NCBI GenBank assembly: GCA_034189385.1
Contig: JAXHVD010000014.1
Location: 60,050 to 124,049 of the forward strand
Source of the DNA: Thermodesulfobacteriota bacterium
Lineage (GTDB): Bacteria; Desulfobacterota; Desulfobacteria; Desulfobacterales; C00003060
Length of the DNA stretch: 64,000 bases
Direction: 5' to 3'
The position numbers were made by a program, and so were the translations under genes. The notes beneath the pieces are model-generated. The model did no database searches and was not told where the DNA came from. It saw only the letters and a list, made by a program, of their open reading frames with translations. Below, one piece after another: positions 1-64,000 of this stretch (positions within the stretch are counted from its first letter, which is position 1; each line of letters begins with the position of its first letter).

Positions 1-453
1 GCTGATCTTTTTGTGTTGATCTTTTTTGGTCCAGTAGCAGTAGGAGGCACGTACTACGTCCAGACCTTGGAAATGCATCATCCCGTGCTGTGGTCCGGCC
101 TGGCCCCCGGCCTTTTTTCCGTAGCCATCCTCACGGTGAACAATCTCCGAGACATAGAAGAAGACAAGCGCGCCGGCAAAAAGACCCTTGCTGTAAGATT
201 CGGCCGTTCCTATGCCCAGGGGCAATACCTCCTGTGCCTGGTGTCGGCCTCCGCCATCCCGGCAATGCTCTATATTCTAGAAGGAAACCATCCCGTTGCC
301 ATGGTGACCATCGTCCTTCCCCTTGCGGCTTTGTCGTCCATACGCTTGGTCTTTACGACCAGGGATGGTCCGAAACTTAACGGTGTCTTGGCTTTTACGG
401 GCAAGCTCCTGCTCCTTTATAGTGTTGTTTTCTCTGTGGGATGGCTTCTGTGA
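1..453 (+). CDS. menA: 1,4-dihydroxy-2-naphthoate polyprenyltransferase (UbiA family), 5' end outside window
   Basis: Frame open from base 1 (ADLFVLIFFGPVAVGGTYYVQ); hydrophobic protein with NNLRDIEEDKRAGKKTLAVRFG motif; directly upstream of menC/menE. Confidence 0.93.
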   Translation, partial: ADLFVLIFFGPVAVGGTYYVQTLEMHHPVLWSGLAPGLFSVAILTVNNLRDIEEDKRAGKKTLAVRFGRSYAQGQYLLCLVSASAIPAMLYILEGNHPVAMVTIVLPLAALSSIRLVFTTRDGPKLNGVLAFTGKLLLLYSVVFSVGWLL

Positions 454-1553
454 GAATATCAGACATGGCCCTTTTCGAGTTTCGCCTTCCCCTTCGCCGC
501 CCTTTGAAGATCGGCCAAGAAGTCCTCGAACAACGACGGGGTCTTGTCCTGAGCCTAACGGACGACTCCGGCAGGCAGGCTTTTGGAGAGGCCAGCCCTC
601 TGCCCGGCTTGAGCCGAGAGAGTATGGCCCAGGCGAAAGACGAGATGGCCTTGCTACGCCCTTGGCTCATGGGCCGACTCCTGCCCGATCATCTGGACAA
701 GGTGAGAGGAGCTTTCAAAGCGTGGCTTGGGGAATGCCGCCTGGCATCTTCTTCACGTTTTGCTCTTGAGACGGCTGTCTTACGTCTTCTGGCGGCAAAA
801 AGGGCCCTTCCCCTGAGTGAACTTCTTTCCCCATCCCCCCGGCCCTTCGTCAGTGTGAATGGTCTTTTGAGCGGCTCCCGCGAAGAAATTGAGAAAAAGG
901 CCTTTGATCTTCGTGCCCGGGGATACAGGGCCTTCAAGCTGAAAGTGGGGCGGCAGACCGTGGAAGAAGACATCGCTATGACGCAGATGGTTAGAAGAAT
1001 TATTACAGATGATAGTATCTTGCGTCTGGATGCCAATCGTGCTTGGCAAATGGAGCAGGCCCTTGCCTTTGCCAAGGCTGTAGCCTCCGTTAACCTGGAC
1101 TATCTTGAGGAGCCTGTCCGCACCCTTCCCCTGCTGAAAGAGCTGGTCAGTAGAATAGGAACGGCCGTGCCACTTGCTCTGGACGAGAGCTTGACAGGTC
1201 TGACACCGCGAGACCTGGATGGCTTTTTCGGGATCAAGGCTGTCGTACTGAAGCCCACCTTGCTGGGCTTTGAACAAGCCATGCGCTTCGCCCGTGGTGC
1301 CTTAAAAAGGGGTATGACGCCCGTTGTCAGTTCGGCCTTTGAATCTGAAATTGGTATAGAGGCCCTGGCCCACATGGCGGCATCCATCAACACAGGCGAT
1401 GTGCCGGCCGGTCTCGACACCCTGGATTGGTTTGAAAAGGGATTGCTCCCCACCCCTTTTGGGATCAAAAGGGGTCGTCTTGGCATCGCAAATTTCCAGT
1501 GCTTTCCTGAACAAGCGCTGAAAAGTCTGACTGAGGTAACGTTGCATGGCTAA
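441..1553 (+). CDS. menC: o-succinylbenzoate synthase (enolase superfamily)
   Basis: GEASPLPG, FKLKVG, RLDAN, YLEEP, ALDES, VSSAFES motifs; lies between menA and menE. Confidence 0.92.
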   Translation: MASVRISDMALFEFRLPLRRPLKIGQEVLEQRRGLVLSLTDDSGRQAFGEASPLPGLSRESMAQAKDEMALLRPWLMGRLLPDHLDKVRGAFKAWLGECRLASSSRFALETAVLRLLAAKRALPLSELLSPSPRPFVSVNGLLSGSREEIEKKAFDLRARGYRAFKLKVGRQTVEEDIAMTQMVRRIITDDSILRLDANRAWQMEQALAFAKAVASVNLDYLEEPVRTLPLLKELVSRIGTAVPLALDESLTGLTPRDLDGFFGIKAVVLKPTLLGFEQAMRFARGALKRGMTPVVSSAFESEIGIEALAHMAASINTGDVPAGLDTLDWFEKGLLPTPFGIKRGRLGIANFQCFPEQALKSLTEVTLHG

Positions 1554-3003
1554 TATCCAATGCCCCTTAAACGCCGCTGCCAATGCTTGGCGTGACCGCC
1601 CTGCCATCATCAGCGGAGAGAGGATGATCTCCTATGGTGAATATGAAGCCTTGGTTGCATCCACGGCCCTTGCACTCAAAAAAAGGGGGGTGATGCCGGG
1701 ACAGCGTGTTGCCATCATTAGTAAAAACGACTTGGGACTACTTGTCCTTTTGTTCGCCATACTCAGAGCGGGGGCCGTCTCTTTCCCAATCAGCCCGAGA
1801 CTCCCAGGGCAAGCCCTTCAGTCCACCCTGAAAAGGGTTGGTGCCTCAGTCGTCATCGATCCGGAGAACAGACTCCCGAGAAAAGGATCTTCTGAAATAG
1901 GCCAAATCGACCCAGACTCTCTCTTTGCCGCGGCAACATCCTTTGCCTCAACATCAGGCCATGAGGTCACATGGGATCTGGATGACGAAGCCACGATCAT
2001 TCTCACCTCAGGCAGCACTGCTTTACCCAAGGCTGCCCTTCATTCCTTGGGAAATCACTACTACAACGCTCTGGGCTCCAACAAGAATCTTCCCATTGAA
2101 CCGGGCCATGGCTGGCTCCTTTCTCTGCCTTTGTATCACGTAGGCGGACTGGGCATCCTTTTTAGAACCATTCTGGGTGGTGGGACACTGGTCCTTCCTG
2201 AAGAAGGCGAGACGATTCATGCTGCCGTGGAAAGATATGCCGTCACCCATCTTTCCCTTGTCTCTACTCAAGTCTTTCGCCTTCTGAACCAAGGGCTGTC
2301 GGATCAAGCCGTTGACCGCCTAAAGGTCCTTCTTATTGGAGGAGGGCCTGTTTCTTCCTCCTTGATCACGCGTGCCGTCAACAGGGGTTTGCCTTTGTGC
2401 ACCACATACGGTCTCACGGAGATGGCCTCACAGGTCACCACCACCGTCCCGGGCGATGCTGGGGATCGGCTTTTCAGTTCCGGCAAGATTCTGGAATATC
2501 GCCGTCTCAAAATAGAGGACGGGGCTATTTTCGTGAAAGGCCGGACCCTTTTTAGAGGTTATGTGGAAGAGCAGGGAATAGAAAAACCTTTCGATGATAA
2601 AGGCTGGTTTAAGACGGGGGATATGGGACGGATGGACCGTGAAGGCTACCTCACCTTTCTGGGGCGGCAAGACAACATGTTTATTTCAGGTGGAGAAAAC
2701 ATCCAACCCGAGGAGATTGAGAGCGCCCTGTGTGCCACGATGGATATTACTCAGGCTGTGGTCGTGCCTGTGGAAGACAAGGAATTCAGCTTTCGTCCCG
2801 TTGCCTTCGTCCGGACACCCTCTGGGACGCACCTGGATCAAAAAGACCTGATCTGCCAGCTGGAGCGTGATCTGCCACGATTCAAGATCCCTGAAGCCTT
2901 TCTCCCCTGGCCCGAAGAGGCAGACAAAAGAGGCCTTAAGCCCGACCGCACCTACCTCACGACTCTGGCGGGAGAGCTTCGACTGACCCGCCTCAACAAA
3001 TGA
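1546..3003 (+). CDS. menE: o-succinylbenzoate--CoA ligase
   Basis: TSGST..PKAA, LPLYHVGG, TYGLTEMASQV, TGD, FISGGENIQPEEIE; overlaps the menC stop. Confidence 0.92.
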   Translation: MANIQCPLNAAANAWRDRPAIISGERMISYGEYEALVASTALALKKRGVMPGQRVAIISKNDLGLLVLLFAILRAGAVSFPISPRLPGQALQSTLKRVGASVVIDPENRLPRKGSSEIGQIDPDSLFAAATSFASTSGHEVTWDLDDEATIILTSGSTALPKAALHSLGNHYYNALGSNKNLPIEPGHGWLLSLPLYHVGGLGILFRTILGGGTLVLPEEGETIHAAVERYAVTHLSLVSTQVFRLLNQGLSDQAVDRLKVLLIGGGPVSSSLITRAVNRGLPLCTTYGLTEMASQVTTTVPGDAGDRLFSSGKILEYRRLKIEDGAIFVKGRTLFRGYVEEQGIEKPFDDKGWFKTGDMGRMDREGYLTFLGRQDNMFISGGENIQPEEIESALCATMDITQAVVVPVEDKEFSFRPVAFVRTPSGTHLDQKDLICQLERDLPRFKIPEAFLPWPEEADKRGLKPDRTYLTTLAGELRLTRLNK

Positions 3004-3409
3004 TCCCAGCAAGCCCCTTTCTTATGTTTTCCGGCAAGGGAATCTTCTCCCCCGTAACCTTGTCCACCGAGACATGAACTGTCTTGAGCCTTGTAGCAAC
3101 GCGTCCCTTCTTATTCCTAAAGACATAGACCAGGGTAAAAGAAGTATCGCCCATTTCTGCTGAAAGAGAAAGGGTGAAGGCTTCACCCAGGACAAGGGGA
3201 CTTCGGTAGTCCGCCTCTGCGTGAACAATAGGAAGGCTGTATTGGGCATCGCGAATAATAACGTCCAGGCCGCATCCGATAGATTTCATAAAATCTTCGT
3301 AGGCGCCATGGGCGATCTTAAAGTGATTTGCGAAAAATAGAATCCCCGCAGCATCGGCATCATGGAATTTCACCCGCATTTCTGTCTCAACCTTGCTCAT
3401 ATCCGTCAT
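2993..3409 (-). CDS. Hotdog-fold acyl-CoA thioesterase (4HBT family), probable DHNA-CoA thioesterase
   Basis: VKFHDADAAGILFFAN and LPIVHAEADYRSPL motifs; convergent with menE. Confidence 0.8.
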   Translation of the reverse strand: MTDMSKVETEMRVKFHDADAAGILFFANHFKIAHGAYEDFMKSIGCGLDVIIRDAQYSLPIVHAEADYRSPLVLGEAFTLSLSAEMGDTSFTLVYVFRNKKGRVATRLKTVHVSVDKVTGEKIPLPENIRKGLAGIIC

Positions 3410-3501
3410 GTTCCCAATCTTACATCACATCTGTAATTGAGATCAGATCCCATTGTTTCACTGCACTACAACCAATGAAACCTGCCGTAGACATCAGCCA
3501 T

Positions 3502-3678
3502 TCACCCTTCTTTCTTGCCTTCGGCCCTACCCTTTTGAATGGCAAGGGCAAGCCCTGCCAAAGCCGCCACGCACCCGGCCAGCGTATAGACCATCTCGTT
3601 GCTCATGACAGAGCCCACAAAAAAGCCTAACAGGCCAGCGGCCACAAGGCCGGTCCATATCTTCCCCGCCATTTCCAT
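3502..3678 (-). CDS. Small (58 aa) two-helix membrane protein, absent from the supplied ORF track
   Basis: Manual translation MEMAGKIWTGLVAAGLLGFFVGSVMSNEMVYTLAGCVAALAGLALAIQKGRAEGKKEG*; purine-rich RBS (GAGGAAGGGG) upstream; two hydrophobic segments and a basic tail. Confidence 0.65.
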   Translation of the reverse strand: MEMAGKIWTGLVAAGLLGFFVGSVMSNEMVYTLAGCVAALAGLALAIQKGRAEGKKEG

Positions 3679-3735
3679 GGACGACCACCCCTTCCTCGTT
3701 TATGCAATATTTTTAGACATTCCTATGGTTTTTGC

Positions 3736-4857
3736 ATGAGGTCAAGTCTTTTTACACGATACGTTGATAACGACGTAAGCCTGTGTTATGGATCTTCCAA
3801 GAATAGGAGACGAGGACAACCCTACCGCGTGACGCCCCTAACCCTTCTAAGACGCTTGTGCCTTCCCATTCTCTTCATCTGCCTTTGTGCCTTTGTTCAG
3901 CCGGCCTCCGGCTTCTACACATGGACCGATGAAAAGGGCGTCAGACACTTTAGTGACACGCCTCCTCCGGCTGGAGGCCTGGATCGACTCCAGGTCAGGG
4001 AAACAGACGGTACCACTTTCCAGCCTCAAGGGCCGGAACCCCGGAGCACACTAGAAAAGCATTTCCTTTGGTCCGTAGAAACAAACAAAAACACCATTTA
4101 CCTTCTGGGCTCTCTCCATGTGCTGACAAAGGATTCCTATCCATTGGCTCAAGAAATTGAAAATGCCTATCGGCATTGCCAGAAAATCGTATTTGAAACA
4201 GACATAGATGGCCTGAATAATCCCATGATGCAGGCCAAGATCATGACCCTCGGCCTTTATCCCTTGGACCAAACCTTGCGGCAGCATGTATCTGAAAAGA
4301 CCTATGCAGCGCTCAAAAAGAAGGTGGCCGAAGCTGGACTCTCCATGACCGTCTTTGAAAGGCTCAAGCCCTGGTCCTGCGGGGTGACGCTCACAATAAT
4401 GGCCCTTGAAAGGATGGGATTTGATCTTCGTTACGGCATTGATACCACCTTTTTTCAGAGGGCAAAAAAGGATGGAAAAGAGCGGATCTTTTTGGAACCT
4501 GTTGAGTATCAGATCAACCTCCTTGCAAACATGGGAAAACAAGACCAAGAGCTATCCCTTAGACAGACCCTGGATGACCTTGAGGTGGTGGAAACCATGG
4601 CCCCTGATATGCTTGACGCCTGGGAAAACGGTGATGTTCACAGGCTCGATACCATTATGAATGCAAGCCTGAAGAAGTACCCTGATATCCATGACCGCCT
4701 TCTTGTGCAGAGGAATAAGAAATGGCTCTCCCAGATCGAGAATCTTATGAACCAGGATGACAATGTGCTGGTCATTGTAGGGGCCGCCCATCTGGTGGGA
4801 GCTGAAAGCCTTGTGGCCCTTCTCAGGGGAAAAGGTCATCACGTGACGCAGAGGTAG
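3736..4857 (+). CDS. TraB/GumN (TIKI) family protein with N-terminal DUF4124-like segment; true start probably downstream of 3736
   Basis: YTWTDEKGVRHFSDTPP (DUF4124-like) after a signal-like stretch; LLGSLH, RNKKW and VGAAHLVG TraB/GumN motifs. Confidence 0.85.
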   Translation: MRSSLFTRYVDNDVSLCYGSSKNRRRGQPYRVTPLTLLRRLCLPILFICLCAFVQPASGFYTWTDEKGVRHFSDTPPPAGGLDRLQVRETDGTTFQPQGPEPRSTLEKHFLWSVETNKNTIYLLGSLHVLTKDSYPLAQEIENAYRHCQKIVFETDIDGLNNPMMQAKIMTLGLYPLDQTLRQHVSEKTYAALKKKVAEAGLSMTVFERLKPWSCGVTLTIMALERMGFDLRYGIDTTFFQRAKKDGKERIFLEPVEYQINLLANMGKQDQELSLRQTLDDLEVVETMAPDMLDAWENGDVHRLDTIMNASLKKYPDIHDRLLVQRNKKWLSQIENLMNQDDNVLVIVGAAHLVGAESLVALLRGKGHHVTQR

Positions 4858-4952
4858 CAGGGAGTTTAAACTTGGAGGGTTGAAGCGAAGGCTTTCGGAG
4901 CCGAGAGGGGGGAGCCCTCGACAGCATGTGGGCATCCCCCTATTACCTTGGT

Positions 4953-7052
4953 CTACCGATGGCTCACGGTAATCGCACATGTCGCTATGGTCGTGTCCAA
5001 CACCTGGCCATCGCGTTTCAGCTTTAGTTTGACTTCAAACGCCTTCTCTGTGCCGTCAGGGATATGGACGGGAACCTTGATCTTTTTCCCTTGATACCTG
5101 TCCTTGACCAGTAGAAAGCCCGTGCCTCCAGACTGGTCGTCAACCTTGGTCAGTTCAGGATAATGGCTCTGAAAGACCTTGATGAGAGCCTTTACCTTGT
5201 ATTGGGTGTCTGGAGCCCCCAAGATATCGTAGGCGATGTGAAATTGGATGGCCTCGCCCGGGAGAAAGTCTGTTTTACGGAGACCGTTCGTAGCTGTTGC
5301 ATAGGTGTCGGTGATGACGATCCCAGGCTTTCCAAGACCGCTCAGGGGCACCTCGAAAATCGGCATATCAGGATCGTTTGACGGAATCGACAAAACAGCG
5401 GCCTTTTCGCCATCCGCTGTTGGGGAAAATCTGACGTACACACCCGTCCTTTGCGAGGGTGTCAGAATCTGACCCGGCCCCCCATCTGTGTTGCCTGATT
5501 GGTTGGACAGTGTAGCAAAATTCGATGCATCAGGACCTGTGATCGAAAGCCCCCCCCATTGCAGATCTTCATTTCCTGCGTTTGAGATCTCCACCTGCAA
5601 GAAGGCCGAGGAGCCCCGAGGCACCTCTCCGAAGTCCATCACCGTGGGAGAGACGACGATGGCCGGGCCGCAGGCTTCTATGATCACCGGTTTCTTGCCT
5701 AGGGTCAGCTCAATGGTCCCATCAACGATCGGCACGACATAGGTAACGAAGGCGTCTTCAAAAAGAACGGCTTCCGCTTCCTGCCCCGTCTCGAACATGG
5801 GCACCACCTTCGTCACTTTCACCTCTGACGCGTTCATGGTGCTCACGTCGAGGGTGACGTCCTTTGAGTTTGTCGTATCATTGAACCAGTCGAACCAGGC
5901 CACATAGACCGGCTTTCCCTGTCGTGTAAGAAGATACTGGTAGAGATTGTCCTTCCCATAGGTGCAGGTAACGGTGTCCCAGTCCGCCTCTCCCAGTTTG
6001 TGGCTCATCAGTTTACACGTGAAATAGGATAGCTTTTTGATCCCGGGGCCTTTGTCGAACTCCCCTTGGCCGTCGTAGATCAGCCCGGTGTACCAGAAGC
6101 ATCCGTTTTCCCTGCCGCCGGGCCTTTCATAGAGGAAGTTCCACAGGATCTTCTCAACACCCTCGGATGCGAGATGGACATGGCGCTTAAAGAGATCGAC
6201 CGCCTGCTTCATTTCACTCTGGCTGGGGTAGTACACGCCATAGGCCGAATGAGGCGAATCCGTGTAGGTGGAGGTCTCTGTCATCCAGATGGGAATTGAA
6301 GGGAAACGTTCCTTTAGAAAATCGATCCGGTTTGAAAAGCCCTTGAAATGGTTTTTGTTCATGTAGCCGAATCGATGAAAATCGACAATGTCAAAATGGG
6401 TTTCATTCTGTAAAAGCGTCTCATAAAAGACGTCGTCCATGTCTTCGAGCAAAAGACTCCCCAGCAGGACGGAACAGTCCGGGCATGCCTGCTTCACTAA
6501 CGGATAGACCAGGTTGATCAGCTCGACGTAGTCCTCGGGATGGTACAGCCAATAGCTGGGGTTCAACCCGCTAGCCTTGTCGACCTCGTTTTCCATCTGC
6601 CAGAATTTGATGGCCGGCCTTTCATCGTCGCTCCACGACGGGGACAGGTTGTCCCCAGGCTCATAGCAGTCAGGACATTGCTCGGTGCAGCCGTAGTCGG
6701 CATCACCGTCATATCTCTCCACGCATCGCAAGATGAACTGCCGGTAATACTCGGATCTAATTTTTTCCATGTTGGTTGGGGACATGAATGTGACAACCAT
6801 CTCGCCGTCTCTTTGATAAACCCTGCTAAACTTTTCGTCCGTTTTCTTAAAAGACCACTCGGCTAAATCTATGGAATAGGTCTTGCTGAAGAGCAGGTTC
6901 CCTCTGATGAAACCAACATCCAGGTCTTCCAGGTAGTCGCTCTCAAGGACACTTTCAATGCCGAAAAATCCAAATGGAGCTCCATAGGCCGATGGAACAA
7001 CGGCGATAAGTGATACGATTATCATCACCAAACTGAGTCTCTTGCAGATCAT
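4953..7052 (-). CDS. Secreted clan GH-A glycoside-hydrolase-like protein with ASH/choice-of-anchor-D-type Ig domain
   Basis: Signal peptide MICKRLSLVMIIVSLIAVVPSAYG with AAGGGGG RBS; WQMENEVD acid/base and IWMTETS nucleophile-like motifs; MDFGEV..ISNAGNEDL..SNDPD Ig domain. Confidence 0.72.
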   Translation of the reverse strand: MICKRLSLVMIIVSLIAVVPSAYGAPFGFFGIESVLESDYLEDLDVGFIRGNLLFSKTYSIDLAEWSFKKTDEKFSRVYQRDGEMVVTFMSPTNMEKIRSEYYRQFILRCVERYDGDADYGCTEQCPDCYEPGDNLSPSWSDDERPAIKFWQMENEVDKASGLNPSYWLYHPEDYVELINLVYPLVKQACPDCSVLLGSLLLEDMDDVFYETLLQNETHFDIVDFHRFGYMNKNHFKGFSNRIDFLKERFPSIPIWMTETSTYTDSPHSAYGVYYPSQSEMKQAVDLFKRHVHLASEGVEKILWNFLYERPGGRENGCFWYTGLIYDGQGEFDKGPGIKKLSYFTCKLMSHKLGEADWDTVTCTYGKDNLYQYLLTRQGKPVYVAWFDWFNDTTNSKDVTLDVSTMNASEVKVTKVVPMFETGQEAEAVLFEDAFVTYVVPIVDGTIELTLGKKPVIIEACGPAIVVSPTVMDFGEVPRGSSAFLQVEISNAGNEDLQWGGLSITGPDASNFATLSNQSGNTDGGPGQILTPSQRTGVYVRFSPTADGEKAAVLSIPSNDPDMPIFEVPLSGLGKPGIVITDTYATATNGLRKTDFLPGEAIQFHIAYDILGAPDTQYKVKALIKVFQSHYPELTKVDDQSGGTGFLLVKDRYQGKKIKVPVHIPDGTEKAFEVKLKLKRDGQVLDTTIATCAITVSHR

Positions 7053-7154
7053 GGTATACCCCCTTGTCTTCTTATCGGTGCGATCTTCTGTTTCTTTAGT
7101 CTCTTTTGCTCCCTTTCTTATCGGCACTTCTTGAAGGCTGGCCCCCCACGCATC

Positions 7155-7317
7155 TTGAACCGAATAAGCGAGCGCATTCTCCACAGGAGAGCTACCGCAG
7201 CCCCGCAGGTTCTGCCTGACGGCAGTGGTTCTGCTAGTTGGCAGTGCTAGCGCGGCGCAGGCTGCGGGGTTAGCGAGCGTGTAATTAAAAAGACAACAAC
7301 CTTACGGTGAGCGATTC
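7155..7317 (-). repeat. Degenerate inverted copy of repeat family A carrying an ~80 bp insert in its second hairpin
   Basis: Reverse complement matches ATGCGCTCGCTTATTCGGTTCAA and CACCG.AAGG.TGTTGTC.TTTTAA.TA..C.CTCGCTAACCCCGC of the copies at 9265 and 54245. Confidence 0.85.
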
Positions 7318-7611
7318 TTTTGGATTCTTGCTTGGAATAGACGGGGGCCCTTGTGATTTCTTATTTTTGAACCCCATGAGATCTCGGACTTGGGTCGCTT
7401 CCGAGTCATGGCCGCACTGGCTCATCGGCACCCAATCGGTGCGGTGGGAGACCTCTGGCGGCAGCCGACGGAATGAGCATAACTTATTGACATGAGGAGT
7501 AATTTTTGATATTTGATAGTAATTGTCTTGAAAATCTTGGCAAGGTCAAAGGCTCATCGTTGTTGAAAGAGGGCAAGGCCTTAGGGGGTTCAAAGGGTGG
7601 CAACGGGAAGG

Positions 7612-9120
7612 TTATCTGATCTCAAATTGCGGCCGATAGTCCTCCACGATCGGAAAGTTGTCCAGGCGTTTGTGGATAGCAGCTTGAAGAAAGGAATTCA
7701 CCCACCAGTAGATGTCCTGCTTCTTTAGGGAGCCGCGCAGTCTCTTCATGCGCTGTCGTCTCTCCTCTTGCGTCATCTTGAAGGCCTGATAAAGGGCGTC
7801 TGCCACCCCTTCTGTGTCATGGGGGTTCACCAAAAGCGCCCCTTTTTGCAGTTGTGGCGCGGCACCGGCGAATTCGCTCAAGATAAGAACGCCATTCTCT
7901 TCCAGGCTTGCCGCACAATACTCCTTGGCGATCAGATTCATGCCGTCTTTAAAGGGGGTCACGAGGGCGATCTCGGCAGTACGGTAGTAAGCTACCAACT
8001 CACTTCGGTCCAGGCTGCGGAAGACGTAGTGAATGGGTACCCACCCAGACTGCGTAAACTCCCCGTTGATCTCACCTACCAGACGCTCGATTTCTACCTT
8101 TAGATTGCTATATTCCGCTATCTCTCGTCTGCTGGGCACCACCACCTGCACCAAAACCACCCTCTCCAGCAGCTCTGGATAACGGCGGAGGGCATTCCTG
8201 AAGGCCTCCAGCCTCTCGATAATGCCCTTGGTGTAGTCCAGCCGGTCAATACCCAGGATAATCTGTACTTCAGGCAGTTGTTCATGGATGAACCAGGCCT
8301 CATCGGCCACCCCTTCGGTGGAGGCAAGATCGGCGAACTCTTTGAAGTCGATGCTGATGGGAAAGACGCCCACCCTCACGTGGCGGTCGCGAAATCTCAT
8401 GGTAATGACCCTTCCCTTCCCCTGGACATAGACGCCCTTGACGAGACTGCGCACGCATTGGATGAAATTGCGCCGGTCACGCACGGTCTGAAAACCGATG
8501 AGGTTGTAATTCAAAAAGGACTCCAGGAGCTGAAACCTCCACGGGAGTCTCAGAAAAATGTCGAGGGGTGGGAAAGGGATGTGAAGGAAGAAACCGATGT
8601 CCTCGGTTACGCCCAAGCGGCGCAGCTCCCGCCCCACGTTGATGAGGTGGTAGTCGTGAACCCAGATGTAGTCATCAGTGGCTAAGTGTCCTTTGATCAC
8701 CCGGGCAAATTTCCTGTTGACCCTTTGAAAGGCTGCCCAATAGGAGGGATCGAACTTGCACATGGAAGGAAAATCATGAAAAAGGGGCCAGGTAATCTCA
8801 TTGGCGAATCCACAGTAGTACTTGTCTCTTTCCTCTGACGAGATGGCCACCGGCTTGAGCGTAAAGCCAGAGTTTTGGGTAAACTGTGCCAGGATTCCCT
8901 CCAATTTCCCGCCAGAGGCCTCTGTTGTCCCTGGCCAGCCGACCCACAACCCGCCCCGATCCCTGAGCACTGGAGCAAGGGCCGTGACCAGCCCCCCAGA
9001 TCCTGGTACGGCCCTCCAGCCTTTTCCCCGGTTTCTTTCCAAGACCACGGGGAGGCGATTGGAGACGATCAAAAGACGGGTCTTGAGGCTGCCTTGTTGA
9101 TAAGCCTGGTTCGTTTCCAT
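7612..9120 (-). CDS. otsA: Trehalose-6-phosphate synthase (GT20)
   Basis: [54 protein letters not shown]. Confidence 0.96.
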
Positions 9121-9233
9121 GATGGAGCACCTTTCTCACCCCGCCGTTCATCCTGACGTTCGGGCGGGGCTGCCAATCAATAGATTAGTAACGTTCAAAA
9201 GTGTTGACTTAGTGGATTTCTGGACCACCAACT

Positions 9234-9462
9234 TCGAGATAGGGATAGTCGCTTCTCTTCGGCATTGAACCCTCCCCGCGGCAAGCCACGGGGAATCTTC
9301 ACCGCAAGGATGTTGTCATTTTAACTATACACTCGCTAACCCCGCCGCAAGCAGCGGGGAATGCGCTCGCTTATTCGGTTCAATGCCTTTAGGTAGCCTA
9401 TGCCATTTGTGTAGATGGCAATGGCTGTATGCCTGCGTTCAGCGATCATCCCTATCCCTCTG
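9234..9462. repeat. Repeat family B (imperfect ~110 bp palindrome) interrupted by the family A element
   Basis: Flanks GATAGGGATAGTCGCTTCTCTTCGGC...ATGCCTTTAG...GGCAATGGCTGTATGCCTGCGTTCAGC...TCCCTCTG align with the uninterrupted sequence at 54367-54479. Confidence 0.75.
9265..9383 (+). mobile_element. Repeat family A: 119 bp MITE/REP-like element with TTGAAC/GTTCAA ends and two GCAA-loop hairpins
   Basis: Differs from 54245-54363 at one position by eye; hairpins CCCCGCGGCAAGCCACGGGG and CCCCGCCGCAAGCAGCGGGG. Confidence 0.9.
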
Positions 9463-9509
9463 ACTGTCTGCTAGGGCCTTTGCCTCAACTTTTGAACGTT
9501 ACCAATAGA

Positions 9510-10361
9510 TTAGAGAGTGGCTTTCTGCCAACGCCTAAAAAAGTCCAGCAACTCGTCGGGGGGCCGAAGCCAAAGATCGGCCTTTGTCTTTTTAAACTCC
9601 TCTCTCACCAGGACGCCCAGGCCCCGCGGGCTGTGCGTTTTAAGCGCGGTAAAGGCGTCTTCATCTGTAAGATCGTCGCCCAGATAGGCGGCTACGGTAT
9701 CCATCTGCATTTCAGCCAGGATGGTCTCAACCACTTCACCCTTTGTGATCCCCGGGGGCCGCAGCTCTAGACCGCCGTCAAAGGCCTGGAGGCAAAGGCT
9801 TGTTCCGGCCACCAGAAGCGGCACGTGGCCCAAGGCCTTTTCCTGCATTTTCCTTTTTTCCTGGTTCTTCATGCCCCGCCAATGCAAGGCCAGGCCAAAG
9901 GGTTTCCTCTCTAAGTGGGGCCCCCAACCCATCTCCGCCATCCAGGCGGCCGTGGCCTCCAGTGCTCGCCTGTCTTGCCTGGACAGCGTTCCCTTTTGAT
10001 AGGTGCCGTCCGGCAAAAGCCTCTCCCCGCCGTGGGAGCCCCAGATCTCAGGTGGCTGCCTGAGGCCAAGGAGGGCAATGAGCTCCTCTGCACGACGTCC
10101 GCTCACGACCACCAGCCGGGTGGCGCCTTGTTCGATAATCTGCTTGAGGACCTCTACCACCCCCGGATATGGGAAGGCCTTGTCTCGCTTCACCTTAAAA
10201 GGAGCCAAGGTCCCATCATAGTCTAAGAGCAGGGTCCGGCTTTGGGATTGCTTAAGAGAGGAAAAGAACTGCGAAGGATGTCTTTCCTGATTGAGGACCT
10301 TCATGGCTACGCCTGCGGTGGAAACCCTTGTGCCGCCTTGTCTTGGGACAAAACCTCCCAT
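9510..10361 (-). CDS. otsB: Trehalose-6-phosphate phosphatase (HAD); start may be the ATG at 10304
   Basis: LLDYDGTLAP, VVSGR, WGSHGGE, YLGDDLTDEDAF. Confidence 0.94.
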   Translation of the reverse strand: MGGFVPRQGGTRVSTAGVAMKVLNQERHPSQFFSSLKQSQSRTLLLDYDGTLAPFKVKRDKAFPYPGVVEVLKQIIEQGATRLVVVSGRRAEELIALLGLRQPPEIWGSHGGERLLPDGTYQKGTLSRQDRRALEATAAWMAEMGWGPHLERKPFGLALHWRGMKNQEKRKMQEKALGHVPLLVAGTSLCLQAFDGGLELRPPGITKGEVVETILAEMQMDTVAAYLGDDLTDEDAFTALKTHSPRGLGVLVREEFKKTKADLWLRPPDELLDFFRRWQKATL

Positions 10362-10405
10362 TTCTGAACGGACAGGCCCTTGGTTGTCGTGCCCACCGAT
10401 GGGGA

Positions 10406-11644
10406 CTATCCTAACTCGATCCTGTCCTGACAGCCATGGACGAGGGCCACCATGAGAGTAAGGTATTCTCTGAGTTGTCGGGTGATAAGAAAATTCTCAC
10501 GCACAAACTCCTTTGCCTTTTGTCCCATCTCCTGAAGTCTCCTGGGGCGCTCCAGCAGGTAGCGGACCCTCAAAGCTGCGCCCTCTGGCGTGTTGACCAA
10601 AAAACCGGTGTGGTTATTGATGACCTGTAGCCTGATGCCGCCCGTGTTTCCGCCGATCACGGCTTTTCCCTTCCACAGGGCCTCTGTCACCGTCAGCCCG
10701 AAGCCCTCCTTGATCGACTTTTGCAGGACCACATCGGCACTCCGTTGCAGGGCATTGATCGTGCGGTGGGCATCCGCGGGCAAGTCCAACACATGGATGT
10801 CACCGTCATTCTCAGAGAAGGCCTCCACCTCGCTCAGCACCAGTCTCCCCTCTGGGTCGTCATTGGCCTGACTTCCTGCTAAGACGAGCTGCAAGTCGGG
10901 GACGTACTTTTTGGCCAACCTGAAGGCTTGGATGACACCAAGGGGGTCTTTGAACCGGTCGAAACGGGAGACCTGGAGCATGAGTGGCCTCTCAAGGTCA
11001 AGACGGAACTGGTCGCAGACAGCTTTGAGCTCCTCCTCTTCAAGGTCCACGTTCTTTTCACTTAAGGGATCAATGCTGGGAGGAATCAGATACTGGGGAT
11101 GGGGCAAGGGTTGGGCAAAATCAGACAGTGAAAAGATACTGGCATCAAAGGCCTCCAAGAACTTGCGTAAATACTTCCAGACAGGTCTGTAGGGATGGCT
11201 GAGATCGATGTGGCAACGCCAAATCCATCTGCCCTTGCGCTTAGGACACAAAGAAAGAAGCGGAGCTGGTTGGGGATCATGAATGATCACGAGGTCTGCG
11301 GCCTCTAACAAAGGGGCCAGGGCCCGTGCACTCCGTTGGTTGGTCTCCTCGTAAGACTGGAGTAAAGCGTCTGGGATTTCAATCCTGTCCCCTTGCAGGG
11401 CATTGTGGAAGCTTTTGGTACATTGAAAGAAGTTCTCATCTCCGGTGATGACTTCCCAGCTGGTGTCAATGCCCAAGGCCTGCATGAGGGGGACGAGCTT
11501 GACCAGGATTTCGGCGACCCCTCCTCCAAGGCGGGTAGAGTTGACATGCACGACCCGGAGACCTTGCAGGCGCTCTGCCAGTTGGCCCAGTTGGTTGGTC
11601 ACATCTTCACCGGCTACCCTGGCGTATGCTTTGAGGATCTTCAT
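10406..11644 (-). CDS. treT: Trehalose glycosyltransferring synthase (GT4)
   Basis: HVNST..GGGVAEIL, IHDPQP, WRCHID, QVSRFDRFKDP, QKSIKEGFGLTVTEALWK. Confidence 0.92.
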   Translation of the reverse strand: MKILKAYARVAGEDVTNQLGQLAERLQGLRVVHVNSTRLGGGVAEILVKLVPLMQALGIDTSWEVITGDENFFQCTKSFHNALQGDRIEIPDALLQSYEETNQRSARALAPLLEAADLVIIHDPQPAPLLSLCPKRKGRWIWRCHIDLSHPYRPVWKYLRKFLEAFDASIFSLSDFAQPLPHPQYLIPPSIDPLSEKNVDLEEEELKAVCDQFRLDLERPLMLQVSRFDRFKDPLGVIQAFRLAKKYVPDLQLVLAGSQANDDPEGRLVLSEVEAFSENDGDIHVLDLPADAHRTINALQRSADVVLQKSIKEGFGLTVTEALWKGKAVIGGNTGGIRLQVINNHTGFLVNTPEGAALRVRYLLERPRRLQEMGQKAKEFVRENFLITRQLREYLTLMVALVHGCQDRIELG

Positions 11645-11651
11645 AAAAGGA

Positions 11652-12362
11652 CTACTTTCCGAAATAAGACTGGAACACGTTGCTCAGTTGCTCGCGCAGC
11701 TCCTTTAAACTGGAAAAAAAGGGGTCCAGCTTGGCCAAACGGGCACAAAGATCTTCATAGCCCTCAAAGCATCCCCCCAGCCAGGCCCTGAAGTCATCGA
11801 CCCTGTCCTGGGTCCGCCGGCGACCATCTACAAAATGCAAGAACACACTGCCTAAGGACATGTGAGGCACGGCCTGGGCAAGCACTTCAGGGCGTTCAAT
11901 CCGCTGGCGCGTGTCAAAGACAACGATCTGTGAGCGAACGAAATAGAACTGATTCTCTGGCTTGGCCCAAGAGACCAACTCGAATTCATCCAGGCGTTCT
12001 TCGATGACCTCCACCAGCTCCTGACGCAGGGCCTCCAGGTCCGTGAAATCGGTGGGGTCAATGACGCCCAGTCTTTCGGCCAAAACCAGGTCCTGTAGGG
12101 CGTAACGGGTCCAAATGGCGAAATCATTGTGGTATTCGGGATCGTCGAAACGGGGTCGGAGGAGCCCCCCCCAAAAATGGTAGTAGATGCTCTCTGGGTG
12201 GATGGTCAGCAGGTTGTCCCTGAGCTCTCGTAAATTCTGGGCTCGCTTGCCGGTGGCGATGGCGGCCAGGGCACAATCCTGCACTTTAAAAGGCTGCTTC
12301 CCTTCCCTTTGTGCTGAGTCGTTTTCCATGGATTCACGTTTGGGGTTTAGAAGATATCCCAC
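11652..12362 (-). CDS. DUF5752-type protein (usual TreT partner); likely start is the ATG at 12329
   Basis: TGKRAQNLRELR, SIYYHFWG, NDFAIW; directly upstream of treT. Confidence 0.8.
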   Translation of the reverse strand: MGYLLNPKRESMENDSAQREGKQPFKVQDCALAAIATGKRAQNLRELRDNLLTIHPESIYYHFWGGLLRPRFDDPEYHNDFAIWTRYALQDLVLAERLGVIDPTDFTDLEALRQELVEVIEERLDEFELVSWAKPENQFYFVRSQIVVFDTRQRIERPEVLAQAVPHMSLGSVFLHFVDGRRRTQDRVDDFRAWLGGCFEGYEDLCARLAKLDPFFSSLKELREQLSNVFQSYFGK

Positions 12363-12785
12363 CTCTGCGTTTCGGCAGGTAATCCACGACAGAAGCCCTG
12401 TCCAGCACAGTGGTAAAGGCCTTGATAGGTCTCAAATTCCTCAGAGGAGCCACAATGCGTGGTCTGTTCCCAACTATCCCTTATCATGTCTAAGCCCTTG
12501 GCTACAACTGTAAACCTTTCTTTTCAGATGAAAACTTGACGGTTTCGCAAAAAGTCCGATTCGCTCGCTTCGCAAGCATTATTGGGATTCATCCTCCGCG
12601 ACCCTTAATCGCCAAGACTCTCCACCGTGGCGGAGAAGAAAAGCACTTGAGCAGTTTGGCGTCAAAAACGCGAGCGGTAAACTTGAATCTTTCTCATTTA
12701 AACTATAATATAACAAAGTTGGTGTATTGACCAAAGGTGAACCCCCCAACGACACTAAGCTTGAATCCTTTAAGGAGGCTAGGTC

Positions 12786-13826
12786 ATGCTCAAGTTTAGA
12801 GAACTTAAGGGACATAAAGATGATCATCATCTTAGAAAGGGTACTCCGGTCACAGGAGAAGAGATGGATGGCTTCAGGGCATCAAGGCCTGAACCGGGTG
12901 ACCCAGACACTGATGGCATAACAGGTGATGAGAAGGGTCCACATCTCTATCAACAGGCTGTTGACTATTGTAACGAGACCTTCTCCGGGGTCAGGCGTAA
13001 CATGCCCATCTCCATGGACAGATGTTCGCGCATCATTTATAGCATGGTGGAGGCCTCAGTTGGTAATTCCCTCTATTCCAGAACTCTACACGGCCTAAAT
13101 GGAACGGATTTTCTTGTGAGCCATTCCGTCAATGTGGCTGTCTATTCCATCAAAATGGCTGCAGGTCTCGGTTTCAGTAGGCAAAAGCAGGTGGAATTGG
13201 GCATGGCTGGCTTGCTCCATGACGTCGGCAAGTGCATGATTCCTGAAGAGGTTCTCTACAAGGGAGGGAGCCTCAGCGACGAGGAATTCCGTATGGTTCG
13301 AGAGGCCCCAAATCACGGATACGACCTTTTGAGATCTCTGGGGAAAAAATATGCCTATTTGGCCGAGTGCTGCCTGCAAGTCTACGAGCGGATCGACGGC
13401 ACTGGTTACCCAAAGGGCCTTAAAGGAAACGAGATACACGAGTATGGCCAGATCATTGGATTGGTAAATTTTTACGAGGCCCTCACCCATTCACGGCCCC
13501 AACGGGAGAAATTTCTTCATCTTGCAGCCGTGAAAGAGATCATCAAGTCCGGAAAAAGTGCCTTCCAGAGACACTATCTCAAGGCCCTTCTGAGAACCTT
13601 CCCCATTTTTCCATTAGATAGCTATGTGAAGCTGAATTCCAATGCCATCGGCAGGGTCACCGAGACTTATCTGGATCAGCCCATGAGGCCTAGGCTTCAG
13701 ATTATAAGCGACTCTCAGGGCAGCCCGGTGTTAACGGAGCAAGTCGTTAATCTGCCCGACCATCCCTTCTTATACATCGTCGATTCCGTGTCTAAGGCGG
13801 AACTTGGGGAAGTCCTATTCCCTTAA
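12786..13826 (+). CDS. HD-GYP domain protein with degenerate metal ligands
   Basis: HSVNVA, LLHDVGK, ERIDGTGYP present; the usual HP, HHE and D.YDA positions read EAP, QVYE and NFYEA. Confidence 0.88.
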   Translation: MLKFRELKGHKDDHHLRKGTPVTGEEMDGFRASRPEPGDPDTDGITGDEKGPHLYQQAVDYCNETFSGVRRNMPISMDRCSRIIYSMVEASVGNSLYSRTLHGLNGTDFLVSHSVNVAVYSIKMAAGLGFSRQKQVELGMAGLLHDVGKCMIPEEVLYKGGSLSDEEFRMVREAPNHGYDLLRSLGKKYAYLAECCLQVYERIDGTGYPKGLKGNEIHEYGQIIGLVNFYEALTHSRPQREKFLHLAAVKEIIKSGKSAFQRHYLKALLRTFPIFPLDSYVKLNSNAIGRVTETYLDQPMRPRLQIISDSQGSPVLTEQVVNLPDHPFLYIVDSVSKAELGEVLFP

Positions 13827-14181
13827 ACGTCACCGTCCCTTTTGGAAGTAGCAAGACGCCTGTCACCAGCCCTACCCAAAAGGCGGGGCACCTGTCAGAC
13901 CATGGCCTTCTCCTTCCGTGGAGTCTCCTCATGGCCCAAATGGCCTGAAGTTCACCTTGACATAGAGCAGCGTATCAGATACACATAATTCAATTAAATA
14001 GGAGACTTGCAATCATTCCATGGAAAAGGAGATGTGGTTTCGCTGACTTCGCCCGGTGGTGTGAAAGAAAATCGGCCTGTGGTTACCTTCAGGATTACCG
14101 GATCTACCGGCTTTCCAGTTGCAGATGAAAAGCACTCTGTCTTAGCATTGTGATCATTGTGATCGGAATCGGAATGCGTCT

Positions 14182-14979
14182 ATGTACCTCACCTATTGGA
14201 AACTGAAAGAGTTTCCCTTTGAGAATGTTCCAAACCCTCGCTTTTTTTTCTATTCCAGTCAACATGAGGAAGCGCTAGCACGGCTTTTGTATGCGACCCA
14301 ACACCAAAAGGGGGCAGCGCTGTTGACCGGTGAAGTGGGTTCTGGCAAGACCACAGTGGGCAGGGCATTCATGGATCAGTTGGGCCAATCAGAGTATCAC
14401 GTGGTTTCCATCATCAACCCCGCCTTAAATCCCACTGAGCTTATTGGCGCTATTCTCCTAGAAATGGGATCGGAGGTGGCGTCCGATTCTAGGGGGGTCC
14501 TTTTGAGAAAGCTCTATCAACGGCTCCTCCAGAATGCCGAACAAGGGCTCAAGACCGTCCTTGTGGTCGATGAGGCTCAGGTCGTCGAGAGCAACGCCAC
14601 CTTCGAGCAGTTGAGAATGCTTCTGAATATGCAAGCGAAGAATCGCTTTCTGCTCACGTTGATCCTTATGGGACAACCCTTGCTGAAAAAAAAGCTAGCT
14701 TCTGTCAGGCCATTGGACGAAAGGATATCCATCAAGTACCGCATGGAACCCTTCACCTTTAAAGATACGGTGCGATATATCTTGTCTCGGTTGAAAAAGG
14801 CCGGGGCGTCTAGCCCTTTGTTCACGAGACAATCGGTGGATCTGATTTATGACTACTCCCACGGGATCCCCTTGCGTATCAACAATATTTGCGATCGCAG
14901 TCTCTTGATAGGGCTCATGAAAAAGGCCAAGATCATAGACTCGAAGATTGCATTAGATGCTATTGAGGAGTTTCAATAA
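14182..14979 (+). CDS. ExeA/GspA-like AAA+ ATPase
   Basis: MYLTYWKLKEFPFENVPNP N-terminus, Walker A GEVGSGKT, Walker B VVDEAQ, GIPLRINNICD. Confidence 0.9.
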   Translation: MYLTYWKLKEFPFENVPNPRFFFYSSQHEEALARLLYATQHQKGAALLTGEVGSGKTTVGRAFMDQLGQSEYHVVSIINPALNPTELIGAILLEMGSEVASDSRGVLLRKLYQRLLQNAEQGLKTVLVVDEAQVVESNATFEQLRMLLNMQAKNRFLLTLILMGQPLLKKKLASVRPLDERISIKYRMEPFTFKDTVRYILSRLKKAGASSPLFTRQSVDLIYDYSHGIPLRINNICDRSLLIGLMKKAKIIDSKIALDAIEEFQ

Positions 14980-15079
14980 GACGGCCAGCCTGGGCCCTTT
15001 CTGCCCTTGTCTGTCAGGGCCATGACCGCTTTGTGGCCTGTGCATCTAAATGGGGAGCTTGTGTTGACCTGAGGGGAAG

Positions 15080-17251
15080 ATGAGAAAATTTCAAGCGATG
15101 AAACGACTCTTGGTCTTGTCGGTGTTGCTGGGAACCGTGATGGCCATGGGATGCGCTGAGAAGAAGGAAATCGTCAGACCTATTGGTTGGACCATGAAAA
15201 GTAGCGGGCCTGTGTCATCGGGCCAGTATCGTGGCCTTGCTCTCGCTGATTTAGACAACGACGGGAACACGGATGTCGTCGGGGGCTCTCTCCATCCTGG
15301 AACCATCACCGTATGGCATGGGGATGGCAAGGGAGGATGGTCCGATCCTAGTTTCATTCCCGTCAAAGGACAGATCCGCTCCGTGGCCACAGCAGATTTT
15401 AATGAAGATGGCCTTCAAGACATTGTCTACTCAGTCCAAGATGGAGCCTTTGGAGTGCGGGTAAAACTGAACCAGCCGAGTGGCATTTGGACAAGTGGCA
15501 TCAGTGCCATTGAGAAGAGCCAATATGAGCGTCTAAAGACGGCAGACGTGAATGGAGATGGCCACGTGGATATCATCGCGGCCAATTCAACCTCCGACAT
15601 TGATGGAGGTATCCAGATTTGGTTGGGAGACGGAACAGGCCGGTGGACGTTGGAATCAGGCCCGGTAAACACAAACGTATACATAGACGTGGCACTGGCC
15701 GACTTCGACAGGGACGGGAATCTTGATGTGGTTGGGGCCGGCTGGGGCCCCTACGGCACCTTGCATGTCTGGCTTGGAGACGGCTACGGGGGATGGTCAC
15801 CGATGTTGCCTTTGGAAAAGGGCAGCTACTACGGTCTGTCAGCCGGAGATCTGGACGGCGACGGAAACCTAGATATTCTGGCCGCTTCCTACCAACAAGG
15901 CATCCAGGTTTTTCTCGGGGACGGTGATGGAGACTTCGTGAAAGGCAAAAGCCCTGCAGAGGGGGGAAGCTTCTGGGAGGTTCTCATAGCCGACCTCGAC
16001 GGCGATCACAAAATGGATCTGCTTGCCAGTTCTATTGACTCGAAAGGCATACAGGCATGGAGTTCCAAAAATGTGCTGCAATGGAGGAAAGAAGAGAAGA
16101 AGGAAGATAGGGAGCCCTGGTCTCCTATAGAAGGTCGGTTTCCATCATCGGGCGTCTATTACGACATGGACGTCCTCGACCTTGACGGGGATGGTGTTCA
16201 TGATGTGTGCGCAACCAGTTATGGTGAGGGGATCAAAGTGTGGCTAGGTACCGGTGGTTTTTCTGAACAAAGGGCCCAGAAGCGACCCGCAGTCATGGAA
16301 CCATCTCCCTTGACAGAGGTTGAGGAAAACAGTGCCTTTAAGACCATATCTGGCATGCCAGAGTATAAGCTGGGGCCAAGTGATCTTATTGAGATTACGG
16401 TCTGGAAGGGCATGGAGGCAAGAACAGAGGAGGTACTGGTCAAGCCTGACGGGAAGATATCGTTCGGATACGTGGACAAGCTTTATGTAAACGGCATGAC
16501 CCAAAGTGAGTTGGAGCATTGCCTTGCCCAAAAGCTCAAACAATACATACGGGAGCCACGGGTGGACGTCAACATGAAGCGCTTTGCAAGCAAGTCGTTC
16601 AGTGTGTTAGGCGCCATTTCCACGGCAAGGCATGACCGAGGCCCCGGCGACTACCGACTTACAGGCAGAGTCACTGTGTTGCAGGCCCTTGGAACAGCAG
16701 GTGGACCTACAAGAGATGCCAATCTCCGTGAGGTGAGTCTTCGTCGGAGAGATGGTACAACGATGGTACTCAACCTGTACAAGGCCATTGTTCAGGGTGA
16801 TAAGACGCAAGACATTGTGATTGATGATGCAGATATTGTGTTCGTCCCCACCATGTCCAAGGAGAAATCACTCGTTTACGTCCTTGGAGAGGTTGAAAAA
16901 CCGGGCGCCTATCCCTTCGAGCGGGAGATCACAGTCCTGGAGGCCATATCAAGGGCTGGGGGATTTACGACTTACGCAACACTTGAGAGCACCAAGATCA
17001 TCAGAGGGGACATATCCAGGCCTGAGGTGCTCCCTGCCAATCTTCAAAGGTTATTCAAGAAGGCCGATCAAAGCCAAAACATCGTCCTTGCCAACAAAGA
17101 TGTGGTCTATATTCCTAGGAGTTTCATCGGCGACGTGAACGAGTTCATTGAGAAAATCAGGCCCTCCTTGCGGGTTGTCCTCTGGCCGGGTGACTTCCGA
17201 GATGCCTATATGGACACGGATAGACTTCGTATCACAAACTATAACGACTAA
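15080..17251 (+). CDS. Lipoprotein with FG-GAP repeats fused to Wza-type polysaccharide export (Poly_export + SLBB) domains
   Basis: Lipobox-like AMGC; about seven D-x-D/N-x-DG-x-x-D repeats; YKLGPSDLIEITVW..VKPDGKISF; two SLBB repeats (VYVLGEVEKPGAY, EAISRAGG). Confidence 0.85.
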   Translation: MRKFQAMKRLLVLSVLLGTVMAMGCAEKKEIVRPIGWTMKSSGPVSSGQYRGLALADLDNDGNTDVVGGSLHPGTITVWHGDGKGGWSDPSFIPVKGQIRSVATADFNEDGLQDIVYSVQDGAFGVRVKLNQPSGIWTSGISAIEKSQYERLKTADVNGDGHVDIIAANSTSDIDGGIQIWLGDGTGRWTLESGPVNTNVYIDVALADFDRDGNLDVVGAGWGPYGTLHVWLGDGYGGWSPMLPLEKGSYYGLSAGDLDGDGNLDILAASYQQGIQVFLGDGDGDFVKGKSPAEGGSFWEVLIADLDGDHKMDLLASSIDSKGIQAWSSKNVLQWRKEEKKEDREPWSPIEGRFPSSGVYYDMDVLDLDGDGVHDVCATSYGEGIKVWLGTGGFSEQRAQKRPAVMEPSPLTEVEENSAFKTISGMPEYKLGPSDLIEITVWKGMEARTEEVLVKPDGKISFGYVDKLYVNGMTQSELEHCLAQKLKQYIREPRVDVNMKRFASKSFSVLGAISTARHDRGPGDYRLTGRVTVLQALGTAGGPTRDANLREVSLRRRDGTTMVLNLYKAIVQGDKTQDIVIDDADIVFVPTMSKEKSLVYVLGEVEKPGAYPFEREITVLEAISRAGGFTTYATLESTKIIRGDISRPEVLPANLQRLFKKADQSQNIVLANKDVVYIPRSFIGDVNEFIEKIRPSLRVVLWPGDFRDAYMDTDRLRITNYND

Positions 17252-17391
17252 CAGGCTGTTGAAAAACGTCACGAGCGCGGTCAAGACAAGGCAAAATCCG
17301 ACGAAAAAGCGCAGTTTATGTGTAATAAATGAGCATTTTGAGGAGGATTTTAACGCCGTATTGTCAAGCGCAGTAGTTTTTCAACAGCCTG
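17252..17391. mobile_element. 140 bp MITE with perfect 16 bp TIRs and CTAA target duplication (IS5-family-like)
   Basis: CTAA|CAGGCTGTTGAAAAAC ... GTTTTTCAACAGCCTG|CTAA; no ORF inside. Confidence 0.9.
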
Positions 17392-17488
17392 CTAAGTGCT
17401 CTCATTGAAAGTGGTGGTAAAGCCAGACATGGCCTTTTCAACGCAGGGGCTGAGAGCGCAATGCCCCTGTGCTTTTGCCCATCTTTAA

Positions 17489-17721
17489 GAGAGCTTTGCA
17501 TAACTCTTTCGAACGGTCGTTGTGAGCCCTGTAGTGCAAGGACGATTGTACCAGCGAGTGACGCACAAAGCGCCAATACACCAAGATGGCGCCTCCCCGT
17601 CGTGCCTGATGGCACAACAGGGTAAACTTTTTGGGGCACCCATTCGGCTGCTGTGAGCGGTTCGCCGTGGCGAATCAAAAAGCTTATATGAACAAGCGAG
17701 AAGGGGTTCTGCAAAGGTCTT
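17489..17721. mobile_element. Possible second, degenerate MITE
   Basis: Imperfect terminal IRs GAGAGCTTTGCATAACTC / GGGTTCTGCAAAGGTCTT, TTAA at both borders, internal hairpin GTGCCTGATGGCAC. Confidence 0.45.
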
Positions 17722-17749
17722 AAGACTCGCGCTTTTCAAGGCAAGTAAC

Positions 17750-19873
17750 ATGGCACCATACAATGCAGCTCTCAAAGATTGCTGGAGAGTCCTGAAAAAG
17801 AGGAGCACTGTCTTCTTTTGCGTGGTCTTGTTCATGGCCCTTTTTAGTTTTCTCTTCGCCAAGTTTCGGGCACCGGTTCCAAGATACCAGGCCACGGCGT
17901 CAGTGAAGATCGAAAAAGTAAGCAATGTGGCAAACCTCCTTACCGATATGCTCACCTGGGGCCCTGGGGGCGATGTCCGCACACAAACCCACATCATTAC
18001 GAGCTTTCCTGTTTTTATTGAGAGCGCAAAGCACCTCAGATGGCTCCCGAAAGAGCTCTCTGCCGAGGCAGTCCGGAACTCAAAAAAATACCTATCTGTT
18101 GTAGATAGGTTGAGCGCCATGGTCGAAACTGAGGCAGAGCCGAACACCAGCATCATCCACATTATGGCTACCTCTAAAGACCCAGAAGAGGCCGCCAGGA
18201 TCGCAGACACGGTGGCAAGGGCCTACCGGAGTTTCAATATTCTGCAAAGAAACAGACAGACCCTGGAAATGCGAGATTTCATAGAGAAACAGCTAAGCGC
18301 GACAGTAAGCCGACTGGAGACGGCCGAAAACGACCTGCGCTCTTTCAAAAAGAAACACGGGGTTATATCTTTGGATGCCCGCGCAGCCCAGATATTGAGT
18401 CAACTCAGTGCGGCGGAATCGGAACTTGAACAGGTAAAAGGAGAAGTAGGGAAAATCTCTTCTCAGCTTAAGGGTGTGGAAGGAAAAAAGGTCACGCCGA
18501 AGAGCCTTGCCCAGGCGGTCTTTTCGACAGACCCGAATGCACCCCTTCGTCAGCTGGGCCCGGCTCTGAACGATTTGATTTTGAAAAGAACGGCTTTACT
18601 TGTGGATTTTACGGAAGACCACCCCAAAGTCAAAGAGATAGACAGCAAAATAGAGGGCCTATTGAATGAATTAAGGGCGCAGCTCACGTCGTACCTGAAG
18701 GCCTTGAAGCCTCGTGAACAGGACCTCCTTTCAAGGCTGGAACGGTTGCGAGAAGAAAGTCGTACGCTCCCTGACAACGCATTGCAGTTGACCAGGCTGG
18801 AAAGAGAAGTCAGGCTTTACGAAACGCTATGTGAGGAACTGAAGAGAAAGCATCAGGAGGTTCTGATTCAGGAGTCGGGAAGAATCGAGGAGGTTACCAT
18901 CGTGCGGCCAGCCATAGTTCCCAGGCGGCCGGTGAACATTGGTTCCAGTGCTACAACTGTGGCCACCGGCGTGATCATAGGAATCGTCTTGGGAATCGTC
19001 TTGGCCTTTGTCATCGAGACGCTGGACACCTCCATAGGCACCATTGAAGACGTTGAGAGCCTCTTGCAGATTCCTGTTCTCGGCTTGATTCCCGCTGCAG
19101 AGATAGAAGGAAAGCGCAAGAGGGAAGACAAACTAGACAAGGGGCCTCCAAAGGAGAGCAGGGGCCTCATCACCCGCTTTGAACCCACGTCCATTGTAGC
19201 TGAATCATACCGATCACTGCGGACAAACCTTCAGTTCATGGATGTGGAAAGAGAAGGGAAATCCTTCCTTATCACGAGTGCTTCCCTTCAAGAAGGAAAA
19301 ACCCTTAACGTGGTCAATCTGGCACTCACTATGGCCCAAGCTGGTGACAAGGTCCTTCTCATTGAAGGGGATCTAAAAAGACCCAAGATTGCCACCATGT
19401 TTGGCCTCCATGGGAGACCAGGTATAACAGACTATGTGCTCGGAAACTATGAATGGCAGGAGATTACCAATACGATAACAGATGTGATGCTGGGCGAGTT
19501 CGAAATAGAGGATATCCTGAAAACCCCGGGCCTGGATAACCTCAGTATCATGACTGCAGGGACAAGACCGCCCAACCCCTCAAAGATCTTGAGTTCTTCA
19601 CGATTCAACGAGTTCGTGAAGGAAGCCAGGACCAAGTACGACGTGGTTCTTCTTGACGCACCGCCTCTTCTCCCCTTCGCCGATGCCATAGAGATTGCAA
19701 AAAGAGCAGACGGCGTTATCCTCGTTTACGAAGTGGGAAAAAGATCCTTGGGGGCCCTCAAGCGTGCCAAGATGAGCCTGGACAATGCCAGTGCAAGGGT
19801 GTTGGGAGTCATCCTGAGCAACGTGAAGCCTGAAGCCTTTGCAGACATTGCTGATTACCATCGGCTACGATGA
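17750..19873 (+). CDS. Wzc/GumC-family polysaccharide co-polymerase with BY-kinase domain
   Basis: N-terminal TM, coiled coil, second TM, ESYRSLRTNL, Walker A SASLQEGKT, EGDLKRP, LDAPP. Confidence 0.9.
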   Translation: MAPYNAALKDCWRVLKKRSTVFFCVVLFMALFSFLFAKFRAPVPRYQATASVKIEKVSNVANLLTDMLTWGPGGDVRTQTHIITSFPVFIESAKHLRWLPKELSAEAVRNSKKYLSVVDRLSAMVETEAEPNTSIIHIMATSKDPEEAARIADTVARAYRSFNILQRNRQTLEMRDFIEKQLSATVSRLETAENDLRSFKKKHGVISLDARAAQILSQLSAAESELEQVKGEVGKISSQLKGVEGKKVTPKSLAQAVFSTDPNAPLRQLGPALNDLILKRTALLVDFTEDHPKVKEIDSKIEGLLNELRAQLTSYLKALKPREQDLLSRLERLREESRTLPDNALQLTRLEREVRLYETLCEELKRKHQEVLIQESGRIEEVTIVRPAIVPRRPVNIGSSATTVATGVIIGIVLGIVLAFVIETLDTSIGTIEDVESLLQIPVLGLIPAAEIEGKRKREDKLDKGPPKESRGLITRFEPTSIVAESYRSLRTNLQFMDVEREGKSFLITSASLQEGKTLNVVNLALTMAQAGDKVLLIEGDLKRPKIATMFGLHGRPGITDYVLGNYEWQEITNTITDVMLGEFEIEDILKTPGLDNLSIMTAGTRPPNPSKILSSSRFNEFVKEARTKYDVVLLDAPPLLPFADAIEIAKRADGVILVYEVGKRSLGALKRAKMSLDNASARVLGVILSNVKPEAFADIADYHRLR

Positions 19874-19930
19874 CGGCGAAGAGGAAGAGGGAAAAGGGGT
19901 TGGCTCCGTGAGCATTTGCGGGACAGGACA

Positions 19931-22099
19931 CTAGCTGCACTTTGAAAAGCCGCAGGAATGGCACACCTGACAGCCCCCTTCATGTTCCAGGACCCCTCCA
20001 CAATCAGGGCAGGTGCCCATCATGTTCCGCATCTCTGTGGTGCCCATGTTAGTGTGGCTTTTGATGACTTGAGCAATGGCATCGGGACAGGAAAGGACCA
20101 TTTTACCGTTTTGCCAGATCGGTGACGGGCAACGGATGCCCGTGAGCTGCTTTACGATAGGCTCCACTTTCACTCCGCTGCGCAAGGCTAGGGATATGAG
20201 ACGGCCTGCAGCCTCGATCTGGGAAGAGGCACACCCCCCGGTCTTTCCCATTTGCGCAAAGACCTCGCAAATCCCCTCATCGTCTTCGTTAATCGTCACA
20301 TACAGTTTCCCGCATCCAGTCGTGATCCGCTCTGTCACCCCTGTGGTCCTCACGGGCCGGGTCCGGGGAAGAATGGCTGCCGCCTTTTCCTTGTCTCTGC
20401 CAATATTGAGCACCTGACGGCCACGACTGCCATAACGGTAAATGGTGACCCCCTTGCAACCCATGTCATAGGCAAGCCTGTAAACCTTCTCAATATCTTC
20501 AAAGGTCGCATCTTGCGGGAAATTGACGGTCTTTGATACAGCATTGTCGGTGTGTTTTTGAAAAGCCGCCTGGATGCGGATGTGCCATTCAGGTGCGATG
20601 TCATGGGCCGTTACAAAGAGGCGCTTTATCTTGTCTGGGATTCCCTGGATACCCTTGATGGAGCCTGTCTGGGCAATCTGCCGGACCAATTCTTCACTAT
20701 AGAACCCCTCTTCTCTTGCCCTCTGCTCGAACAAGGGATGAATCTCGAAAAGGATTTCTCCGTCCAACACCTTGCGCTCATAAGCCACGGCAAAGATGGG
20801 CTCCACGCCACTTGAGCACCCCGCAATAATGCTAATCGTACCTGTAGGGGCGATGGTCGTTGTGGTGGCATTGCGCATATAGGGGGTCTTGGGATCATCA
20901 AATATACTTCCCTCATAGGTGGGAAAGTTTCCACGCTTCTTGGCCAAGGCACCAGATGCCTTCCTGGCCTCTCTGAGGACAAAGCCCATGACTTGCTCGG
21001 CCCGGCGCACAGCCGCGTTCGAATTATAGGGGATCCCCATATGGACGAGCATATCGGCAAATCCCATGACCCCCAGGCCGATTTTTCTGATCTTCTTGGT
21101 CATGGTTTCAATCTGGCGCAGGGGATGCTTGTTGACCTCGATGACATTATCAAGGAAGTGAACGGCCATCCGAACAGTCTGCCTCAGTTTGGCCCTGTCC
21201 AGTCTTCCTTCAGTCACCATCCTACTCAGATTAATGGAGCCCAAGTTACACGATTCGTAAGGAAGAAGCGGTTGTTCACCACAAGGGTTGGTGGCCTCTA
21301 TCTCGCCAAGATGGGGGGTAGGGTTGGCCCTGTTCATGTGGTCCAGAAAGATAATCCCTGGTTCGCCACTTTGCCAGGCCGCCTGCACAATTTGGTCAAA
21401 GACCACCTTGGCTCCCACCCTTCTTGCGACCTTGCCGCTCCTGGGGTTTATCAAGGCGTAGGTCTTGTGGGCACCCAGCGCCTCCATGAAAGAGGACGTG
21501 AGGGCAACAGAAATATTAAAGTTGTTGAGCCTGGACAGGTCGGTCTTGCTTTTGACGAAGGCCTCAATATCTGGATGGTCCACCCTGAGGATTCCCATGT
21601 TTGCCCCACGACGGGTGCCTCCCTGCTTGACCGTCTCAGTGGCCACGTCAAAGACGGTCATAAAGGACAACGGGCCGCTCGATATCCCCCTGGTGGACAA
21701 CACCACATCATTTTCAGGCCGCACACGGGAAAAAGAAAAACCAGTCCCCCCCCCACTCTTATGAATGACTGCTGTATGTTTGAGCGTTTCAAATATACTG
21801 TCGATGGAATCTTCAACAGGAAGGACAAAACAGGCAGCCAATTGCCCAAGCCTGCGTCCTGCATTCATCAGGGTGGGAGAATTAGGCACAAAGTCCAAAT
21901 TGGTCATCAAATGGTAGAAGTCTTCTTCAACCTGCTTGACATCGGCCTTGGGATCAAACTTGGCGTCAGCCGCTGCCACAGCTCGAGCTACCCGCCTGAA
22001 GAGGTCCTCCGGCGTCTCGGCGGGCCTTCCTCTCCCATCCTTGCGAAGATACCGCCGTTCAAGGACTACCATGGCGTTTTTAGATAGAGATAATGACAT
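19931..22099 (-). CDS. nrdJ: Class II (B12-dependent) ribonucleotide reductase with TSCPD domain and C-terminal zinc ribbon
   Basis: [47 protein letters not shown]. Confidence 0.95.
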
Positions 22100-22125
22100 G
22101 ATCGACTCATACCCTCAGTGGGCAG

Positions 22126-23034
22126 TTACTGGTTCCTATACGCTTCCGTTTCCTGCTTTAGAAACGTCACAAAGGCCCGGCACAAGGGTGACTCACTTCG
22201 ATACTTGGCCATGATCAAATAAAAAGCCCTTTTAAAAGAAAGCCCCTTGATCTCCAGTTTTTTGAGTGTGCCTGTAGCCAACTCCTCAGCAACAGCGCAT
22301 TCAGAAAGGATGGAAATCCCCACCCCCGCCTTGATGGCCTGGCGAATCGCCTCCGTGCTCCCTACGGCCGCCACCACATTGATCTGACGAGGCCAATACC
22401 CTGATTGGTCCAATACTTCTTCGATGGACTTTCGCGTCCCAGAGCCTGGTTCACGGAGGACAAAAGGTTCGACGCCGAGTTCCTCTAACGTCACACGACC
22501 CCTGGCTGCCCACTTATGGTCACCGGGAACGATGAGGAACATCTGGTCATCCATGATCTTTTCTTGAACGAGCCGGCTTTCCCTGGTCTTGGCCCCCACC
22601 ACGCCCAGCTCCACGGAGCCTTCCAGGGTTTCTTGAACAATCCTGGAAGTGTCCCCTTCTGTCAACGTCAAGGTTACTCCAGGGTAGGCCTCCTTGAACT
22701 TCCCTAACAAAGGCGGCAAGATATAGCCGCCCGGGATGGTGCTCCCCCCAATAGCAAGATGCCCCCTCACCTTTCCCTGAAACTCAGCCATGACCTTTTC
22801 AGCATTATCCCTAAGGGCAATCATCTTCGTGGCATATCCATACAAGAGCTCTCCCGCCTTTGTAGGAGCAACCTCCCTGCCTAGGCGGTCTATCAGCTTG
22901 CACTCAAAATGATGCTCCAGGTCCTTGATGTGACTGCTTACCGTGGGTTGAGAAAGAAAGACCGCGCTGGCCGCCTTGGAAAAGCTCTTCAGCTCCACGA
23001 CCTTGCAAAATATGTAAAGCCTCCATAAGTCCAT
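22126..23034 (-). CDS. LysR-family regulator (CysL / selenium-metabolism-associated type)
   Basis: HTH SFSKAA..LSQPTVSSHIK; GGSTIPGGY; REPGSGTR. Confidence 0.9.
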   Translation of the reverse strand: MDLWRLYIFCKVVELKSFSKAASAVFLSQPTVSSHIKDLEHHFECKLIDRLGREVAPTKAGELLYGYATKMIALRDNAEKVMAEFQGKVRGHLAIGGSTIPGGYILPPLLGKFKEAYPGVTLTLTEGDTSRIVQETLEGSVELGVVGAKTRESRLVQEKIMDDQMFLIVPGDHKWAARGRVTLEELGVEPFVLREPGSGTRKSIEEVLDQSGYWPRQINVVAAVGSTEAIRQAIKAGVGISILSECAVAEELATGTLKKLEIKGLSFKRAFYLIMAKYRSESPLCRAFVTFLKQETEAYRNQ

Positions 23035-23221
23035 ATTAGCACTATAAAAGCCGGCTCAAGCACATGATCTCATGCGGCAAGCTTCTCCCATGCGGAGATC
23101 TTTGTATCACTCCTTGAACCCTCATGGTAAGCTTTCCGCAACCGCGTCCGTGCAAGTGAAGGGGCCATCGTACATGTCTCGATCTGCCGGAGAAGACCGT
23201 TGATCAAAGAGATGAGTGGTA

Positions 23222-23722
23222 TCATAGCCCCTTGCCTGCAGCAAACTTCGCCTTAAGTCTTTCAGAAACCACATCAGGAACCATCCCGGTGGTGTCTCCC
23301 CCGAATCGGGCAGCTTCTTTGATAATGGAGGAGCTGATGAAGATCCATCGCAAGCCTGTCATGAGAAAAACGGTTTGCACGTTCTTCTTCAGCTTTCGAT
23401 TCATCAGGGCAAGTTGGAATTCATACTCAAAGTCTGACACAGCCCTAAGGCCCCTGAGGATGGCATCAGCCCCCCGCTCGGTCACATAATCCACCAGAAG
23501 CCCGTCAAAGCTATCGACCTGGACATTAGGCTCGTCCTTGAAAACCTCCGTCAACATCTCTACGCGCTCTTGTACTGTAAACAGCGGGGTTTTGCTCCCA
23601 TTCGTAGCAATGGCCACAATGACGCTGTCAAACAGCTTTAACCCCCGGTAAATGATGTCACAGTGGCCATTTGTGATGGGGTCAAAAGTCCCAGGATAAA
23701 CGGCCGTCTTTCTTGTATGCAT
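23222..23722 (-). CDS. coaD: Phosphopantetheine adenylyltransferase
   Basis: YPGTFDPITNGH, RGLRAVSDFEYE, ISSSIIKE. Confidence 0.97.
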   Translation of the reverse strand: MHTRKTAVYPGTFDPITNGHCDIIYRGLKLFDSVIVAIATNGSKTPLFTVQERVEMLTEVFKDEPNVQVDSFDGLLVDYVTERGADAILRGLRAVSDFEYEFQLALMNRKLKKNVQTVFLMTGLRWIFISSSIIKEAARFGGDTTGMVPDVVSERLKAKFAAGKGL

Positions 23723-23834
23723 GCTATTTCACCTTCACGTCCACTTGTGCTTATGGCTTTTCTCCAATCCAGTTGGAGAAAAGGGTTGGGAGATGATCCA
23801 GTTTTTTTGAGTAACACCTCCGGCACAGCTCGTT

Positions 23835-24389
23835 TTATAACACAGATTCGAAAAAGGAGACAACGGTCTTCCCCTTTTGTCTATGGTCGATCCTCTCAAA
23901 GGGGCCGACCTTATCTGGCAGAGGCTCCCGGGTACTGTGTTCAACGACCACGCAGGCCCCCTGGGCAACGCAGGTACTGCGCTCCAAGAGTTGCATCGTT
24001 CTTTCAGCGAATCCTTTATTATAGGGGGGATCCATGAAGACCAGATCAAAGGCCCGATCCAGGGCCCTCAAAAAGCCCAGTCCCCGAAGGATGTCCTGCC
24101 TCAAGACAGTGCTTTTGCCTTCCAATCCGCAGGTGGAGATGTTTTTGGCAAGACTCCTGATGGACTGGACTTGGCTATCAACAAATACGGCAGAGGCCGC
24201 GCCGCGGCTGAGGGCCTCTATTCCAAGACTGCCAGTGCCGGCAAATAGATCAAGGACCACCGCATCTTCCACACGATTCGCCACGATATTGAAGATGGAC
24301 TCCCTCAAGTAATCCGTGGTGGGACGAATCTCCTGCCCCCGCAAGGGGTGGAGCCTCCTTTTTTTTAAAGTACCGCCAATAACCCTCAC
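23835..24389 (-). CDS. rsmD: 16S rRNA m2G966 methyltransferase
   Basis: GTG start (VRVIGG), RPTTD..RESIFN, LDLFAGTGSLGIEALSRGA, FMDPPY; upstream of coaD. Confidence 0.93.
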   Translation of the reverse strand: MRVIGGTLKKRRLHPLRGQEIRPTTDYLRESIFNIVANRVEDAVVLDLFAGTGSLGIEALSRGAASAVFVDSQVQSIRSLAKNISTCGLEGKSTVLRQDILRGLGFLRALDRAFDLVFMDPPYNKGFAERTMQLLERSTCVAQGACVVVEHSTREPLPDKVGPFERIDHRQKGKTVVSFFESVL

Positions 24390-24440
24390 CAGTATCCACC
24401 ACAATGCTAGTGCAGTGTCTCCACTGGCCTTACAATTTCC

Positions 24441-24529
24441 GTTATGTCGGACTTGATCGGGCATCCAGTAATTGTGCTGGATTCCCCGGTCCCCAGATCA
24501 AATCCGGGGCAGGCAAGCCGGGGAATGGC
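24441..24529. repeat. REP-like paired hairpins with a nested hairpin insert
   Basis: ATGTCGGACTTGATCGGGCATCCAG...CTGGATTCCCCGGT[CCCCAGATCAAATCCGGGGCAGG]CAAGCCGGGGAATG. Confidence 0.7.
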
Positions 24530-24700
24530 CACTTTCCGCCTTTTCTTGTCAGGTTCATATTGTTGTCAAGAAATCGCAGAGAGACAACTAGCCACGCCCA
24601 TTTCCCCACTCAGTTTGTCAAAAAACGCCTCAGAACAAGCGAAAAAGCATTTGGGCAACAGCCCCTTGATGCGACACCAAAAGGGCAAAGGCACCAGTGG

Positions 24701-26056
24701 TCATGAGCTGATGCCAAAAGACTCTATTTTCTTGTAGAGCTGGCTTTTTTCCATACCGATGGAATCTGCAGTTTGAGAAATGTTGTTGTTGTTTTCAGCG
24801 AGCTTCTGCCGGAGATAGGCCTTCTCAAACTCCCTCTTGGCTTCGCTAAAGGAGGCCCCTTCAAAGAATTCCACACCAGCCTCTTCTTGTTTTTGGCGCC
24901 TGTATGTAGGAGGGATGTCGCACTCGTCGATGACATCCGCTTGTGTCATGATGGCCAGTCTTTCCACCAGATTCTTCAGCTCCCGCACATTGCCAGGCCA
25001 TGAATATTCCTGCAAGTGCTCAATGGCTGCTGGTGTCATGGTCTTTTCACCCCAATCGCTCTCCTGGGCAAATCCCCTCAAAAAAGTCTCTACCAACAGG
25101 GGGATGTCTTCCGTGCGTCTTCGCAAAGGGGGCACCTCGATTGGGATCACATTCAGACGGTAGTAAAGGTCTTCCCTGAATGCCCCCTTTTCAATCTCTT
25201 TCTCCAGGTCTTTATTACTCGCCGCCAGCACCCGCACATCTACTGTCAGCGTTCGCCCCCCGCCTACCCTTTCAAATTTTTGTTCTTGCAAAATTCGAAG
25301 GATCTTTGCCTGGGTCCTTAGACTCATGTCTCCTATCTCGTCCAGGAAAATGGTGCCCCCATTGGCTATCTCGAACTTGCCCCGCTTTTTTGACGACGCG
25401 CCGGCAATGGCCCCCTTTTCATGACCAAAGAGTTCGCTTTCGATCATCCCATCCGGTATGGCAGCACAATTGACGTCAATCAAGGACTGGTCCGCTCGAT
25501 CGCTCATCTGGTGAATCGTGCGCGCCACCAACTCTTTGCCCGTTCCGTTCTCGCCAATGATCAGAATCCAGGCATCCGTGGGAGCAGCCGTAGCGATCTG
25601 TCTCTTCATGGCCTGAATGGTCGCGCTATTTCCCGTGATAGAATGCTTCTCTAATGTCTTTTTGCGCAGGAAACGGTTTTCCTCCTCCAGCCGTCTGAAG
25701 TTGAGAGCATTATTAATGGTAACGACGACCTTCTCGATGGAAAGAGGTTTTTCGATAAAATCATAGGCGCCAAGCTTGGTTGCCTTGACCGCTGTCTCAA
25801 TGGTGCCATGGCCTGAAATAATGATCACCTGAAGAAAGGGATTCGTCCTTTTGATTTCCTGAAGGGTTTCTATCCCGTCCATACCGGGCATCCAGACGTC
25901 CAAGAGGACCAGGTCCGGGGCCTGCTCTTCAATCAGCTTCAAGGCCTCATACCCATTTGGGGCAGTCAGTGTCTCATAGCCTTCATCAGAAAGGATGCCA
26001 CTTAATGCCTGCGATATGGTACTCTCATCATCTACAACCAATATGGTGGGAAACAT
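24701..26056 (-). CDS. ntrX: Sigma54-dependent response regulator, NtrX-like
   Basis: REC domain, GENGTGKE, ESELFGHEKGAIAGA (GAFTGA variant), C-terminal HTH; downstream of an NtrY-like kinase. Confidence 0.85.
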   Translation of the reverse strand: MFPTILVVDDESTISQALSGILSDEGYETLTAPNGYEALKLIEEQAPDLVLLDVWMPGMDGIETLQEIKRTNPFLQVIIISGHGTIETAVKATKLGAYDFIEKPLSIEKVVVTINNALNFRRLEEENRFLRKKTLEKHSITGNSATIQAMKRQIATAAPTDAWILIIGENGTGKELVARTIHQMSDRADQSLIDVNCAAIPDGMIESELFGHEKGAIAGASSKKRGKFEIANGGTIFLDEIGDMSLRTQAKILRILQEQKFERVGGGRTLTVDVRVLAASNKDLEKEIEKGAFREDLYYRLNVIPIEVPPLRRRTEDIPLLVETFLRGFAQESDWGEKTMTPAAIEHLQEYSWPGNVRELKNLVERLAIMTQADVIDECDIPPTYRRQKQEEAGVEFFEGASFSEAKREFEKAYLRQKLAENNNNISQTADSIGMEKSQLYKKIESFGISS

Positions 26057-26086
26057 AGATCAACCCCTCTTCCAAATGTCCATCCG

Positions 26087-26239
26087 TGACGGCTTCGCAA
26101 AAGTCTTAAAGTCCCTCACTCCGGCGAAAGCCGGAGGCCTGAACAGAGCTACTGCACACCCGCCGGCAGTTTACCCCGTGCTTGATGCGGGGCCGGGATG
26201 ACAACAAATGGTATCCTTCGGCTTTTTGCCATTTCATCA
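26087..26239. repeat. MITE/REP-like element with imperfect TIRs and internal hairpins
   Basis: TGACGGCTTCGCAAAAGTC ... GGCTTTTTGCCATTTCATCA; hairpins CTCCGGCGAAAGCCGGAG and CCCCGTGCTTGATGCGGGG; same left end seen at 12537 (TGACGGTTTCGCAAAAAGTC). Confidence 0.7.
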
Positions 26240-26243
26240 CCCC

Positions 26244-28457
26244 TCAAGCCGGCAGTTCCACAATGAAAGTAGTCCCTGTGGGGTGGTTGTCCTGGACCTG
26301 GATCGATCCGTAGTGATCTTCGACAATGGCATTCACGATAGACAGTCCCAGGCCCATCCCTGTCTTCTTGGTCGAAAAATAGGGCTCAAAAAGATGGCCC
26401 TTGTCTTCCGGCGAAATCCCGCTGCCTGTGTCACTAATCTCCAGGCGCACGCGCTTTGAAACTGGATCAAAACCCATGGTGATCGCAACAGTGCCTTTTC
26501 TCCCCACGGCTGAAATAGCATTGTCAATGAGATTGAGTAATACACGCTTCATCTGCCCCCTGTCCAGATTCAATTGGGGGATCTCTGAGGTCGTCTCCAC
26601 TTCAAAGGAGATGTGAGGGTGGGCCTCCCGGTAAAGGGCCACGGCCTCACCTGCAATCTGTGGCAGGTGGCACGGTTCAGGGTTCACAGCCGGCAGACGA
26701 GCAAAGGAAGAGAACTCATTGACGAGGCGTCCTATCTGATCCACCTGGTCAATGATGGTCTGAGTACACTCTCCAAAGATCGCCTTGTCGTGACGAATCT
26801 GCTTACCATACTTGCGCCTAAGCCTTTGTGCAGAAAGCTTTATAGGTGTCAGGGGGTTTTTCACTTCGTGGGCAATGCGTCTTGCCACCTCACGCCAAGC
26901 CGCCATCCTCTGGGCCTTCTCAATCTCTGTGAGATCGTCAAAGACAACGACCGTGCCCATGTACCGCTCCTTCTCATCCCTAAGGGCAGCCACATGGACC
27001 ATGAAGGTGCGCGCTGTTTCATCAACCGTAATCTTGACGGTCCTTTCCACAGAATTGCCGGGACCCCCTTTTAGCTCTTTCAACAAATCTTTAGCTTGTG
27101 TCAGGTGTTCAGGCTTCAGTACCTCCTCATACATCCGGTTGAGAAATCCCTTCCCTTCGATGCCAAGCATTTTCTCTGCTGATTTGTTGATCGTCGTAAA
27201 AAAACCCCCGGCGTCCAGCGAAACAACACCGGCAGATACGTTCTGTAACACGGTCTCCATGTATAAACGCCGCTGTTCAATCTCTAGGTTTCTCTTCTTG
27301 AGCTCCTGTGTAGACAACTCCAGCTGTGCTTTACCCAATCTCAAATCCCGGGTCATCCTGTTAAAGGCATCCACCAGCGTGCCCATCTCGTCATCAGAAA
27401 CCATCTCAAGGGCAAAATTCAGATCGCCGTCAGCCACCCGGCGCGTTCCTTCGGCCAACTCCTGGATGGGAACCGTTAGGGTTTTTGCCAGATAGAACCC
27501 AAACCACGTGGCGCAGAACATGATCAGCAGGGCCACGATGGAAAGCGTAATGAGATGGCTGACCTGGATAGGCTTCTTCACCATCTTCATCTGCTGGTAC
27601 TGGTCAAAGCCCCTTAAGATGGTGGTCATGTTTTCTGACAGGTTTGGCGGAATCACGGTTGTCACAGCCACGACCCCCAGCGCCTTATCGCTGCTCGCGT
27701 TCACTGGGATGCTACCGAGGGTCCTGATCATCTCGCCCGAAGGAAGGAACCCTGTGATGGTCGGAAACCCTCTTCGTCGCAATGCCTTCTGAATGCTCTC
27801 AGCAGGCACGGGTGGAAGGGGTGCACCTTCCAGTTCGGCATCGAGCCCGACGGCCAGCCGCTCAGACCGATTAGAATAGATTTCTATGGCCTGTAGATTA
27901 AAGGCCCCCTGCACAACCCGAACATAATGCTTCAGCGCTTCGCTGTTCTTCTCCACCAGCAGGTCTCTGCGGACAATCTGATAGGCGATCCTCTCCAAGA
28001 AGAAACGATTGTTCTCTCCAACCTGCTTGTATACCTGTTTACCTACCTCCAGAGACTTCTCCAAGGACTGTTCCACCGGGACATTAAACCAGAAGGCCAC
28101 ACTTGACGTGAGAAACTGCGATGAAAAAAAGAAAAGCAGGACCGTTGGGATGAGAGACAGACAGGCAAAGGCCACCACAAGCTTCGTCCGCAGCTTCGCG
28201 CCCATCACCTTGCGCTTGCGGTCATAGAGGAGTTTCACCACGTTTCTCAGCACGAGAAAAATCAACAGCAACAGCAACAGCATGTTCATATTGATAAGAA
28301 TGAACGTGATGATGGTGTTGGAAACGGGGAGTCCCGTGCCAAAACGGATAACCTTGGTTTCTATATAGGTAAGAAAGGCGACGGCGAGGACCAAGATGAG
28401 AATAATGATCCGCTCACGCTTGCGGCGCTTGGCTTCCTCTTGCGACATGGGTAACAT
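26244..28457 (-). CDS. ntrY: NtrY-like HAMP/PAS sensor histidine kinase
   Basis: N-terminal TMs, HAMP, PAS, AWREVARRIAHEVKNPLTPI, GMGLGLSI. Confidence 0.9.
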   Translation of the reverse strand: MLPMSQEEAKRRKRERIIILILVLAVAFLTYIETKVIRFGTGLPVSNTIITFILINMNMLLLLLLIFLVLRNVVKLLYDRKRKVMGAKLRTKLVVAFACLSLIPTVLLFFFSSQFLTSSVAFWFNVPVEQSLEKSLEVGKQVYKQVGENNRFFLERIAYQIVRRDLLVEKNSEALKHYVRVVQGAFNLQAIEIYSNRSERLAVGLDAELEGAPLPPVPAESIQKALRRRGFPTITGFLPSGEMIRTLGSIPVNASSDKALGVVAVTTVIPPNLSENMTTILRGFDQYQQMKMVKKPIQVSHLITLSIVALLIMFCATWFGFYLAKTLTVPIQELAEGTRRVADGDLNFALEMVSDDEMGTLVDAFNRMTRDLRLGKAQLELSTQELKKRNLEIEQRRLYMETVLQNVSAGVVSLDAGGFFTTINKSAEKMLGIEGKGFLNRMYEEVLKPEHLTQAKDLLKELKGGPGNSVERTVKITVDETARTFMVHVAALRDEKERYMGTVVVFDDLTEIEKAQRMAAWREVARRIAHEVKNPLTPIKLSAQRLRRKYGKQIRHDKAIFGECTQTIIDQVDQIGRLVNEFSSFARLPAVNPEPCHLPQIAGEAVALYREAHPHISFEVETTSEIPQLNLDRGQMKRVLLNLIDNAISAVGRKGTVAITMGFDPVSKRVRLEISDTGSGISPEDKGHLFEPYFSTKKTGMGLGLSIVNAIVEDHYGSIQVQDNHPTGTTFIVELPA

Positions 28458-28468
28458 GGAGGTTGGCC

Positions 28469-29098
28469 CTAGTACATGAAGTCCAAAGTGTACCAGTCAG
28501 TCTCGAAATCCCAGAGAAACAGGAAGAACCGAAACACGTAATGGAGATAAAAGGGAAGGGTTATCTTGCTGAGTTTGGCCTTTATCTCGACTTCATAGCG
28601 ATGGCCTTTTTCCAGGATGTCGAGCTCGGCAATCTTGAGATTCTCCACTTCAGCCATGATCTCTTTGGCTTCAGACAGGGAGTTCACCACAAGGGGACAC
28701 CCCTCGCGCTCGCTCCTTGTGATGACAAATTCGTTCTTCAGATTATTGTATTTTACCGTGTGGGTTATCTCCAAGCTGGCCAGTTCCTTGTCTGCCCACC
28801 AGCCTCGAACGCGCTCAAGGGCGGTCAGGAATCTGAACGTCGTTGGAATCCCGTTTAGGATGGCCTGCTCTAAATCGTCGGTGAAACATCCCTCCACCCG
28901 AAAATGGACGATGATACCATCTGGGGTGTTCTTCACCACCACGTCCGTTATCCTTGCATCCTCACTCCAGGCGAACTGCGAAGAAAACAGGATTGCGCAC
29001 AGTGTGACGATCAAAAGCCCTTTTCTCACGTAGGTTATAATGCTTTCCTCCCGTCCTGCTACCGCCTCATGCCCACAGTGCCCGTGGCCCCTTTCCAC
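28469..29098 (-). CDS. DUF4390-type exported protein
   Basis: Signal-like segment, AILNGIPTTFRF, C-terminal LPFYLHY..WDFETDWY; usual neighbour of ntrY. Confidence 0.75.
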   Translation of the reverse strand: MERGHGHCGHEAVAGREESIITYVRKGLLIVTLCAILFSSQFAWSEDARITDVVVKNTPDGIIVHFRVEGCFTDDLEQAILNGIPTTFRFLTALERVRGWWADKELASLEITHTVKYNNLKNEFVITRSEREGCPLVVNSLSEAKEIMAEVENLKIAELDILEKGHRYEVEIKAKLSKITLPFYLHYVFRFFLFLWDFETDWYTLDFMY

Positions 29099-29287
29099 GA
29101 ACGACAGCCAGCCTGAACTAGGCTACACCCTTGCCCCTGGCCCCCCGGCCATTGAAAGCCCTCATCAACTCCCAAAAGAGGCCCGAAGGAACCCAATAGG
29201 CCTGACCAAGGGTCGTAACCACCTTAAATCACGATAACGAACTGGGGATTAAATTGCAAGGGATTTCGAGGCCAAACAGGGATGGGC

Positions 29288-30160
29288 CTAAGGTGAAAAG
29301 GTCGATGCCTCCACCGTATCCCAGCAAGACCGTTGGTCAATGAACCGCGTCAACAGGGCATGATTGAGGGTGTGACCGGACTTGTGGGCTACAATATGGC
29401 CCACAATGCCCATGCCTAAAAGAGATAGGTCACCAATACAGTCGAGTATCTTGTGGCGAACAGGCTCATTCTGGTACCGAAGCCCTTCCGGATTCAACAC
29501 CTTTTCCTTGTCAATGACCACAGCATTGTCCAAAGACCCACCGCGGGCGAATCCATTCCGCTTCAAATACTCGACTTCATGCAGAAAGCCAAAGGTCCTG
29601 GCGCGGCTGATCTCCTCTTCAAAATGCCCATTATCCAGAGAAATAGAGTAGGTCTGGTCTCTCAACATGGGGTGGTCAAAGTCTATGCTGCACGTCACCT
29701 TAGGAATGTCTGATGGGTAGAGCCCGACCTTTTTGTCTGCCTCTTCCATTTCAATGGGCTTCTTGACGACAAAGAAGAACCGTTTACCCGATTGGGGACT
29801 AATCCCTGCCTCTTTCAGCATCGACGTAAAGGGTCCGGCGCTACCGTCCATGATGGGAGCCTCATAGGCATCCATCTCCACTAGGGCATTGTCTATCTGC
29901 AAACCTGCAAATGCAGCCATGAGGTGTTCAATGGTAGAAACGATCACCCCATCGGCACCCAAGGTGGTCGCCAGACTCGTGTCAATCACATTGCGAAAAT
30001 GGGCGGCAATCACCGGCTTGTGGGGAAGATCAACCCGGACAAACTTTACCCCGTGGTTCACGGGGGCCGGTTTGATGGTCAACGTAACGCTTCTCCCCGA
30101 ATGGAGCCCCACACCGGCACACTGAACCGATTTTCCTAACGTTTGCTGGTGATCATGCAT
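29288..30160 (-). CDS. lpxC: UDP-3-O-acyl-N-acetylglucosamine deacetylase
   Basis: GVGLHSG, TIEHLMAA, PIMDGSA, ARTFGF, HKILD, GHTLN. Confidence 0.97.
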   Translation of the reverse strand: MHDHQQTLGKSVQCAGVGLHSGRSVTLTIKPAPVNHGVKFVRVDLPHKPVIAAHFRNVIDTSLATTLGADGVIVSTIEHLMAAFAGLQIDNALVEMDAYEAPIMDGSAGPFTSMLKEAGISPQSGKRFFFVVKKPIEMEEADKKVGLYPSDIPKVTCSIDFDHPMLRDQTYSISLDNGHFEEEISRARTFGFLHEVEYLKRNGFARGGSLDNAVVIDKEKVLNPEGLRYQNEPVRHKILDCIGDLSLLGMGIVGHIVAHKSGHTLNHALLTRFIDQRSCWDTVEASTFSP

Positions 30161-31103
30161 GACAGATCGTCCCTCTTACTCAATATCAAGTTTCTTGTAA
30201 AGAAAAAACGCACAAGGCCTCAAACGGGGGCCAAGAGACGCACTAGCCCACCCTGCCGTTGGCTCCTTGGAAAAAGGCTGCCTTATAGATTTAATACAAT
30301 GAAATACCTAGATATTTGCCCCTTTTCTATGAACAGGCCCGTTGCCCGCCCCTGTGCCGGGACGCTCCAGGCATCTTCTGCCCGCCCCAGCCTCATGTCC
30401 TGTCATTTATTAAACGCCACGGACACCCTATAAATTGGGCCGTAATGTACGCATTTTATGGCCGTTGTCAACAAAATCCTCACCTTTATGGCAATTTGTA
30501 GGCCTTATCATGTTCTCTTTAGGATAAGAGCCTGTATTCAAAAGGACAGATGACCGTGTGGTTTACACCCCCAACGGCTGGTGATCTTCTGCTTTTCCAA
30601 TCTTGCCCCATGATGTGTTCCTACTATACATCTTTAGACATTGAACAAGTTATATAATGATAAGATCAATAAATATGTGGTTGTTACAGTGGAAGGGCTG
30701 GATGGTGTGAGGGTAATCTGGAGCCCTTCGGTACTGGGGGGAGCTCATTTCCTCTACGATAAAAGAAAAAGAGGACATCATCTAAAACAGAAAGGTCAAA
30801 CATGCCACGGCACTTCCATCCCACGGGCTGCTCAGATGAGATCTAATCCACCCCCCTCCAATACACCAAGTTATGTCGTCGGTGTTTTCGTGTCGTTTCG
30901 CCTTGACTCAGGAACCCAAATGTTCGTACATAGCCTTCACGAAAGCGGCAAGTCTTTTCATCTATCCCTCTCATTCTGCCTGCGGCCGTATAGGGACTTT
31001 TGAAGTTCATGAATCTGTCCGCCACTGATTCGTAAAAGGGGCAAAAGACGCGTTGAATAGCTTCTGTTGTTATTTGTTCGGAACGGGGGAAGTTTTATAG
31101 ACA

Positions 31104-32969
31104 ATGCCGAACCAAAGCATGCCTGATGTCTCAAAGTATGGCTCTATTCATGATTTTTTAAAGGCCCAAGCCCAGCGAGCACCTAATGCTCTTGCCATTC
31201 TGGCTCCTGGGCGGAATCCCCTTACGTACAGCGAATTGTGCATTCAAACTGAAGGTACGGTGGAAATGCTAAATGCAATGGGGGTTGGCCGTAATGACCG
31301 CGTAGCCATTGTTCTTCCTAACGGCCCCGAGTTAGCCGCTGCCTTTCTGGCAGTGGCCTCTGGGGGAACCAGCGCCCCGCTGAATCCCGCCTATGGCGCT
31401 AAGGAATTTGATTTCTATCTTGGCGATTTAGATGCCAAGGCATTGGTTATTCAATCTGGCATGGACTCGCCAGCGATCAGCGTGGCACGAACACGCGGGA
31501 CCCCCATCATCGAACTGTCACCTGTGGTTGAGGCAGGGGCAGGGAGTTTCACGCTCGTGGGCGCTGAACGATCGGCAGCGGCCAATGGCGGCATTGCACA
31601 GCTGGAGGATGTGGCTCTGGTGCTGCACACCTCAGGCACGACATCGCGACCCAAGGTCGTCCCCCTGACCCAGAGGAATCTTTGCACCTCGGCCCACAAC
31701 ATTCGGAGCGCTTTTGAGTTGGGTGATAGCGATCGCTGTCTCAATGTGATGCCCCTATTTCACATTCATGGCCTCGTGGGAGCCATCCTTTCGACGCTGG
31801 CGGCTGGCGGGAACGTCGTTTGCACTCCAGGCTTTGACGGGTCCGAATTCTTCAACTGGGTGGCAGGGTTTCACCCAACTTGGTACACGGCAGTGCCTAC
31901 CATGCACCAGGCGATCCTGAACGGTGCTTCATCCCATCACAACGTCATCGCCCGTTATCCGCTGCGATTCATACGTTCCTGTTCTGCCCCTTTGCCGCCA
32001 AAGACAATGGCAGCGTTGGAAGGCCTGTTCAATGCCCCTGTGCTTGAGTCGTACGGGATGACCGAGGCTGCCCACCAAATGACCAGCAATCCCTTGCCTC
32101 CCCGTAAGCGTAAACCTGGTTCCATAGGGATACCCACCGGACAAGAGGTGGCCATCATGAATGAAACAGGCGACCTTCTAAAGACAGGCGAGACCGGTGA
32201 GATCGTGATCCGAGGTGCGAACGTCACACAGGGCTATGAAAACAATCCGGAAGCCAACAAAAGCGCTTTTTGCAACGGTTGGTTCAGAACCGGGGATGAA
32301 GGCTTTTTTGACGAAGACGGCTACTTGTTCTTGACAGGCCGTATCAAGGAAATGATCAATCGTGGCGGCGAAAAAGTAGCGCCGAGAGAAATTGATGAGG
32401 CGGTCATGGAGCATCCTGCTGTGGAACAAGCTGTGACCTTTGCCGTCGCCCATGCCACCCTTTGGGAAGATGTTGCCACAGCCGTGGTGTTGGGAGCAAA
32501 GGCTTCGGCAACGGAGAAGGAGATCCGTGAGTGGGCCTTTGCACGACTGGCTGATTACAAAGTGCCAAGCCAGGTGGTCATAGTAGATGAGGTGCCGAAA
32601 GGCCCTACCGGGAAGCTTCAACGCATCGGTTTGGCAGAGAAGTTCATGTCAAAGCTCAAGTCACCATTCGTGGCACCCAGGAATCCGGCGGAGAAGGCCG
32701 TGGCCAGGATCTGGGCCGCGGTCCTGGATATGGAGCAGGTAGGGATTTACGACAACTTCTTCGGACTGGGTGGAGACTCGCTCCTTGCCACCCAGGTGGT
32801 TTCTCGGTTGCGGGCAGCTTTTCGTGTGGAGCTGCCCTTGCCAACGATGTTTAGGGGGCCCACTGTGGCCGACCAGGCGTCATTGATTGAAGAGCTGCTC
32901 ATGAGTGAGGTGGAAGGGCTGACAGAAGAGGAAGCGCGACAGTTTCTTGAGCAGCGACACGGCTTTTGA
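31104..32969 (+). CDS. Oxalate-CoA-ligase-like (AAE3/PCS60-type) adenylation domain fused to a PCP; NRPS loading module
   Basis: LHTSGTTSRPK, PLFHIHGL, FIRSCSAPL, YGMTEAAHQMTSNPLPP, PKGPTGKLQR; C-terminal DNFFGLGGDSLLA carrier. Confidence 0.85.
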   Translation: MPNQSMPDVSKYGSIHDFLKAQAQRAPNALAILAPGRNPLTYSELCIQTEGTVEMLNAMGVGRNDRVAIVLPNGPELAAAFLAVASGGTSAPLNPAYGAKEFDFYLGDLDAKALVIQSGMDSPAISVARTRGTPIIELSPVVEAGAGSFTLVGAERSAAANGGIAQLEDVALVLHTSGTTSRPKVVPLTQRNLCTSAHNIRSAFELGDSDRCLNVMPLFHIHGLVGAILSTLAAGGNVVCTPGFDGSEFFNWVAGFHPTWYTAVPTMHQAILNGASSHHNVIARYPLRFIRSCSAPLPPKTMAALEGLFNAPVLESYGMTEAAHQMTSNPLPPRKRKPGSIGIPTGQEVAIMNETGDLLKTGETGEIVIRGANVTQGYENNPEANKSAFCNGWFRTGDEGFFDEDGYLFLTGRIKEMINRGGEKVAPREIDEAVMEHPAVEQAVTFAVAHATLWEDVATAVVLGAKASATEKEIREWAFARLADYKVPSQVVIVDEVPKGPTGKLQRIGLAEKFMSKLKSPFVAPRNPAEKAVARIWAAVLDMEQVGIYDNFFGLGGDSLLATQVVSRLRAAFRVELPLPTMFRGPTVADQASLIEELLMSEVEGLTEEEARQFLEQRHGF

Positions 32970-32981
32970 TGGGCTGGAAGC

Positions 32982-35900
32982 GTGACTCAAAAAGAGGACA
33001 TGGGGCAACGGCGGTCCAGGCTCTCACCGGCCAAGGGAGCGCTGCTTGAGAAACGGCTGCAACAGGCGCTGACGGCCGATTTTGAATCGAAAGTAATCCC
33101 TAAGCGTCCAGAGCCAGAAGACGTACCTCTGTCTTTCGCTCAGGAACGCTTTTGGTTCCTTCATCAGCTGGAGCCTGGCAACCCTGCTTACAACCGTCCT
33201 TTTGCCCTTCGTCTCACGGGCCCGCTCAACGTGACCGCCTTGGAGCAGACCCTTAGTGAAATCTTGCGCCGGCACGAGACACTGCGGGCAACTTTCTCCT
33301 CCATGGACGGACGACCGGTCCAGGCCATTTCCCCCGCCCGACCCGTGACTCTTGCGGTGACAGATCTGAGCAGGCAACCTGATCCGGAACGAGAAGCGCA
33401 GGCCAGGCAGTTGGCGGCTGTGGAAGCCCAGCGATCCTTTGATCTGGTCCAAGGGCCTTTGGTTCGGGCCACCTTGCTACGTCTAGACAACGAGGAGCAC
33501 CTGCTACTGCTGGTGATACACCATATTGCCTTTGATGGCTGGTCCGCCAAAGTGCTCATCCGTGAGCTCACGGCGATCTATGAAGCTTTTTCCAAGGGGA
33601 GCCCGTCGCCGCTGGCTGAACTGCCTATCCAGTGCGCAGATTTTGCACTCTGGCAGCGACAGTGGCTGCAGGGTGATGTCTTCAAGATACAGCTCTCCTA
33701 TTGGCAAGACCAACTGGCAGGTTCCCCACCCTCACTGGATCTCCCCGCGGATTACCCACGGCCGGCGACACAGACGCATCGGGGGAGACGTGAAGCCGTG
33801 ACGTTGCCTGTCTCTTTGTTGAGATCACTAAAAACCCTAAGCCAGCAGGAGGGCGTCACCCTGTTCATGGTATTGCTGGCAGCCTTCCAGGTCCTGCTGC
33901 ATCGGTATACGGGAAAGGATGACATCGTCGTGGGCTGTCCTATTTCAGGCCGCACCCACGTGGAGACAGAAAAAGTGATCGGGTTTTTGGTCAATACCTT
34001 GGTCCTTCGGACTGACCTGTCTGGCAACCCGACTTTTCGGGAACTATTGAGTCGGGTCCGTGAGGTGGCAATGGGCGCCTACGCCCACCAGGATCTGCCC
34101 TTCGAGAAACTCATAGAGGAGTTGAAATTGGACCGGGACCTCAGCAGAACACCGTTATTTCAGGTCATGTTCAACTTGGAGAATGTTCCTGGAGAGGTAG
34201 TGCTAACACAAGACCTGACCTTAGATGAATTCGAATTTGACAGTCGCGTCTCACAGTTCGATTTGACCTTGGAAGTAGTGGAGAAGACCGACGGGCTGTC
34301 CTGTTTGTGGGTGTACAACAGCGACTTATTTGATGAGACCACTGTTAAGCGAATGTCAGGACATTTTAGGACTTTGTTAGAAGGCATTGTGGCCAATCCA
34401 GGACAGCGCATCGGATTGTTGCCACTTCTAACGGAATCTGAACGACATCAGTTTCTGGTGGAGTGGAATGACAATCGAGTCCACTATCCCGAGGATCAGT
34501 GCGTCCATCAGCTTTTTGAGTCTCAGGCGAAACGAACGCCCGACGCCGTTGCGGCGGTCTTTAAGGACCAGCAGATGACTTACGACGAGCTGAACCGTCG
34601 GGCAAATTGCCTGGCACACTACCTGCGCAAGCTTGGGGTGGGGCCGGACATCTTGGTAGGAGTTTGTGTGGAGCGCTCCTTGGAGATGGTAGTGGGGCTG
34701 CTGGGCGTTCTCAAGGCCGGGGGTGCTTATGTCCCTCTGGATCCGGCCTATCCTGAAAAGCGCTTGGCCTTCATGGTGGAAGAGACAGAGGCGCCGGCGT
34801 TATTGAGCCAAAAGCACCTGGCAAAAAGGTTTAGCGATACCGGGGTAAAAGTCGTGTGTCTGGACAGAGATTGGGATGTAATCTCCCGAGAACCAGAAGA
34901 GAATCCTCTTTCTGAAACAGGGCCCCGCAATTTACTCTATCTGATTTACACTTCGGGTTCCACGGGAAAACCGAAAGGGGTGGAAATCGAACATAGGGGG
35001 GTAGTCAGTCTTATCTCGTGGCAGCAACGAACATTCTCTGTGTCTGAGGCAGACCGAGCGACCCAGCTTGGAGCACTTTCTTTTGATATGACCGTCATGG
35101 AGCTGTGGCCTTATCTGACTGCGGGAGCAACCGTGCATTTCCCGCCGGATAACGAAACGCGCACGTCGCCCTTGCAACTCCGTGATTGGTTGGTCTCAGA
35201 GGCAATTACCATCAGCGACCTGGTGACCCCATTGGCGGAATGGGTTCTGCCGCTGAGCTGGCCCAAAGGTTCCGCACTTCGGACCCTTGTGACTGGGGGC
35301 GACAAACTCAGTTCTTATCCTTCAGACGACTTGCCTTTTGAGTTTGTGAACACCTACGGCCCTGCAGAGTACACGGTACTCACGACATGGGCTACTATTG
35401 AACCAAATCAGCGAGCCCACTCAGCGCCACCTATCGGCCGACCCATCGATAATACGCAGGTGTACCTGCTCGACAAATACTTACAGCCTGTTCCCATCGG
35501 CGTACCTGGTGAGCTGTACGTTGGCGGTGTGGGCCTGGCCCGAGGCTATCTCAAGCGCCCGGAGCTGACGGCCGAGAAGTTCATACCCCATCCATTCAGC
35601 CATGCCCCCGGTGCGCGTCTTTACAAAACTGGCGACCTGGCCCGTTATTTGCCCGATGGGGCCATTGAGTTCCTCGGCAGGATGGACAGCCAGGTCAAGA
35701 TTCGTGGCTGCCGTGTGGAACTGGGAGAGATTGAGACAATACTAGGGCAACATCCAGCTGTGAACAAAGCCGTGGTCTTGGCCACAGAGAGGGGAAGCAA
35801 ACACGGCCGCCTTCCGATTTCACCGGCAACAGACAAGATCCTGGCAGCCTATGTGGTACTGCACAAGGGCCACTCTGTGTCCACTAGTGGACTGCGCCGG

Positions 35901-36398
35901 TTTCTGAAAGAGAGACTGCCGGAGTATATGGCCCCTTCAGCGTTTGTGGAACTGGAAGCCTTTCCCCTGACGCCTAACGGCAAGGTAGACCGAAGTTCCC
36001 TTCCCTGTCCAGACGCAACGCGACCTGACTTGGATGGGGCTTTCATCGCCCCCCGCACTGCCGTGGAGGAATTGGTGGCAGGGGTGTGGACAGAAGTGCT
36101 CAGGTTGGACCAGGTGGGGGTTCATGACAGCTTTTTTCAGTTGGGAGGCCACTCGTTGCTGGCCGTCCAGGTCATTTCTCGGCTCCGGAAGGCGTTTCAA
36201 ACAGATGTCCCTTTGCGTTGCCTCTTTGAGGCCCCCACTGTAGCAGAGCTCTCCCGGGCCATCTTGGCGAATGAACCCGTGCCCGGACAGGCTGAAAAGA
36301 TCGCCCGGATCATGAGTAAGGTAAAGCGTATGTCCCCGGACGAAGTCAAGAGGACTCTTGAGGAGAAGAAAGGGCAGCGAACCGGGGAGAGGCCATGA
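32982..36398 (+). CDS. Single-module NRPS 1 (C-A-PCP)
   Basis: [48 protein letters not shown]. Confidence 0.95.
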
Positions 36399-36468
36399 AC
36401 AGAACAAGACCCGGAGCAAGAATGCGCAAGGAGAAAACCCAATAGCCGTCAAGGAAACAGGAGAAGAC

Positions 36469-36693
36469 ATGCACAGGGACGACAGGGAGGACACCACCGT
36501 CTACAAGGTTGTCGTAAATCACGAAGAACAGTATTCCATATGGCCTGTAAACCGCGAAACCCCTCGCGGCTGGCATGAAGTGGGAAAAAGCGGGCCGAAG
36601 GCAGAATGTCTCGCATTCATCAAAGAAGTCTGGACTGACATGACACCCCTTAGCCTGAGGAAAAAGATGAAGCAGGAAGGGAAGTCCCAGTAA
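36469..36693 (+). CDS. mbtH: MbtH-like protein
   Basis: [42 protein letters not shown] before the ATG at 36469. Confidence 0.95.
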
Positions 36694-36729
36694 CCATCTT
36701 CAGATTTCTATTAAGGGAAACATCTTCCA

Positions 36730-39700
36730 ATGTCTGTGGAGAAAACCATACAAGAAAGGATTGATGAGTTTGTTGCCGAATCACGTGCGCTAAATGGGCA
36801 AGAGGTAAGAGAAAGGATGCCCTGGAACACCTCTGTAACGGCTGATGCCATCAGGCACTTTGCCTATGGTATCAGCGACGATAACCCCCTGTGGCTGGAC
36901 CGGCACTACGCATCCAAGACCTGCTATGGCCGCCTGGTCGCGCCGCCGGCTTTCCTCAGCTCCGTCCTGTACCCAATCCTACATGGGGCCCCAATGGATG
37001 TGCCTTTATCCAGCTTTATCGAGGGAATAGAATATCAATGGTTTTTGCCTGTTCTGGAAGGAGATTCGTTACGGGCATCGGCCAGGCAGATTGACGTCTT
37101 AGAATCGAAGGCCGCCAATGGCCGCCCCGTTGTCTATATTGTATCTGAGACCGGCTATTGGAACCAACAGGGTGAGCTGGTTGCAAAGGCAAGGGGAACA
37201 ATGGCCCGAGTTTTACGGGATGGGAAAGAACTCTCGGTTCAGCCTCCAATACATCAGTATAACCAGGAAGAGATACAAAGCATTGGCAAGGCCCTTGCAC
37301 GAGAGGGCAGGACCGGGGGCCGCAATCTGTTCGGTGAGGATGTTGAGGTCGGCCAGGAACTACCAGCGCTGGTGCGGGGCCCCCTAACCATCGGGGATAT
37401 GATCTGTTGGCAGGCTGCCGTTGGTCCCTCCTATCGGGCCGGATCTCTGGGTTATCGGGACATCGTGAAGGCACCCCACACGGCCGTTACAAATCCTATT
37501 ACCGGTTGGCCGGTTAGGTTTTCTCAACAGCATGAGGACTTTCAACTGGTGTCACAGCGCGGAATGTCCGCTCCCTTTGATAATGGTGTGATGCGTTTTT
37601 CCTGGTTGTCTCCTTTAGTAACAAACTGGATGGGTGATAATGGATTGCTGAAACGACTGGCTGTTCGGATAATAGCACCAAACCTATACGGGGATACTAC
37701 TTGGTATCAAGGAATAGTAACAAAGAAAAATGATACAAAGTCCGGTACTTCACTAACAGTCAAGATAACGGGAATCAACCAGGTGGGCATCACCACAACC
37801 CGAGGGGAGGCAGAAGTATTACTCCCATTGTGCAGGGCAAACAAGCGTGGCCATTCCCCACAAGAAATGAGCGAAAGGGATGATATCCTACAAGGCGATC
37901 CCGGGCAAAACTGCCTGCATGAGATGTTCGAGATTCAGGCCGAGCGGACACCCGATGCTGACGCAGTCTCCTTTGAAGACCAGCGGCTGAACTATCGCGA
38001 ATTGAACCAACTGAGTAACCGGCTGGCACACTATCTACGTTCTTCGGGTGTAGGTCCCGATGTGCCTGTGGGGATATATATGGAACGCTCCATCGATATC
38101 GTACTAGGAATACTGGCCACTCTGAAGGCAGGGGGGGCTTACGTGCCCTTAGATCCCGAATATCCAAAGGAACGATTGTCCTTTATGGCCGAAGATGCTG
38201 GGATTTCGGTACTTTTAACCCAAGAGCGGCTGCTCCATAGGCTACCCAACCAGGAGGCACGGGTAATCTGCTTAGACACAGGACGGAACACATACAGGCA
38301 TATGAGCGGAGAAACCCCCGTTACAAGTGTGAGGGACAATAATCTCGCCTATGTGATCTATACTTCCGGTTCTACTGGCCAACCAAGAGGCGTGGCCGTA
38401 TCCCATTCCAGTTTATCATTGTACATCAATTCCATCAGCAAGGCCTTAGGGGTAACTGATAAGGATGTATATTTACACACCGCATCTTTTTCTTTTTCCG
38501 CTGCCGTGCGACAGATGGTCTTACCCCTTTGTTTGGGTTCCACCCTGGTCGTTGCAAACTCCGAGGAAAGAAGAGATCCTCTCGCCCTATTTGAACTAGT
38601 CAAAAAGCGTAGTGTAACCGTATGGGATACTGTACCAAGCCTGTGGCGTCATTGCATTGATGCGCTGATGACTCTTGACCACGACGTCAGGGCAAACCTT
38701 CTCAGAAACAGGTTGCGCCTCATCCTGGTGACCGGTGAGCCACTAACCTGGGATATCCCTCGGACGTGGATGTCTCGATTGCATCATGGTGCGCACATCA
38801 TGAACCTGTATGGCCAAACAGAATCTACTGGGACTGTTAGTTATTATCCCATTCCCAAGGAGTTTGATGACAAATCGCGGGTAGTACCATTGGGAAGGCC
38901 AGTTGAAAGGACGCAGATCTACTTATTAGACGAAGACCTGCGCCAGGTTCCCAATGGGGTGGAAGGCGAAATCTGTGTCGGAGGCGGACGCTTGGCTAAA
39001 GGATACCTGCATGGAGACGGATTGATGACCGATCGATTCATCCCCGACCCGTTTAGTGGAAAGCCCGGTGCACGTCTTTATAAAACCCTCGACTTGGGGC
39101 GATATTTACCCGACGGCAATCTCGAGTTCATGGGTCGTCTGGATCAGCGAATCAAGATCCGCGGGTTCCGTATCGAACCGACGGAGATTGAAGAAACACT
39201 GAGAAAACACCCGGACGTACGCGACGCCGCCGTGTTAGCACGAGAGGACCTTCCAGGTGACAAAAGATTGATTGCCTACATAGTGCCTAATCAAGCCGGC
39301 ACGATAATGATTGAGGGTAACAGGCCATATAGGTTTTCAAATAACATGGCCGTGATGCAATTAAACAAACATGAGACCGACTACACCTATGGGGCAATAT
39401 TCGAGCGTCTCACCTATATGAGACATGGGATTACGATTCATGATGGTGATTGCATATTTGACGTGGGGGCAAACATAGGTCTCTTTTCGCTCTTTGTCCA
39501 TCAGTGGTGCAAAAAGCCAAGGATCTTCGCCTTTGAGCCCAATCCCGTCGTATTCGAGCTATTAAAGGCAAATGCGTCTTTGTATGGCCTGGACGTACGA
39601 TTGTTCCAATGTGGATTGTCTGATCAATCCAAGCGCGCACCCTTTACCTTTTTCCCTGGTTCTTCCATACAATCCGGCTTATATGCTGATGGGGAGAGCG

Positions 39701-40659
39701 AAAAGGCAGTGGTCAAAGCACTCATGACAAATCAGCAGAAAGCGGGAATCTCCGGTATGGACGAGACGATAGAACAGGCTGATGACATATTGAACAAGCG
39801 TTTTTCGCCTGAAACGTTTACTGTCCCCTTAAGAACCCTTTCGAGCGTGATAAAAGAGGAACATGTCCCGTGTATTCATCTTTTGAAGATTAATGTTGAA
39901 AAGAGTGAACTCGATGTTCTCGCGGGTATCGAGGATGATGACTGGAAGAAGATTGATCAGATGGTCCTAAAGGTGGACATTGAGGAACATCTGGACAGAG
40001 TTGTCTCGCTACTAAAAAATCAAGGTTATGATGTCACAGTAGATCAGGACAATCTTCTCGAGAATACCCCCATTCGCTCCGTATATGCCTTGCGACCATC
40101 AAAGAAACGAATTATCAAAAAGGAAGCCAAAGAGCAAACACAGACATCACAGTCACCTCCTTTGAGCATTCCAGTGATTTCAACCGGCGAACTGAAAACC
40201 TTTTTACGCAAGACGCTACCCGATTATATGATACCGTCTAGTTTCGTTTTACTGCAAGAGATACCGCGAGCACCAAGCGGCAAGGTTGATAGATCGGCAC
40301 TTCCCGCACCGGGAAAAGGGGGGCCAAAGCTGAAAGGGGCGTTTGAAGCACCTCTCAGCTCTGTGGAGAAGACCCTGGCCAACATCTGGGAGGAGGTGCT
40401 CCGTATAGAACGAGTAGGCCTGTACGATGATTTTTTTGAGTTAGGCGGCCATTCTCTTTCAGCCACTCAAGTCATCTCCAGATTGCGCGATACCTTTCAG
40501 ATAGAGTTATCTGTGGCCGATCTTTTTGAGGTCCCCACTGTGGCAAATCTGGCCGCAGAAATTACGCGGAAGTTGATTGAGAAGACGGGACATGAAGAAC
40601 TCCTGCCAAACACGATTCGGAGAAGATCTCCACAAAAAAACGGACTCACAAGTCGCTGA
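36730..40659 (+). CDS. NRPS-like protein: double hotdog (MaoC/FAS1-like) dehydratase, A domain interrupted by an FkbM-type methyltransferase, PCP
   Basis: DAIRHFAYGISDDNPLW..APPAF and second hotdog HED..DNG..RF..W; A core YTSGSTGQPRG; IFDVGANIGLF..FEPNP..LLKINVEKSE between A8 and A9; LGGHSL; no C domain. Confidence 0.88.
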   Translation: MSVEKTIQERIDEFVAESRALNGQEVRERMPWNTSVTADAIRHFAYGISDDNPLWLDRHYASKTCYGRLVAPPAFLSSVLYPILHGAPMDVPLSSFIEGIEYQWFLPVLEGDSLRASARQIDVLESKAANGRPVVYIVSETGYWNQQGELVAKARGTMARVLRDGKELSVQPPIHQYNQEEIQSIGKALAREGRTGGRNLFGEDVEVGQELPALVRGPLTIGDMICWQAAVGPSYRAGSLGYRDIVKAPHTAVTNPITGWPVRFSQQHEDFQLVSQRGMSAPFDNGVMRFSWLSPLVTNWMGDNGLLKRLAVRIIAPNLYGDTTWYQGIVTKKNDTKSGTSLTVKITGINQVGITTTRGEAEVLLPLCRANKRGHSPQEMSERDDILQGDPGQNCLHEMFEIQAERTPDADAVSFEDQRLNYRELNQLSNRLAHYLRSSGVGPDVPVGIYMERSIDIVLGILATLKAGGAYVPLDPEYPKERLSFMAEDAGISVLLTQERLLHRLPNQEARVICLDTGRNTYRHMSGETPVTSVRDNNLAYVIYTSGSTGQPRGVAVSHSSLSLYINSISKALGVTDKDVYLHTASFSFSAAVRQMVLPLCLGSTLVVANSEERRDPLALFELVKKRSVTVWDTVPSLWRHCIDALMTLDHDVRANLLRNRLRLILVTGEPLTWDIPRTWMSRLHHGAHIMNLYGQTESTGTVSYYPIPKEFDDKSRVVPLGRPVERTQIYLLDEDLRQVPNGVEGEICVGGGRLAKGYLHGDGLMTDRFIPDPFSGKPGARLYKTLDLGRYLPDGNLEFMGRLDQRIKIRGFRIEPTEIEETLRKHPDVRDAAVLAREDLPGDKRLIAYIVPNQAGTIMIEGNRPYRFSNNMAVMQLNKHETDYTYGAIFERLTYMRHGITIHDGDCIFDVGANIGLFSLFVHQWCKKPRIFAFEPNPVVFELLKANASLYGLDVRLFQCGLSDQSKRAPFTFFPGSSIQSGLYADGESEKAVVKALMTNQQKAGISGMDETIEQADDILNKRFSPETFTVPLRTLSSVIKEEHVPCIHLLKINVEKSELDVLAGIEDDDWKKIDQMVLKVDIEEHLDRVVSLLKNQGYDVTVDQDNLLENTPIRSVYALRPSKKRIIKKEAKEQTQTSQSPPLSIPVISTGELKTFLRKTLPDYMIPSSFVLLQEIPRAPSGKVDRSALPAPGKGGPKLKGAFEAPLSSVEKTLANIWEEVLRIERVGLYDDFFELGGHSLSATQVISRLRDTFQIELSVADLFEVPTVANLAAEITRKLIEKTGHEELLPNTIRRRSPQKNGLTSR

Positions 40660-40693
40660 CGGACAGGGTATGAATGATTTTGGAGCTTATTGA

Positions 40694-41593
40694 ATGGGTA
40701 AGAGTATGGACATTCGTGTGGTCGCCGTTGTTGGCGCTGGTGTAATAGGACGGGGCGTGTCCCAAAACCTTGCCCAGACCGGCCATCAGGTGATGCTCCT
40801 CGATGTTGTGCCGGAAATACTCGAAGAGGCTAGAAGGGACATCAAAGAAAACATGAGATTGCAGCAGTTCTTCACCCAAGCCGACAAGGGGGAAAACCCG
40901 GATGAGGTGTTGGGACGCATAAGGTTTTCTGCCGATCATCACCTTCTGTCGGATGTGGATTTCGTGATCGAGAACGTCACCGAGAAGTGGGAGATCAAAA
41001 AAGAGATATACGGGCATCTTGAGGCCCGGTGCCCCGAGGAATGCGTCTTTGCAGCGAACACCTCCGCCATACCCATTACCCGCATCGCCTCGGCCACAAA
41101 GAGACCGGCGAAAGTCATCGGAATGCATTTCATGAATCCCGTCCCTTTGAAGCCAACAGTTGAAGTGATTCGCGGGGTTCACACATCCGATGAGACCCTT
41201 GAAACGGCAAAGGTCCTGCTCGCCCAGATGGGCAAAGGCTGCATTGTGGTCAATGATTCGCCCGGCTTTGTTTCCAACCGTGTACTCATGTTGGCAATCA
41301 ACGAAGCTGTGTACGCATTGCAGGAGAAAGTAGCCTCTGCTGAGGACGTAGACAGAATATTCAAAACCTGTTTTGGTCACAAAATGGGCCCCCTGGAAAC
41401 AGCCGATCTGATCGGACTCGATACGGTCCTCTATACCCTGGAGGTCCTTCATGAAAGCTTTAAGGACAGCAAATACAGGGCCTGTCCATTACTCAAGAAG
41501 ATGGTGGATGGGGGTTTCCATGGCAGGAAAAGCGGGCAAGGATTCTACGATTATTCTGTCCATAACACAGACCCTGCGAGCGAAGAAGAGTGA
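40694..41593 (+). CDS. 3-hydroxyacyl-CoA dehydrogenase-like, FkbK/ZmaG-type acyl-ACP dehydrogenase
   Basis: GAGVIG Rossmann motif, ANTSAIPIT, GMHFMNP, PGFVSNR; adjacent to ACP, ACAD and FkbH genes. Confidence 0.88.
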   Translation: MGKSMDIRVVAVVGAGVIGRGVSQNLAQTGHQVMLLDVVPEILEEARRDIKENMRLQQFFTQADKGENPDEVLGRIRFSADHHLLSDVDFVIENVTEKWEIKKEIYGHLEARCPEECVFAANTSAIPITRIASATKRPAKVIGMHFMNPVPLKPTVEVIRGVHTSDETLETAKVLLAQMGKGCIVVNDSPGFVSNRVLMLAINEAVYALQEKVASAEDVDRIFKTCFGHKMGPLETADLIGLDTVLYTLEVLHESFKDSKYRACPLLKKMVDGGFHGRKSGQGFYDYSVHNTDPASEEE

Positions 41594-41600
41594 TATCGCT

Positions 41601-41864
41601 ATGAAGGAGAACAGAGAGAAAATCAGGGCGTTTTTGGCCAGATACATTTCAACCCACGATTTACGAGATGATGATGACATCTTTGCAAGCGGTTTTGTCA
41701 ATTCACTGTTTGCCATGCAATTGGTCTTGTTTGTAGAAGGGGAGTTTCATCTCCGAATCGAAAACGAGGATCTGAAGATTAAGAACTTCAGATCGATCAA
41801 TGCTCTTAGCCGTTTGATAGAACGGAAAGTGTTGCAGTTAAACAGTGCGCACTTCCCGGGTTGA
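41601..41864 (+). CDS. Stand-alone ACP of the FkbJ/ZmaD type
   Basis: DIFASGFVNSLFAMQLVLFVE..F motif typical of hydroxy/methoxy/aminomalonyl-ACP carriers. Confidence 0.88.
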   Translation: MKENREKIRAFLARYISTHDLRDDDDIFASGFVNSLFAMQLVLFVEGEFHLRIENEDLKIKNFRSINALSRLIERKVLQLNSAHFPG

Positions 41865-41903
41865 TTTCCACTCGATTGCCCGTCTTGCTGGATAGAAAGT
41901 GTC

Positions 41904-43046
41904 ATGAAAATGGAGCTGAATGCAGAGCAGAAGAAAGATCAGGCGGCCTTCCGGGCTGTTGTGAGTAAAGAGATTGTTCCCCATGCCGATGAATACGATC
42001 GGCAGGAGCGCGTCCCCTTTGATCTCATCAAAAGACTGGGCCGCGAGGGATATCTGGGCGCGACTTTGCCCACGGAATACGGCGGCCGTGCCATGGACAT
42101 GATCACCTATGGCCTTCTCAACGAAGAGCTTGGACGAGGCTGCTCTTCGGTGCGCGCCTTGGTCATGCTCCAAAATATGATCGGCCAGACAATCCTTAGA
42201 TGGGGGAACAGGGATCAAAAGGGGTTCTGGCTCAACAAGCTGGCATCAGGTGAGGCGCTGGCTTCCTTCGCCCTGACCGAACCGGATGTAGGTAGCGACG
42301 CCAGCAATGTCCAGACTGCGGCGAGACCGGCGGGGGACAACTATATCATCAATGGACGGAAGAAGTGGATCACCCTGGGACAGATAGCAGACCTTTTTCT
42401 GGTGCTTGCTCAATGGGAAGGACAGCCCTGTGCCTTTCTGGTGGAGAAAGACACTCCGGGTTTGTCGATAAACCCCCTTTTCGGGATGCTCGGCGCTAGA
42501 GCCTCCTTGCTTGCTGAATTGCATTTTGATGATTGCCCGGTCCCAGCAGAGAATCTGGTCGGTGCCATGGGCTTTGGCCTGGCGCCTGTAGCCTTCTTGG
42601 CCCTCAATATCGGAAGATACAGCGTTGCCTGGGGCTGTGTGGGTATTGCGCAGGCCTGTCTCGAGGCCTGTATAGACCATACGAGCAAGAGAAAACAGTT
42701 CGGGGTCTATCTCAAGGAACACCAATTGATCAAGCACATGATCGCTGACATGGTCGTGAAAGTGAAAGCAGGAAGGCTGCTGTGCATTCGGGCCGGCTCC
42801 TCTATGGAGGCGGGTGATCCGAGCTCTGTCACGGAGACAATGGTGGCCAAGTATTTTGCCTCACAAATGGCCAGTGAGATAGCAAATGATGCGGTGCAAA
42901 TCCACGGCGCCCTGGGGTGTAGTCGTGAACATGGGGTGGAGAGATACTTGCGCGATGCCAAAGTGATGGAAATTATCGAAGGAACGACGCAGATACTTCA
43001 GATGAAAATCGCCGAATACGCCTATCAGGAGCACGGCGACAAGTGA
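41904..43046 (+). CDS. Acyl-CoA dehydrogenase-like, FkbI/ZmaE-type
   Basis: GRGCSSVR, ALTEPDVGSDA, GRYSVAWGCVGIAQAC, RDAKVMEIIEGT. Confidence 0.88.
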   Translation: MKMELNAEQKKDQAAFRAVVSKEIVPHADEYDRQERVPFDLIKRLGREGYLGATLPTEYGGRAMDMITYGLLNEELGRGCSSVRALVMLQNMIGQTILRWGNRDQKGFWLNKLASGEALASFALTEPDVGSDASNVQTAARPAGDNYIINGRKKWITLGQIADLFLVLAQWEGQPCAFLVEKDTPGLSINPLFGMLGARASLLAELHFDDCPVPAENLVGAMGFGLAPVAFLALNIGRYSVAWGCVGIAQACLEACIDHTSKRKQFGVYLKEHQLIKHMIADMVVKVKAGRLLCIRAGSSMEAGDPSSVTETMVAKYFASQMASEIANDAVQIHGALGCSREHGVERYLRDAKVMEIIEGTTQILQMKIAEYAYQEHGDK

Positions 43047-43053
43047 TGTTTGC

Positions 43054-44166
43054 GTGAAATGTATCGCCCCCTTGGCAATGACCTCAATGACCATCTCGAC
43101 AAACAGGAAATTGGCTGACAAGGATCATAGAAAGCAATCCGTCAAGTGCGTCGTCTGGGATCTCGATGACACGATATGGAAGGGCGTATTGCTGGAGAAT
43201 GACCACCTTTGCCTGCGGGAAAACGTGATCTCCATCATCAAGGCTCTGGATAACCGCGGTATCCTGCAATCCATTGCCAGCAAGAACGATGGTGCTGCCG
43301 CGATGAAAAAGCTCAGCGAGTACGGTCTGAACGAGTATTTTCTCCATCCCCAGATTGGCTGGAACTCCAAAGCCTCATCCATTCAGCACATTGCTCGGTC
43401 ACTCAACATTGGTACGGATGCAATGGCCTTCATTGATGACCAGCCTTTTGAAAGAGAAGAAGTGAGGTTTTCGCTACCTGAAGTTCTCTGTGTGGATGCA
43501 AAAGACTTGCATAGACTGCTCGATATGCCGGAAATGAACCCTGGCCTTGTTACCGAAGATTCGAAAATGAGAAGGTCGATGTACCTTAGCGACGTGTCAC
43601 GGCTAAGATCTGAACAGGAGTTTGAGGGTTCCAAAGAGGCTTTTCTAGCGTCACTCCGCATGGTCCTCACTATCTTTGCGGCAAGAGAAGAGGATTTGCT
43701 GCGAGCAGAAGAATTGACGGTGCGCACCAATCAACTGAATGCAACAGGCTTCACCTATTCCTATGAGGAGCTGGATCACTTCCGGCAATCGAAAGGGCAC
43801 ATCCTGCTCATGGCAAAGCTGGAAGATAAGTACGGTAGTTATGGAAACATCGGCTTGGCACTCGTCCAATGTGAGGCAAGGGTATGGACCATAAAACTCC
43901 TGTTGGTATCGTGCCGGGTCATGTCCAGAGGAATCGGCTCCATTATCCTTAGCCACATCATGATGATGGCCAGAAACCATAACGTGCGTTTGCGCGCTGA
44001 ATACGTGGAGAATGGTCGAAACCGCATGATGAATATCACCTATCGCTTTGCAGGGTTTTATGAAATTGAGCGGAAGGGCAAGGTCACTCTTTTTGAAAAT
44101 GACCTGACGGCAATTCAACCCTTTCCCGATTATGTAGGAGTGGAAATCCATGACCAATCCGTCTGA
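43054..44166 (+). CDS. FkbH-like glyceryl-ACP phosphatase/transferase (HAD-IIIC)
   Basis: VWDLDDTIW, QSIASKN, FIDDQPFER, RTNQLN, SCRVMSRG. Confidence 0.92.
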   Translation: MKCIAPLAMTSMTISTNRKLADKDHRKQSVKCVVWDLDDTIWKGVLLENDHLCLRENVISIIKALDNRGILQSIASKNDGAAAMKKLSEYGLNEYFLHPQIGWNSKASSIQHIARSLNIGTDAMAFIDDQPFEREEVRFSLPEVLCVDAKDLHRLLDMPEMNPGLVTEDSKMRRSMYLSDVSRLRSEQEFEGSKEAFLASLRMVLTIFAAREEDLLRAEELTVRTNQLNATGFTYSYEELDHFRQSKGHILLMAKLEDKYGSYGNIGLALVQCEARVWTIKLLLVSCRVMSRGIGSIILSHIMMMARNHNVRLRAEYVENGRNRMMNITYRFAGFYEIERKGKVTLFENDLTAIQPFPDYVGVEIHDQSV

Positions 44167-47100
44167 AGGGGTCTCCGACCCATCCTTAAAGAGCGAGGCA
44201 CTGCTTGAGGCGTTGCTCAAGGCCGCCGCCACCGGACGGAGCCGGAAAATCACCCGAAGAAATGTTGCAGGCCCTGCTCCCCTCTCCTTTGCCCAACAAA
44301 GGCTTTGGTTTCTCGATCAAGTGGTTCCCGGCAACCCGGCGTATAACGTGGTGAGGGCCTTTCGCCTCACAGGGCAAATCGACCCGAAAGTTCTGGAAAG
44401 GGTCCTCAGTGAAATCCTGCGGCGCCACGAATCCCTTCGCACGACCTTCACTGCGGTGGAAGGCCGCCCTGTGCAAATGGCTCAGCCGGTGCCCGGCCCC
44501 GGGCACTCCCAACGGCAACCCATGCCTTTATTCTCACGGGTGATCGATTTGAGCCGCTTGCCAGAGCCCGAACGGGGCGACAAGATCCATGACCTTCTGA
44601 CCAAGGAAAGCCGAAGAACTTTCGACCTGACCCAAGGGCCCCTCATGGGGATGACCCTCTTGCGATTGGGCGAGGAAGAACATGTACTCCTCCTTGTGAT
44701 GCACCATATTGTCTCGGACGGCTGGTCTGTCGGCGTTCTCCTCAGAGAATTGGCTGCCCTTTATGAGGCCTTTTCCACAGGTGCGTCCTCACCCCTTCCT
44801 CCGTTGCCCATACAGTATGCAGATTTTGCCCTCTGGCAACGACAGTGGCTGCAGGGAGAGGTCCTGGAAGATCAATTGGCTTACTGGAAGAAGCAACTGG
44901 CAGGGGCTCCCTTCAGGCTGGAACTCCCCGCAGACCGCCCAAGGCCGTCTGTTCAGACATACGGAGGGGCACGGCAGTCTGCCTTTCTATCCAAAGAGTT
45001 GACCGAGGGTCTCAGAGAATTGGGCCAGCGGGAAGGCGTCACCCTGTTTATGACGCTTCTCGCTGCTTTCAAGACGCTTCTCTACCGTTACTCTGGACAG
45101 GAAGACATCACCGTGGGCTCTCCCATTGCAAACCGGAACCGGGTGGAGATCGAATCCTTGATTGGCTTCTTTGTGAATACCCTCGCCCTGCGCACGGACC
45201 TTACAGGGAATCCGAGTTTTCAAGGATTGGTGCATCGCGTGCGAAAAGTAGCCCTGGAAGCCTACGCTCACCAGGATCTCCCCTTTGAGAAGCTGGTAGA
45301 AGAATTGCAGCCGGAAAGAAATCTCAGTCATTCGCCCCTCTTTCAAGTGATGTTTGTACTGCACAATCAGCCCATGCCCACCCTGGAGTTCTCCAATATG
45401 AGGCTCAACCCTATGGAAGTGGATAATGGGACGGCGAAGTTTGATCTGACCCTCTTCGTATTACAACGGAAAGAGGGGCTCCAGTGCACATGGGAGTACA
45501 ATACCCATCTATTCGATCATGCAACCGTTGGCCGGATGCTTGGACATTTTCACACCCTGTTGGAAGGGATTGTGGCCGATCCGGGGCAGCCTATCGGACT
45601 GTTGCCCCTCTTGACAGAGGCGGAAGGGCATCAGTTGCTGGTGGAGTGGAACGATACGCGAGCAGAGTATCCCCAGGATCAATTGGTCCACCACCTCTTT
45701 GAGGCCCAGGCGGAACGAAGGCCTGACGCGGTGGCCATGGTCTTCAGGGAAGAGCAGATGACGTACGGTGAGCTCAATTGCCGGGCGAACCGTCTGGCCC
45801 ACTATCTGCGCAAACTGGGGGTTGGTCCAAAGGTCCTGGTAGGAGTTTGTCTGGAGCGCTCCTTGGAAATGGTGGTGGGATTGCTGGCCGTCCTCAAGGC
45901 AGGGGGGGCGTATGTGCCGCTGGATCCGTCTTACCCCGAAAAGCGCTTGGCCTTCATGCTGGAAGAGACAGAAGCGCCGGTGTTGCTGAGCAAAGCATAC
46001 CTGACGGGAAAGTTTCCCCGTAACGGGGCGAAAGTCGTATGCCTGGACAGAGATTGGGATGTGATTGCCCGGGAACCGGGAGAAGTCCTTTTTGTCGACA
46101 CAGGGCCTTCCAATCTGGCCTATGTGATTTTCACTTCCGGTTCCACCGGCAAGCCGAAAGGGGTCGAAGTCGAACACAGGGGCTTGGTCAATCTTGTCTC
46201 GTGGCTTCAATGGACATTTTCTGTATCGGAAAAGGATCAAACCGCCCATCTGGCCTCTTTGTCCTTCGATGTGTCCGTCATGGAGCTTTGGTCTTACCTG
46301 ACTGCCGGGGCAAGGATTTCTTTGCCGCCGGATGAAGAAAGGCGCACATCACCTTTGGGGCTTCGCGATTGGCTCCTTTCGGAAGAAATCAGCGTCAGTG
46401 TTCTGGTGACCCCGTTGGCAGAGTTGGTTTTACCGCTGAGTTGGCCAGAAACCGCCCCTCTTCGGGTTCTTATGACCGCCGGAGACAAGCTCAGTTCTTA
46501 TCCTTCAAAGACCTTGCCCTTTCAGTTTGTAAATGCCTACGGGCCCACCGAGTATACTGTCCTCACCACGTGGGCCGCCGTGGGGCCGAATCAGGGAAGC
46601 TACTCCCCCCCACCCATCGGCCGGCCCATAGCCAATACCCAGGTTTATCTTCTGGACAAATACCTGCAACCCGTTCCCGTGGGCGTGCCCGGTGAGCTTT
46701 ACGTGGGCGGTGTGGGCCTGGCCCGAGGGTATCTCAAGCGTCCCGAACTAACGGCAGAGAAGTTCATCCCTAACCCCTTCGGCAATGATCCCGGCAGTCG
46801 TCTCTATCGGACCGGAGACCTGGCCCGGTATCTGCCCGATGGGAACATCGAGTTCCTGGGGAGAATGGACAGCCAGGTTAAGATCCGCGGCTTTCGTGTG
46901 GAGCCGGGGGAGATTGAGACCATCCTGGGGCAACACCCGGCAGTGAAAAAGGTCGTGGTGTTGGCAAGACAAAGGGCGCCCAACAGAACCACTCCGGCTG
47001 CAGACAAGCATCTTGTGGCTTATGTGGTACCCCACCGGGACAACTCCCTGGCCATTGATGAACTGCGCCGGTTTCTCAAAGAGAGGCTTCCCGACTACAT

Positions 47101-47551
47101 GGTGCCTTCAGCCTTTGTCCTGCTCCATTCCCTCCCCTTGACGCCTAACGGCAAGGTGGACCGTAGCGCCCTGCCGCTGCCAGAGCCGACCCGGCCTGAC
47201 TTGAATGAGGCCTTCATAGCGCCCCGCACTGCCGTGGAGGAATTGGTGGCAGGGGTGTGGAGCGAAGTGCTCAGGTTGGATCGGGTGGGCGTGCAGGACA
47301 ACTTTTTTGAATTGGGCGGACACTCTTTGCTGGCGGTCCAGGTCCTTTCCAGGCTCCGGAGGGTTTTTCAGGCGGATCTCCCTTTGCGCTGCCTGTTCGA
47401 AGCGCCGACCGTGGCGGAGCTATCGCACGTCATCATGGCCAACGAGCCAATGCCGGGACAGACCGAAAAGATCGCCCGGGCCATGGGCAAGATAAAGAAG
47501 ATGTCCTCTGAGGACATGAGCAAAACGCTTGAGGAAATAAGACGCCAGTGA
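44150..47551 (+). CDS. Single-module NRPS 2 (C-A-PCP), paralog of NRPS 1
   Basis: [42 protein letters not shown]. Confidence 0.95.
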   Translation: MTNPSEGVSDPSLKSEALLEALLKAAATGRSRKITRRNVAGPAPLSFAQQRLWFLDQVVPGNPAYNVVRAFRLTGQIDPKVLERVLSEILRRHESLRTTFTAVEGRPVQMAQPVPGPGHSQRQPMPLFSRVIDLSRLPEPERGDKIHDLLTKESRRTFDLTQGPLMGMTLLRLGEEEHVLLLVMHHIVSDGWSVGVLLRELAALYEAFSTGASSPLPPLPIQYADFALWQRQWLQGEVLEDQLAYWKKQLAGAPFRLELPADRPRPSVQTYGGARQSAFLSKELTEGLRELGQREGVTLFMTLLAAFKTLLYRYSGQEDITVGSPIANRNRVEIESLIGFFVNTLALRTDLTGNPSFQGLVHRVRKVALEAYAHQDLPFEKLVEELQPERNLSHSPLFQVMFVLHNQPMPTLEFSNMRLNPMEVDNGTAKFDLTLFVLQRKEGLQCTWEYNTHLFDHATVGRMLGHFHTLLEGIVADPGQPIGLLPLLTEAEGHQLLVEWNDTRAEYPQDQLVHHLFEAQAERRPDAVAMVFREEQMTYGELNCRANRLAHYLRKLGVGPKVLVGVCLERSLEMVVGLLAVLKAGGAYVPLDPSYPEKRLAFMLEETEAPVLLSKAYLTGKFPRNGAKVVCLDRDWDVIAREPGEVLFVDTGPSNLAYVIFTSGSTGKPKGVEVEHRGLVNLVSWLQWTFSVSEKDQTAHLASLSFDVSVMELWSYLTAGARISLPPDEERRTSPLGLRDWLLSEEISVSVLVTPLAELVLPLSWPETAPLRVLMTAGDKLSSYPSKTLPFQFVNAYGPTEYTVLTTWAAVGPNQGSYSPPPIGRPIANTQVYLLDKYLQPVPVGVPGELYVGGVGLARGYLKRPELTAEKFIPNPFGNDPGSRLYRTGDLARYLPDGNIEFLGRMDSQVKIRGFRVEPGEIETILGQHPAVKKVVVLARQRAPNRTTPAADKHLVAYVVPHRDNSLAIDELRRFLKERLPDYMVPSAFVLLHSLPLTPNGKVDRSALPLPEPTRPDLNEAFIAPRTAVEELVAGVWSEVLRLDRVGVQDNFFELGGHSLLAVQVLSRLRRVFQADLPLRCLFEAPTVAELSHVIMANEPMPGQTEKIARAMGKIKKMSSEDMSKTLEEIRRQ

Positions 47552-47561
47552 GGTATGGGGA

Positions 47562-50500
47562 ATGGACAAATGCCATGAGGGCGCCGACCCCTCTTCAGAG
47601 GAACTAGAGCTTCTCAGATACCTGTTGGAAGAAGAGGGCATTAAACCCCAACGGACGGCGACCATCCCGCGAAGGGGCAGTGTTGAAGAGGTGCCAATGT
47701 CCTTTGCCCAGCAGCGCCTGTGGCTCTTAGACCAGTTAGAGCCTGAGAGCGCGGCCTACAACATTGCGGCAGCTTTTAGCCTCACCGGTTTACTCCATGT
47801 GGCCGCACTGGAGCATGCCCTCAATGCATTGATTAGGCGCCACGAGTCCTTGCGAACGACCTTCACTGAGGTGGCGGGAAAACCGCAGCAGATCATTTCA
47901 CCCACTCTTTCCCTTGAGCTTCCAGTGATAGAACTTCGAGAACTGTCAGAGGCAGAGCGAAATAGGGCGGTCCGGCGGTTGTCGGCTGAGGAGGCCCGGC
48001 GGCTCTTCGACCTGAGCCAAGGGCCACTCCTAAGAGCCACCTTGCTGCGGATGACTGAACAGGAATACGTGCTGCTCTTAACATTGCATCATATTGTTGC
48101 TGACGAGTGGTCCATGGAGGTGCTCTTTCGTGAACTCGCAGTGCTCTACAAAGCCTTGTCTGTGGACAGACCATCTCCCCTTAATGCGTTGCCTATTCAA
48201 TACGCCGACTTTGCCGTGTGGCAGCGACAGTGGCTCCAGGGTGAGGAACTAGATGCCCAGCTTTCCTACTGGAAAGACAGGCTCGCTGATGCTCTCCCTT
48301 CGCTGAATTTGCCAACGGACCGCCCTCGACCAGCCATGCAGACGTTTCGCGGCAGTCGTGAGTCTCGGCCTTTGCTCTCCGCGGCTCAGCTGCAGGCGCT
48401 AAAGGCGTTGAGCGTTGAGGAAGATGCGACTCTGTTTATGACATTGCTTGCAGCCTTCAACGTCCTGTTGCATCGGTACACCGGTCAAGAGGACATTGCT
48501 GTAGGCTCTCCCATTGCAAACCGGAACCGGATTGAACTTGAAGGGCTCATCGGTTTTTTCCTCAATACCCTGGTCCTTCGCACGGACCTCTCCGACGATC
48601 CCACCTTTCGCGAACTCCTGGCCCGGGTGCGCGAGACGGCCTTGGAGGCCTATGCCCATCAGGACGTGCCCTTCGAGAGACTGGTGGAGAAACTGCAGCC
48701 GGAACGGGACCTGAGCCGCACACCCTTGTTTCAGGTCATGTTTGTCCTCCGGGACGGCCGCAGACAGACCCTGGAGCTTTCGGGCGTAACAGTCACTCCC
48801 ATGGAGGTGGATACGGGTACTTCAAAGTTTGATCTCATACTCTTTGTGGCAGAGGGAGAAGACGGGCTCCGAGGGACGGTAGAATACAACACCGACCTCT
48901 TCCACAAAACGACCATCGCCCGAATGTTGGGACACTACGAGCGCCTGTTAGAGGCCATCGTTTCCGACCCGGACCAACGGGTGGGGGCCTTGCCCCTTCT
49001 CACAGCACCTGAGCGGCATCAGCTGCTGGTGGAGTGGAATAATACCCGAACAGAATATCCTGGGAAGCAATGGGTCCACCAGCTCTTTGAGTCCCAGGTG
49101 GAACGGACGCCCGACGCGGTTGCCGTCGTCTTTGGGGACCAGCAGATAACTTACGATGAGCTGAACCGTCGGGCGAATCGACTGGCCTGGTATCTGCGCA
49201 GGCTCGGGGTGGGACCCGATGTCTTGGTGGGGATCTGCCTAGAGCGTTCCTTAGACATGGTGGCGGCATTGCTGGCCGTCCTCAAGGCAGGGGGGGGCTA
49301 TGTGCCGCTGGATCCGTCTTACCCCAGGGAGCGCTTGGCGTTCATGTTGGAGGATGCCCCCATGACGGCCCTGTTCACTCAGACGGGACTCCTTGAAACC
49401 CTGCCGAAGCACGGAGCAAAGACGGTCTGTCTCGACTCCGGCTTGGAAGACCTGACCCGTGAAGGAGAAACAAATCCGGTGAACGAAGGTTCCACGGAGA
49501 GTCTGGCCTATGTCCTGTATACGTCGGGGTCTACCGGACTACCCAAAGGGGTGGCCATGACCCACCGCTCCCTCTCCAACTTGATTTGCTGGCAGGTCCA
49601 AAACTCTGCCCTTCCCGAAGGAGCCAGGACCCTGCAATTTGCCCCTTTAAGCTTTGATGTCTCCTTTCAGGAGATCTTTTCCACCCTCTGTTCCGGAGGG
49701 GCCCTGGTTCTCATCTCAGAGGAGTCCAGGCGGGATCCCATGGAGCTGTTGGGTTGTGTCACGGCCAAATCCATTGAAAGGCTCTTTCTCCCCTTTGTGG
49801 CCCTGCAGCAGTTGGTAGAAGGAGCTGACGGCCGCGGGACCGTCCCCGCCGGCCTTCGTGAAATCATCACTGCCGGCGAACCCTTGCAGATCACGAGGCA
49901 GGTGGCCTCTTTTTTCAGCCGCCTAACAGGCTGTGCCCTCTATAACCAGTACGGGCCGACAGAGAGTCATGTTGTCACCGCTTTTGCCCTGAAAGGCCCA
50001 CCCGGTGACTGGCCCCTCTTTCCGCCCATGGGTCGGCCCATTGCCAACACCCAGATCTATCTCCTGGACAAAGATCTGCAGCCTGTTCCCCCGGGCGTGC
50101 CCGGTGAGCTTTATATAGCCGGTGTGGGCCTGGCCCGCGGGTATCTTCACCGCCCCGAACTGACGGCCACCGCCTTCATCCCCAACCCCTTCGGCAATGA
50201 CCCCGGCAGTCGTCTTTACAATACCGGAGACCTGGCCCGGTATCTGCCAGACGGAAACATGGAGTTCCTGGGAAGAATAGACAGCCAGGTCAAGATCCGC
50301 GGCTTCCGTGTGGAGCTGGGGGAAATCGAGGCAGCCCTCAGAGAGCACCCGGACCTCCGAGACGCCGTTGTAGTGGCAAGACAGGACGGGTCCGCAGACA
50401 GGTATCTTGCAGCGTACGTTGTCCCGGTTGAGATCCTTGCGCCTACCATCAGTGGATTGCGGAGCTTCTTGCAGGAGAGATTGCCTGACTACATGATCCC

Positions 50501-51623
50501 TTCGGCCTGGGTTATGCTGGAAAGGCTCCCCTTGACCCCGAGCGGCAAGGTAAACCGCCTGACCCTTCCTGCCCCTGTCTGGAAAGGCCCGGAAATGGAG
50601 GATCCCTTTGTGGCGCCGAAAGATCCTCTAGAACTCCAACTGACCCAACTCTTCGAAGATCTCCTGGGGGTTCAGGGCATCGGCGTCAAGAGCGACTTTT
50701 TTGAGTTGGGAGGACATTCATTGTTAGCTGTCCGCATGTTTACTCAAATCGAGAAGGCCTTTGGCAAGCGATTGCCTCTCGCCACTCTGTTCCAGGCGCC
50801 TACGGTTGAACGGTTAGCGGAAATTCTCCGCCAGCAGGGATGGTCAGCACCCTGGTCGCCGCTTGTGCCAATTCAGCCCGGTGGTTTCAAACAGCCTTTC
50901 TTCTGCGTCCACGGGCTTGGCGGAAATGTCGTCGGCTACGCTGCTTTGGCTCGATGCGTTGGTCCAGAGCAACCATTTTATGGGCTGCAAGCCCACGGGT
51001 TGAGACCAGGGCGAGCACCGCACACGCGGGTTGAGGACATGGCCGCCTATTACCTGGCAAAAGGGGTACAGACCATGCAACCTGAAGGGCCGTACCTTTT
51101 AGGAGGTGCATGTCTTGGAGGGATGGTGGCCTTGGAGATGGCTCACCAGCTTCAAGCGCAAGGCCATGAGGTGGCCCTGCTTGCCCTCATAGATCCCGAT
51201 CCCCATCTGAGTTCCTTGTATTGGCGGCGTGACTTCACTCTCCTGATTGAGGATGTGAAGCGCGGGCGACTATCCCGTGCGACAAATACGTTGGTGAGGA
51301 AGATTAGGAAAAAAATAACGCAGAGGAAGGGCCCTTTGCAGCAGGCCGGGCAGCTTGAACGCGTTGACGCTGCGCACAGGAGGGCTCGACACAGTTACAT
51401 CCCTCAGGTCTATTCGGGTAAGATTACTTTCTTTTGGTGTGATGAGGAGTCAGGAATACTATCTTTTAGCAACCACCGGGTCAGTTGGCGCAATCTGGCC
51501 AGGGGAGGGCTGGAGGAGCATAGGCTTCCTGGCCCACATATGACAATGTTGCGTGAACCTTATGTGCAAGTCTTGGGCCAAAAATTAAAGATGTGTCTGG
51601 ATGAGGCGCAGAAGCATGATTGA
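47562..51623 (+). CDS. Terminal NRPS module (C-A-PCP-TE)
   Basis: HHIVADEWS, YTSGSTGLPKG, YNQYGPTESHVV, LGGHSL, TE PFFCVHGLGG..GGACLGG..GPHMTML. Confidence 0.95.
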   Translation: MDKCHEGADPSSEELELLRYLLEEEGIKPQRTATIPRRGSVEEVPMSFAQQRLWLLDQLEPESAAYNIAAAFSLTGLLHVAALEHALNALIRRHESLRTTFTEVAGKPQQIISPTLSLELPVIELRELSEAERNRAVRRLSAEEARRLFDLSQGPLLRATLLRMTEQEYVLLLTLHHIVADEWSMEVLFRELAVLYKALSVDRPSPLNALPIQYADFAVWQRQWLQGEELDAQLSYWKDRLADALPSLNLPTDRPRPAMQTFRGSRESRPLLSAAQLQALKALSVEEDATLFMTLLAAFNVLLHRYTGQEDIAVGSPIANRNRIELEGLIGFFLNTLVLRTDLSDDPTFRELLARVRETALEAYAHQDVPFERLVEKLQPERDLSRTPLFQVMFVLRDGRRQTLELSGVTVTPMEVDTGTSKFDLILFVAEGEDGLRGTVEYNTDLFHKTTIARMLGHYERLLEAIVSDPDQRVGALPLLTAPERHQLLVEWNNTRTEYPGKQWVHQLFESQVERTPDAVAVVFGDQQITYDELNRRANRLAWYLRRLGVGPDVLVGICLERSLDMVAALLAVLKAGGGYVPLDPSYPRERLAFMLEDAPMTALFTQTGLLETLPKHGAKTVCLDSGLEDLTREGETNPVNEGSTESLAYVLYTSGSTGLPKGVAMTHRSLSNLICWQVQNSALPEGARTLQFAPLSFDVSFQEIFSTLCSGGALVLISEESRRDPMELLGCVTAKSIERLFLPFVALQQLVEGADGRGTVPAGLREIITAGEPLQITRQVASFFSRLTGCALYNQYGPTESHVVTAFALKGPPGDWPLFPPMGRPIANTQIYLLDKDLQPVPPGVPGELYIAGVGLARGYLHRPELTATAFIPNPFGNDPGSRLYNTGDLARYLPDGNMEFLGRIDSQVKIRGFRVELGEIEAALREHPDLRDAVVVARQDGSADRYLAAYVVPVEILAPTISGLRSFLQERLPDYMIPSAWVMLERLPLTPSGKVNRLTLPAPVWKGPEMEDPFVAPKDPLELQLTQLFEDLLGVQGIGVKSDFFELGGHSLLAVRMFTQIEKAFGKRLPLATLFQAPTVERLAEILRQQGWSAPWSPLVPIQPGGFKQPFFCVHGLGGNVVGYAALARCVGPEQPFYGLQAHGLRPGRAPHTRVEDMAAYYLAKGVQTMQPEGPYLLGGACLGGMVALEMAHQLQAQGHEVALLALIDPDPHLSSLYWRRDFTLLIEDVKRGRLSRATNTLVRKIRKKITQRKGPLQQAGQLERVDAAHRRARHSYIPQVYSGKITFFWCDEESGILSFSNHRVSWRNLARGGLEEHRLPGPHMTMLREPYVQVLGQKLKMCLDEAQKHD

Positions 51624-52389
51624 GCACCTTTCGCGCACTAAAGACTCCTTGTCTTCATGGTCTCCTCCGCCAGCAAGTCCTACGTTAGCCAAAGACGAGG
51701 TTCACCTGTGGCGGGCGTATTTGGACGTAGCTGTGCAACTGCTAGAAAGCCTGAAGCATTGCTTGTCTCGGGACGAACTGACAAGAGCGGAGCGTTTTCA
51801 TTTTGAGAAAGACCGAAATCGTTTCATTGCAGCCCGTGGGGTCCTTAGGAAGATTCTGTCTGCCTATTGCATGACGGAACCGAATCAACTTTCTTTTCAT
51901 CACAACATGCATGGGAAGCCTGCTTTAGACCCGCAATGTGACGGGGGTGGTCTTCGCTTCAATTTATCTCATTCTGATGGGGTCGCTCTCTACGCCATTA
52001 CACGTGGCCGTGAGGTCGGTATCGATATCGAACGCATTCGCACGGATTTGGAGTTTGATCGGATCGCAGAACGTTTTTTTTCGCCCCAAGAGGTTGCCAC
52101 ACTGCTCGCACTCCCACCGCATACTCAGAAACAAGCATTCTTCGCCTGCTGGACCCGGAAAGAGGCTTACGTAAAAGCAAGAGGCGACGGGCTTTCTCTG
52201 CCTCTGGATCAATTTGCCGTATCGGTGGCGCCTGATGACGCAGCGGTGCTGCTGCACACAAAGGGTGATCCTCAGAATCTGTCCCATTGGTCTTTGAAAG
52301 CCTTGGCCCTAGGCCCTGATTATGAGGCGGCGCTTGCCGTGGAGGGAGATTCCGGGCTACTTAGATGCTGGCAATGGGCGGAGGAATAG
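51616..52389 (+). CDS. Sfp-type 4'-phosphopantetheinyl transferase
   Basis: GKP, FNLSHS, VGIDIE, FFACWTRKEAYVKA.G. Confidence 0.95.
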   Translation: MIEHLSRTKDSLSSWSPPPASPTLAKDEVHLWRAYLDVAVQLLESLKHCLSRDELTRAERFHFEKDRNRFIAARGVLRKILSAYCMTEPNQLSFHHNMHGKPALDPQCDGGGLRFNLSHSDGVALYAITRGREVGIDIERIRTDLEFDRIAERFFSPQEVATLLALPPHTQKQAFFACWTRKEAYVKARGDGLSLPLDQFAVSVAPDDAAVLLHTKGDPQNLSHWSLKALALGPDYEAALAVEGDSGLLRCWQWAEE

Positions 52390-52525
52390 AATAAAGTTTA
52401 CATGTGCTGCGGCTAGACTTCTTTTAGCACTCCTTGAGCCTCATTGGACACGGGTTGGTCGCTTTTTGAATTTGGTTCAGCTGACATAGACCATCACACA
52501 ATATCGGAGCTCGACCTGGAACACC

Positions 52526-53359
52526 ATGAAATATCAGAATGTTATCATCAACGTGTGCCTCACGGGAATTGTCCCCACTAAGGACGTGAATCCCTATGTG
52601 CCGATCACGCCTAAAGAGATCGCTCAAGACGCAAGAAAGGTCTACGATCTAGGGGCAAGCATGGTCCACATACATGCAAGAGACAAAAACGGGCAGCCAT
52701 CGAGCAAAAAGGAGATATACAAAGAGATCATTGACAGGATTCGAGATAAATGTGCAGACCTTGTTATCGTCGTTTCCACGAGCGGCCGAAGGACGCGGGA
52801 CATTAAACAACGAATGAATGTTCTGGAGCTCGATGGATACCACAAGCCGGATATGGCAAGCCTCACCTTGGGCTCTATGAACTTTAAACATGATACGGGT
52901 ATCAATTCTCCGGAAACGATCCTTTCACTTCTGACAACCATGAACTCATCAGGTATAAGGCCTGAACTGGAGATATTTGATACTGGAATGGCAAATTATG
53001 CTAAATACCTTTTTGAAAAGGGCCATCTTGAAGGAAGGCACTATTCGAATCTAATCCTTGGATCTTTAGGGACAATGCCTGCTACGCCCAAAAATCTTTC
53101 CCATCTTGTGGAGGAGCTTCATGAGAATCTAATCTGGGCTGCAACGGGTGTTGGGCGGTTTGCATTTTATGTACAATGTCTATCCCTAGCCATGGGGGGA
53201 CATATCAGAGTCGGAATAGAGGATAGTATATTCATGGATGAAGAAAAAAGACAGGTAGCTACCAATGAAAAGCTGGTCTCGCGCATTGTAAGGGTAGCTG
53301 AAGCCATGGGTCGGCGATTGGGCACTCCAAGGGACGTGAGAAAAATGTTACACTTATAA
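52526..53359 (+). CDS. BKACE / DUF849 beta-keto acid cleavage family enzyme
   Basis: VHIHAR metal motif, PDMASL..GSMNF, PELEIFD, HIRVGIED. Confidence 0.9.
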   Translation: MKYQNVIINVCLTGIVPTKDVNPYVPITPKEIAQDARKVYDLGASMVHIHARDKNGQPSSKKEIYKEIIDRIRDKCADLVIVVSTSGRRTRDIKQRMNVLELDGYHKPDMASLTLGSMNFKHDTGINSPETILSLLTTMNSSGIRPELEIFDTGMANYAKYLFEKGHLEGRHYSNLILGSLGTMPATPKNLSHLVEELHENLIWAATGVGRFAFYVQCLSLAMGGHIRVGIEDSIFMDEEKRQVATNEKLVSRIVRVAEAMGRRLGTPRDVRKMLHL

Positions 53360-53661
53360 TATGCTCCATTTCCAACCCTCCCCGTGTGAGCCAAGCACAT
53401 GAAAATTAATATTTTTTTGGGGAAGCCCTGCCTTGTGGGTGGCAGTTCACCGCAATGAAATTCGGGGCCATGAATATGAGTACAGAACCGCTAACGTCAC
53501 AGGGTGTCTTGGATAGTACTTTTTTTCTGCTACTTGCGATAGTCCCTTCAATCAAGTTCGGCTGTTCACCAATAAATGGCCCTAGTATGTATGTTGGTGC
53601 TGTCTATCTCCGATTCGCTCTGGACCCGCTCAGGGTTTGATATTGCTTCTATGGCGAGGAG

Positions 53662-54174
53662 TTGTCTATCGGCGCACATGAGGTGTATGAAGACGATGAT
53701 TGGCAGATGACATTTGGTAGCGGTCCAGCGTTGTATGGCTTCGCCTTTGATTTGATAGGAAACAATGACCCTGGAGTTGTTGGCGAGGAGTCGTTCTCCG
53801 TATATGGGCTTGATAATTCTCTGCTCGACACGGATTCTCCACCCACTTGGCCAGGAGTGCACCGCTTCTACGGGGTGGTGTCTGATGTCCCCATCGGGCG
53901 CGTCGAATGTGACGAGGATACCGGGCCTGATGATATTGATCTTGCGGAGTTCAGATTTGCTGGCATCACGGAAGTACCGTCTCCGACAGAGCTTTGCTCT
54001 ACCCTTGGCAATGACTCTCGGGGGCACCGTCCTGACAGGGCCATTTTCACGGTCCAAGGAATCGGAGGGGAGTCCATCACTTTGCAGCTGCGAGCGGACC
54101 CACCGGAATCCGGCCTGGGGAAAATGGCAACGTTGGTTCTTAACTCAAGTTTCGCACCCTTATCAACCACCTGA
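53662..54174 (+). pseudogene. Probable remnant of a secreted beta-rich protein
   Basis: Protein-like acidic beta-rich sequence (FYGVVSDVPIGRVECDEDTGPDDIDLAEFRFAG) with no credible start or signal peptide; ends about 70 bp before a family A repeat. Confidence 0.45.
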
Positions 54175-54244
54175 GATAACAGCCAAAAGCATGCCGAGAT
54201 TTCCAGAAAACGGCAGGGCGCTGGTTTGGACCTCCTCTATACAA

Positions 54245-54363
54245 TTGAACCCTCCCCGCGGCAAGCCACGGGGAATCTTCACCGCAAGGATGTTGTCATT
54301 TTAACTATACACTCGCTAACCCCGCCGCAAGCAGTGGGGAATGCGCTCGCTTATTCGGTTCAA
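54245..54363 (+). mobile_element. Repeat family A, second full copy
   Basis: TTGAACCCTCCCCGCGGCAAGCC...TTATTCGGTTCAA, near-identical to 9265-9383. Confidence 0.9.
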
Positions 54364-54366
54364 GCC

Positions 54367-54479
54367 TCGGGATGGGGAAATCCGCTTCTCTTCGGCCTCC
54401 AATGCCTTTAGTAGCTGTACGTGCGTTGTGGGTGGCAATGGCTGTAGGCCTTCGTTCAGCAAATTTTCCCGTCCCTCTG
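54367..54479. repeat. Repeat family B, uninterrupted copy
   Basis: GGGATGGGGAAATCCGCT...AGCAAATTTTCCCGTCCC imperfect palindrome; aligns with 9234-9263 joined to 9383-9462. Confidence 0.75.
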
Positions 54480-54710
54480 TTGTGGCATCAGGGGGGTACA
54501 AGTCTTGACTTATCTATGCTTTTCAACGGACCGTTCTTCCTGGGGTACGGGCAAGTAAGCTATTGCCATAGACAGTCAAACCTATCCCGGATCTATTCTT
54601 CTCTCGGCACTGGGTATTGGCCCCTTCAGCACCATCAAATCGTTCTTGACAGTTGCCTTTGATCGATGGTCTTTTGATGAACATGCATTTCTTGAAGTTG
54701 GAGGTATCCC

Positions 54711-55343
54711 ATGAGAAAAAGAGGTTTTGTATTTGCTGTAATAGTGGTCACAGCCTTCTTCCTTTCGAGTGCCGCTGCACATGGTGTTTCTAATGGAGAC
54801 ACCGCAGTCTTTAGCAGAGCTGGCAGCTATGAACTGGGCGCCCTGAAGCCCACAAACAGTGCTCTCAAGGTTAAGGTAGGGGATAGGGCTCCTGATTTTA
54901 CACTTCCAGCTGTCGCTTCCGGGGGAGAAGTGTCTCTGAGCCAATACCTGGGAAAAAAGAATGTTGTCCTCTCATTCGTTCCTGCCGCATGGACGCCTAT
55001 CTGCTCAGAGCAGTGGCCAGGGTACAATGCGGTCAAGGACATTTTCGACCAACATGATTCTGTGTTGCTCGGAATGACAGTCGACAACGTGCCAACGCTG
55101 TTCATGTGGATAAGACACCTCTGTGAGGGTGATACGAGCTTCTGGTTTCCAGTTCTTTCCGATTTCATGCCTCACGGGGAAGTAGCGGACATGTATGGGG
55201 TGTTGCGCCCTGAAGGATTTTCAGAAAGGGCCATCTTCGTGATCGATAAGAAGGGAATTATTCGCTACATCGAAGTGTACGACATCAACAAGGTGCCCCC
55301 TCTGGACACTCTCGTAAGGGAACTGCAGAAACTGGAAAGATAG
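54711..55343 (+). CDS. Exported peroxiredoxin/redoxin (AhpE-like)
   Basis: GGAGG RBS, signal peptide, GDRAPDFTL, SFVPAAWTPICSEQ, SERAIFVIDKKG. Confidence 0.88.
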   Translation: MRKRGFVFAVIVVTAFFLSSAAAHGVSNGDTAVFSRAGSYELGALKPTNSALKVKVGDRAPDFTLPAVASGGEVSLSQYLGKKNVVLSFVPAAWTPICSEQWPGYNAVKDIFDQHDSVLLGMTVDNVPTLFMWIRHLCEGDTSFWFPVLSDFMPHGEVADMYGVLRPEGFSERAIFVIDKKGIIRYIEVYDINKVPPLDTLVRELQKLER

Positions 55344-55513
55344 AAAACCTTTCTTGAGGGTTAAGAAACAAAGAGCCTCTCCGCGAAAAAATGGTGGGAC
55401 CTCCACCACTTTGTTTTGGAACCTTGCTGAATATTGAGCCACAGTCTTGCTCTCGAACTTCATTAATAATTTCAAACTATGGAATGGTGATAACTGGTAT
55501 GTGAGATAACCTT

Positions 55514-55542
55514 TTGAAAGACTGATGTTTTTGTGGTATTCT
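55514..55542 (+). promoter_or_regulatory. Putative sigma70 promoter
   Basis: TTGAAA-17 bp-TATTCT with TGn extended -10, upstream of an AAGGAGGT RBS. Confidence 0.5.
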
Positions 55543-55605
55543 TAACAGCCAGATTTTGGGCCTAATGAAATCCTTAATGTTTCCATGCATCAATAAGGAG
55601 GTGAT

Positions 55606-56232
55606 TTGGCAATGGCATCAGGACAGGCGCAAGTACGGTTAAATGATGAGTTGTATCGTCACAATGGTGGAGAACAAGAGCCCCCTGACCTACTAGATAC
55701 CGAGCGCAATGAGGACCGCGTTGAAACTGGAAGCAACTTCGACGAAATCCCTCAGTGGAGGTTTCTAGCAGGTGTTCCGTTGATCTATGTGCCGATACTG
55801 GTAGGAATCGTGCCGATGATTCTGTGCGCCCTTTTGGTGCGAATACATCTCTGGATGGTGGGAGCGCGTGAGTTGAAGTCATACTGGAAGGATTTTGTGC
55901 CAAGCTGGATCAGTCACCGCTACACCCGAAAAAATCAAATCGTCTCCGAGAGATTCGCAGCCAAGTATGGTTCTCTAGCCGCTGTTACGAAATTAAGGCT
56001 GTTCTGGATCTTCAACTGTAAGCTCTATTGCCCTCTATCGGTTGCTTTGCTTGCCTATATTGTCTACTTGGTGAAAGTTGTGGAGCAGTGGTGGTGTCCT
56101 TTTGGGCACGACAAGAAGCATACGTATGCTGACGTACCTATCGACAGATCATTCTGGCACGCTAACGGCGATGTGGGCTTACTTGATCCTCGTGACCGAG
56201 ACAATCCCAGCTGGAATAAATATGCCCTTTAG
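55606..56232 (+). CDS. Hypothetical membrane protein with Cys/His motifs
   Basis: Strong RBS; TM segments; FNCKLYCP and EQWWCPFGH. Confidence 0.75.
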   Translation: MAMASGQAQVRLNDELYRHNGGEQEPPDLLDTERNEDRVETGSNFDEIPQWRFLAGVPLIYVPILVGIVPMILCALLVRIHLWMVGARELKSYWKDFVPSWISHRYTRKNQIVSERFAAKYGSLAAVTKLRLFWIFNCKLYCPLSVALLAYIVYLVKVVEQWWCPFGHDKKHTYADVPIDRSFWHANGDVGLLDPRDRDNPSWNKYAL

Positions 56233-56423
56233 GCTGTGGACGGCAGGAGCCACTGCGTAGAATGGCCAAGTGAGTACTCCGGTTCGGTTCTCCTGTGGAC
56301 CTGGCAGAATGAAGACCGCAGAAAATCGCAATTTGCAGGTGGCAGGACAGATCTATGACCCTTTCTAGGGTGCGGATAACTGGTGCGACTTGATTCATAT
56401 AGGGCACCCAAAGGGATATTCCC

Positions 56424-57116
56424 ATGTCAAGAATAAGAGATTTGGCCAAACAAATAACCGATAGATTCTCGAGCGAACGTAAAAAAGCTATAGCGTTACA
56501 TGACTACGTGCGTGACAATGTCAAATTTGGCTTCAACAGATACTTCGATTTGTCGACACCTGATAATACCTTGGACTTGGGGGTAGGCCACTGTAACCCA
56601 AAAAGTGATCTGATGAGGGCACTCTTTAGGGAAGCCGACATAGAAGCCTATGGTCATTTCGTCGTATTACCCAAGAAGACCGTGAAAGGCGCTGTATCTC
56701 CTAATAGGTATTGGCTGATTCCCGCAGAACTCTCACATTGCTACACGGAGGTAAAAATCGAGGGATCTTGGTACAACATTGATAGCTACATACTTGACAG
56801 CAGGTTGTTTAAAGCCGTGCGAGCTAGACTTTCAGAAGAAAATCTGACTATCGGTTACGGCACTCATCTTCACTCAACAATTCATTGGGACGGTAAGAGT
56901 GATGCGTTTTCCCAATTCGATAAGGATATGATGATAGAAGACCATGGCCGAGTTGACGATTTAGAGACCTACTACCGCAGTGATAGGTATCGTCACAAGG
57001 TCTTTGGAATGAGGTTGAACACATTGTTCAAGATTGTGGGGAAAAGCTTGGAGGCGCGTTCAAAGTTGTACCTGGATAGCCTGAGAGATCAATACTCAGA
57101 AAATGGATTGTCTTAA
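56424..57116 (+). CDS. Transglutaminase-like domain protein
   Basis: LHDYVRDNVKFG, GHCNPKS (Cys), HCYTEV (His), NIDSY (Asp). Confidence 0.85.
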   Translation: MSRIRDLAKQITDRFSSERKKAIALHDYVRDNVKFGFNRYFDLSTPDNTLDLGVGHCNPKSDLMRALFREADIEAYGHFVVLPKKTVKGAVSPNRYWLIPAELSHCYTEVKIEGSWYNIDSYILDSRLFKAVRARLSEENLTIGYGTHLHSTIHWDGKSDAFSQFDKDMMIEDHGRVDDLETYYRSDRYRHKVFGMRLNTLFKIVGKSLEARSKLYLDSLRDQYSENGLS

Positions 57117-57525
57117 CGCTGCCTTTTCTCTTAGTGGCCTATATCTTGTGGTCCTCACCCTCTGTCCAAGTGTGGCGATCTTGCTTCTATAGAAGTCAAC
57201 CTCTTGAAAGGCCTGCATGTTTCGGGTATTCATCTCAAATTTAGAAACATGATGACTGGCTGTTGAGCGGGGGCTGGGGCAGGTTATCCAACCGGGGTAT
57301 GGCCCTTTTCGAGGTGCCCTTTTAGCGGGCTATTTATGACAGGAAAGTTTTAATATCAAATAGTTAAAGAGGCCGGCCTCATGTTCTACCCGCAAATTCT
57401 TATTGGGACCCGCTTTTATTTCGCTTTCTCAAAATGGCCTATCACATATTGTGTACTTCCTGCCGGTATCTATTTTGCAATTCCCCTGATATAATGAACA
57501 AAAATAGCAAACCATATGCATTAAA

Positions 57526-59562
57526 ATGAGCTCCAGGAAAAAGAAGATAAGAAAGAAGAAACCGCCAGCTGGCACTAGAAGATCGGGCAAGAACAAAATT
57601 GCTTTGACCAAAAACCGCATTCACATTCATAGTGAGCTCAATAGGGCTGTCCAATTTCATGAGTCAGGACAATTAAGAAAGGCAGAGAAGATATATAGGA
57701 AGATCCTTAAGATCAATCCAAATCATCCAGATTGTCTTGACCTTCTCGGTCTTGTTACCCAGAGAATTGGCAGAATTGAGAAAGCTGCATATTTGATCAA
57801 TAGGGCCATACAACAGGATCCGGAAAATCCGCTTTATTACAATGACCTTGGTAATGTGCTTCAAGAACAGGGCAAATTAAGTGAAGCGATTTGCTGTTAT
57901 GAAAAAGTCCTGCACTTGGAACCAGAAGTGTGGGACTTGGTCGGAGCCTACTACAACATGGGTAACACTTTTCAAAAGCAGGCCAAGTTAGGTGAGGCGA
58001 TTTCCTCCTATCAAAAAGCGCTACAGTTAGAACAGCAGTCTCCGTTGTTGGTCGACATATACAATAACATGGGGAGTTGCTTCAAGGAACTGGAACAGTT
58101 AAGCCAGGCGGTCTCTTGTTATCAAAAAGTCCTACAGCTCAAACCCGATTACTTCGAAGTGCACAACAACCTGGCAATGGTCCTTAATGATTTGGGGAAA
58201 CATGAAGAGGCAATGGCATTATGTAAGCGAGCGATAGAGCTCAAGCCTGATTACGCTGAGGCCTACTGCAACCTGGCCATCATCCTGGACGCCATGGGAA
58301 AACATGAAGAGGCAATAGCATCGTGTAGGCGAGCGATAGAGCTCAAGCAAAACTTCACTGAAGCAAGTGGAATCCTGGCTCATCTGTTCGAACAAACAAA
58401 CCGCATGAATGAGGCTAAAGAAATCGCAAATAAGGCTTTGCAGCTGGACTCAAATGCTTCATTGCCGACGTTGGTAGTTGCAAGGCTGGAAAGACGTGAA
58501 GGCAATATCAAAAATGCGCTCTCTCGACTTCAAAACCCAACTCTCAAGTCGCCAAATGCGTCAATACATGCTGCCGTCATATATGAAACAGGAATTCTGT
58601 ATGATCGTCTTGGAGCATACGACAAAGCATTTGAATGCTTTTCCCAGGCCAATGCCGTCGTATCCCAAACAGCAATTGCAAAGCAAATCGACAAGAGCTC
58701 AGTAATTCGTCACATATCCCAGTTGAAGTCTCTTTTTTCAGAACCTGCAGTTGACTCCTGGAATTCTTCGGCAAGCGCTAGCAAGACGCCAGATCCTGTT
58801 TTTATTGTAGGCTTTCCCAGATCCGGCACGACATTACTAGACCAGATTCTGGGTGCGCGTCCTAAGGTCCAAACCCTTGAGGAAAAACCTCTTGTTGCAG
58901 CAATGATACGTAGATTCCACGAACATCGATACGAATATCCCGGTGATCTGGCGAAGATGGGTGCTGACGTTATTGAAGATCTGAGAAACGTATATTTCGT
59001 CAAAGCATCAGAGTTTGTGGCAGCTCCATACGAAGGTACATTGGTAGACAAATTGCCTTTGAATATCATCGATATTGGATTAATTCACAGAGTCTTCCCC
59101 AAATCAAAAATCATATTTGCTTCACGCCATCCTTATGACGTTTGTCTCAGCTGTTTAATGCAAAACTTCAAATTGAATGACTATATGGTCCACTTTTTAG
59201 AGCTGGAAGATGCAGCAAAATTATATGATGCTGTTATGGGGCTATGGATCACATATGTAAACACCTTTTCGGTGAATCTTCACGTGATCAAGTACGAACA
59301 TCTAATAGACGACTTCGACAAAGAGACCAAGAGTCTTTTCAATTTTCTTCAGATTCCATGGGACCAGTCCGTTCGGGATTACATTTCGCACGCTGAATCC
59401 AAAAGTCGCATCTATACGCCGAGTTATCACCAAGTCGTGGAACCTTTGTACACACGTTCCATGTACCGGTGGAGGAAATATGTTGAGCCTTTGAGGCCCA
59501 TATTGAATGTGTTGAGGCCCCATGTGGAAAGATTCGGCTATGATCTCGTCACTGAAATATGA
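57526..59562 (+). CDS. TPR-repeat protein with C-terminal sulfotransferase domain
   Basis: Multiple TPRs; FIVGFPRSGTTL PAPS motif, DKLPLN, RHPYDVCLS, TPSYHQV. Confidence 0.92.
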   Translation: MSSRKKKIRKKKPPAGTRRSGKNKIALTKNRIHIHSELNRAVQFHESGQLRKAEKIYRKILKINPNHPDCLDLLGLVTQRIGRIEKAAYLINRAIQQDPENPLYYNDLGNVLQEQGKLSEAICCYEKVLHLEPEVWDLVGAYYNMGNTFQKQAKLGEAISSYQKALQLEQQSPLLVDIYNNMGSCFKELEQLSQAVSCYQKVLQLKPDYFEVHNNLAMVLNDLGKHEEAMALCKRAIELKPDYAEAYCNLAIILDAMGKHEEAIASCRRAIELKQNFTEASGILAHLFEQTNRMNEAKEIANKALQLDSNASLPTLVVARLERREGNIKNALSRLQNPTLKSPNASIHAAVIYETGILYDRLGAYDKAFECFSQANAVVSQTAIAKQIDKSSVIRHISQLKSLFSEPAVDSWNSSASASKTPDPVFIVGFPRSGTTLLDQILGARPKVQTLEEKPLVAAMIRRFHEHRYEYPGDLAKMGADVIEDLRNVYFVKASEFVAAPYEGTLVDKLPLNIIDIGLIHRVFPKSKIIFASRHPYDVCLSCLMQNFKLNDYMVHFLELEDAAKLYDAVMGLWITYVNTFSVNLHVIKYEHLIDDFDKETKSLFNFLQIPWDQSVRDYISHAESKSRIYTPSYHQVVEPLYTRSMYRWRKYVEPLRPILNVLRPHVERFGYDLVTEI

Positions 59563-59775
59563 ACTTCAACGAAGTTCAGAAGCTTCCAAAGCTTGTGGTA
59601 TTCGCTAAAAATCCGCAGTAAAATCATTTGCCCTGAATTGACCTACCCTTATGATTACTGCCGCGCCCCGTTCCATTGATTACTGGATCGAATACCCGCA
59701 AACAGCTTTTAGGGCCTACCGGTCTTTTATGCGCAATTTTCAATGAACTCTGTGCCTTTTTCGGTGCAATACTGG

Positions 59776-60549
59776 CTATCTTAAAATCTGGCCAGGATTC
59801 TGCATCATGTACTTCATCAGAGCGATGGGGTGTTCTCCTTTCCCGGGCATATCAGTGGATTGAAGCCGCCTTAATGCCCTTTCAATATCGACCTCGGCGT
59901 AACCGTTTGCCACAAGCAGGTAGTAGTGATTCCTTTCGCTCGTTCTCATGGCCAGGGATTGTATATTTGCAATATATGACCGAATATATTCGCCCTTAGG
60001 TGGTGCTAGAAAGTGGCACCCAAAATACTCTTTTTTAGGACCGGACGCCGATAGAACCATGGACAATTTCGTCTCAAGCAGATCTACAAGCTTGTCCCCC
60101 TCAGGCATATCTACGGGGTAATCCCCGATGGCTTCAGCCACAAAAGCGAGGACCCATTCTGTAAGACGATCATCTTTGGTGAGAATTGCTTCAAAGATGC
60201 CATAGGCATTAGGAACAGGAAAGTTACTGCTGCCAAGTGCTTTGGCGGCAAATATTAAAATCATTTGGTCGATTCGCGGATTATCATTTCTCTTGTTTAT
60301 CAGCGACACCATCAACTGATCAATGTGAGGAATTTCATGCTCAGTTTGTACCATAGCCTGATAGCTTTGCATCAGGGTGTCATAATCAATGGTTTTTCCG
60401 TTAGCTTTAAGGGTATCACGGATTTCGATATAAATTTCCCAACCCGGATGAATAGGTGTCGGCCTATGTTCCTCTTTGAATTGTTGAATCCCCGCACAAG
60501 AGACCAAAAAGAATCCCCAAAGAATAAAGATAACAGGTGATCGCATCAT
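59776..60549 (-). CDS. Hypothetical helical lipoprotein
   Basis: Lipobox LVSC after a hydrophobic stretch; 257 aa ORF. Confidence 0.7.
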   Translation of the reverse strand: MMRSPVIFILWGFFLVSCAGIQQFKEEHRPTPIHPGWEIYIEIRDTLKANGKTIDYDTLMQSYQAMVQTEHEIPHIDQLMVSLINKRNDNPRIDQMILIFAAKALGSSNFPVPNAYGIFEAILTKDDRLTEWVLAFVAEAIGDYPVDMPEGDKLVDLLETKLSMVLSASGPKKEYFGCHFLAPPKGEYIRSYIANIQSLAMRTSERNHYYLLVANGYAEVDIERALRRLQSTDMPGKGEHPIALMKYMMQNPGQILR

Positions 60550-60960
60550 CTAACTGTCCCTGAAAAGGTTCGGACTGACTTGTATGATTGCATCAACAAT
60601 TAGACCACAAAAGGCACAATTGGAAACAACTCCCATACTACCACCATGGCCAAACAACCCGCAAAGACATTAACCCTAGTCTCGCACCCTCTGTCAGGGT
60701 TTAATGCCACAAAAGTACTACACATCGTGGTAATAATAGTAGTAAAAAGCTACCTTTTGTGGTATGTGTAAGTCTGCGAAAAGAAAACACAACGCCACGA
60801 AAGGAGCCCGTGACAGCGCTTACCACAGAATGCAAGAAGTTCAAAGGGGAAATTGAAAACTATGGCGTAAATGCACAAAAAAAAGTTCGATTCCAAGGTG
60901 AACAGGGTCTTTTCTTGTCTCAATTTGAAGACCTCTTTGTGCCGATATAGGGAGATTAAA

Positions 60961-61311
60961 ATGATTCGCATCCCAACCCATAGAGCACCGACCCATCCTG
61001 GGGAGATGCTTCTTGAAGAATTCTTGAACCCAATGGATCTTGCACAGCGACAACTGGTCGATGCCATCCATGTGCCCTACCAGAGGATCAATGAAATCGT
61101 CAACGGACGCCGCGGAATAACCCCGAGCACGGCCTTGAGACTTTCAAAGTTCTTTGGCATGTCCCCTGATCTCTGGATGAATCTACAGCTTCGGTGGGAT
61201 CTATATTTTGCCCAGAAATCCGAAATCGATGAGTTCAGAAATATCAGGCCGCTTTCACCGCCGGAAGCCCGTGTTCGTGGATCCGGCTCCCATCAGACCG
61301 CGAGACAGTGA
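60961..61311 (+). CDS. higA: HigA-family antitoxin (HTH), apparently orphan
   Basis: GGGAGA RBS; PTHPGEMLLEEFL, QRINEIVNGRRGITPSTALRL, WMNLQ. Confidence 0.92.
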   Translation: MIRIPTHRAPTHPGEMLLEEFLNPMDLAQRQLVDAIHVPYQRINEIVNGRRGITPSTALRLSKFFGMSPDLWMNLQLRWDLYFAQKSEIDEFRNIRPLSPPEARVRGSGSHQTARQ

Positions 61312-61769
61312 TCGTCACTTCGCAACGAACTGTCGGCTTAGCGTTGATAGCCGACTCTCACTATTGCCATGCACACACAACTCTTTGAAGGACCCATTTT
61401 TTTGGGTATTCAGGCGATTTCTTTGCTGCCATGCCAAAGGCGGAGTCATTTCAGCCCTGCCTTCGCAATTAAGAAAGCCCACATCTTGTGGCGACACCCT
61501 TCAGCCCAGGGCTTCCTGAGATGTTAAGTTTGTGTTGTCTATCTTCAGCACTTGTTTGATCACGCCTATTGGGAATATGGCCTCTGCTCCCGGCACTTGA
61601 CAGGGCCGGGAGCAGATCTATTGAACCTGGCCTTTTGAAAGTCCCCGTTTTTTGTGATATCTTCTGTTGTCACCGTAATACATGGATGAAGTCGCCTTTT
61701 GACAAATAGTGACGGAAACCATGGAAGACGAAATGTATCAAAGAAGACGGCGGAGCTCTTGATCAAGAA

Positions 61770-62816
61770 ATGGGACTATTGATACTCTATCTGTCTATTG
61801 CCATATTCTTCTCGTTCCTATGTTCACTCCTGGAATCGATGTTGCTCTCGGTCCCCCACTCTTATGCAGTGACTCTGGCAAAGAACAATCCCAGAACGGG
61901 ACGCAGACTCGATCGGTTGAAACGAGACATTGATAGACCTCTGGCTGCAATTCTCAGCTTAAATACCATTGCGCACACAGTGGGGGCAGTCGGAGTGGGT
62001 GCCGAATCGGCAAAGTTGTTTGGCAGCGCGTCCGTCGGTGTTGCTTCAGCCATATTGACACTGCTCATTTTGGTTCTGTCTGAGATTATCCCAAAGACTC
62101 TAGGCGCATTGTATTGTCGACAGCTCGCTCCAGTTGGGACCTTCATGATCCATTGGCTTATCTGGTTCCTTTATCCCTTGGTTCTCCTTTCTCAAAAAAT
62201 CACCCAGTTGTTAGTTGGCCGAAGACAGCCTTCCATGGTCAGTCGGGAAGAGTTAGGGGCCCTTGCAGAGATGGGAGTTAAGGAAGGTGAAGTCCTGGAA
62301 TCTGAGTCGCGAATCCTCCAAAACGTGATGCGCTTTAGTTCACTGAGAGCTAAGGATATTATGACGCCACGTTCGGTTCTGTTTACACTCCCGGAAGACA
62401 TGACCATTGGAAAAATCGTCGACGATATGATCGAATTGCGATTTTCCCGGATTCCCATCCATCCTCTGGTGGGAGAAGGTATCGATTACTACGTTCTCAG
62501 GAGTGAGGTTCTTTTGGCCGCAGCTCACGATGAGAGAGAAAAGACATTACTTCAATTAGGTCGAAAAATCCTCGTTGTCCCCGAAACGGTCTCGTTGCAA
62601 CGCTTATTTGACAACTTGCTACAGCGGAGGGAACTCATTACTCTCATAGTGGATGAACATGGCGGCGTTTCTGGCGTCGTCACTATGGAGGATATTTTGG
62701 AGACCATCGTAGGCATTGAAGTCGTTGACGAAACGGATGAAACGGCAGATTTGCAGCGGCTGGCCCGACAGCGATGGGAAAAACGTGCCAGATTGCTGGG
62801 GTTAATTTCAGATTGA
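61770..62816 (+). CDS. CNNM (DUF21)-CBS domain membrane protein (CorB/HlyC family)
   Basis: FSFLCSLLE, AILSLNTIAHT, SEIIPKTLG, IMTPR, FSRIP, VDEHGG..G.VTMED. Confidence 0.92.
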   Translation: MGLLILYLSIAIFFSFLCSLLESMLLSVPHSYAVTLAKNNPRTGRRLDRLKRDIDRPLAAILSLNTIAHTVGAVGVGAESAKLFGSASVGVASAILTLLILVLSEIIPKTLGALYCRQLAPVGTFMIHWLIWFLYPLVLLSQKITQLLVGRRQPSMVSREELGALAEMGVKEGEVLESESRILQNVMRFSSLRAKDIMTPRSVLFTLPEDMTIGKIVDDMIELRFSRIPIHPLVGEGIDYYVLRSEVLLAAAHDEREKTLLQLGRKILVVPETVSLQRLFDNLLQRRELITLIVDEHGGVSGVVTMEDILETIVGIEVVDETDETADLQRLARQRWEKRARLLGLISD

Positions 62817-62874
62817 ACCCTCCCCGTGGTTTGACTTCGCCGAGCTCAGTCGAGTCGCCACGGGGAGGGTTCAA
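62813..62874. repeat. Short derivative of family A: perfect 17 bp arms around a nested hairpin
   Basis: TTGAACCCTCCCCGTGG / CCACGGGGAGGGTTCAA; supplies the TGA stop of the CNNM gene. Confidence 0.85.
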
Positions 62875-62956
62875 CAGCTGATATTTTTTGCTATTCTCGA
62901 CAAATCTTCTTGCAACATCGCTTTTTCCACAGGCCCCTTGGCTTTCAAAAATCACC

Positions 62957-62985
62957 TTGACATTAAAACGCTATAACGTCATAAT
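62957..62985 (+). promoter_or_regulatory. Sigma70 promoter of the TA operon
   Basis: TTGACA-17 bp-CATAAT; short repeats ACGCTATA/ACGTCATA overlap it (possible operator). Confidence 0.7.
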
Positions 62986-63012
62986 GTCCCCAAAATGCAT
63001 GGAGGTGAGATC

Positions 63013-63246
63013 ATGGCCACACCCGCCAAACGTGCCACGATTTATTTAGACCCCATTATACACAAGGCATTGAAATTAAAAGCGGTTGAGACCTCTCGAT
63101 CGGTGTCTGATCTTGTTAATGCGGCTGTTAGAGAGGCCCTTGCCGAAGATGCTGAGGATCTTGCTGCGTTCGAAGAAAGGGAGAAAGAGCCTCTGCTCAG
63201 TTATGATGAGATGTTGAAGAGGCTGAAAAAAGATGGCCGGATATAG
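63013..63246 (+). CDS. RHH/CopG-type antitoxin
   Basis: GGAGGT RBS; KRATIYLDP..HKALKLKA..SVSDLVNAAVREAL; acidic C-terminus; overlaps the toxin start. Confidence 0.88.
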   Translation: MATPAKRATIYLDPIIHKALKLKAVETSRSVSDLVNAAVREALAEDAEDLAAFEEREKEPLLSYDEMLKRLKKDGRI

Positions 63247-63490
63247 GGTCTTTTTCAAAAGTTCCGTGGAAAAAGATCTTGCGGGCATTCCGAAAAAGGA
63301 TGTGAAGAGAATCCTCCATCGCATCAAGACCCTTGGGGACAACCCGCGGCCGTCAGGTTGCGAAAAATTGACTGGTCAAGAAAGGTATCGACTGCGACAG
63401 GGACGATACCGAATCATCTATTCAATTCAGGATGATGAATTGACTGTCTGGGTTGTGAAGGTCGGCCACCGGAAAAGGATTTATCGCTGA
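63233..63490 (+). CDS. RelE/StbE-family toxin
   Basis: NPRPSGCEKLTG..YRLRQGRYRIIYSI..VVKVGHR. Confidence 0.92.
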   Translation: MAGYRVFFKSSVEKDLAGIPKKDVKRILHRIKTLGDNPRPSGCEKLTGQERYRLRQGRYRIIYSIQDDELTVWVVKVGHRKRIYR

Positions 63491-63666
63491 AGCTTGCTCC
63501 TATCCGTACCTGCCTTTTAGGCTACATCCCTCAAAAAAAACATTGCTATTAACGAAGACTATAGGTCTTATAACCTGACTTTCAAAGTTAGGGCAATCAT
63601 CTAAAGTTCAATAAAATCAATATAATGAGCTTCTGCCAACTGGCTTTAAACCATCTCCCGCCATCC

Positions 63667-63999
63667 CTATCCCACACCCACCGGAAGGTCTAGCCCAACA
63701 TCCACCACTTCCCAGGCCGACATATCATTTTGAAATTGCAAGTGTTCCTTGAATTGTGGTACGGGGAGGCGTCTGTTTCTGTCAAAGGATAGATAATCTT
63801 TGAGTCTTGCCGGTTGTTTTTCGGTGTACTCTTGACAAGTTATCCGCACTGGGTCTCTGTGCGATGCGAGTTGCCATAAGGGCAGGCTATACGTAACAAA
63901 GGCTGGTTTTTCTAGTTCTTTAGGTGGGTTAGATAATGTTATTCTGCCCCAGGTTCTAGTCTCTGTCAAGCCCTTTCTGTGGGGTAGCCGATTTGTCTT
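63667..63999 (-). CDS. C-terminal part of an unidentified gene running in from beyond the window
   Basis: Frame is open to the window edge (KTNRLPHRKGLTETRTWGR...); no family recognised. Confidence 0.45.
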   Translation of the reverse strand, partial: KTNRLPHRKGLTETRTWGRITLSNPPKELEKPAFVTYSLPLWQLASHRDPVRITCQEYTEKQPARLKDYLSFDRNRRLPVPQFKEHLQFQNDMSAWEVVDVGLDLPVGVG

Positions 64000-64000
64000 A

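Follow-up and report, generated by a model that had tools for sequence, protein, structure and literature searches.

Which acid starts the nonribosomal peptide synthetase (NRPS) assembly line encoded in a 64,000-nucleotide stretch (the window) of a Thermodesulfobacteriota genome, and to which protein is it handed over? The first gene of the line (31104–32969, + strand) is a single open frame of 621 amino acids, described in a preliminary reading of the sequence as an oxalate-ligase-type adenylation domain with a GGDSL carrier and an acidic docking-like tail. Pfam comparison divides the protein into AMP-binding (residues 20–378, E 3e-74), AMP-binding_C (429–504), and PP-binding (532–594, E 1e-12; 32697–32885, +) domains, the last of which contains the claimed GGDSL motif with Ser559 as the attachment residue. 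All motifs quoted in that description are located in this frame, namely PLFHIHGL at position 217, FIRSCSAPL at 289, MTEAAHQMTSNPLPP at 319, TGKLQR at 502, GGDSL at 556, and EVEGLTEEEARQFL at 602. The tail, too, is recovered: in an AlphaFold model (mean pLDDT 91) residues 588–604 and 608–619 form two helices, which, together with a net charge of −6 over the last 30 residues, point to a putative C-terminal docking domain (588–619; 32865–32960, +).

Both by sequence and by fold, the nearest solved relatives of the ligase are confirmed to be the oxalyl-CoA synthetases AtAAE3, LsOCS, and Pcs60, a likeness that is far beyond chance. A PDB sequence search with the 621-residue protein returns these enzymes with E-values of 2.9e-128, 1.7e-125, and 8.8e-114, respectively, followed by the multi-module NRPS LgrA (about 1e-79) and FadD13 (3.9e-66). 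In the fold search, 5ie2/5ie3 match with a TM score of 0.93 over the target, an rmsd of 2.4–2.5 Å, and 44–45% identity; the malonyl-CoA synthetase MatB stands behind the oxalate ligases (29% identity), and LgrA is 23–25% identical. The initial assignment to the AAE3/PCS60 subfamily is thus borne out by sequence, by the top fold matches, and by retained oxalate contacts, and the protein does not group with fatty-acyl or aryl ligases, since FadD13, MatB, 4CL, and benzoate ligases are much more distant matches than AAE3. That it is not an amino-acid A domain likewise holds: the ligase has no FD-type A4 motif with the amino-binding aspartate, PLFHIH standing there instead, and TIGR01733 (amino-acid A domain) is absent from the best 25 of 107 NCBIfam models. 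None of these 25 exceeds its cut-off, the best being the FadD7 family fatty acid-CoA ligase (423.5 bits against a cut-off of 650). AAE3 (PDB 5IE0/5IE2/5IE3), LsOCS (6QJZ), and Pcs60 (8AFF) are 40–45% identical to the present enzyme and share its Ser/His/Lys contacts, P-loop, and hinge lysine. However, they are stand-alone proteins that transfer the oxalyl group to CoA, whereas the present enzyme carries a fused carrier and docking tail, heads an NRPS operon, and lacks the basic pair at residues 489/490. Because of the fused carrier and tail and the lost basic pair, it is not filed here as a CoA ligase; in its first half-reaction it is likely to work like one.

Inspection of the active site reveals that Ser294 (31983–31985, +) and His324 (32073–32075, +) correspond to the oxalate contacts Ser289 and His319 of AtAAE3, and Lys504 (32613–32615, +) to its adenylation lysine, Lys500 (correspondence mapped by hand on alignments; roles from the available text of PMC8905533, which reports Ser289 and His319 to be conserved only among oxalyl-CoA synthetases). 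Six of the eight AtAAE3 pocket residues named there are identical, including all three direct contacts; among V215, H216, C288, A313, and M314, three are identical, the changes being V to I221 and A to G318. In bacterial stand-alone enzymes, Ile and Gly are what is normally found at these two positions, for example in two Methylobacterium loci (L076 and L080) beside a PanE-like reductase. All 69 stand-alone relatives retain the Ser/His/Lys set, and so do 126 of the 130 fused ones. As the four exceptions nest within the fused clade of a quick-version ligase tree—built without plant and yeast sequences, with long outgroup branches, and used for nesting only—the pocket can change in this family; here it is unchanged. 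At residues 489/490, where a basic pair presumably has the CoA-binding role assigned to it in 4-chlorobenzoate-CoA ligase, the present enzyme has Ser-Gln in place of KR (AAE3), KK (LsOCS), or TK (Pcs60). A basic residue at either position occurs in 69/69 stand-alone against 20/130 fused proteins, a contrast confounded with descent because close relatives of the present enzyme dominate the fused set; among distant fused proteins, 4 of 11 retain it. Glyoxylate and malonate are substrates of LsOCS as well, with efficiencies lower by 61-fold and by four orders, respectively (PMC8905533, available text), so that pocket identity leaves room for other C2 or C3 acids.

The enzyme deviates at five positions in all from residues at least 90% conserved. 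One of them is Trp454 (32463–32465, +), which replaces a glycine found in 195 of 199 aligned relatives, the remaining four having Asn, Asp, or Ser. A sequencing error is ruled out: run X1, possibly the window's own source, yields contigs that match the ligase gene with 0 differences, and a second strain has a 97%-identical protein with an unbroken frame and Trp at this site.

Fusion of such a ligase to a carrier is not peculiar to this locus. All of the at least 120 homologues listed are ligase-carrier fusions, and among named loci the fusion spans at least seven phyla. The starter initially called rare is therefore common in environmental genomes, though scarce in the papers searched, none of which was found to describe an oxalate-ligase-type ligase-carrier starter. 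The bacterial stand-alone counterpart is the ligase of the PanE-linked pair of Methylobacterium-type oxalate assimilation, which we take to be Oxs; it is about 58% identical to the present enzyme and has the pocket string HIHSSGMHK rather than HIHCSGMHK. PanE is an oxalyl-CoA reductase (PMC9485241, available text). The Oxs-PanE pair stands in a catabolic context, in contrast to the biosynthetic context of the fused ligases. A PanE-like gene lies within 10 kb in 55/69 stand-alone loci and in 0/91 fused loci, a zero that is weakened by the shortness of many fused loci (of 79 metagenome loci, just 26 extend for 1.5 kb in both directions). Conversely, 29 of the 39 distinct fused loci that offer 3 kb or more have a C domain downstream on the same strand, as against 0 of 60 loci of the stand-alone set. 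A lyase of the ICL/PEP-mutase family (best PDB match, petal death protein; oxaloacetate acetylhydrolase, E 2.5e-23) accompanies 12/73 distinct fused and 0/69 stand-alone loci. One locus, L062, with a TE-like frame just downstream and this lyase upstream, was reassigned to the fused set as a split fused gene. Frames labelled "OCS" in L109, L021, and L052 were rejected as second oxalate ligases, being 26–29% identical to the present enzyme and devoid of oxalate-ligase motifs.

The putative acceptor of the starter unit, NRPS1 (32982–36398, +), begins 12 bp downstream of the ligase gene and consists of a basic docking head and C-A-T domains with an intact HHxxxDG motif. An intact carrier serine motif, a phosphopantetheinyl transferase encoded in the cluster, and this downstream C domain are features of a starter module. 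The NRPS1 head (+4) and the ligase tail (−6) bear opposite charges. A docking-head profile made from the N-termini of 23 genes located after fused ligases gives 24.7 bits for NRPS1, −0.4 for NRPS3, and less than −1 for NRPS4; across the genome's 1538 long ORFs NRPS1 ranks top, the next scoring 11.1. NRPS1 had escaped a strict head regex; its head has Gly where most others have a basic residue. Judged by this profile, the NRPS1 N-terminus is the only predicted partner-type docking head in the genome, which lends independent support to the putative hand-off to the NRPS1 C domain proposed at the outset. In layout and charge only, tail and head resemble PAX-type docking domains (PaxB/PaxC), in which the C-terminal part, on a PCP, has two helices and the N-terminal part, on a C domain, is a single basic helix (PMC9113145, available text). 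The NRPS1 C domain groups with two C domains that come first after a ligase (SH-like 96). A dedicated starter-C clade was rejected, as the C domains in first position after a ligase do not fall together (10 changes; 33/500 shuffles as low).

The remainder of the cluster, encoded on the + strand throughout, holds two further acyl-donor systems that went unmentioned in the preliminary description. Next to a gene for an MbtH-like protein of 74 amino acids (36469–36693; PF03621, E 3e-22; not so listed by the ORF scan) lies that of a second loader (36730–40659), which combines a double-hotdog (MaoC-like) domain with an A domain devoid of the amino-binding Asp, an inserted FkbM methyltransferase, and a T domain. 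This hotdog-A-T loader has an invariant non-amino-acid pocket and at least 110 relatives; no hotdog domain was found in viral contigs. The second system is an FkbH cassette without a ketosynthase, comprising a 3-hydroxyacyl-CoA dehydrogenase-like (40694–41593) and an acyl-CoA dehydrogenase-like protein (41904–43046), a stand-alone acyl carrier protein (41601–41864), and an FkbH-type glyceryl transferase/phosphatase (43054–44166; TIGR01686, 258.9 bits, cut-off 146.65). NRPS3 (C-A-T, 67% identical to NRPS1; 44150–47551) and NRPS4 (C-A-T-TE; 47562–51623) follow. The latter has the C motif HHIVADE, an A code that we take to be proline-like, and a TE with Cys (GACLG) at the nucleophile position. 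An Sfp/HetI-type phosphopantetheinyl transferase (PPTase; 51601–52389) completes the set. Promoter and terminator scans gave nothing above shuffles. The second loader and the FkbH cassette imply a product more complex than an oxalyl-tripeptide.

A source of oxalate was not found in the host genome (90% complete), in which no PF13714 lyase, no oxc above cut-off, and no PanE-like, OxlT-like, or class III CoA-transferase match was detected. The host is a dsrA-bearing marine anaerobe. Adjoining the cluster, and probably outside it, lies a gene for a BKACE (DUF849, Pfam) enzyme (52526–53359, +). BKACEs cleave β-keto acids with acetyl-CoA, the catalytic tyrosine being Tyr145 in CcaKce and Tyr322 in ObcA. 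The enzyme was considered as an ObcA-like source of oxalate and rejected as improbable: it has Phe at the catalytic Tyr position (hand mapping), and its GC content (0.453) deviates from that of the cluster (0.543; right flank, 0.466). Its PDB match to ObcA is weak (E 2.9e-6), and with 277 amino acids it has no N-terminal extension. A BKACE gene occurs within 10 kb of the fused ligase in 0/89 loci, a weak count since the one discussed here is 19.5 kb away; in G426, a 49% identical relative lies on a different contig from the ligase. Its closest kin (45%) are followed by a glycosyltransferase gene in two of three loci examined, and in longer BKACE forms the fusion partner is a glycosyltransferase or GNAT. 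The enzyme is probably unrelated to the cluster.

Based on the observed domain anatomy, subfamily, pocket residues, and gene context of the ligase, a self-loading starter that would charge itself with an oxalyl unit and pass it on to NRPS1 is the best reading, and one we hold with moderate confidence. As an oxalate-type enzyme is fused to its own carrier, the product probably begins with an oxalyl cap. Pocket and fold suggest that the A domain binds oxalate via Ser294, His324, and Lys504 and forms oxalyl-AMP from ATP. The cluster PPTase would equip Ser559 of the fused carrier with a pantetheine arm, which would accept the oxalyl group in place of CoA. Next, the acidic tail would dock on the basic NRPS1 head, and the NRPS1 C domain would amidate the oxalyl unit onto the first amino acid. 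The line most likely runs from NRPS1 via NRPS3 to NRPS4, where release by the Cys-type TE would yield a short N-oxalyl peptide. The hotdog-A-MT-T protein probably contributes further small units, acyl or modified, in trans, as does the FkbH/ACP/dehydrogenase cassette.

The same starter logic might serve a different small acid, perhaps one suited to the FkbH cassette; glyoxylate, malonate, hydroxymalonate, methoxymalonate, and other short diacids are candidates. The side activities of LsOCS, the presence of the FkbH set in a cluster without an oxalate-making lyase, and Gly318, which may widen the pocket in place of AtAAE3 Ala313, all fit this idea, as does Fum10, presumably a member of the same wider subfamily. 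From Fum10 the NRPS-like Fum14 receives an activated tricarboxylic acid (PMC7711896, available text). Against this, all three oxalate contacts are retained, Gly318 and Ile221 are common to stand-alone enzymes beside PanE-like reductases, and MatB ranks well below the oxalate ligases. FkbH units, moreover, are assembled on an ACP dedicated to them, without the need for adenylation. Another acid is rather unlikely. Less likely still is that oxalate is loaded for an acceptor other than NRPS1, either the hotdog-A-T protein or, in a side-chain acylation, one of the C domains of NRPS3 and NRPS4. The operon does offer three C domains and three possible acyl donors; no starter-C clade exists; a run X2 contig joins a ligase-carrier-like sequence directly to a hotdog gene across 192 letters, without NRPS1; and G649 has a divergent A-type loader before a hotdog-A-T and a single C-A-T-TE protein. 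In this operon, however, the partner-type head occurs on NRPS1 only, immediately downstream and of opposite charge to the tail.

It also seems improbable, slightly more so, that the cluster is a horizontally acquired island in which the starter is less efficient owing to Trp454, or silent for want of oxalate. A search of 60 relatives, 36 of which belong to the genus, found the ligase gene in none, and it was detected in 5 of 400 genomes of the order; the near-invariant Gly is lost, and the genome has no lyase. Yet the listed operon frames are all open and tightly spaced, PPTase and MbtH are present, the catalytic motifs are intact, the second strain retains full frame and Trp, and four relatives tolerate Asn, Asp, or Ser at 454. 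An ordinary catabolic oxalate-CoA ligase, or a fatty-acyl/aryl-CoA ligase, with an idle carrier would agree with the CoA-ligase-like hinge and A8 region (GRIKEMINRGGEK) and with FadD7 as the best NCBIfam model. This option is very improbable, given that no listed model, FadD7 included, passes its cut-off, that the carrier Ser and tail are conserved throughout the family, that fused forms are located in NRPS operons, and that the host shows no match to PanE-like, oxc, or class III CoA-transferase proteins.

An A-T loader feeding a C domain is already known logic. FAAL-ACP didomains such as HapA, NocH, and AmbG likewise fuse an adenylation domain to a carrier for a non-amino-acid starter (PMC11837247; the available text of this review has 0 occurrences of "oxal"), as does the McyG A-PCP loader, a fold match to the present protein. 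Their substrates are fatty or aryl acids, whereas the pocket described here is of the oxalate type. In the grass-pea β-ODAP route (LsAAE3/LsOCS and the BAHD acyltransferase BOS), activated oxalyl is amidated onto an amino acid (PMC8905533, available text); there, however, the unit is CoA-bound and transferred by one acyltransferase in a plant, as opposed to carrier-bound and, putatively, transferred by an NRPS C domain. The fumonisin proteins Fum10/Fum14 are comparable in function: the former, of acyl-CoA synthetase type, supplies the latter, an NRPS-like condensation protein, with a polycarboxylic acid (PMC7711896, available text; that of PMC12821873 has nothing on the Fum10 substrate). They differ in being fungal, separate proteins that use tricarballylate and form an ester bond.

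In its most far-reaching version, which is doubtful as a whole, bacteria would have recruited an oxalate-detoxifying ligase as a dedicated, dockable NRPS starter. Here it would be joined in one cluster by the double-hotdog-A-T protein, itself an undescribed loader, and by the FkbH cassette devoid of a ketosynthase; the resulting peptide would bear as many as three small acid caps and serve as a metal chelator or 2-oxoglutarate mimic. In the boldest form, the hotdog domain would replace a condensation domain. N-oxalylglycine is a mimic of 2-oxoglutarate. N-oxalyl amides in general bind metals and can mimic 2-oxoglutarate, and the clusters would thus point to an unexplored product class. If the starter reading is true, oxalate would become one more starter unit for assembly lines in bacteria, a sizeable group of genes currently annotated merely as "acyl-CoA synthetase/ACP" would gain a new reading, and the loader with its docking tail would constitute a portable part for NRPS engineering.

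The ligase-carrier gene (31104–32969, forward strand) forms a single open frame of 621 residues that harbors every motif named in the preliminary description as well as AMP-binding, AMP-binding_C and PP-binding domains; contigs of sequencing run X1, possibly the window's own source, span it with 0 differences. By sequence, the closest solved relatives are the plant and yeast oxalyl-CoA synthetases AtAAE3 (E 2.9e-128), LsOCS (1.7e-125) and Pcs60 (8.8e-114), with FadD13 (3.9e-66) and MatB (7.5e-63) ranking well below. An AlphaFold model (mean pLDDT 91.2; input alignment of 90 sequences) yields the same ranking by fold: 5ie2, 5ie3 and 5ie0 come first (TM 0.93 over the target, rmsd 2.4–2.5 Å), followed by LsOCS, Pcs60 and MatB. 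The proposed membership in the oxalyl-CoA-synthetase-like subfamily is thus upheld by sequence and by structural comparison with AtAAE3 and Pcs60, and the earlier interpretation is supported. The predicted first half-reaction resembles that of oxalate ligases and the second that of FAAL-ACP-type loaders; the protein probably both loads oxalyl and transfers it to NRPS1 (32982–36398).

Eight residues of the AtAAE3 oxalate pocket, three direct contacts among them, are named in PMC8905533. Their counterparts in the ligase-carrier, placed by hand on printed alignments, are I221, H222, C293, S294, G318, M319, H324 and K504; six of the eight are identical, all three contacts included. I221 and G318 represent the usual state in bacterial stand-alone relatives, i.e., those without a carrier, including two Methylobacterium loci sited directly after a PanE-like reductase. 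The Ser, His and Lys contacts are present in 126/130 fused proteins, which have their own carrier, and in 69/69 stand-alone proteins; at metagenome loci, Ser and His are kept in 34 of 36 readable cases but not in the other two (44/80 were unreadable). In a quick tree that did not include the plant and yeast rows, four His-less database variants fall within the fused clade. The pocket is therefore not frozen in this family, which renders the contacts kept in the ligase-carrier informative. Fused members devoid of the oxalate His and/or Ser (P0062, P0092, P0108, P0118; L087, L112) are candidates for other small-acid starters. The use of glyoxylate and, weakly, malonate by LsOCS (PMC8905533) counts against the oxalate assignment; another small acid as the starter is considered unlikely. 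A basic residue at 489/490 is found in 69/69 stand-alone versus 20/130 fused proteins, a contrast in which common descent is a confounder, four of the 11 distant fused proteins still having a basic residue there; these positions are Ser-Gln in the ligase-carrier, KR in AtAAE3, KK in LsOCS and TK in Pcs60. Going by 4-chlorobenzoate-CoA ligase, the strand holding them presumably binds the CoA phosphates, and loss of the basic pair would fit an acceptor shift from CoA to carrier. The ligase-carrier is not classed as a CoA ligase, and its being an ordinary one is very unlikely. None of the best 25 of 107 NCBIfam models reached its cut-off, the top one being FadD7 (423.5 versus 650). Residue 454 is Trp, whereas 195/199 relatives have Gly. 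Trp454 is a true residue: it is shared by P0122, a protein identical at 601/621 positions, and a contig from another sample within the same study agrees across it. It counts against oxalyl loading; that the protein is a weakened copy seems very unlikely.

Probable transfer to NRPS1 draws on docking elements. The acidic docking-like tail proposed earlier bears a charge of −6 and forms, in the model, two helices (588–604 and 608–619). Genes after tailed fusions, encoding C-domain NRPSs or thiamine enzymes, begin with a common helix (consensus LSPxKRALL). A regular expression for this head matched 24/33 post-fusion genes (one false match and one misread row) versus 4/1538 long ORFs of the genome, and missed NRPS1, where Gly occupies one of the basic positions. 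A profile built on 23 true seeds gave 24.7 bits for NRPS1, 1.1 for the hotdog gene (36730–40659), −0.4 for NRPS3 (44150–47551) and below −1 for NRPS4; across the 1538 ORFs NRPS1 came out on top, the next scoring 11.1. With a charge of +4, the NRPS1 head is opposite to the tail. PAX docking domains, three-helix elements described in PMC9113145, have a similar layout. Visual comparison shows similar tails in NRPS1 and NRPS3 and similar heads in NRPS3 and NRPS4, which suggests the line order ligase, NRPS1, NRPS3, NRPS4, with the hotdog protein acting in trans. The C domains first after the ligase form no clade; NRPS1 groups with two of them. Contig 11 of sequencing run X2 matches 32663–32779 and 36692–36972 of the window, joining ligase-carrier-like sequence to the hotdog gene. 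In this relative, NRPS1 and MbtH appear to be missing and the ligase-carrier to lie straight before the hotdog gene; because NRPS1 is lacking there, a wiring other than from ligase-carrier to NRPS1 may exist; an acceptor other than NRPS1 is here regarded as quite unlikely.

PP-binding is present in all 120 homologues among the matches listed, the window's own protein being one; 101 of the other 119 are at most 700 residues long, and the longer ones mostly carry an added thioesterase or hexapeptide-repeat domain. In metagenomes, a fusion-specific pattern matched at least 119 stretches, 80 of which were examined as loci. Named hosts of fused loci are Chloroflexota, Acidobacteriota, Myxococcota, Gemmatimonadota, Cyanobacteriota, Verrucomicrobiota, Actinomycetota and Nitrospirota. 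The starter, previously called rare, is so in the open-access literature examined but not in genomes, as the listed homologues and metagenome stretches attest. No bacterial oxalyl NRPS starter was found among the open-access papers listed, some of them judged by title or start of abstract, with subscription journals and MIBiG lying outside the search; the LsOCS study was the only one joining oxalyl, oxalate, carrier protein and NRPS. In the host lineage the starter is sporadic (0/60 relatives searched; 5/400 genomes of the order, four fused). The host's dsrA scores above cut-off, and the sequencing runs are marine.

Gene context splits fused and stand-alone enzymes into two uses. Within 10 kb, a PanE-like reductase occurs at 55/69 stand-alone versus 0/91 fused loci, a zero softened by the fact that just 26/79 scored metagenome loci have at least 1.5 kb on both sides. 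Of the 43 fused metagenome loci that extend 3 kb or more downstream, 33 have a same-strand C domain after the ligase (29/39 once near-copies are merged), as against 0/60 loci of the stand-alone set. An ICL/PEP-mutase-family lyase is encoded at 12 of 73 distinct fused loci, and a thiamine-diphosphate enzyme at 14 of them; at L085, L090, L092, L110, L117, L120, L157 and L159, the latter follows the fusion and shares the N-terminal docking helix of C-domain NRPSs. In the PDB, the lyase matches petal death protein best, oxaloacetate acetylhydrolase (E 2.5e-23) ranking amid methylisocitrate lyases; Oah converts oxaloacetate to oxalate (PMC9485241). Linkage to this lyase, whose reaction is putative, supports oxalate for the fused family; of 15 fusion-bearing genomes, six encode a full-length copy with an identity of at least 42%, and a seventh has a 50% fragment. 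In the 90%-complete host, no match was obtained for the PF13714 lyase (control positive in 11/14 genomes), for PanE-, OxlT- or class III CoA-transferase-like proteins, or for oxc over cut-off. That no oxalate source was found there counts against oxalyl loading; sediment uptake or an unrecognised route may supply it. BKACE (52526–53359), considered because ObcA is related, was rejected as an unlikely oxalate source: Phe replaces the catalytic Tyr, the GC content resembles that of the right flank, the nearest kin belong to glycosylation loci, and elsewhere the gene is not linked to fusions. The Phe characterizes a subclade (with L202, L203, P0245, P0246) whose closest kin adjoin, or are fused to, glycosyltransferases or GNAT, possibly supplying acyl-CoA for surface glycan decoration. 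Some fusions lie outside NRPS clusters (L088, L098, L102, L118, L129, L135, L160, L051, L062, L218; P0093, P0100, P0106) and are partnered with hexapeptide-repeat domains, methyltransferases, glycosyltransferase genes or FemAB-like genes, a hint that oxalyl may be passed to glycans or the cell wall.

The cluster runs from the ligase-carrier through NRPS1 (C-A-T, starting 12 bp downstream), an MbtH-like gene (36469–36693, absent as such from the ORF list), hotdog-A(FkbM)-T, 3-hydroxyacyl dehydrogenase, ACP, acyl-CoA dehydrogenase, FkbH, NRPS3 (C-A-T, 67% identical to NRPS1) and NRPS4 (47562–51623; C-A-T-TE, with Cys at the TE nucleophile position, GACLG, and the C motif HHIVADE) to a PPTase (51601–52389). 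The FkbH/ACP/two-dehydrogenase cassette (40694–44166) is presumably of the hydroxymalonyl-ACP type. No ketosynthase or acyltransferase is found in the cluster, and the genome's three PF00109 matches (frames of 405–463 aa) all lie on other contigs; either the hotdog protein or a C domain may use what the cassette makes. The A-domain codes, read by hand with GrsA numbering, are DMMDVGTVLK (NRPS1), DVMVMAAVLK (NRPS3) and DVQFIAQVVK (NRPS4), the last of which we take to be proline-like. A TPR-sulfotransferase (57526–59562) lies 5 kb past the cluster in a lower-GC flank; a MenC-like enolase and an AMP-binding enzyme (441–3003) are likely menaquinone genes unrelated to the cluster.

The family of the hotdog gene numbers at least 120 proteins (P0125–P0244; L225, L229–L231), those listed comprising hotdog-A-T (77), the same with TE (17), A-T-TE-hotdog (8), with methyltransferase (9), followed by C (6) and others (3). 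In all 110 A domains compared after a hotdog, the pocket residues S235, A236, R239, D278, T301 and L322 as well as G330 are invariant (S-A-R-D-x-T-L-G), and none has the amino-binding Asp. Fold matches of the hotdog model (pLDDT 88.8), all at a low identity of 11–16%, are MaoC-like dehydratases, mesaconyl-CoA hydratase and itaconyl-CoA hydratase. The operon of a stand-alone relative (52%) also encodes TctA/TctC, an enolase-family enzyme and a class III CoA-transferase; we infer that the protein would load and dehydrate a small hydroxy-acid or hydroxy-diacid. In genome G649, the hotdog gene is flanked by a divergent A-type loader on one side and a single C-A-T-TE on the other, and no oxalate ligase accompanies it, so that, judged from gene arrangement, the two predicted loaders are independent parts. 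None of the open-access papers listed for the hotdog loader mentioned MaoC. The double-hotdog-A-T loaders constitute a widespread family with an invariant, non-amino-acid pocket.

What the first reader, a model, noticed from the sequence alone, without database searches (positions are those of the whole stretch)
31104..53359. Unusual NRPS cluster: three small-acid loading systems and three single-module NRPSs, with no PKS
Seen: eleven co-oriented, mostly tightly spaced genes. Three C-less carrier-loading systems (oxalate-CoA-ligase-like/PCP, dehydratase-A(MT)-PCP, and FkbH/I/J/K with ACP) are interleaved with three C-A-PCP proteins, MbtH, an Sfp PPTase and a BKACE. No KS/AT, epimerisation domain, exporter or regulator lies in the cluster. 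Inference: a non-linear assembly line in which C domains amidate short polar acyl units (oxalyl, glyceryl/hydroxymalonyl, a methylated or dehydrated acid) onto unusual amino acids. The product would be small and highly oxygenated, possibly a chelator or enzyme inhibitor. I do not recognise this architecture from any characterised cluster, and the host appears to be an anaerobic deltaproteobacterium. Best candidate for an undescribed system in this window.
Basis: partly seen in the sequence, partly recalled or inferred. Interest (0 to 1): 0.92.

Follow-up and report, generated by a model that had tools for sequence, protein, structure and literature searches.

The report
Diacid-primed peptide assembly line without PKS
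An uncultured marine sulfate-reducing bacterium carries an intact 12-gene peptide assembly line that most likely caps a short proline-ended peptide with small diacids, using among others a widespread but apparently undescribed starter module (a hydratase fused to an acid-activating domain and a carrier).

Summary
There is no KS/AT, epimerase, exporter or regulator in it, and no modular PKS in the genome. g1 keeps the oxalate-contacting residues of plant oxalyl-CoA synthetase. g4 (double hot-dog hydratase + adenylation domain with inserted O-methyltransferase + carrier) belongs to a family spread over several phyla, whose A domains all share a non-amino-acid pocket (S-A-R-D in 120 of 120). Its stand-alone hydratase relatives sit among di/tricarboxylate catabolic genes. 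Best reading: oxalyl-Xaa-Xaa-Pro made collinearly, with a hydrated, O-methylated diacid and hydroxymalonyl as alternative or side-chain caps. How those two units enter is unresolved. The whole architecture occurs only in this lineage (a 96-97% sister carries two extra genes); it looks like an island assembled from mobile cassettes. A glycan-decorating role is a serious rival. MIBiG was not searchable. New variant of a known kind.

The parts
31104..32969 (+). g1: oxalate-CoA-ligase-type adenylation enzyme fused to a PCP (oxalyl loader); acidic C-terminal docking-type tail
   Evidence: Pfam A + PCP; best PDB hits are oxalate-CoA ligases 5IE0 (E 2.9e-128) and 6QJZ; pocket I-H, C-S, G-M, H, K against AtAAE3 V215-H216, C288-S289, A313-M314, H319, K500; GGDSL carrier motif; tail
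32982..36398 (+). g2: C-A-PCP; A pocket DMMDVGTVL(K), McyB1-like scaffold, substrate unknown (acidic residue at 278 hints at an amine side chain); basic LSP..ALL..RL head
   Evidence: HHIAFDG and GGHSL intact; the link from code to substrate is recalled, not tested
36469..36693 (+). g3: MbtH-like protein, 74 aa; a sister copy has a 3,583-bp two-gene insert right after its stop codon
   Evidence: PF03621; start and RBS; insert
36730..40659 (+). g4: double hot-dog (MaoC-type) hydratase/dehydratase (aa ~20-366) + A domain with pocket SARDLTLGT(K), interrupted between A8 and A9 by an FkbM-family O-methyltransferase (DVGANIG) + PCP
40694..41593 (+). g5: FkbK-like 3-hydroxyacyl-ACP/CoA dehydrogenase
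   Evidence: 3HCDH_N + 3HCDH; GAGVIG and GMHF motifs
41601..41864 (+). g6: stand-alone ACP with VNSL serine motif (FkbJ-type; motif recalled)
   Evidence: PF00550, NF005480 below cut-off, motif
41904..43046 (+). g7: FkbI-like acyl-ACP/CoA dehydrogenase
   Evidence: four Acyl-CoA_dh Pfams; IIEGT motif
43054..44166 (+). g8: FkbH glyceryl-ACP loader; overlaps g9 by 17 bp
   Evidence: TIGR01686 258.9 bits over cut-off 146.65; WDLDDT and VSCRV
44150..47551 (+). g9: C-A-PCP, paralogue of g2 (A domains 74% identical) with a different, hydrophobic pocket DVMVMAAVL(K) and the same C-terminal tail as g2
47562..51623 (+). g10: C-A-PCP-TE; A pocket DVQFIAQVV(K), Pro or a Pro-like imino acid; TE with Cys1184-Asp1211-His1326
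   Evidence: pocket region best matches the first modules of tyrocidine synthetase 2 and gramicidin S synthetase 2 (their Pro specificity is recalled); TE
51601..52389 (+). g11: Sfp/HetI-type phosphopantetheinyl transferase
52526..53359 (+). g12: BKACE/DUF849 enzyme of an STSGR subfamily; metal ligands intact; candidate oxalate/oxalyl-CoA source from oxaloacetate (inferred)
   Evidence: linked to g11 also in an independent run (record 14)

Best explanation
A PKS-free NRPS island that makes a short, polar N-diacyl peptide (or a small family of them) ending in Pro or a Pro analogue. Step 1 (inferred, ~85%): g1 adenylates oxalate and loads it on its own PCP. Step 2 (inferred, ~45%): oxalate or oxalyl-CoA comes from oxaloacetate + acetyl-CoA through the BKACE g12, in the manner of ObcA. 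Step 3 (inferred, ~60%): g2's C domain takes the oxalyl group, and the chain runs g2 to g9 to g10, giving oxalyl-Xaa1-Xaa2-Pro, released by the Cys thioesterase. Step 4 (inferred; ~75% that g4 loads a di/tricarboxylic acid, ~50% for this exact order): g4 adenylates an alpha,beta-unsaturated diacid such as fumarate, its hot-dog domain adds water at the beta carbon of the carrier-bound thioester, and the inserted methyltransferase caps that hydroxyl, giving for example a beta-methoxysuccinyl unit. Step 5 (from established pathway chemistry, ~85%): g8, g6, g5 and g7 make hydroxymalonyl-ACP from 1,3-bisphosphoglycerate. Step 6 (weakest, ~35%): with no KS, the g4 and ACP units are used as amide caps, either as alternative starters at a C domain or on a side-chain amine of Xaa1, by a re-used C domain or the Cys-TE. 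Shown here: domain content, intact motifs, pockets, family distribution. No activity is shown.
For: Oxalate: all three substrate-contacting residues of AtAAE3 (S289, H319, K500, named in PMC8905533 passages) are kept in g1 and S/H are kept in 117 of 120 listed homologues. A same-order genome has an ICL/PEPM-family lyase + this A-PCP + an oxalyl-CoA-decarboxylase-like ThDP enzyme + C-A-PCP-TE in a row. That lyase has no tblastn hit at E<1e-6 in this genome (genome 90% complete), leaving BKACE as the visible candidate. g12 is distantly related to ObcA/Obc1 (E 3e-6), which turn oxaloacetate + acetyl-CoA into oxalate (PMC5028181 passages), and it has Arg in the loop after S82-T83. Order: g1's acidic tail and g2's basic head are the same pair seen between loader and C-A-PCP-TE in L029 and L030; g2 and g9 share a tail; g9 and g10 have similar heads (read by eye). 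g4 as a starter: DH-A-PCP is fused to C-A-PCP(-TE) in L014 and P0028 and lies directly before C-A-PCP-TE in L029, L030 and L126. g4 substrate: Asp235 is replaced by Ser, with Arg at 239, in 120 of 120 listed homologues. Stand-alone hydratase relatives have, on the same strand within 3 kb, a class III CoA-transferase (26 of 131 loci), succinyl-CoA-ligase-like beta and alpha subunits (21 and 18), TctA/B (12) or a TcuA-like flavoprotein (5). A more distant relative is fused to MmgE/PrpD. The model is a MaoC double hot-dog (pLDDT 88; Foldseek 5I7N, 4V12, MeaC 8HGN, Ich 8KHG). The MT motif fits the DVGx(N/H)xG motif of KtzH-type M domains that methylate the Ser/Thr hydroxyl (PMC8341866 passages), the same beta position that a hydratase would hydroxylate (inference). 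MT-bearing homologues L022 and L024 have no FkbH cassette within 10 kb, so the MT serves its own module. dN/dS against the sister copy is 0.34 (g2) and 0.26 (part of g4).
Against: One starter plus three amino-acid modules uses all three C domains, so two of three loaders have no dedicated entry point. g4 lacks the acidic docking tail. No locus outside this lineage joins these cassettes: of 29 loci with the fused g4 homologue, 0 hold FkbH, 0 hold BKACE, 9 hold an oxalate-ligase-like gene (about five independent lineages, and the pocket is altered in L039, L046, L063 and the second copy in L089) and 10 hold a C domain. Many DH-A-PCP genes stand alone with no NRPS near. g12 has Phe where canonical BKACEs and ObcA have a catalytic Tyr, as in the non-canonical BsfD (bioRxiv 10.64898/2026.01.15.699783 passages), and its subfamily usually sits beside GNATs and glycosyltransferases. 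The fold matches are at 10-18% identity and do not single out diacid hydratases; enoyl-CoA hydratase 2 scores alike. In many Nitrospinota-type loci the stand-alone hydratase sits among housekeeping genes, which says nothing on substrate. g4 has Leu for the Gly of the A7 motif (Gly in 96% of 119 homologues; Leu shared with P0002), which could impair it. dN/dS for the short g1 piece is 0.68 on 11 differences. The g2 and g9 pockets match no code I can assign.
Confidence: 0.5

Rival explanations
1. Two parallel lines converge on one terminal module: g1 to g2 gives oxalyl-Xaa1, while the FkbH/ACP or g4 unit goes to g9 and gives acyl-Xaa2; each is handed to g10, so the products are two or three N-acyl-Xaa-Pro dipeptides rather than one tripeptide.
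For: g2 and g9 are duplicates (72% DNA over 2.9 kb; A domains 74%) with the same C-terminal tail, so both could dock on g10. g9 is translationally coupled to FkbH (-17 bp). This gives two of the three loaders their own C domain.
Against: g9's head resembles g10's head, not the loader-accepting head of g2, which favours g2 to g9. It still leaves one loader without a C domain.
Confidence: 0.2
2. The product is not a free metabolite but an acyl-peptide decoration that the Cys thioesterase transfers to a cell-surface glycan or another cell-bound acceptor.
For: No exporter in the cluster. In three same-genus genomes, NRPS genes lie beside flippase, GT2, sugar transferase or DegT genes, two of them with MbtH fused to an A domain of the related SSRD/TSRD pocket. 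g4 homologues L030 and L133 lie in glycan loci. The BKACE subfamily is fused to or next to GNATs and glycosyltransferases.
Against: No glycosyltransferase, flippase or GNAT was found among the window ORFs scanned from 23.8 to 62.8 kb. The cluster sits next to lpxC/ntrYX, not in a polysaccharide locus. The island runs off the contig end, so its far part is unseen.
Confidence: 0.15
3. A mosaic in flux: only the oxalyl-tripeptide line works, and the g4 module, the hydroxymalonyl cassette or BKACE are passengers left from other clusters (for example a lost PKS).
For: Two-gene indel against a 96-97% identical sister. g4 has no docking tail and an odd A7 motif. No AT/KS to use hydroxymalonyl-ACP. 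GC differs among genes (g12 45%, g4 50%, g9/g10 57%). The combination is not seen elsewhere.
Against: All 12 frames and catalytic motifs are intact. g4 is full length and 95% identical in another strain and under purifying selection (0.26). A 79%-identical DH-A(MT)-PCP exists in another Thermodesulfobacteriota MAG. An independent run has depth in all 30 bins from 33.6 to 53.5 kb, with long pieces about 96-98% alike.
Confidence: 0.15

Closest known systems
Oxalyl-CoA synthetases AtAAE3 / LsOCS / yeast Pcs60 (PDB 5IE0, 6QJZ, 8AFF)
   Same: Best structural-sequence hits of g1; oxalate-contacting Ser, His and Lys kept
   Different: g1 is fused to a PCP and feeds an NRPS; the known enzymes make oxalyl-CoA for catabolism or beta-ODAP
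Hydroxymalonyl-/methoxymalonyl-ACP cassettes (FkbGHIJK of FK520, ZmaN/D/G/E of zwittermicin; recalled)
   Same: FkbH, ACP, NAD- and FAD-dependent dehydrogenases, all intact
   Different: No AT/KS in the cluster or modular PKS in the genome; no stand-alone FkbG. Padanamide's methoxyacetyl cap from such a cassette is a recalled, untested precedent and belongs to a hybrid cluster
Interrupted adenylation domains of family 2a, A8-M(O)-A9 (KtzH, ColG)
   Same: O-methyltransferase between A8 and A9 with DVGxNxG
   Different: The A domain lacks Asp235 and is not Ser/Thr-type; it is preceded by a hot-dog hydratase. The words MaoC, dehydratase and FkbM do not occur in the main text of the 2020 survey (supplements not read)
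MaoC-type acyl-CoA hydratases (MSMEG_6754 4V12, mesaconyl-CoA hydratase MeaC 8HGN, itaconyl-CoA hydratase Ich 8KHG)
   Same: Double hot-dog fold, TM 0.52-0.64
   Different: 10-18% identity; own invariant motif QQHED; fused to an A-PCP and so predicted to act on a carrier, not CoA
Cys-thioesterase NRPSs (ObiF, SulM, AB3403)
   Same: Cys nucleophile; C-A-PCP-TE layout as in AB3403
   Different: Asp follows beta-6 as in AB3403; no Gln-Cys-Asn motif; terminal residue Pro-like, so no beta-lactam or beta-lactone closure expected
BKACE/DUF849 enzymes (Kce 2Y7D, ObcA 4NNA, flavophos BsfD)
   Same: Metal-binding His-x-His and Glu, Arg226 equivalent
   Different: No Glu14 equivalent of Kce (residue role recalled); STSGR loop; Phe for Tyr145 as in BsfD; only weakly similar to ObcA

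Membership tests
Modular NRPS | C, A and PCP domains with intact motifs, a release domain and a PPTase | tested here: met
   g10's C motif is HHIVADE (Glu for Gly)
Modular NRPS | Peptide product formed | not testable with these tools
   no biochemistry; no RNA holder listed
Oxalate-CoA ligase (AAE3) type, g1 | Ser289, His319, Lys500 pocket | tested here: met
   (6 of 8 pocket residues identical; V to I, A to G)
Oxalate-CoA ligase (AAE3) type, g1 | Transfers oxalyl to CoA as a free-standing enzyme | tested here: not met
   fused PCP with GGDSL; works like, is not, a CoA ligase
Hydroxymalonyl-ACP extender cassette | FkbH + ACP + two dehydrogenases | tested here: met
Hydroxymalonyl-ACP extender cassette | A PKS module (AT/KS) that uses the unit | tested here: not met
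   the genome is 90% complete and the contig ends at window 64000
Methoxymalonyl-ACP cassette | Dedicated O-methyltransferase acting on the ACP unit | tested here: inconclusive
   the only MT is inside g4; MT-bearing homologues L022 and L024 lack an FkbH cassette nearby, so it probably serves g4
Interrupted A domain family 2a (KtzH) | M domain between A8 and A9 with DVGx(N/H)xG | tested here: met
Interrupted A domain family 2a (KtzH) | A domain activates L-Ser/L-Thr | tested here: not met
   pocket SARDLTLGT without Asp235; sequence test only
MaoC (R)-specific enoyl-thioester hydratase, g4 N-terminus | Double hot-dog fold | tested here: met
MaoC (R)-specific enoyl-thioester hydratase, g4 N-terminus | Asp-x4-His catalytic dyad (recalled) | tested here: inconclusive
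   N-half has H-x6-D-N-P-L-W; C-half has invariant H-E-D without the upstream Asp; which residues are catalytic was not resolved
beta-lactam/beta-lactone-forming TE (SulM, ObiF) | Cys nucleophile | tested here: met
   GACLG
beta-lactam/beta-lactone-forming TE (SulM, ObiF) | Asp at position II, Gln-Cys-Asn motif, DAP or beta-hydroxy terminal residue | tested here: not met
   LIDPD after beta-6, Ala-Cys-Leu, Pro-like last module
ObcA-type oxalate synthase, g12 | Close sequence relation and catalytic Tyr322 equivalent | tested here: not met
   E 2.9e-6 only; Phe at that place; 'works like' remains open
Any MIBiG cluster | Same gene set with a known product | not testable with these tools
   no MIBiG or antiSMASH here; paper searches found none

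The most novel reading that the evidence does not exclude
The hot-dog/A(SARD)/PCP protein is a new class of NRPS starter module, derived once from a catabolic dicarboxylyl-CoA hydratase, that activates an unsaturated diacid, hydrates it on the carrier and (here) O-methylates it. In this cluster three diacid units (oxalyl, methoxy-diacyl, tartronyl) are all placed as amides on one short peptide without any ketosynthase, the extra ones by a re-used C domain or by the cysteine thioesterase acting as an acyl transferase.
Probability: 0.25. Interest if true: 0.82.

Novelty: new variant of a known kind. Interest (0 to 1): 0.62.

Why it matters
Natural products of anaerobic sulfate reducers are little known (own knowledge), and this is the genome's only NRPS. 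Beyond the single cluster, g4 defines a testable family: at least 120 fused proteins, with loci in at least seven phyla, share one invariant non-amino-acid pocket coupled to a MaoC-type hydratase, a pairing I could not find described. One adenylation assay would name the substrate of the whole family and of the stand-alone hydratases (131 loci). The cluster also offers a clean test of whether hydroxymalonyl-ACP can be used without a PKS and whether a BKACE can supply oxalate.

Tried and rejected
Hidden PKS elsewhere in the genome: the two strong KS hits are stand-alone; rejected, within 90% completeness. Conserved whole cluster in relatives: 0 of 36 same-genus genomes by DNA, only short 63-86% patches from other NRPS or dehydrogenase genes. 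The g4 hydratase had only weak or distant matches (best 33%) in 60 relatives. In 401 phylum genomes including this one, 4 had a g1 match at E<=1e-110 (only 3 candidates scored per genome) and 3 an FkbH match at E<=1e-60; the fetched surroundings did not show this layout. Plasmids: no full hydratase-A fusion among the 15 of 3,171 records listed. Embedded MT as an FkbG for the ACP cassette: disfavoured. beta-lactone or beta-lactam TE: motifs not met. Assembly artefact at the MbtH-g4 junction: rejected. Promoter and terminator scans around g11-g12 were at chance level. No RNA holder listed; this is no evidence either way. Runs X3-X5 hold small shares and were not used for habitat. The first all-against-all clustering timed out and was rerun on 1,990 non-overlapping ORFs of 10,606. 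The tree is the quick tree, on 62 sequences (the window plus 61 of the 160 loci); the careful search did not finish. Paper searches found no description of the architecture, of a MaoC-A-PCP module or of an oxalate-primed bacterial NRPS; passages of PMC12141560, PMC11730586 and PMC5318452 were irrelevant, and PMC11961710 reports no BKACE on oxaloacetate in the passages seen. The library lacks most subscription papers, and I read no supplements. No complex prediction was sent: g2 and g9 share a tail and g9 and g10 a head type, so a pass would not separate the linear from the parallel model.
Full report
Observation. The region 31104-53359 holds 12 co-oriented genes with gaps of -23 to 136 bp. All carrier serines, C-domain HHxxxD motifs, the FkbH DxDxT and Cys, the acyl-CoA dehydrogenase Glu motif, the PPTase motifs and the BKACE metal ligands are present (the roles of these motifs are recalled). 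No KS, AT, epimerase-type second C domain, transporter or regulator family was hit. The genome (4.13 Mb, 90% complete) has only these three C domains; its two strong KS hits are stand-alone genes. It carries dsrA, and the DNA is held by marine and marine-sediment metagenome runs.

Setting. The cluster begins just upstream of lpxC. In 22 of 29 same-genus lpxC loci examined, the neighbour on that side is comM, whose counterpart in this genome lies near the end of contig C17; none of the 29 matched the cluster. The cluster is therefore the left part of an island that runs off the contig end. It was not found in 36 same-genus genomes. A metagenome contig (L089) is a 96-97% identical sister over g1-g4, with a 3,583-bp insert at the MbtH stop codon that encodes an FMN-reductase-family protein and a second acid-ligase-PCP with an altered pocket; the first has no hit in this genome. 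An independent run has depth in all 30 bins of 33.6-53.5 kb and links the PPTase end to the BKACE, while the probable source run confirms the window's junction. dN/dS against L089 is 0.34 for g2, 0.26 for the first 832 codons of g4 and 0.68 for a short piece of g1 with 11 differences.

g1, the oxalate loader. Its best solved relatives are plant and yeast oxalate-CoA ligases, far ahead of other acyl-CoA ligases. [quoted passage not shown] In a same-order genome this A-PCP follows an ICL/PEPM-family lyase and precedes an oxalyl-CoA-decarboxylase-like enzyme and a C-A-PCP-TE. The scan had already noted this cassette on other DNA. Here the lyase is missing from the cluster and had no hit in the genome. 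The BKACE could replace it, since ObcA/Obc1 make oxalate from oxaloacetate and acetyl-CoA (PMC5028181 passages; relation to BKACEs in bioRxiv 10.64898/2026.01.15.699783 passages). Against this, similarity to ObcA is weak, g12 has Phe at the Tyr that ObcA needs (111 of 120 homologues likewise), and the subfamily (STSGR in 88 and TTSGR in 16 of 120) mostly lies beside GNATs, F390-like ligases and glycosyltransferases (most neighbours judged by eye, five confirmed by profile).

g4, the new part. A search with its first 375 residues among proteins of 719-2291 aa gave 130 hits; all 120 listed have an A domain and 118 a carrier. Their pocket, mapped with alignments to solved A domains, is S-A-R-D-x-T-L-G-(T/S/M) in 120 of 120: the Asp that binds an alpha-amino group is lost and an Arg sits at 239, recalling the Lys239-Asp278 pair of Glu-activating domains (recalled). 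Layouts are DH-A-PCP (77), with TE (18, plus 9 with the DH moved to the C-terminus), with C or C-A-PCP (6), with the FkbM methyltransferase (9, two of them with TE) and one without a carrier. Scans of genomes and metagenomes gave 125 and 98 relatives, of which 80 + 80 loci were kept: 29 fused and 131 stand-alone, with some duplicates. On a quick tree of 62 sequences, 23 fused and 39 stand-alone fall on either side of one branch (SH-aLRT 97); named fused rows come from Acidobacteriota, Nitrospirota, Cyanobacteriota, Bacteroidota, Pseudomonadota, Planctomycetota and Thermodesulfobacteriota. The wider family has 468 clusters at E<=1e-30. The predicted fold is a MaoC double hot-dog (pLDDT 88, pTM 0.89), closest to mycobacterial MaoC dehydratases, then mesaconyl-, enoyl- and itaconyl-CoA hydratases, all at 10-18% identity. 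Stand-alone members have a class III CoA-transferase (26 of 131), succinyl-CoA-ligase-like subunits (21 and 18), a tricarboxylate transporter (12) or a TcuA-like flavoprotein (5) within 3 kb on the same strand; others sit among housekeeping genes. This points to a di/tricarboxylyl-thioester hydratase. Fused members act as starters: DH-A-PCP-C-A-PCP-TE is one polypeptide in L014, and DH-A-PCP precedes C-A-PCP-TE in L029, L030 and L126. The inserted methyltransferase has the motif of KtzH-type domains that methylate the Ser/Thr hydroxyl (PMC8341866 passages). Since a MaoC hydratase adds water at that same beta carbon, hydrate-then-methylate on an unsaturated diacid is the most economical reading; dehydration of malate or tartrate is the alternative. 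One caution: g4 and its 79% relative P0002 have Leu for the A7 Gly.

The three elongation modules. g2 and g9 are duplicates on a McyB1-like scaffold (McyB1 activates Leu, bioRxiv 10.1101/2023.11.13.566838 passages) with pockets DMMDVGTVL and DVMVMAAVL. I cannot assign either; the Asp at 278 of g2 resembles recalled Lys/Orn/Arg codes. g10's pocket region best matches the first modules of tyrocidine synthetase 2 and gramicidin S synthetase 2, differing at two of nine positions from the former, so Pro or an analogue. Its TE resembles AB3403 (Cys, Asp after beta-6), not the ring-forming SulM/ObiF type (PMC11298585 passages). Terminal sequences, read by eye, pair g1's acidic tail with g2's basic head, the pair also seen in L029 and L030; g2 and g9 share a tail; g9 and g10 share a head type; g4 has no such tail. 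That favours oxalyl-Xaa1-Xaa2-Pro and leaves the g4 unit and hydroxymalonyl-ACP without a dedicated C domain.

Mechanism and rivals. Best reading (0.5): a diacid-primed line, with the two extra units as alternative starters or side-chain caps. Rivals: parallel acyl-Xaa-Pro lines converging on g10 (0.2); a glycan-decorating product (0.15), because same-genus NRPS genes, two with a related SSRD/TSRD pocket, lie in polysaccharide loci, although none of those gene types was found around this cluster; a mosaic with passenger cassettes (0.15). Of 29 loci with fused g4 homologues, 9 hold an oxalate-ligase-like gene (against 0 of 131 stand-alone; about five independent lineages), 10 a C domain, and none FkbH or BKACE. 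Three of five genomes tested carry an oxalate-ligase-PCP elsewhere. So the parts travel, and sometimes together, but the full set is confined to this lineage.

What is known. Every domain belongs to a known family, and the logic is that of an NRPS with acyl loaders. Paper searches found no account of this architecture, of a MaoC-A-PCP module or of an oxalate-primed bacterial NRPS; the library omits most subscription journals, I read passages only and no supplements, and MIBiG could not be queried. The scan's own notes hold the oxalate cassette and FkbH cassettes without PKS, but nothing for the hydratase module by sequence or words or for this BKACE context. Verdict: new variant of a known kind, interest 0.62.

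Noticed in passing
G000:C17:52784-61500 (outside the window): The comM/YifB gene is split by an element of about 8.7 kb with a serine-recombinase-like gene and phage-like genes (names by eye).
   Followed up: no
L089:4367-7949: Two-gene insert in the sister cluster: a 511-aa FMN-reductase-family protein and a second acid-ligase-PCP whose pocket has lost the oxalate His.
   Followed up: partly
L179:8505-19806; L181:4451-7058; L183:11580-16874: Same-genus genomes carry NRPS genes inside polysaccharide loci, two with MbtH fused to an A domain of pocket SSRD/TSRD; L179 continues into a Cys/oxidase (thiazole-type) module.
   Followed up: partly
L259:17783-20000 and L260:1-6395; L114-L116: ICL/PEPM-family lyase + oxalate-ligase-PCP + oxalyl-CoA-decarboxylase-like ThDP enzyme with a docking-type head + NRPS; in L114-L116 the lyase seems a remnant (by eye).
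   Followed up: partly
L188, L189, L190, L197; proteins P0278, P0287, P0328, P0339: The STSGR BKACE subfamily is fused to or next to GNAT acyltransferases and often lies in glycan loci: a possible undescribed acyl-CoA supply for glycan acylation.
   Followed up: partly
L011, L019, L025, L067 and other stand-alone loci: A stand-alone double hot-dog hydratase with CoA-transferase III or a succinyl-CoA-ligase paralogue and Tct transporters: a likely undescribed di/tricarboxylate catabolic operon in NC10, Binatia, Nitrospinota and others.
   Followed up: partly
L133:7274-11068; L137; L146; L154: Permuted form A-PCP-TE-DH with the same pocket; L133 lies in a sugar-biosynthesis locus.
   Followed up: no
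L262:16216-19618: FkbK-ACP-FkbI-FkbH cassette 54-59% identical to g5-g8 in another phylum member, with no NRPS or PKS hit to the window's domains in the 40 kb fetched.
   Followed up: no
window 54711-62816: Rest of the island: peroxiredoxin-like, transglutaminase-like, low-GC TPR-sulfotransferase (57526-59562), HigA antitoxin and a CNNM transporter; two ORFs (55606-56232, 59776-60549) have no Pfam hit.
   Followed up: no
window 47163-48423: In an independent run the end of g9 and the C domain of g10 are locally diverged, while flanks are about 97% alike: possible recombination in the docking/C region.
   Followed up: no

Follow-up and report, generated by a model that had tools for sequence, protein, structure and literature searches.

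Hydroxymalonyl-ACP and methoxymalonyl-ACP are extender units that polyketide synthases (PKSs) use in decarboxylative condensation, and genome mining reads the gene cassette that makes them as a PKS marker. In a stretch of 64,000 nt (the window) from a marine bacterium, the assembly of which comprises 4.13 Mb in 64 contigs and is 90.4% complete, such a cassette stands among nonribosomal peptide synthetase (NRPS) genes, and the question arises what consumes its product. The answer tentatively preferred here, possible rather than probable, is that the cassette serves the non-decarboxylative capping of a peptide with a hydroxy- or methoxymalonyl unit in a PKS-free NRPS.

Four genes on the forward strand make up the cassette. 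They encode a FkbK/ZmaG-type NAD-dependent glyceryl-ACP dehydrogenase (40694..41593; 3HCDH_N and 3HCDH domains), a stand-alone ACP of the FkbJ/ZmaD type with 87 amino acids (41601..41864; PP-binding match over the cut-off), a FkbI/ZmaE-type FAD-dependent acyl-ACP dehydrogenase (41904..43046; four acyl-CoA dehydrogenase Pfam domains) and a FkbH/ZmaN-type glyceryl-ACP synthase (HAD-IIIC; 43087..44166; TIGR01686, 258.9 bits against a cut-off of 146.65). As the preliminary description had stated, all four are intact. They have no internal stops, and the catalytic motifs are in place, namely GxGxxG and HFMNP in FkbK, GFVNSLFAMQ with the NSL serine motif typical of cassette ACPs, EIIEGT in the catalytic region of FkbI, and WDLDDT (DxD motif) and SCRV (C-terminal Cys) in FkbH. 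The latter probably starts at the ATG at 43087 (359 amino acids, the same size as P0121) and not at the GTG at 43054. Identities to the zwittermicin cluster of Bacillus thuringiensis IS5056 are 51% for FkbK (RS30435), 41% for the ACP (RS30455), 47% for FkbI (RS30450) and 52% for FkbH (RS30400), and the cassette match is thus not due to chance. FkbI is 42% identical to the ACAD encoded beside zmaJ, against the 47% to RS30450. Both dehydrogenases resemble cassette orthologues more than they do the housekeeping paralogues of the same genome, FkbK sharing mostly 60-71% identity with the former against 49% with the beta-oxidation paralogue, and FkbI mostly 48-59% against at most 37%. The stand-alone ACP was the only match in the genome to a cassette-ACP profile, and a search with FkbK among 50% representatives yielded nothing further.

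The cassette is embedded in a self-contained operon of 21 kb, in which all genes are co-directional (forward strand) and tightly packed, and the contig ends 11 kb from it. The first gene, N0 (31104..32969), encodes an oxalate-CoA-ligase-like A domain and a carrier (T) (Pfam AMP-binding and PP-binding), for which an oxalyl starter is predicted, its best PDB matches being oxalate-CoA ligases (5ie0, E 3e-128; 6qjz; 8aff). It is followed by N1 (32982..36398; C-A-T, with C motif HHIAFDG, A code DMMDVGTVL and an N-terminal docking motif), an MbtH-like protein (36469..36693; PF03621, E 1e-22) and N2 (36730..40659), which directly precedes FkbK. Downstream of the cassette lie N3 (44150..47551; C-A-T, C motif HHIVSDG, A code DVMVMAAVL), which is 67% identical to N1 and was termed NRPS 2 in the preliminary description, N4 (47562..51623; C-A-T-TE, with the presumably proline-like A code DVQFIAQVV and a TE motif, GACLGG, with Cys instead of Ser) and a Sfp-type phosphopantetheinyl transferase (PPTase; 51601..52389). 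The gaps measure 34 nt between N2 and FkbK, 7 nt between FkbK and ACP, 39 nt between ACP and FkbI and 40 nt between FkbI and FkbH, while the 3' end of FkbH overlaps the start of N3 by 17 nt. This overlap, formerly put forward as an argument for coupling, is uninformative, as FkbH also overlaps the downstream NRPS gene in the zwittermicin cluster, by 19 nt. Given that PKS-K-ACP-I-H-NRPS is the usual order, the adjacency of FkbH and NRPS is inherited gene order, frequent in PKS hybrids, and was rejected as evidence of coupling.

The reported absence of modular ketosynthase (KS) and acyltransferase (AT) domains from the 64-kb window was borne out. A genome-wide check for a modular PKS, set beforehand as the refutation test, found none in the 4.13-Mb, 90%-complete assembly and left the proposal standing, with no modular KS or AT fragment in the 64 contigs, small ones included. 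The only genes of KS/AT type in the assembly encode two stand-alone FabF-like KSs, three KS III enzymes and one FabD, and a profile built from 55 modular KSs matched, among 18,003 ORFs, only the two FabF-like ORFs and one thiolase. The absence of a modular KS or AT from the assembly and the position of the cassette within a self-contained operon favour capping.

Zwittermicin A provides one of the closest known systems, in which hydroxymalonyl-ACP is made by ZmaN/D/G/E and consumed by ZmaA-AT, methoxymalonyl-ACP being the product of FkbGHIJK, according to the portions available of the two sources (PMC4207774, PMC6395733). The four genes are orthologous to those described here, but neither the cluster nor the assembly analysed encodes a cognate AT or modular KS. 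A further difference from FkbGHIJK is that, in the stead of FkbG, an FkbM-family methyltransferase (TIGR01444, 93.5 bits) is embedded in the NRPS A domain of N2 (double-hotdog (FAS1_DH/MaoC)-A-methyltransferase-T), directly upstream of FkbK. The preliminary description had noted that there is no stand-alone FkbG, which holds insofar as none is linked to the cassette; a Methyltransf_3 gene lies in the same genome on an unlinked contig, C34. The missing FkbG does not, however, fix the product as hydroxymalonyl, since the methyltransferase in N2 makes methoxymalonyl possible. Fusion of the O-methyltransferase into another protein is also seen, as far as the source was available (PMC6395733), in CndE of chondrochloren and PelG of pellasoren, and Streptomyces plasmids L274 and L276 carry AT-ACP-FkbM before FkbK; there an FkbM-family methyltransferase about 40-46% identical to that of N2 adjoins the cassette, but those loci carry PKS modules and the present cluster none.

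N2 itself does not appear to be a dedicated partner of the cassette. In its A domain (code SARDLTLGT) Ser replaces Asp235 and an Arg is found at position 239, from which a non-amino-acid substrate is predicted. As homologues with the same methyltransferase occur in two cassette-free genomes (G722 and G724), the methyltransferase probably acts on a substrate in cis as well. At the family level N2 was rejected as a conserved cassette partner, with FkbH or the cassette accompanying the N2 family in 0/25 loci (stand-alone double-hotdog loci being set aside) and 0/26 genomes; the excision of A domains by motif missed 42 of the 120 N2-family proteins.

The transfer of a 1,3-bisphosphoglycerate-derived acyl unit from a carrier to a C domain, sometimes after O-methylation, has been described for vioprolide, cystomanamide, corramycin, suomilide/aeruginosin AerB and foxicin in the sections available of the respective papers (PMC8949500, PMC10099666, PMC13122637, PMC10143770, PMC5318452). 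That a glyceryl-ACP could act as donor to a C domain, as proposed earlier, had already been published for vioprolide, cystomanamide, corramycin and suomilide, and the reported acceptance of carrier-bound glycerate by C domains favours capping. In assembly lines of the vioprolide/suomilide type FkbH is a domain of the megasynthetase (FkbH-T) and the unit stays glycerate, as far as these sources were available, whereas in the present cluster FkbH and the ACP are separate proteins, not fused, and FkbK and FkbI are both present, so that the unit would be an oxidised dicarboxylate. A literature search covering few subscription journals and no supplements returned no report of a C domain using hydroxy- or methoxymalonyl-ACP.

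On the capping reading, the PPTase, the gene for which is present, would prime the ACP, onto which FkbH would load glycerate from 1,3-bisphosphoglycerate. By homology to the zwittermicin enzymes, FkbK and FkbI would then oxidise C3 to the carboxylate, giving hydroxymalonyl-ACP, which the FkbM-type domain of N2 may O-methylate. A C domain would condense the tartronyl or methoxymalonyl unit, intact, with the amino group of an amino acid held on a T domain; the acceptor would be N3 by gene order, or N1, where the unit could stand in for the oxalyl starter, which it resembles chemically. The two other non-amino-acid loaders, N0 with its likeness to oxalate ligases and N2 with its Ser and Arg substitutions, look acid-activating, which points to short acid-capped peptides, perhaps metal chelators, as the products. 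A more inclusive scheme, in which one PKS-free line uses C2, C3 and probably C4 dicarboxylate caps (an oxalyl starter, the hydroxy-/methoxymalonyl cap and a hydratase-coupled acid starter), is rather doubtful.

The C domains themselves argue against capping. Those of N1, N3 and N4 form one group with two others (SH-aLRT 96) among LCL-like domains, their best PDB matches are Txo1/Txo2, 5u89 and TycC, and no starter-type C domain stands out among them in the PDB matches or in a quick tree of 72 C domains, which included no named starter C domain and placed PKS-accepting C domains within the same broad group. Six carriers compete for three C domains. Read by eye, N1 and N3 have a C-terminus type in common, and N3 and N4 an N-terminus type. 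The docking motifs suggest a linear N0>N1>N3>N4 line that would use all three C domains and leave none spare, and N1 (from 32982), rather than the cassette ACP, as the donor for the C domain of N3 (from 44150); a predicted complex between the C-terminal end of N1 and the N-terminal end of N3 scored 0.06, which carries no weight in either direction.

Such linear use of all three C domains would also suit an explanation in which the cassette is a relic, the PKS module before FkbK of an ancestral hybrid PKS-NRPS having been replaced by the block of oxalyl loader, N1 and N2, and the cassette having been carried along with the downstream NRPS with no consumer. Among the closest loci the order PKS-K-ACP-I-H-NRPS dominates, and N2 stands just before FkbK, where many related clusters have a PKS module. 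The GC3 of N2 (0.52; ACP 0.53) is below that of its neighbours N1, FkbK, FkbI, FkbH and N3 (0.58-0.66), and its family is independent of FkbH. Furthermore, the docking motifs at the end of N0 and the start of N1 are those by which PKS modules connect to post-cassette C domains, the N-terminal motif of N1 being found in 19/20 of the latter. A relic is nevertheless unlikely, considering that all four genes have kept their catalytic motifs and that dN/dS, at 0.15-0.21 for each of them (against L108), is about 0.2. The present arrangement also recurs. A single unitig covers the stretch from N2 to N3 in run X1, which may be a source run. Run X4, taken from another study, bridges the N2/FkbK junction, and an 88%-identical contig of run X2, likewise from another study, spans the FkbH/N3 junction, without a PKS (runs X5 and X6 were set aside for their small shares). 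Homologues of N2 (78%) and FkbH (81%) occur in one NCBI MAG entry and appear to lie on one 19,725-nt contig, for which the list of homologues of N1, N3 and N4, dominated by two-module proteins, is uninformative, and an N3-like start follows FkbH in the clade-mates L109 and L116 as well. These observations favour capping, although purifying selection at L108 and at the 19.7-kb contig may reflect a PKS there.

A second alternative, in which the cassette is an ordinary supplier of extender units to a type I PKS in the unassembled part of the genome, draws on the cassettes of relatives. The phylum was searched with FkbI (four candidates scored per genome) and again with FkbH, with the same single match. 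Type I KS ORFs occur in 18/18 other same-phylum genomes with the cassette-type FkbH, in nine of them on other contigs and in G812 on the same contig at a distance of about 40 kb, and also in 8/36 genus relatives. Among 24 long metagenome loci, KS or AT is present in 17, neither PKS nor NRPS in six (L169 and L172 being near-duplicates) and NRPS only in one, the last two classes holding within 5-10 kb, a distance to be compared with that in G812. All 24 carry a complete cassette with flanks of 5 kb or more on either side, and were selected from 80, of which 35 had no full cassette and 21 of the other 45 had flanks below 5 kb. The PKS-less cassette of nocathiacin has, in the part of the source available, been read as part of a flanking cluster (PMC6395733). 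Together with the 90% completeness of the assembly, these counts and the cassette-free N2 family weigh against capping. A missing PKS is still quite unlikely, as no modular KS or AT, not so much as a fragment, turned up in the 64 contigs and the cassette lies in the middle of an NRPS operon that has a TE and a PPTase of its own.

PKSs in homologous clusters had been named beforehand as counter-evidence; most related cassettes do adjoin a PKS, yet two same-phylum genomes (G375 and G902) have GNAT-like neighbours instead. In both, homologous GNAT_C/NAT_N-like genes (30% identity between the two) come after the full cassette, and neither PKS nor NRPS lies within about 17 kb, which makes PKS-independent use plausible, in favour of capping, and suggests non-KS acyl transfer; the neighbours of the present cassette are NRPS modules, with no such GNAT linked. 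That another transferase (the Cys-type TE, a stand-alone KS III or FabF, or a GNAT) moves the unit to a peptide side chain, a lipid or a surface polysaccharide accords with these two genomes, with the six metagenome loci that have neither PKS nor NRPS, with the Cys of the N4 TE and with an atypical KS III, a second FabF and a weak FemAB-like GNAT in this genome (contigs C2, C62 and C8), but is decidedly unlikely, since the G375/G902 transferase has no homologue in this genome and all candidates except the TE are unlinked to the cassette.

Should capping be correct, a C domain would take an intact half-thioester to give tartronyl- or methoxymalonyl-capped peptides, and with them a new way of making alpha-hydroxy-acid metal ligands as well as a capping module that is portable. 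Should the cassette instead be a relic or supply a missing PKS, it would count as an ordinary module of a rearranged cluster, in which the oxalyl and double-hotdog starters would be the more unusual feature; on MaoC-A-T starters the same literature search, with its few subscription journals and no supplements, returned no report. At 21 kb the cluster can be cloned whole, which makes the question directly testable. Its downstream limit is less clear, as a beta-keto acid cleavage enzyme (BKACE/KCE; 52526..53359, forward strand) follows after a gap of 136 nt with lower GC, and its membership is uncertain; it was rejected as a conserved partner, with no match beside any related cassette locus or N2-family locus. 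At the edges of the cluster, scans for promoters and repeats gave chance-level results only.

The NRPS cluster (31104–52389, all genes on the forward strand) comprises, in order, N0, N1, MbtH, N2, the FkbK-ACP-FkbI-FkbH cassette, N3, N4 and an Sfp PPTase. N0 (31104–32969) is an oxalate-CoA-ligase-like A-T protein, while N1 and N3 are C-A-T proteins sharing 67 % identity (A codes DMMDVGTVL and DVMVMAAVL, respectively). N2 (36730–40659) combines a double-hotdog (FAS1_DH/MaoC) domain with an A domain (SARDLTLGT), an FkbM-type methyltransferase (MT) and a T domain, and N4 (C-A-T-TE) has an A code, DVQFIAQVV, which we take to be proline-like. The thioesterase (TE) motif of N4, GACLGG (51100–51130; residues 1182–1187), has a Cys nucleophile, as do 5/21 TE motifs matched among the proteins retrieved; the Cys-type TEs of the obafluorin and sulfazecin synthetases are ring-forming. 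A beta-keto acid cleavage enzyme (52526–53359), which by the chemistry of its family would convert oxaloacetate and acetyl-CoA to oxalyl-CoA, is encoded 136 nt after the PPTase and might, speculatively, supply oxalate for N0; it is not conserved at the related loci compared. Polysaccharide export/Wzc-like genes (14182–19873) and a TPR-sulfotransferase (57526–59562) flank the region.

The cassette genes, FkbK (40694–41593), ACP (41601–41864), FkbI (41904–43046) and FkbH (43087–44166), are indeed complete, as the preliminary description held, with the catalytic motifs and the ACP motif kept, and with gaps of 34, 7, 39 and 40 nt from N2 through FkbH. They share 51, 41, 47 and 52 % identity, respectively, with the zwittermicin cluster counterparts on Bacillus thuringiensis plasmid pIS56-233, and FkbI is closer to the gene in the ZmaE position (47 %) than to that beside zmaJ (42 %); the Zma names, except zmaJ, are assumed from position. 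From this homology, hydroxymalonyl-ACP is the predicted product.

In the host assembly (4.13 Mb in 64 contigs; completeness 90.4 %, contamination 4.2 %), the genes of these kinds were two stand-alone FabF-like KS, three KS III and one FabD, together with a thiolase. Profiles derived from 55 modular KS and 48 AT sequences added nothing to these among its 18,003 ORFs, so that no cognate PKS which would refute the preliminary proposal turned up in this assembly. C domains are limited to the three of this cluster. The absence of modular KS and AT from an assembly with such a cassette is unusual: type I KS ORFs occur in all eighteen other genomes with a cassette-type FkbH (49–64 % identity), found among overlapping samples from the class (300 genomes), the order (400) and the phylum (400), these eighteen including non-independent kin (six of one genus). 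The KS adjoins FkbH in eight, shares its contig at a distance of ~40 kb in one and lies elsewhere in nine. A second, unrelated FkbH in the host (633 aa, 30 % identity; contig C1, 258718–260867) has its own ACP within a glycosyltransferase locus.

A scan of 36/64 metagenome parts gave, among the best 80 of 543 matches, 45 loci with all four genes. Twenty-four have flanks of 5 kb or more on either side, with KS or AT in seventeen, NRPS only in one and neither PKS nor NRPS in six (including two near-duplicates). The three complete-plasmid cassettes examined besides zwittermicin all have KS. Asparagine-synthase-like amidotransferase genes adjoin the cassettes of L217 (genome G759), L174 and L015, and could amidate the free carboxylate to give a hydroxymalonamoyl starter. 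In genus g22 (L020, L022, L024, L026, L016) FkbH stands by itself or is separated from K-ACP-I, and the large PKS/NRPS clusters which these genomes also carry lie far from it.

The arrangement is thus real and uncommon, and the mechanism is a proposal. Our best, though tentative, reading is that the NRPS would take hydroxy- or methoxymalonyl from the ACP as a non-decarboxylated acyl cap, its carboxylate kept, every step of use being inferred. C domains accepting carrier-bound glycerate are described in the reports on vioprolide, cystomanamide, corramycin, suomilide/aeruginosins and foxicin (PMC8949500, PMC10099666, PMC13122637, PMC10143770, PMC5318452), so that the glyceryl donor of the preliminary description is already published for other systems. 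The nocathiacin cassette, in a PKS-less cluster, was read as part of a flanking cluster in PMC6395733. No report of an oxidised unit passed to a C domain was found in the open-access literature searched. Quinocarcin biosynthesis uses glycolyl-ACP.

That the cassette was left behind when a PKS module was replaced is a serious but unlikely alternative. N2 occupies the slot just before FkbK usually held by a PKS module, and the commonest order among related loci, PKS module-K-ACP-I-H-C-A-T, already ends in FkbH-C-A-T; the FkbH-then-NRPS order is therefore inherited. The overlap between FkbH and N3 is real (17 nt), but as a sign of coupling it fails, since FkbH overlaps an NRPS gene by 19 nt in the zwittermicin cluster, where the unit goes to ZmaA-AT according to PMC4207774. 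Set against decay are dN/dS values of 0.15, 0.20, 0.21 and 0.19 for the four genes relative to locus L108 (67–91 % amino acid identity; simple codon counting), values which may be owed to a PKS beside the L108 cassette. One unitig of run X1, possibly the source run, covers 36061–47251 without differences, and contigs from other studies span the N2/FkbK (X4) and FkbH/N3 (X2, 88 % identical) junctions. Homologues of N2 (P0002, 78 %) and FkbH (P0122, 81 %) share a source type and longest contig (19,725 nt), and by inference lie on one contig. FkbH falls in a thirteen-member clade (FastTree support 98; members with short flanks), of which L109 and L116 have an N3-like start after FkbH.

A PKS in the unassembled part of the genome is improbable: the 90.4 % completeness leaves room for one, and nine of the eighteen genomes carry their KS away from FkbH, set against the negative profile search. 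Least probable is uptake by another transferase, as suggested by two same-phylum genomes, G375 (L191: 216–4585) and G902 (L225: 160–4497), where the full cassette precedes a Pfam-less 306–308 aa gene with a GNAT_C/NAT_N-like fold, G375 also having a FemAB-like GNAT upstream, with no PKS or NRPS within ~17 kb and with KS ORFs that look PUFA-synthase-like.

The three C domains of the NRPS are candidates for taking up the unit. HHxxxD is intact in all of them, and they cluster with one another within the LCL-like domains of a tree which holds no characterised starter reference; none of them is set apart there as a starter type. The N0 C-terminus has an acidic helix as on PKS modules upstream of cassettes, N1 begins with LSPAKxALLEKRL, found on 19/20 post-cassette C domains, the N3 and N4 starts are alike and lack this motif, and the N1 and N3 C-termini are alike. 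By eye, these termini would fit a linear N0>N1>N3>N4 line using every C domain, which is the main argument against the N3 C domain as acceptor, as previously proposed. The ACP and N2 would then be left as alternative starters, or act via the Cys-type TE; two lines could share N4, or starters could compete at N1.

The A domain of N2 lacks the amine-binding Asp, and SARD is common to 76/78 aligned family members; its substrate is thus probably a carboxylic acid. The family (loci L030–L062 among others) includes at least 130 proteins from many phyla, whose SARD pocket hardly varies, and stand-alone homologues (59–68 % identical) occur in catabolic loci with succinate/malate-CoA-ligase-like, cyclodeaminase-like and enolase-superfamily genes. 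No report of double-hotdog-A-T starters was found in the open-access literature. As no cassette lies near N2-family genes (0/25 loci) and no cassette-type FkbH occurs in genomes with an N2-family protein (0/26), the family is independent of the cassette. An N0-like gene accompanies the N2-family gene in 6/25 loci (L046, L047, L050, L051, L061, L062), which suggests a shared acid-starter logic for oxalate-CoA-ligase-like A-T and double-hotdog-A-T proteins. N0 and N2, the two loaders besides the proposed capping cassette that are not predicted to take amino acids, likewise resemble acid activators.

No FkbG is linked to the cassette, as first described, but N2 contains an FkbM-type MT. FkbM-family MTs 40–46 % identical to it adjoin cassettes at L128, L136, L143, L151, L166, L274 and L276, and a fused O-MT takes the place of FkbG in chondrochloren, according to PMC6395733; methoxymalonyl is thus a possible cassette product. 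Counting against it, the MT occurs in 9/120 N2-family proteins, two of them in cassette-free genomes.

The cluster was probably acquired, since the lpxC-adjacent genes of relatives map to a different host contig. Among the 36 other genomes of the host genus (37 in all), the double-hotdog domain occurs in none and C domains in three. The closest named proteins are from a Thermodesulfobacteriota MAG, and metagenomes of marine and sediment origin contain cluster DNA. In G330, a genome of the same genus, a polysaccharide locus (L236, contig C29) holds a small NRPS of another make-up (PPTase, MbtH-A-T-C-A, C-A-T), and here too the first A domain has no Asp235 (FSSSIRQ).
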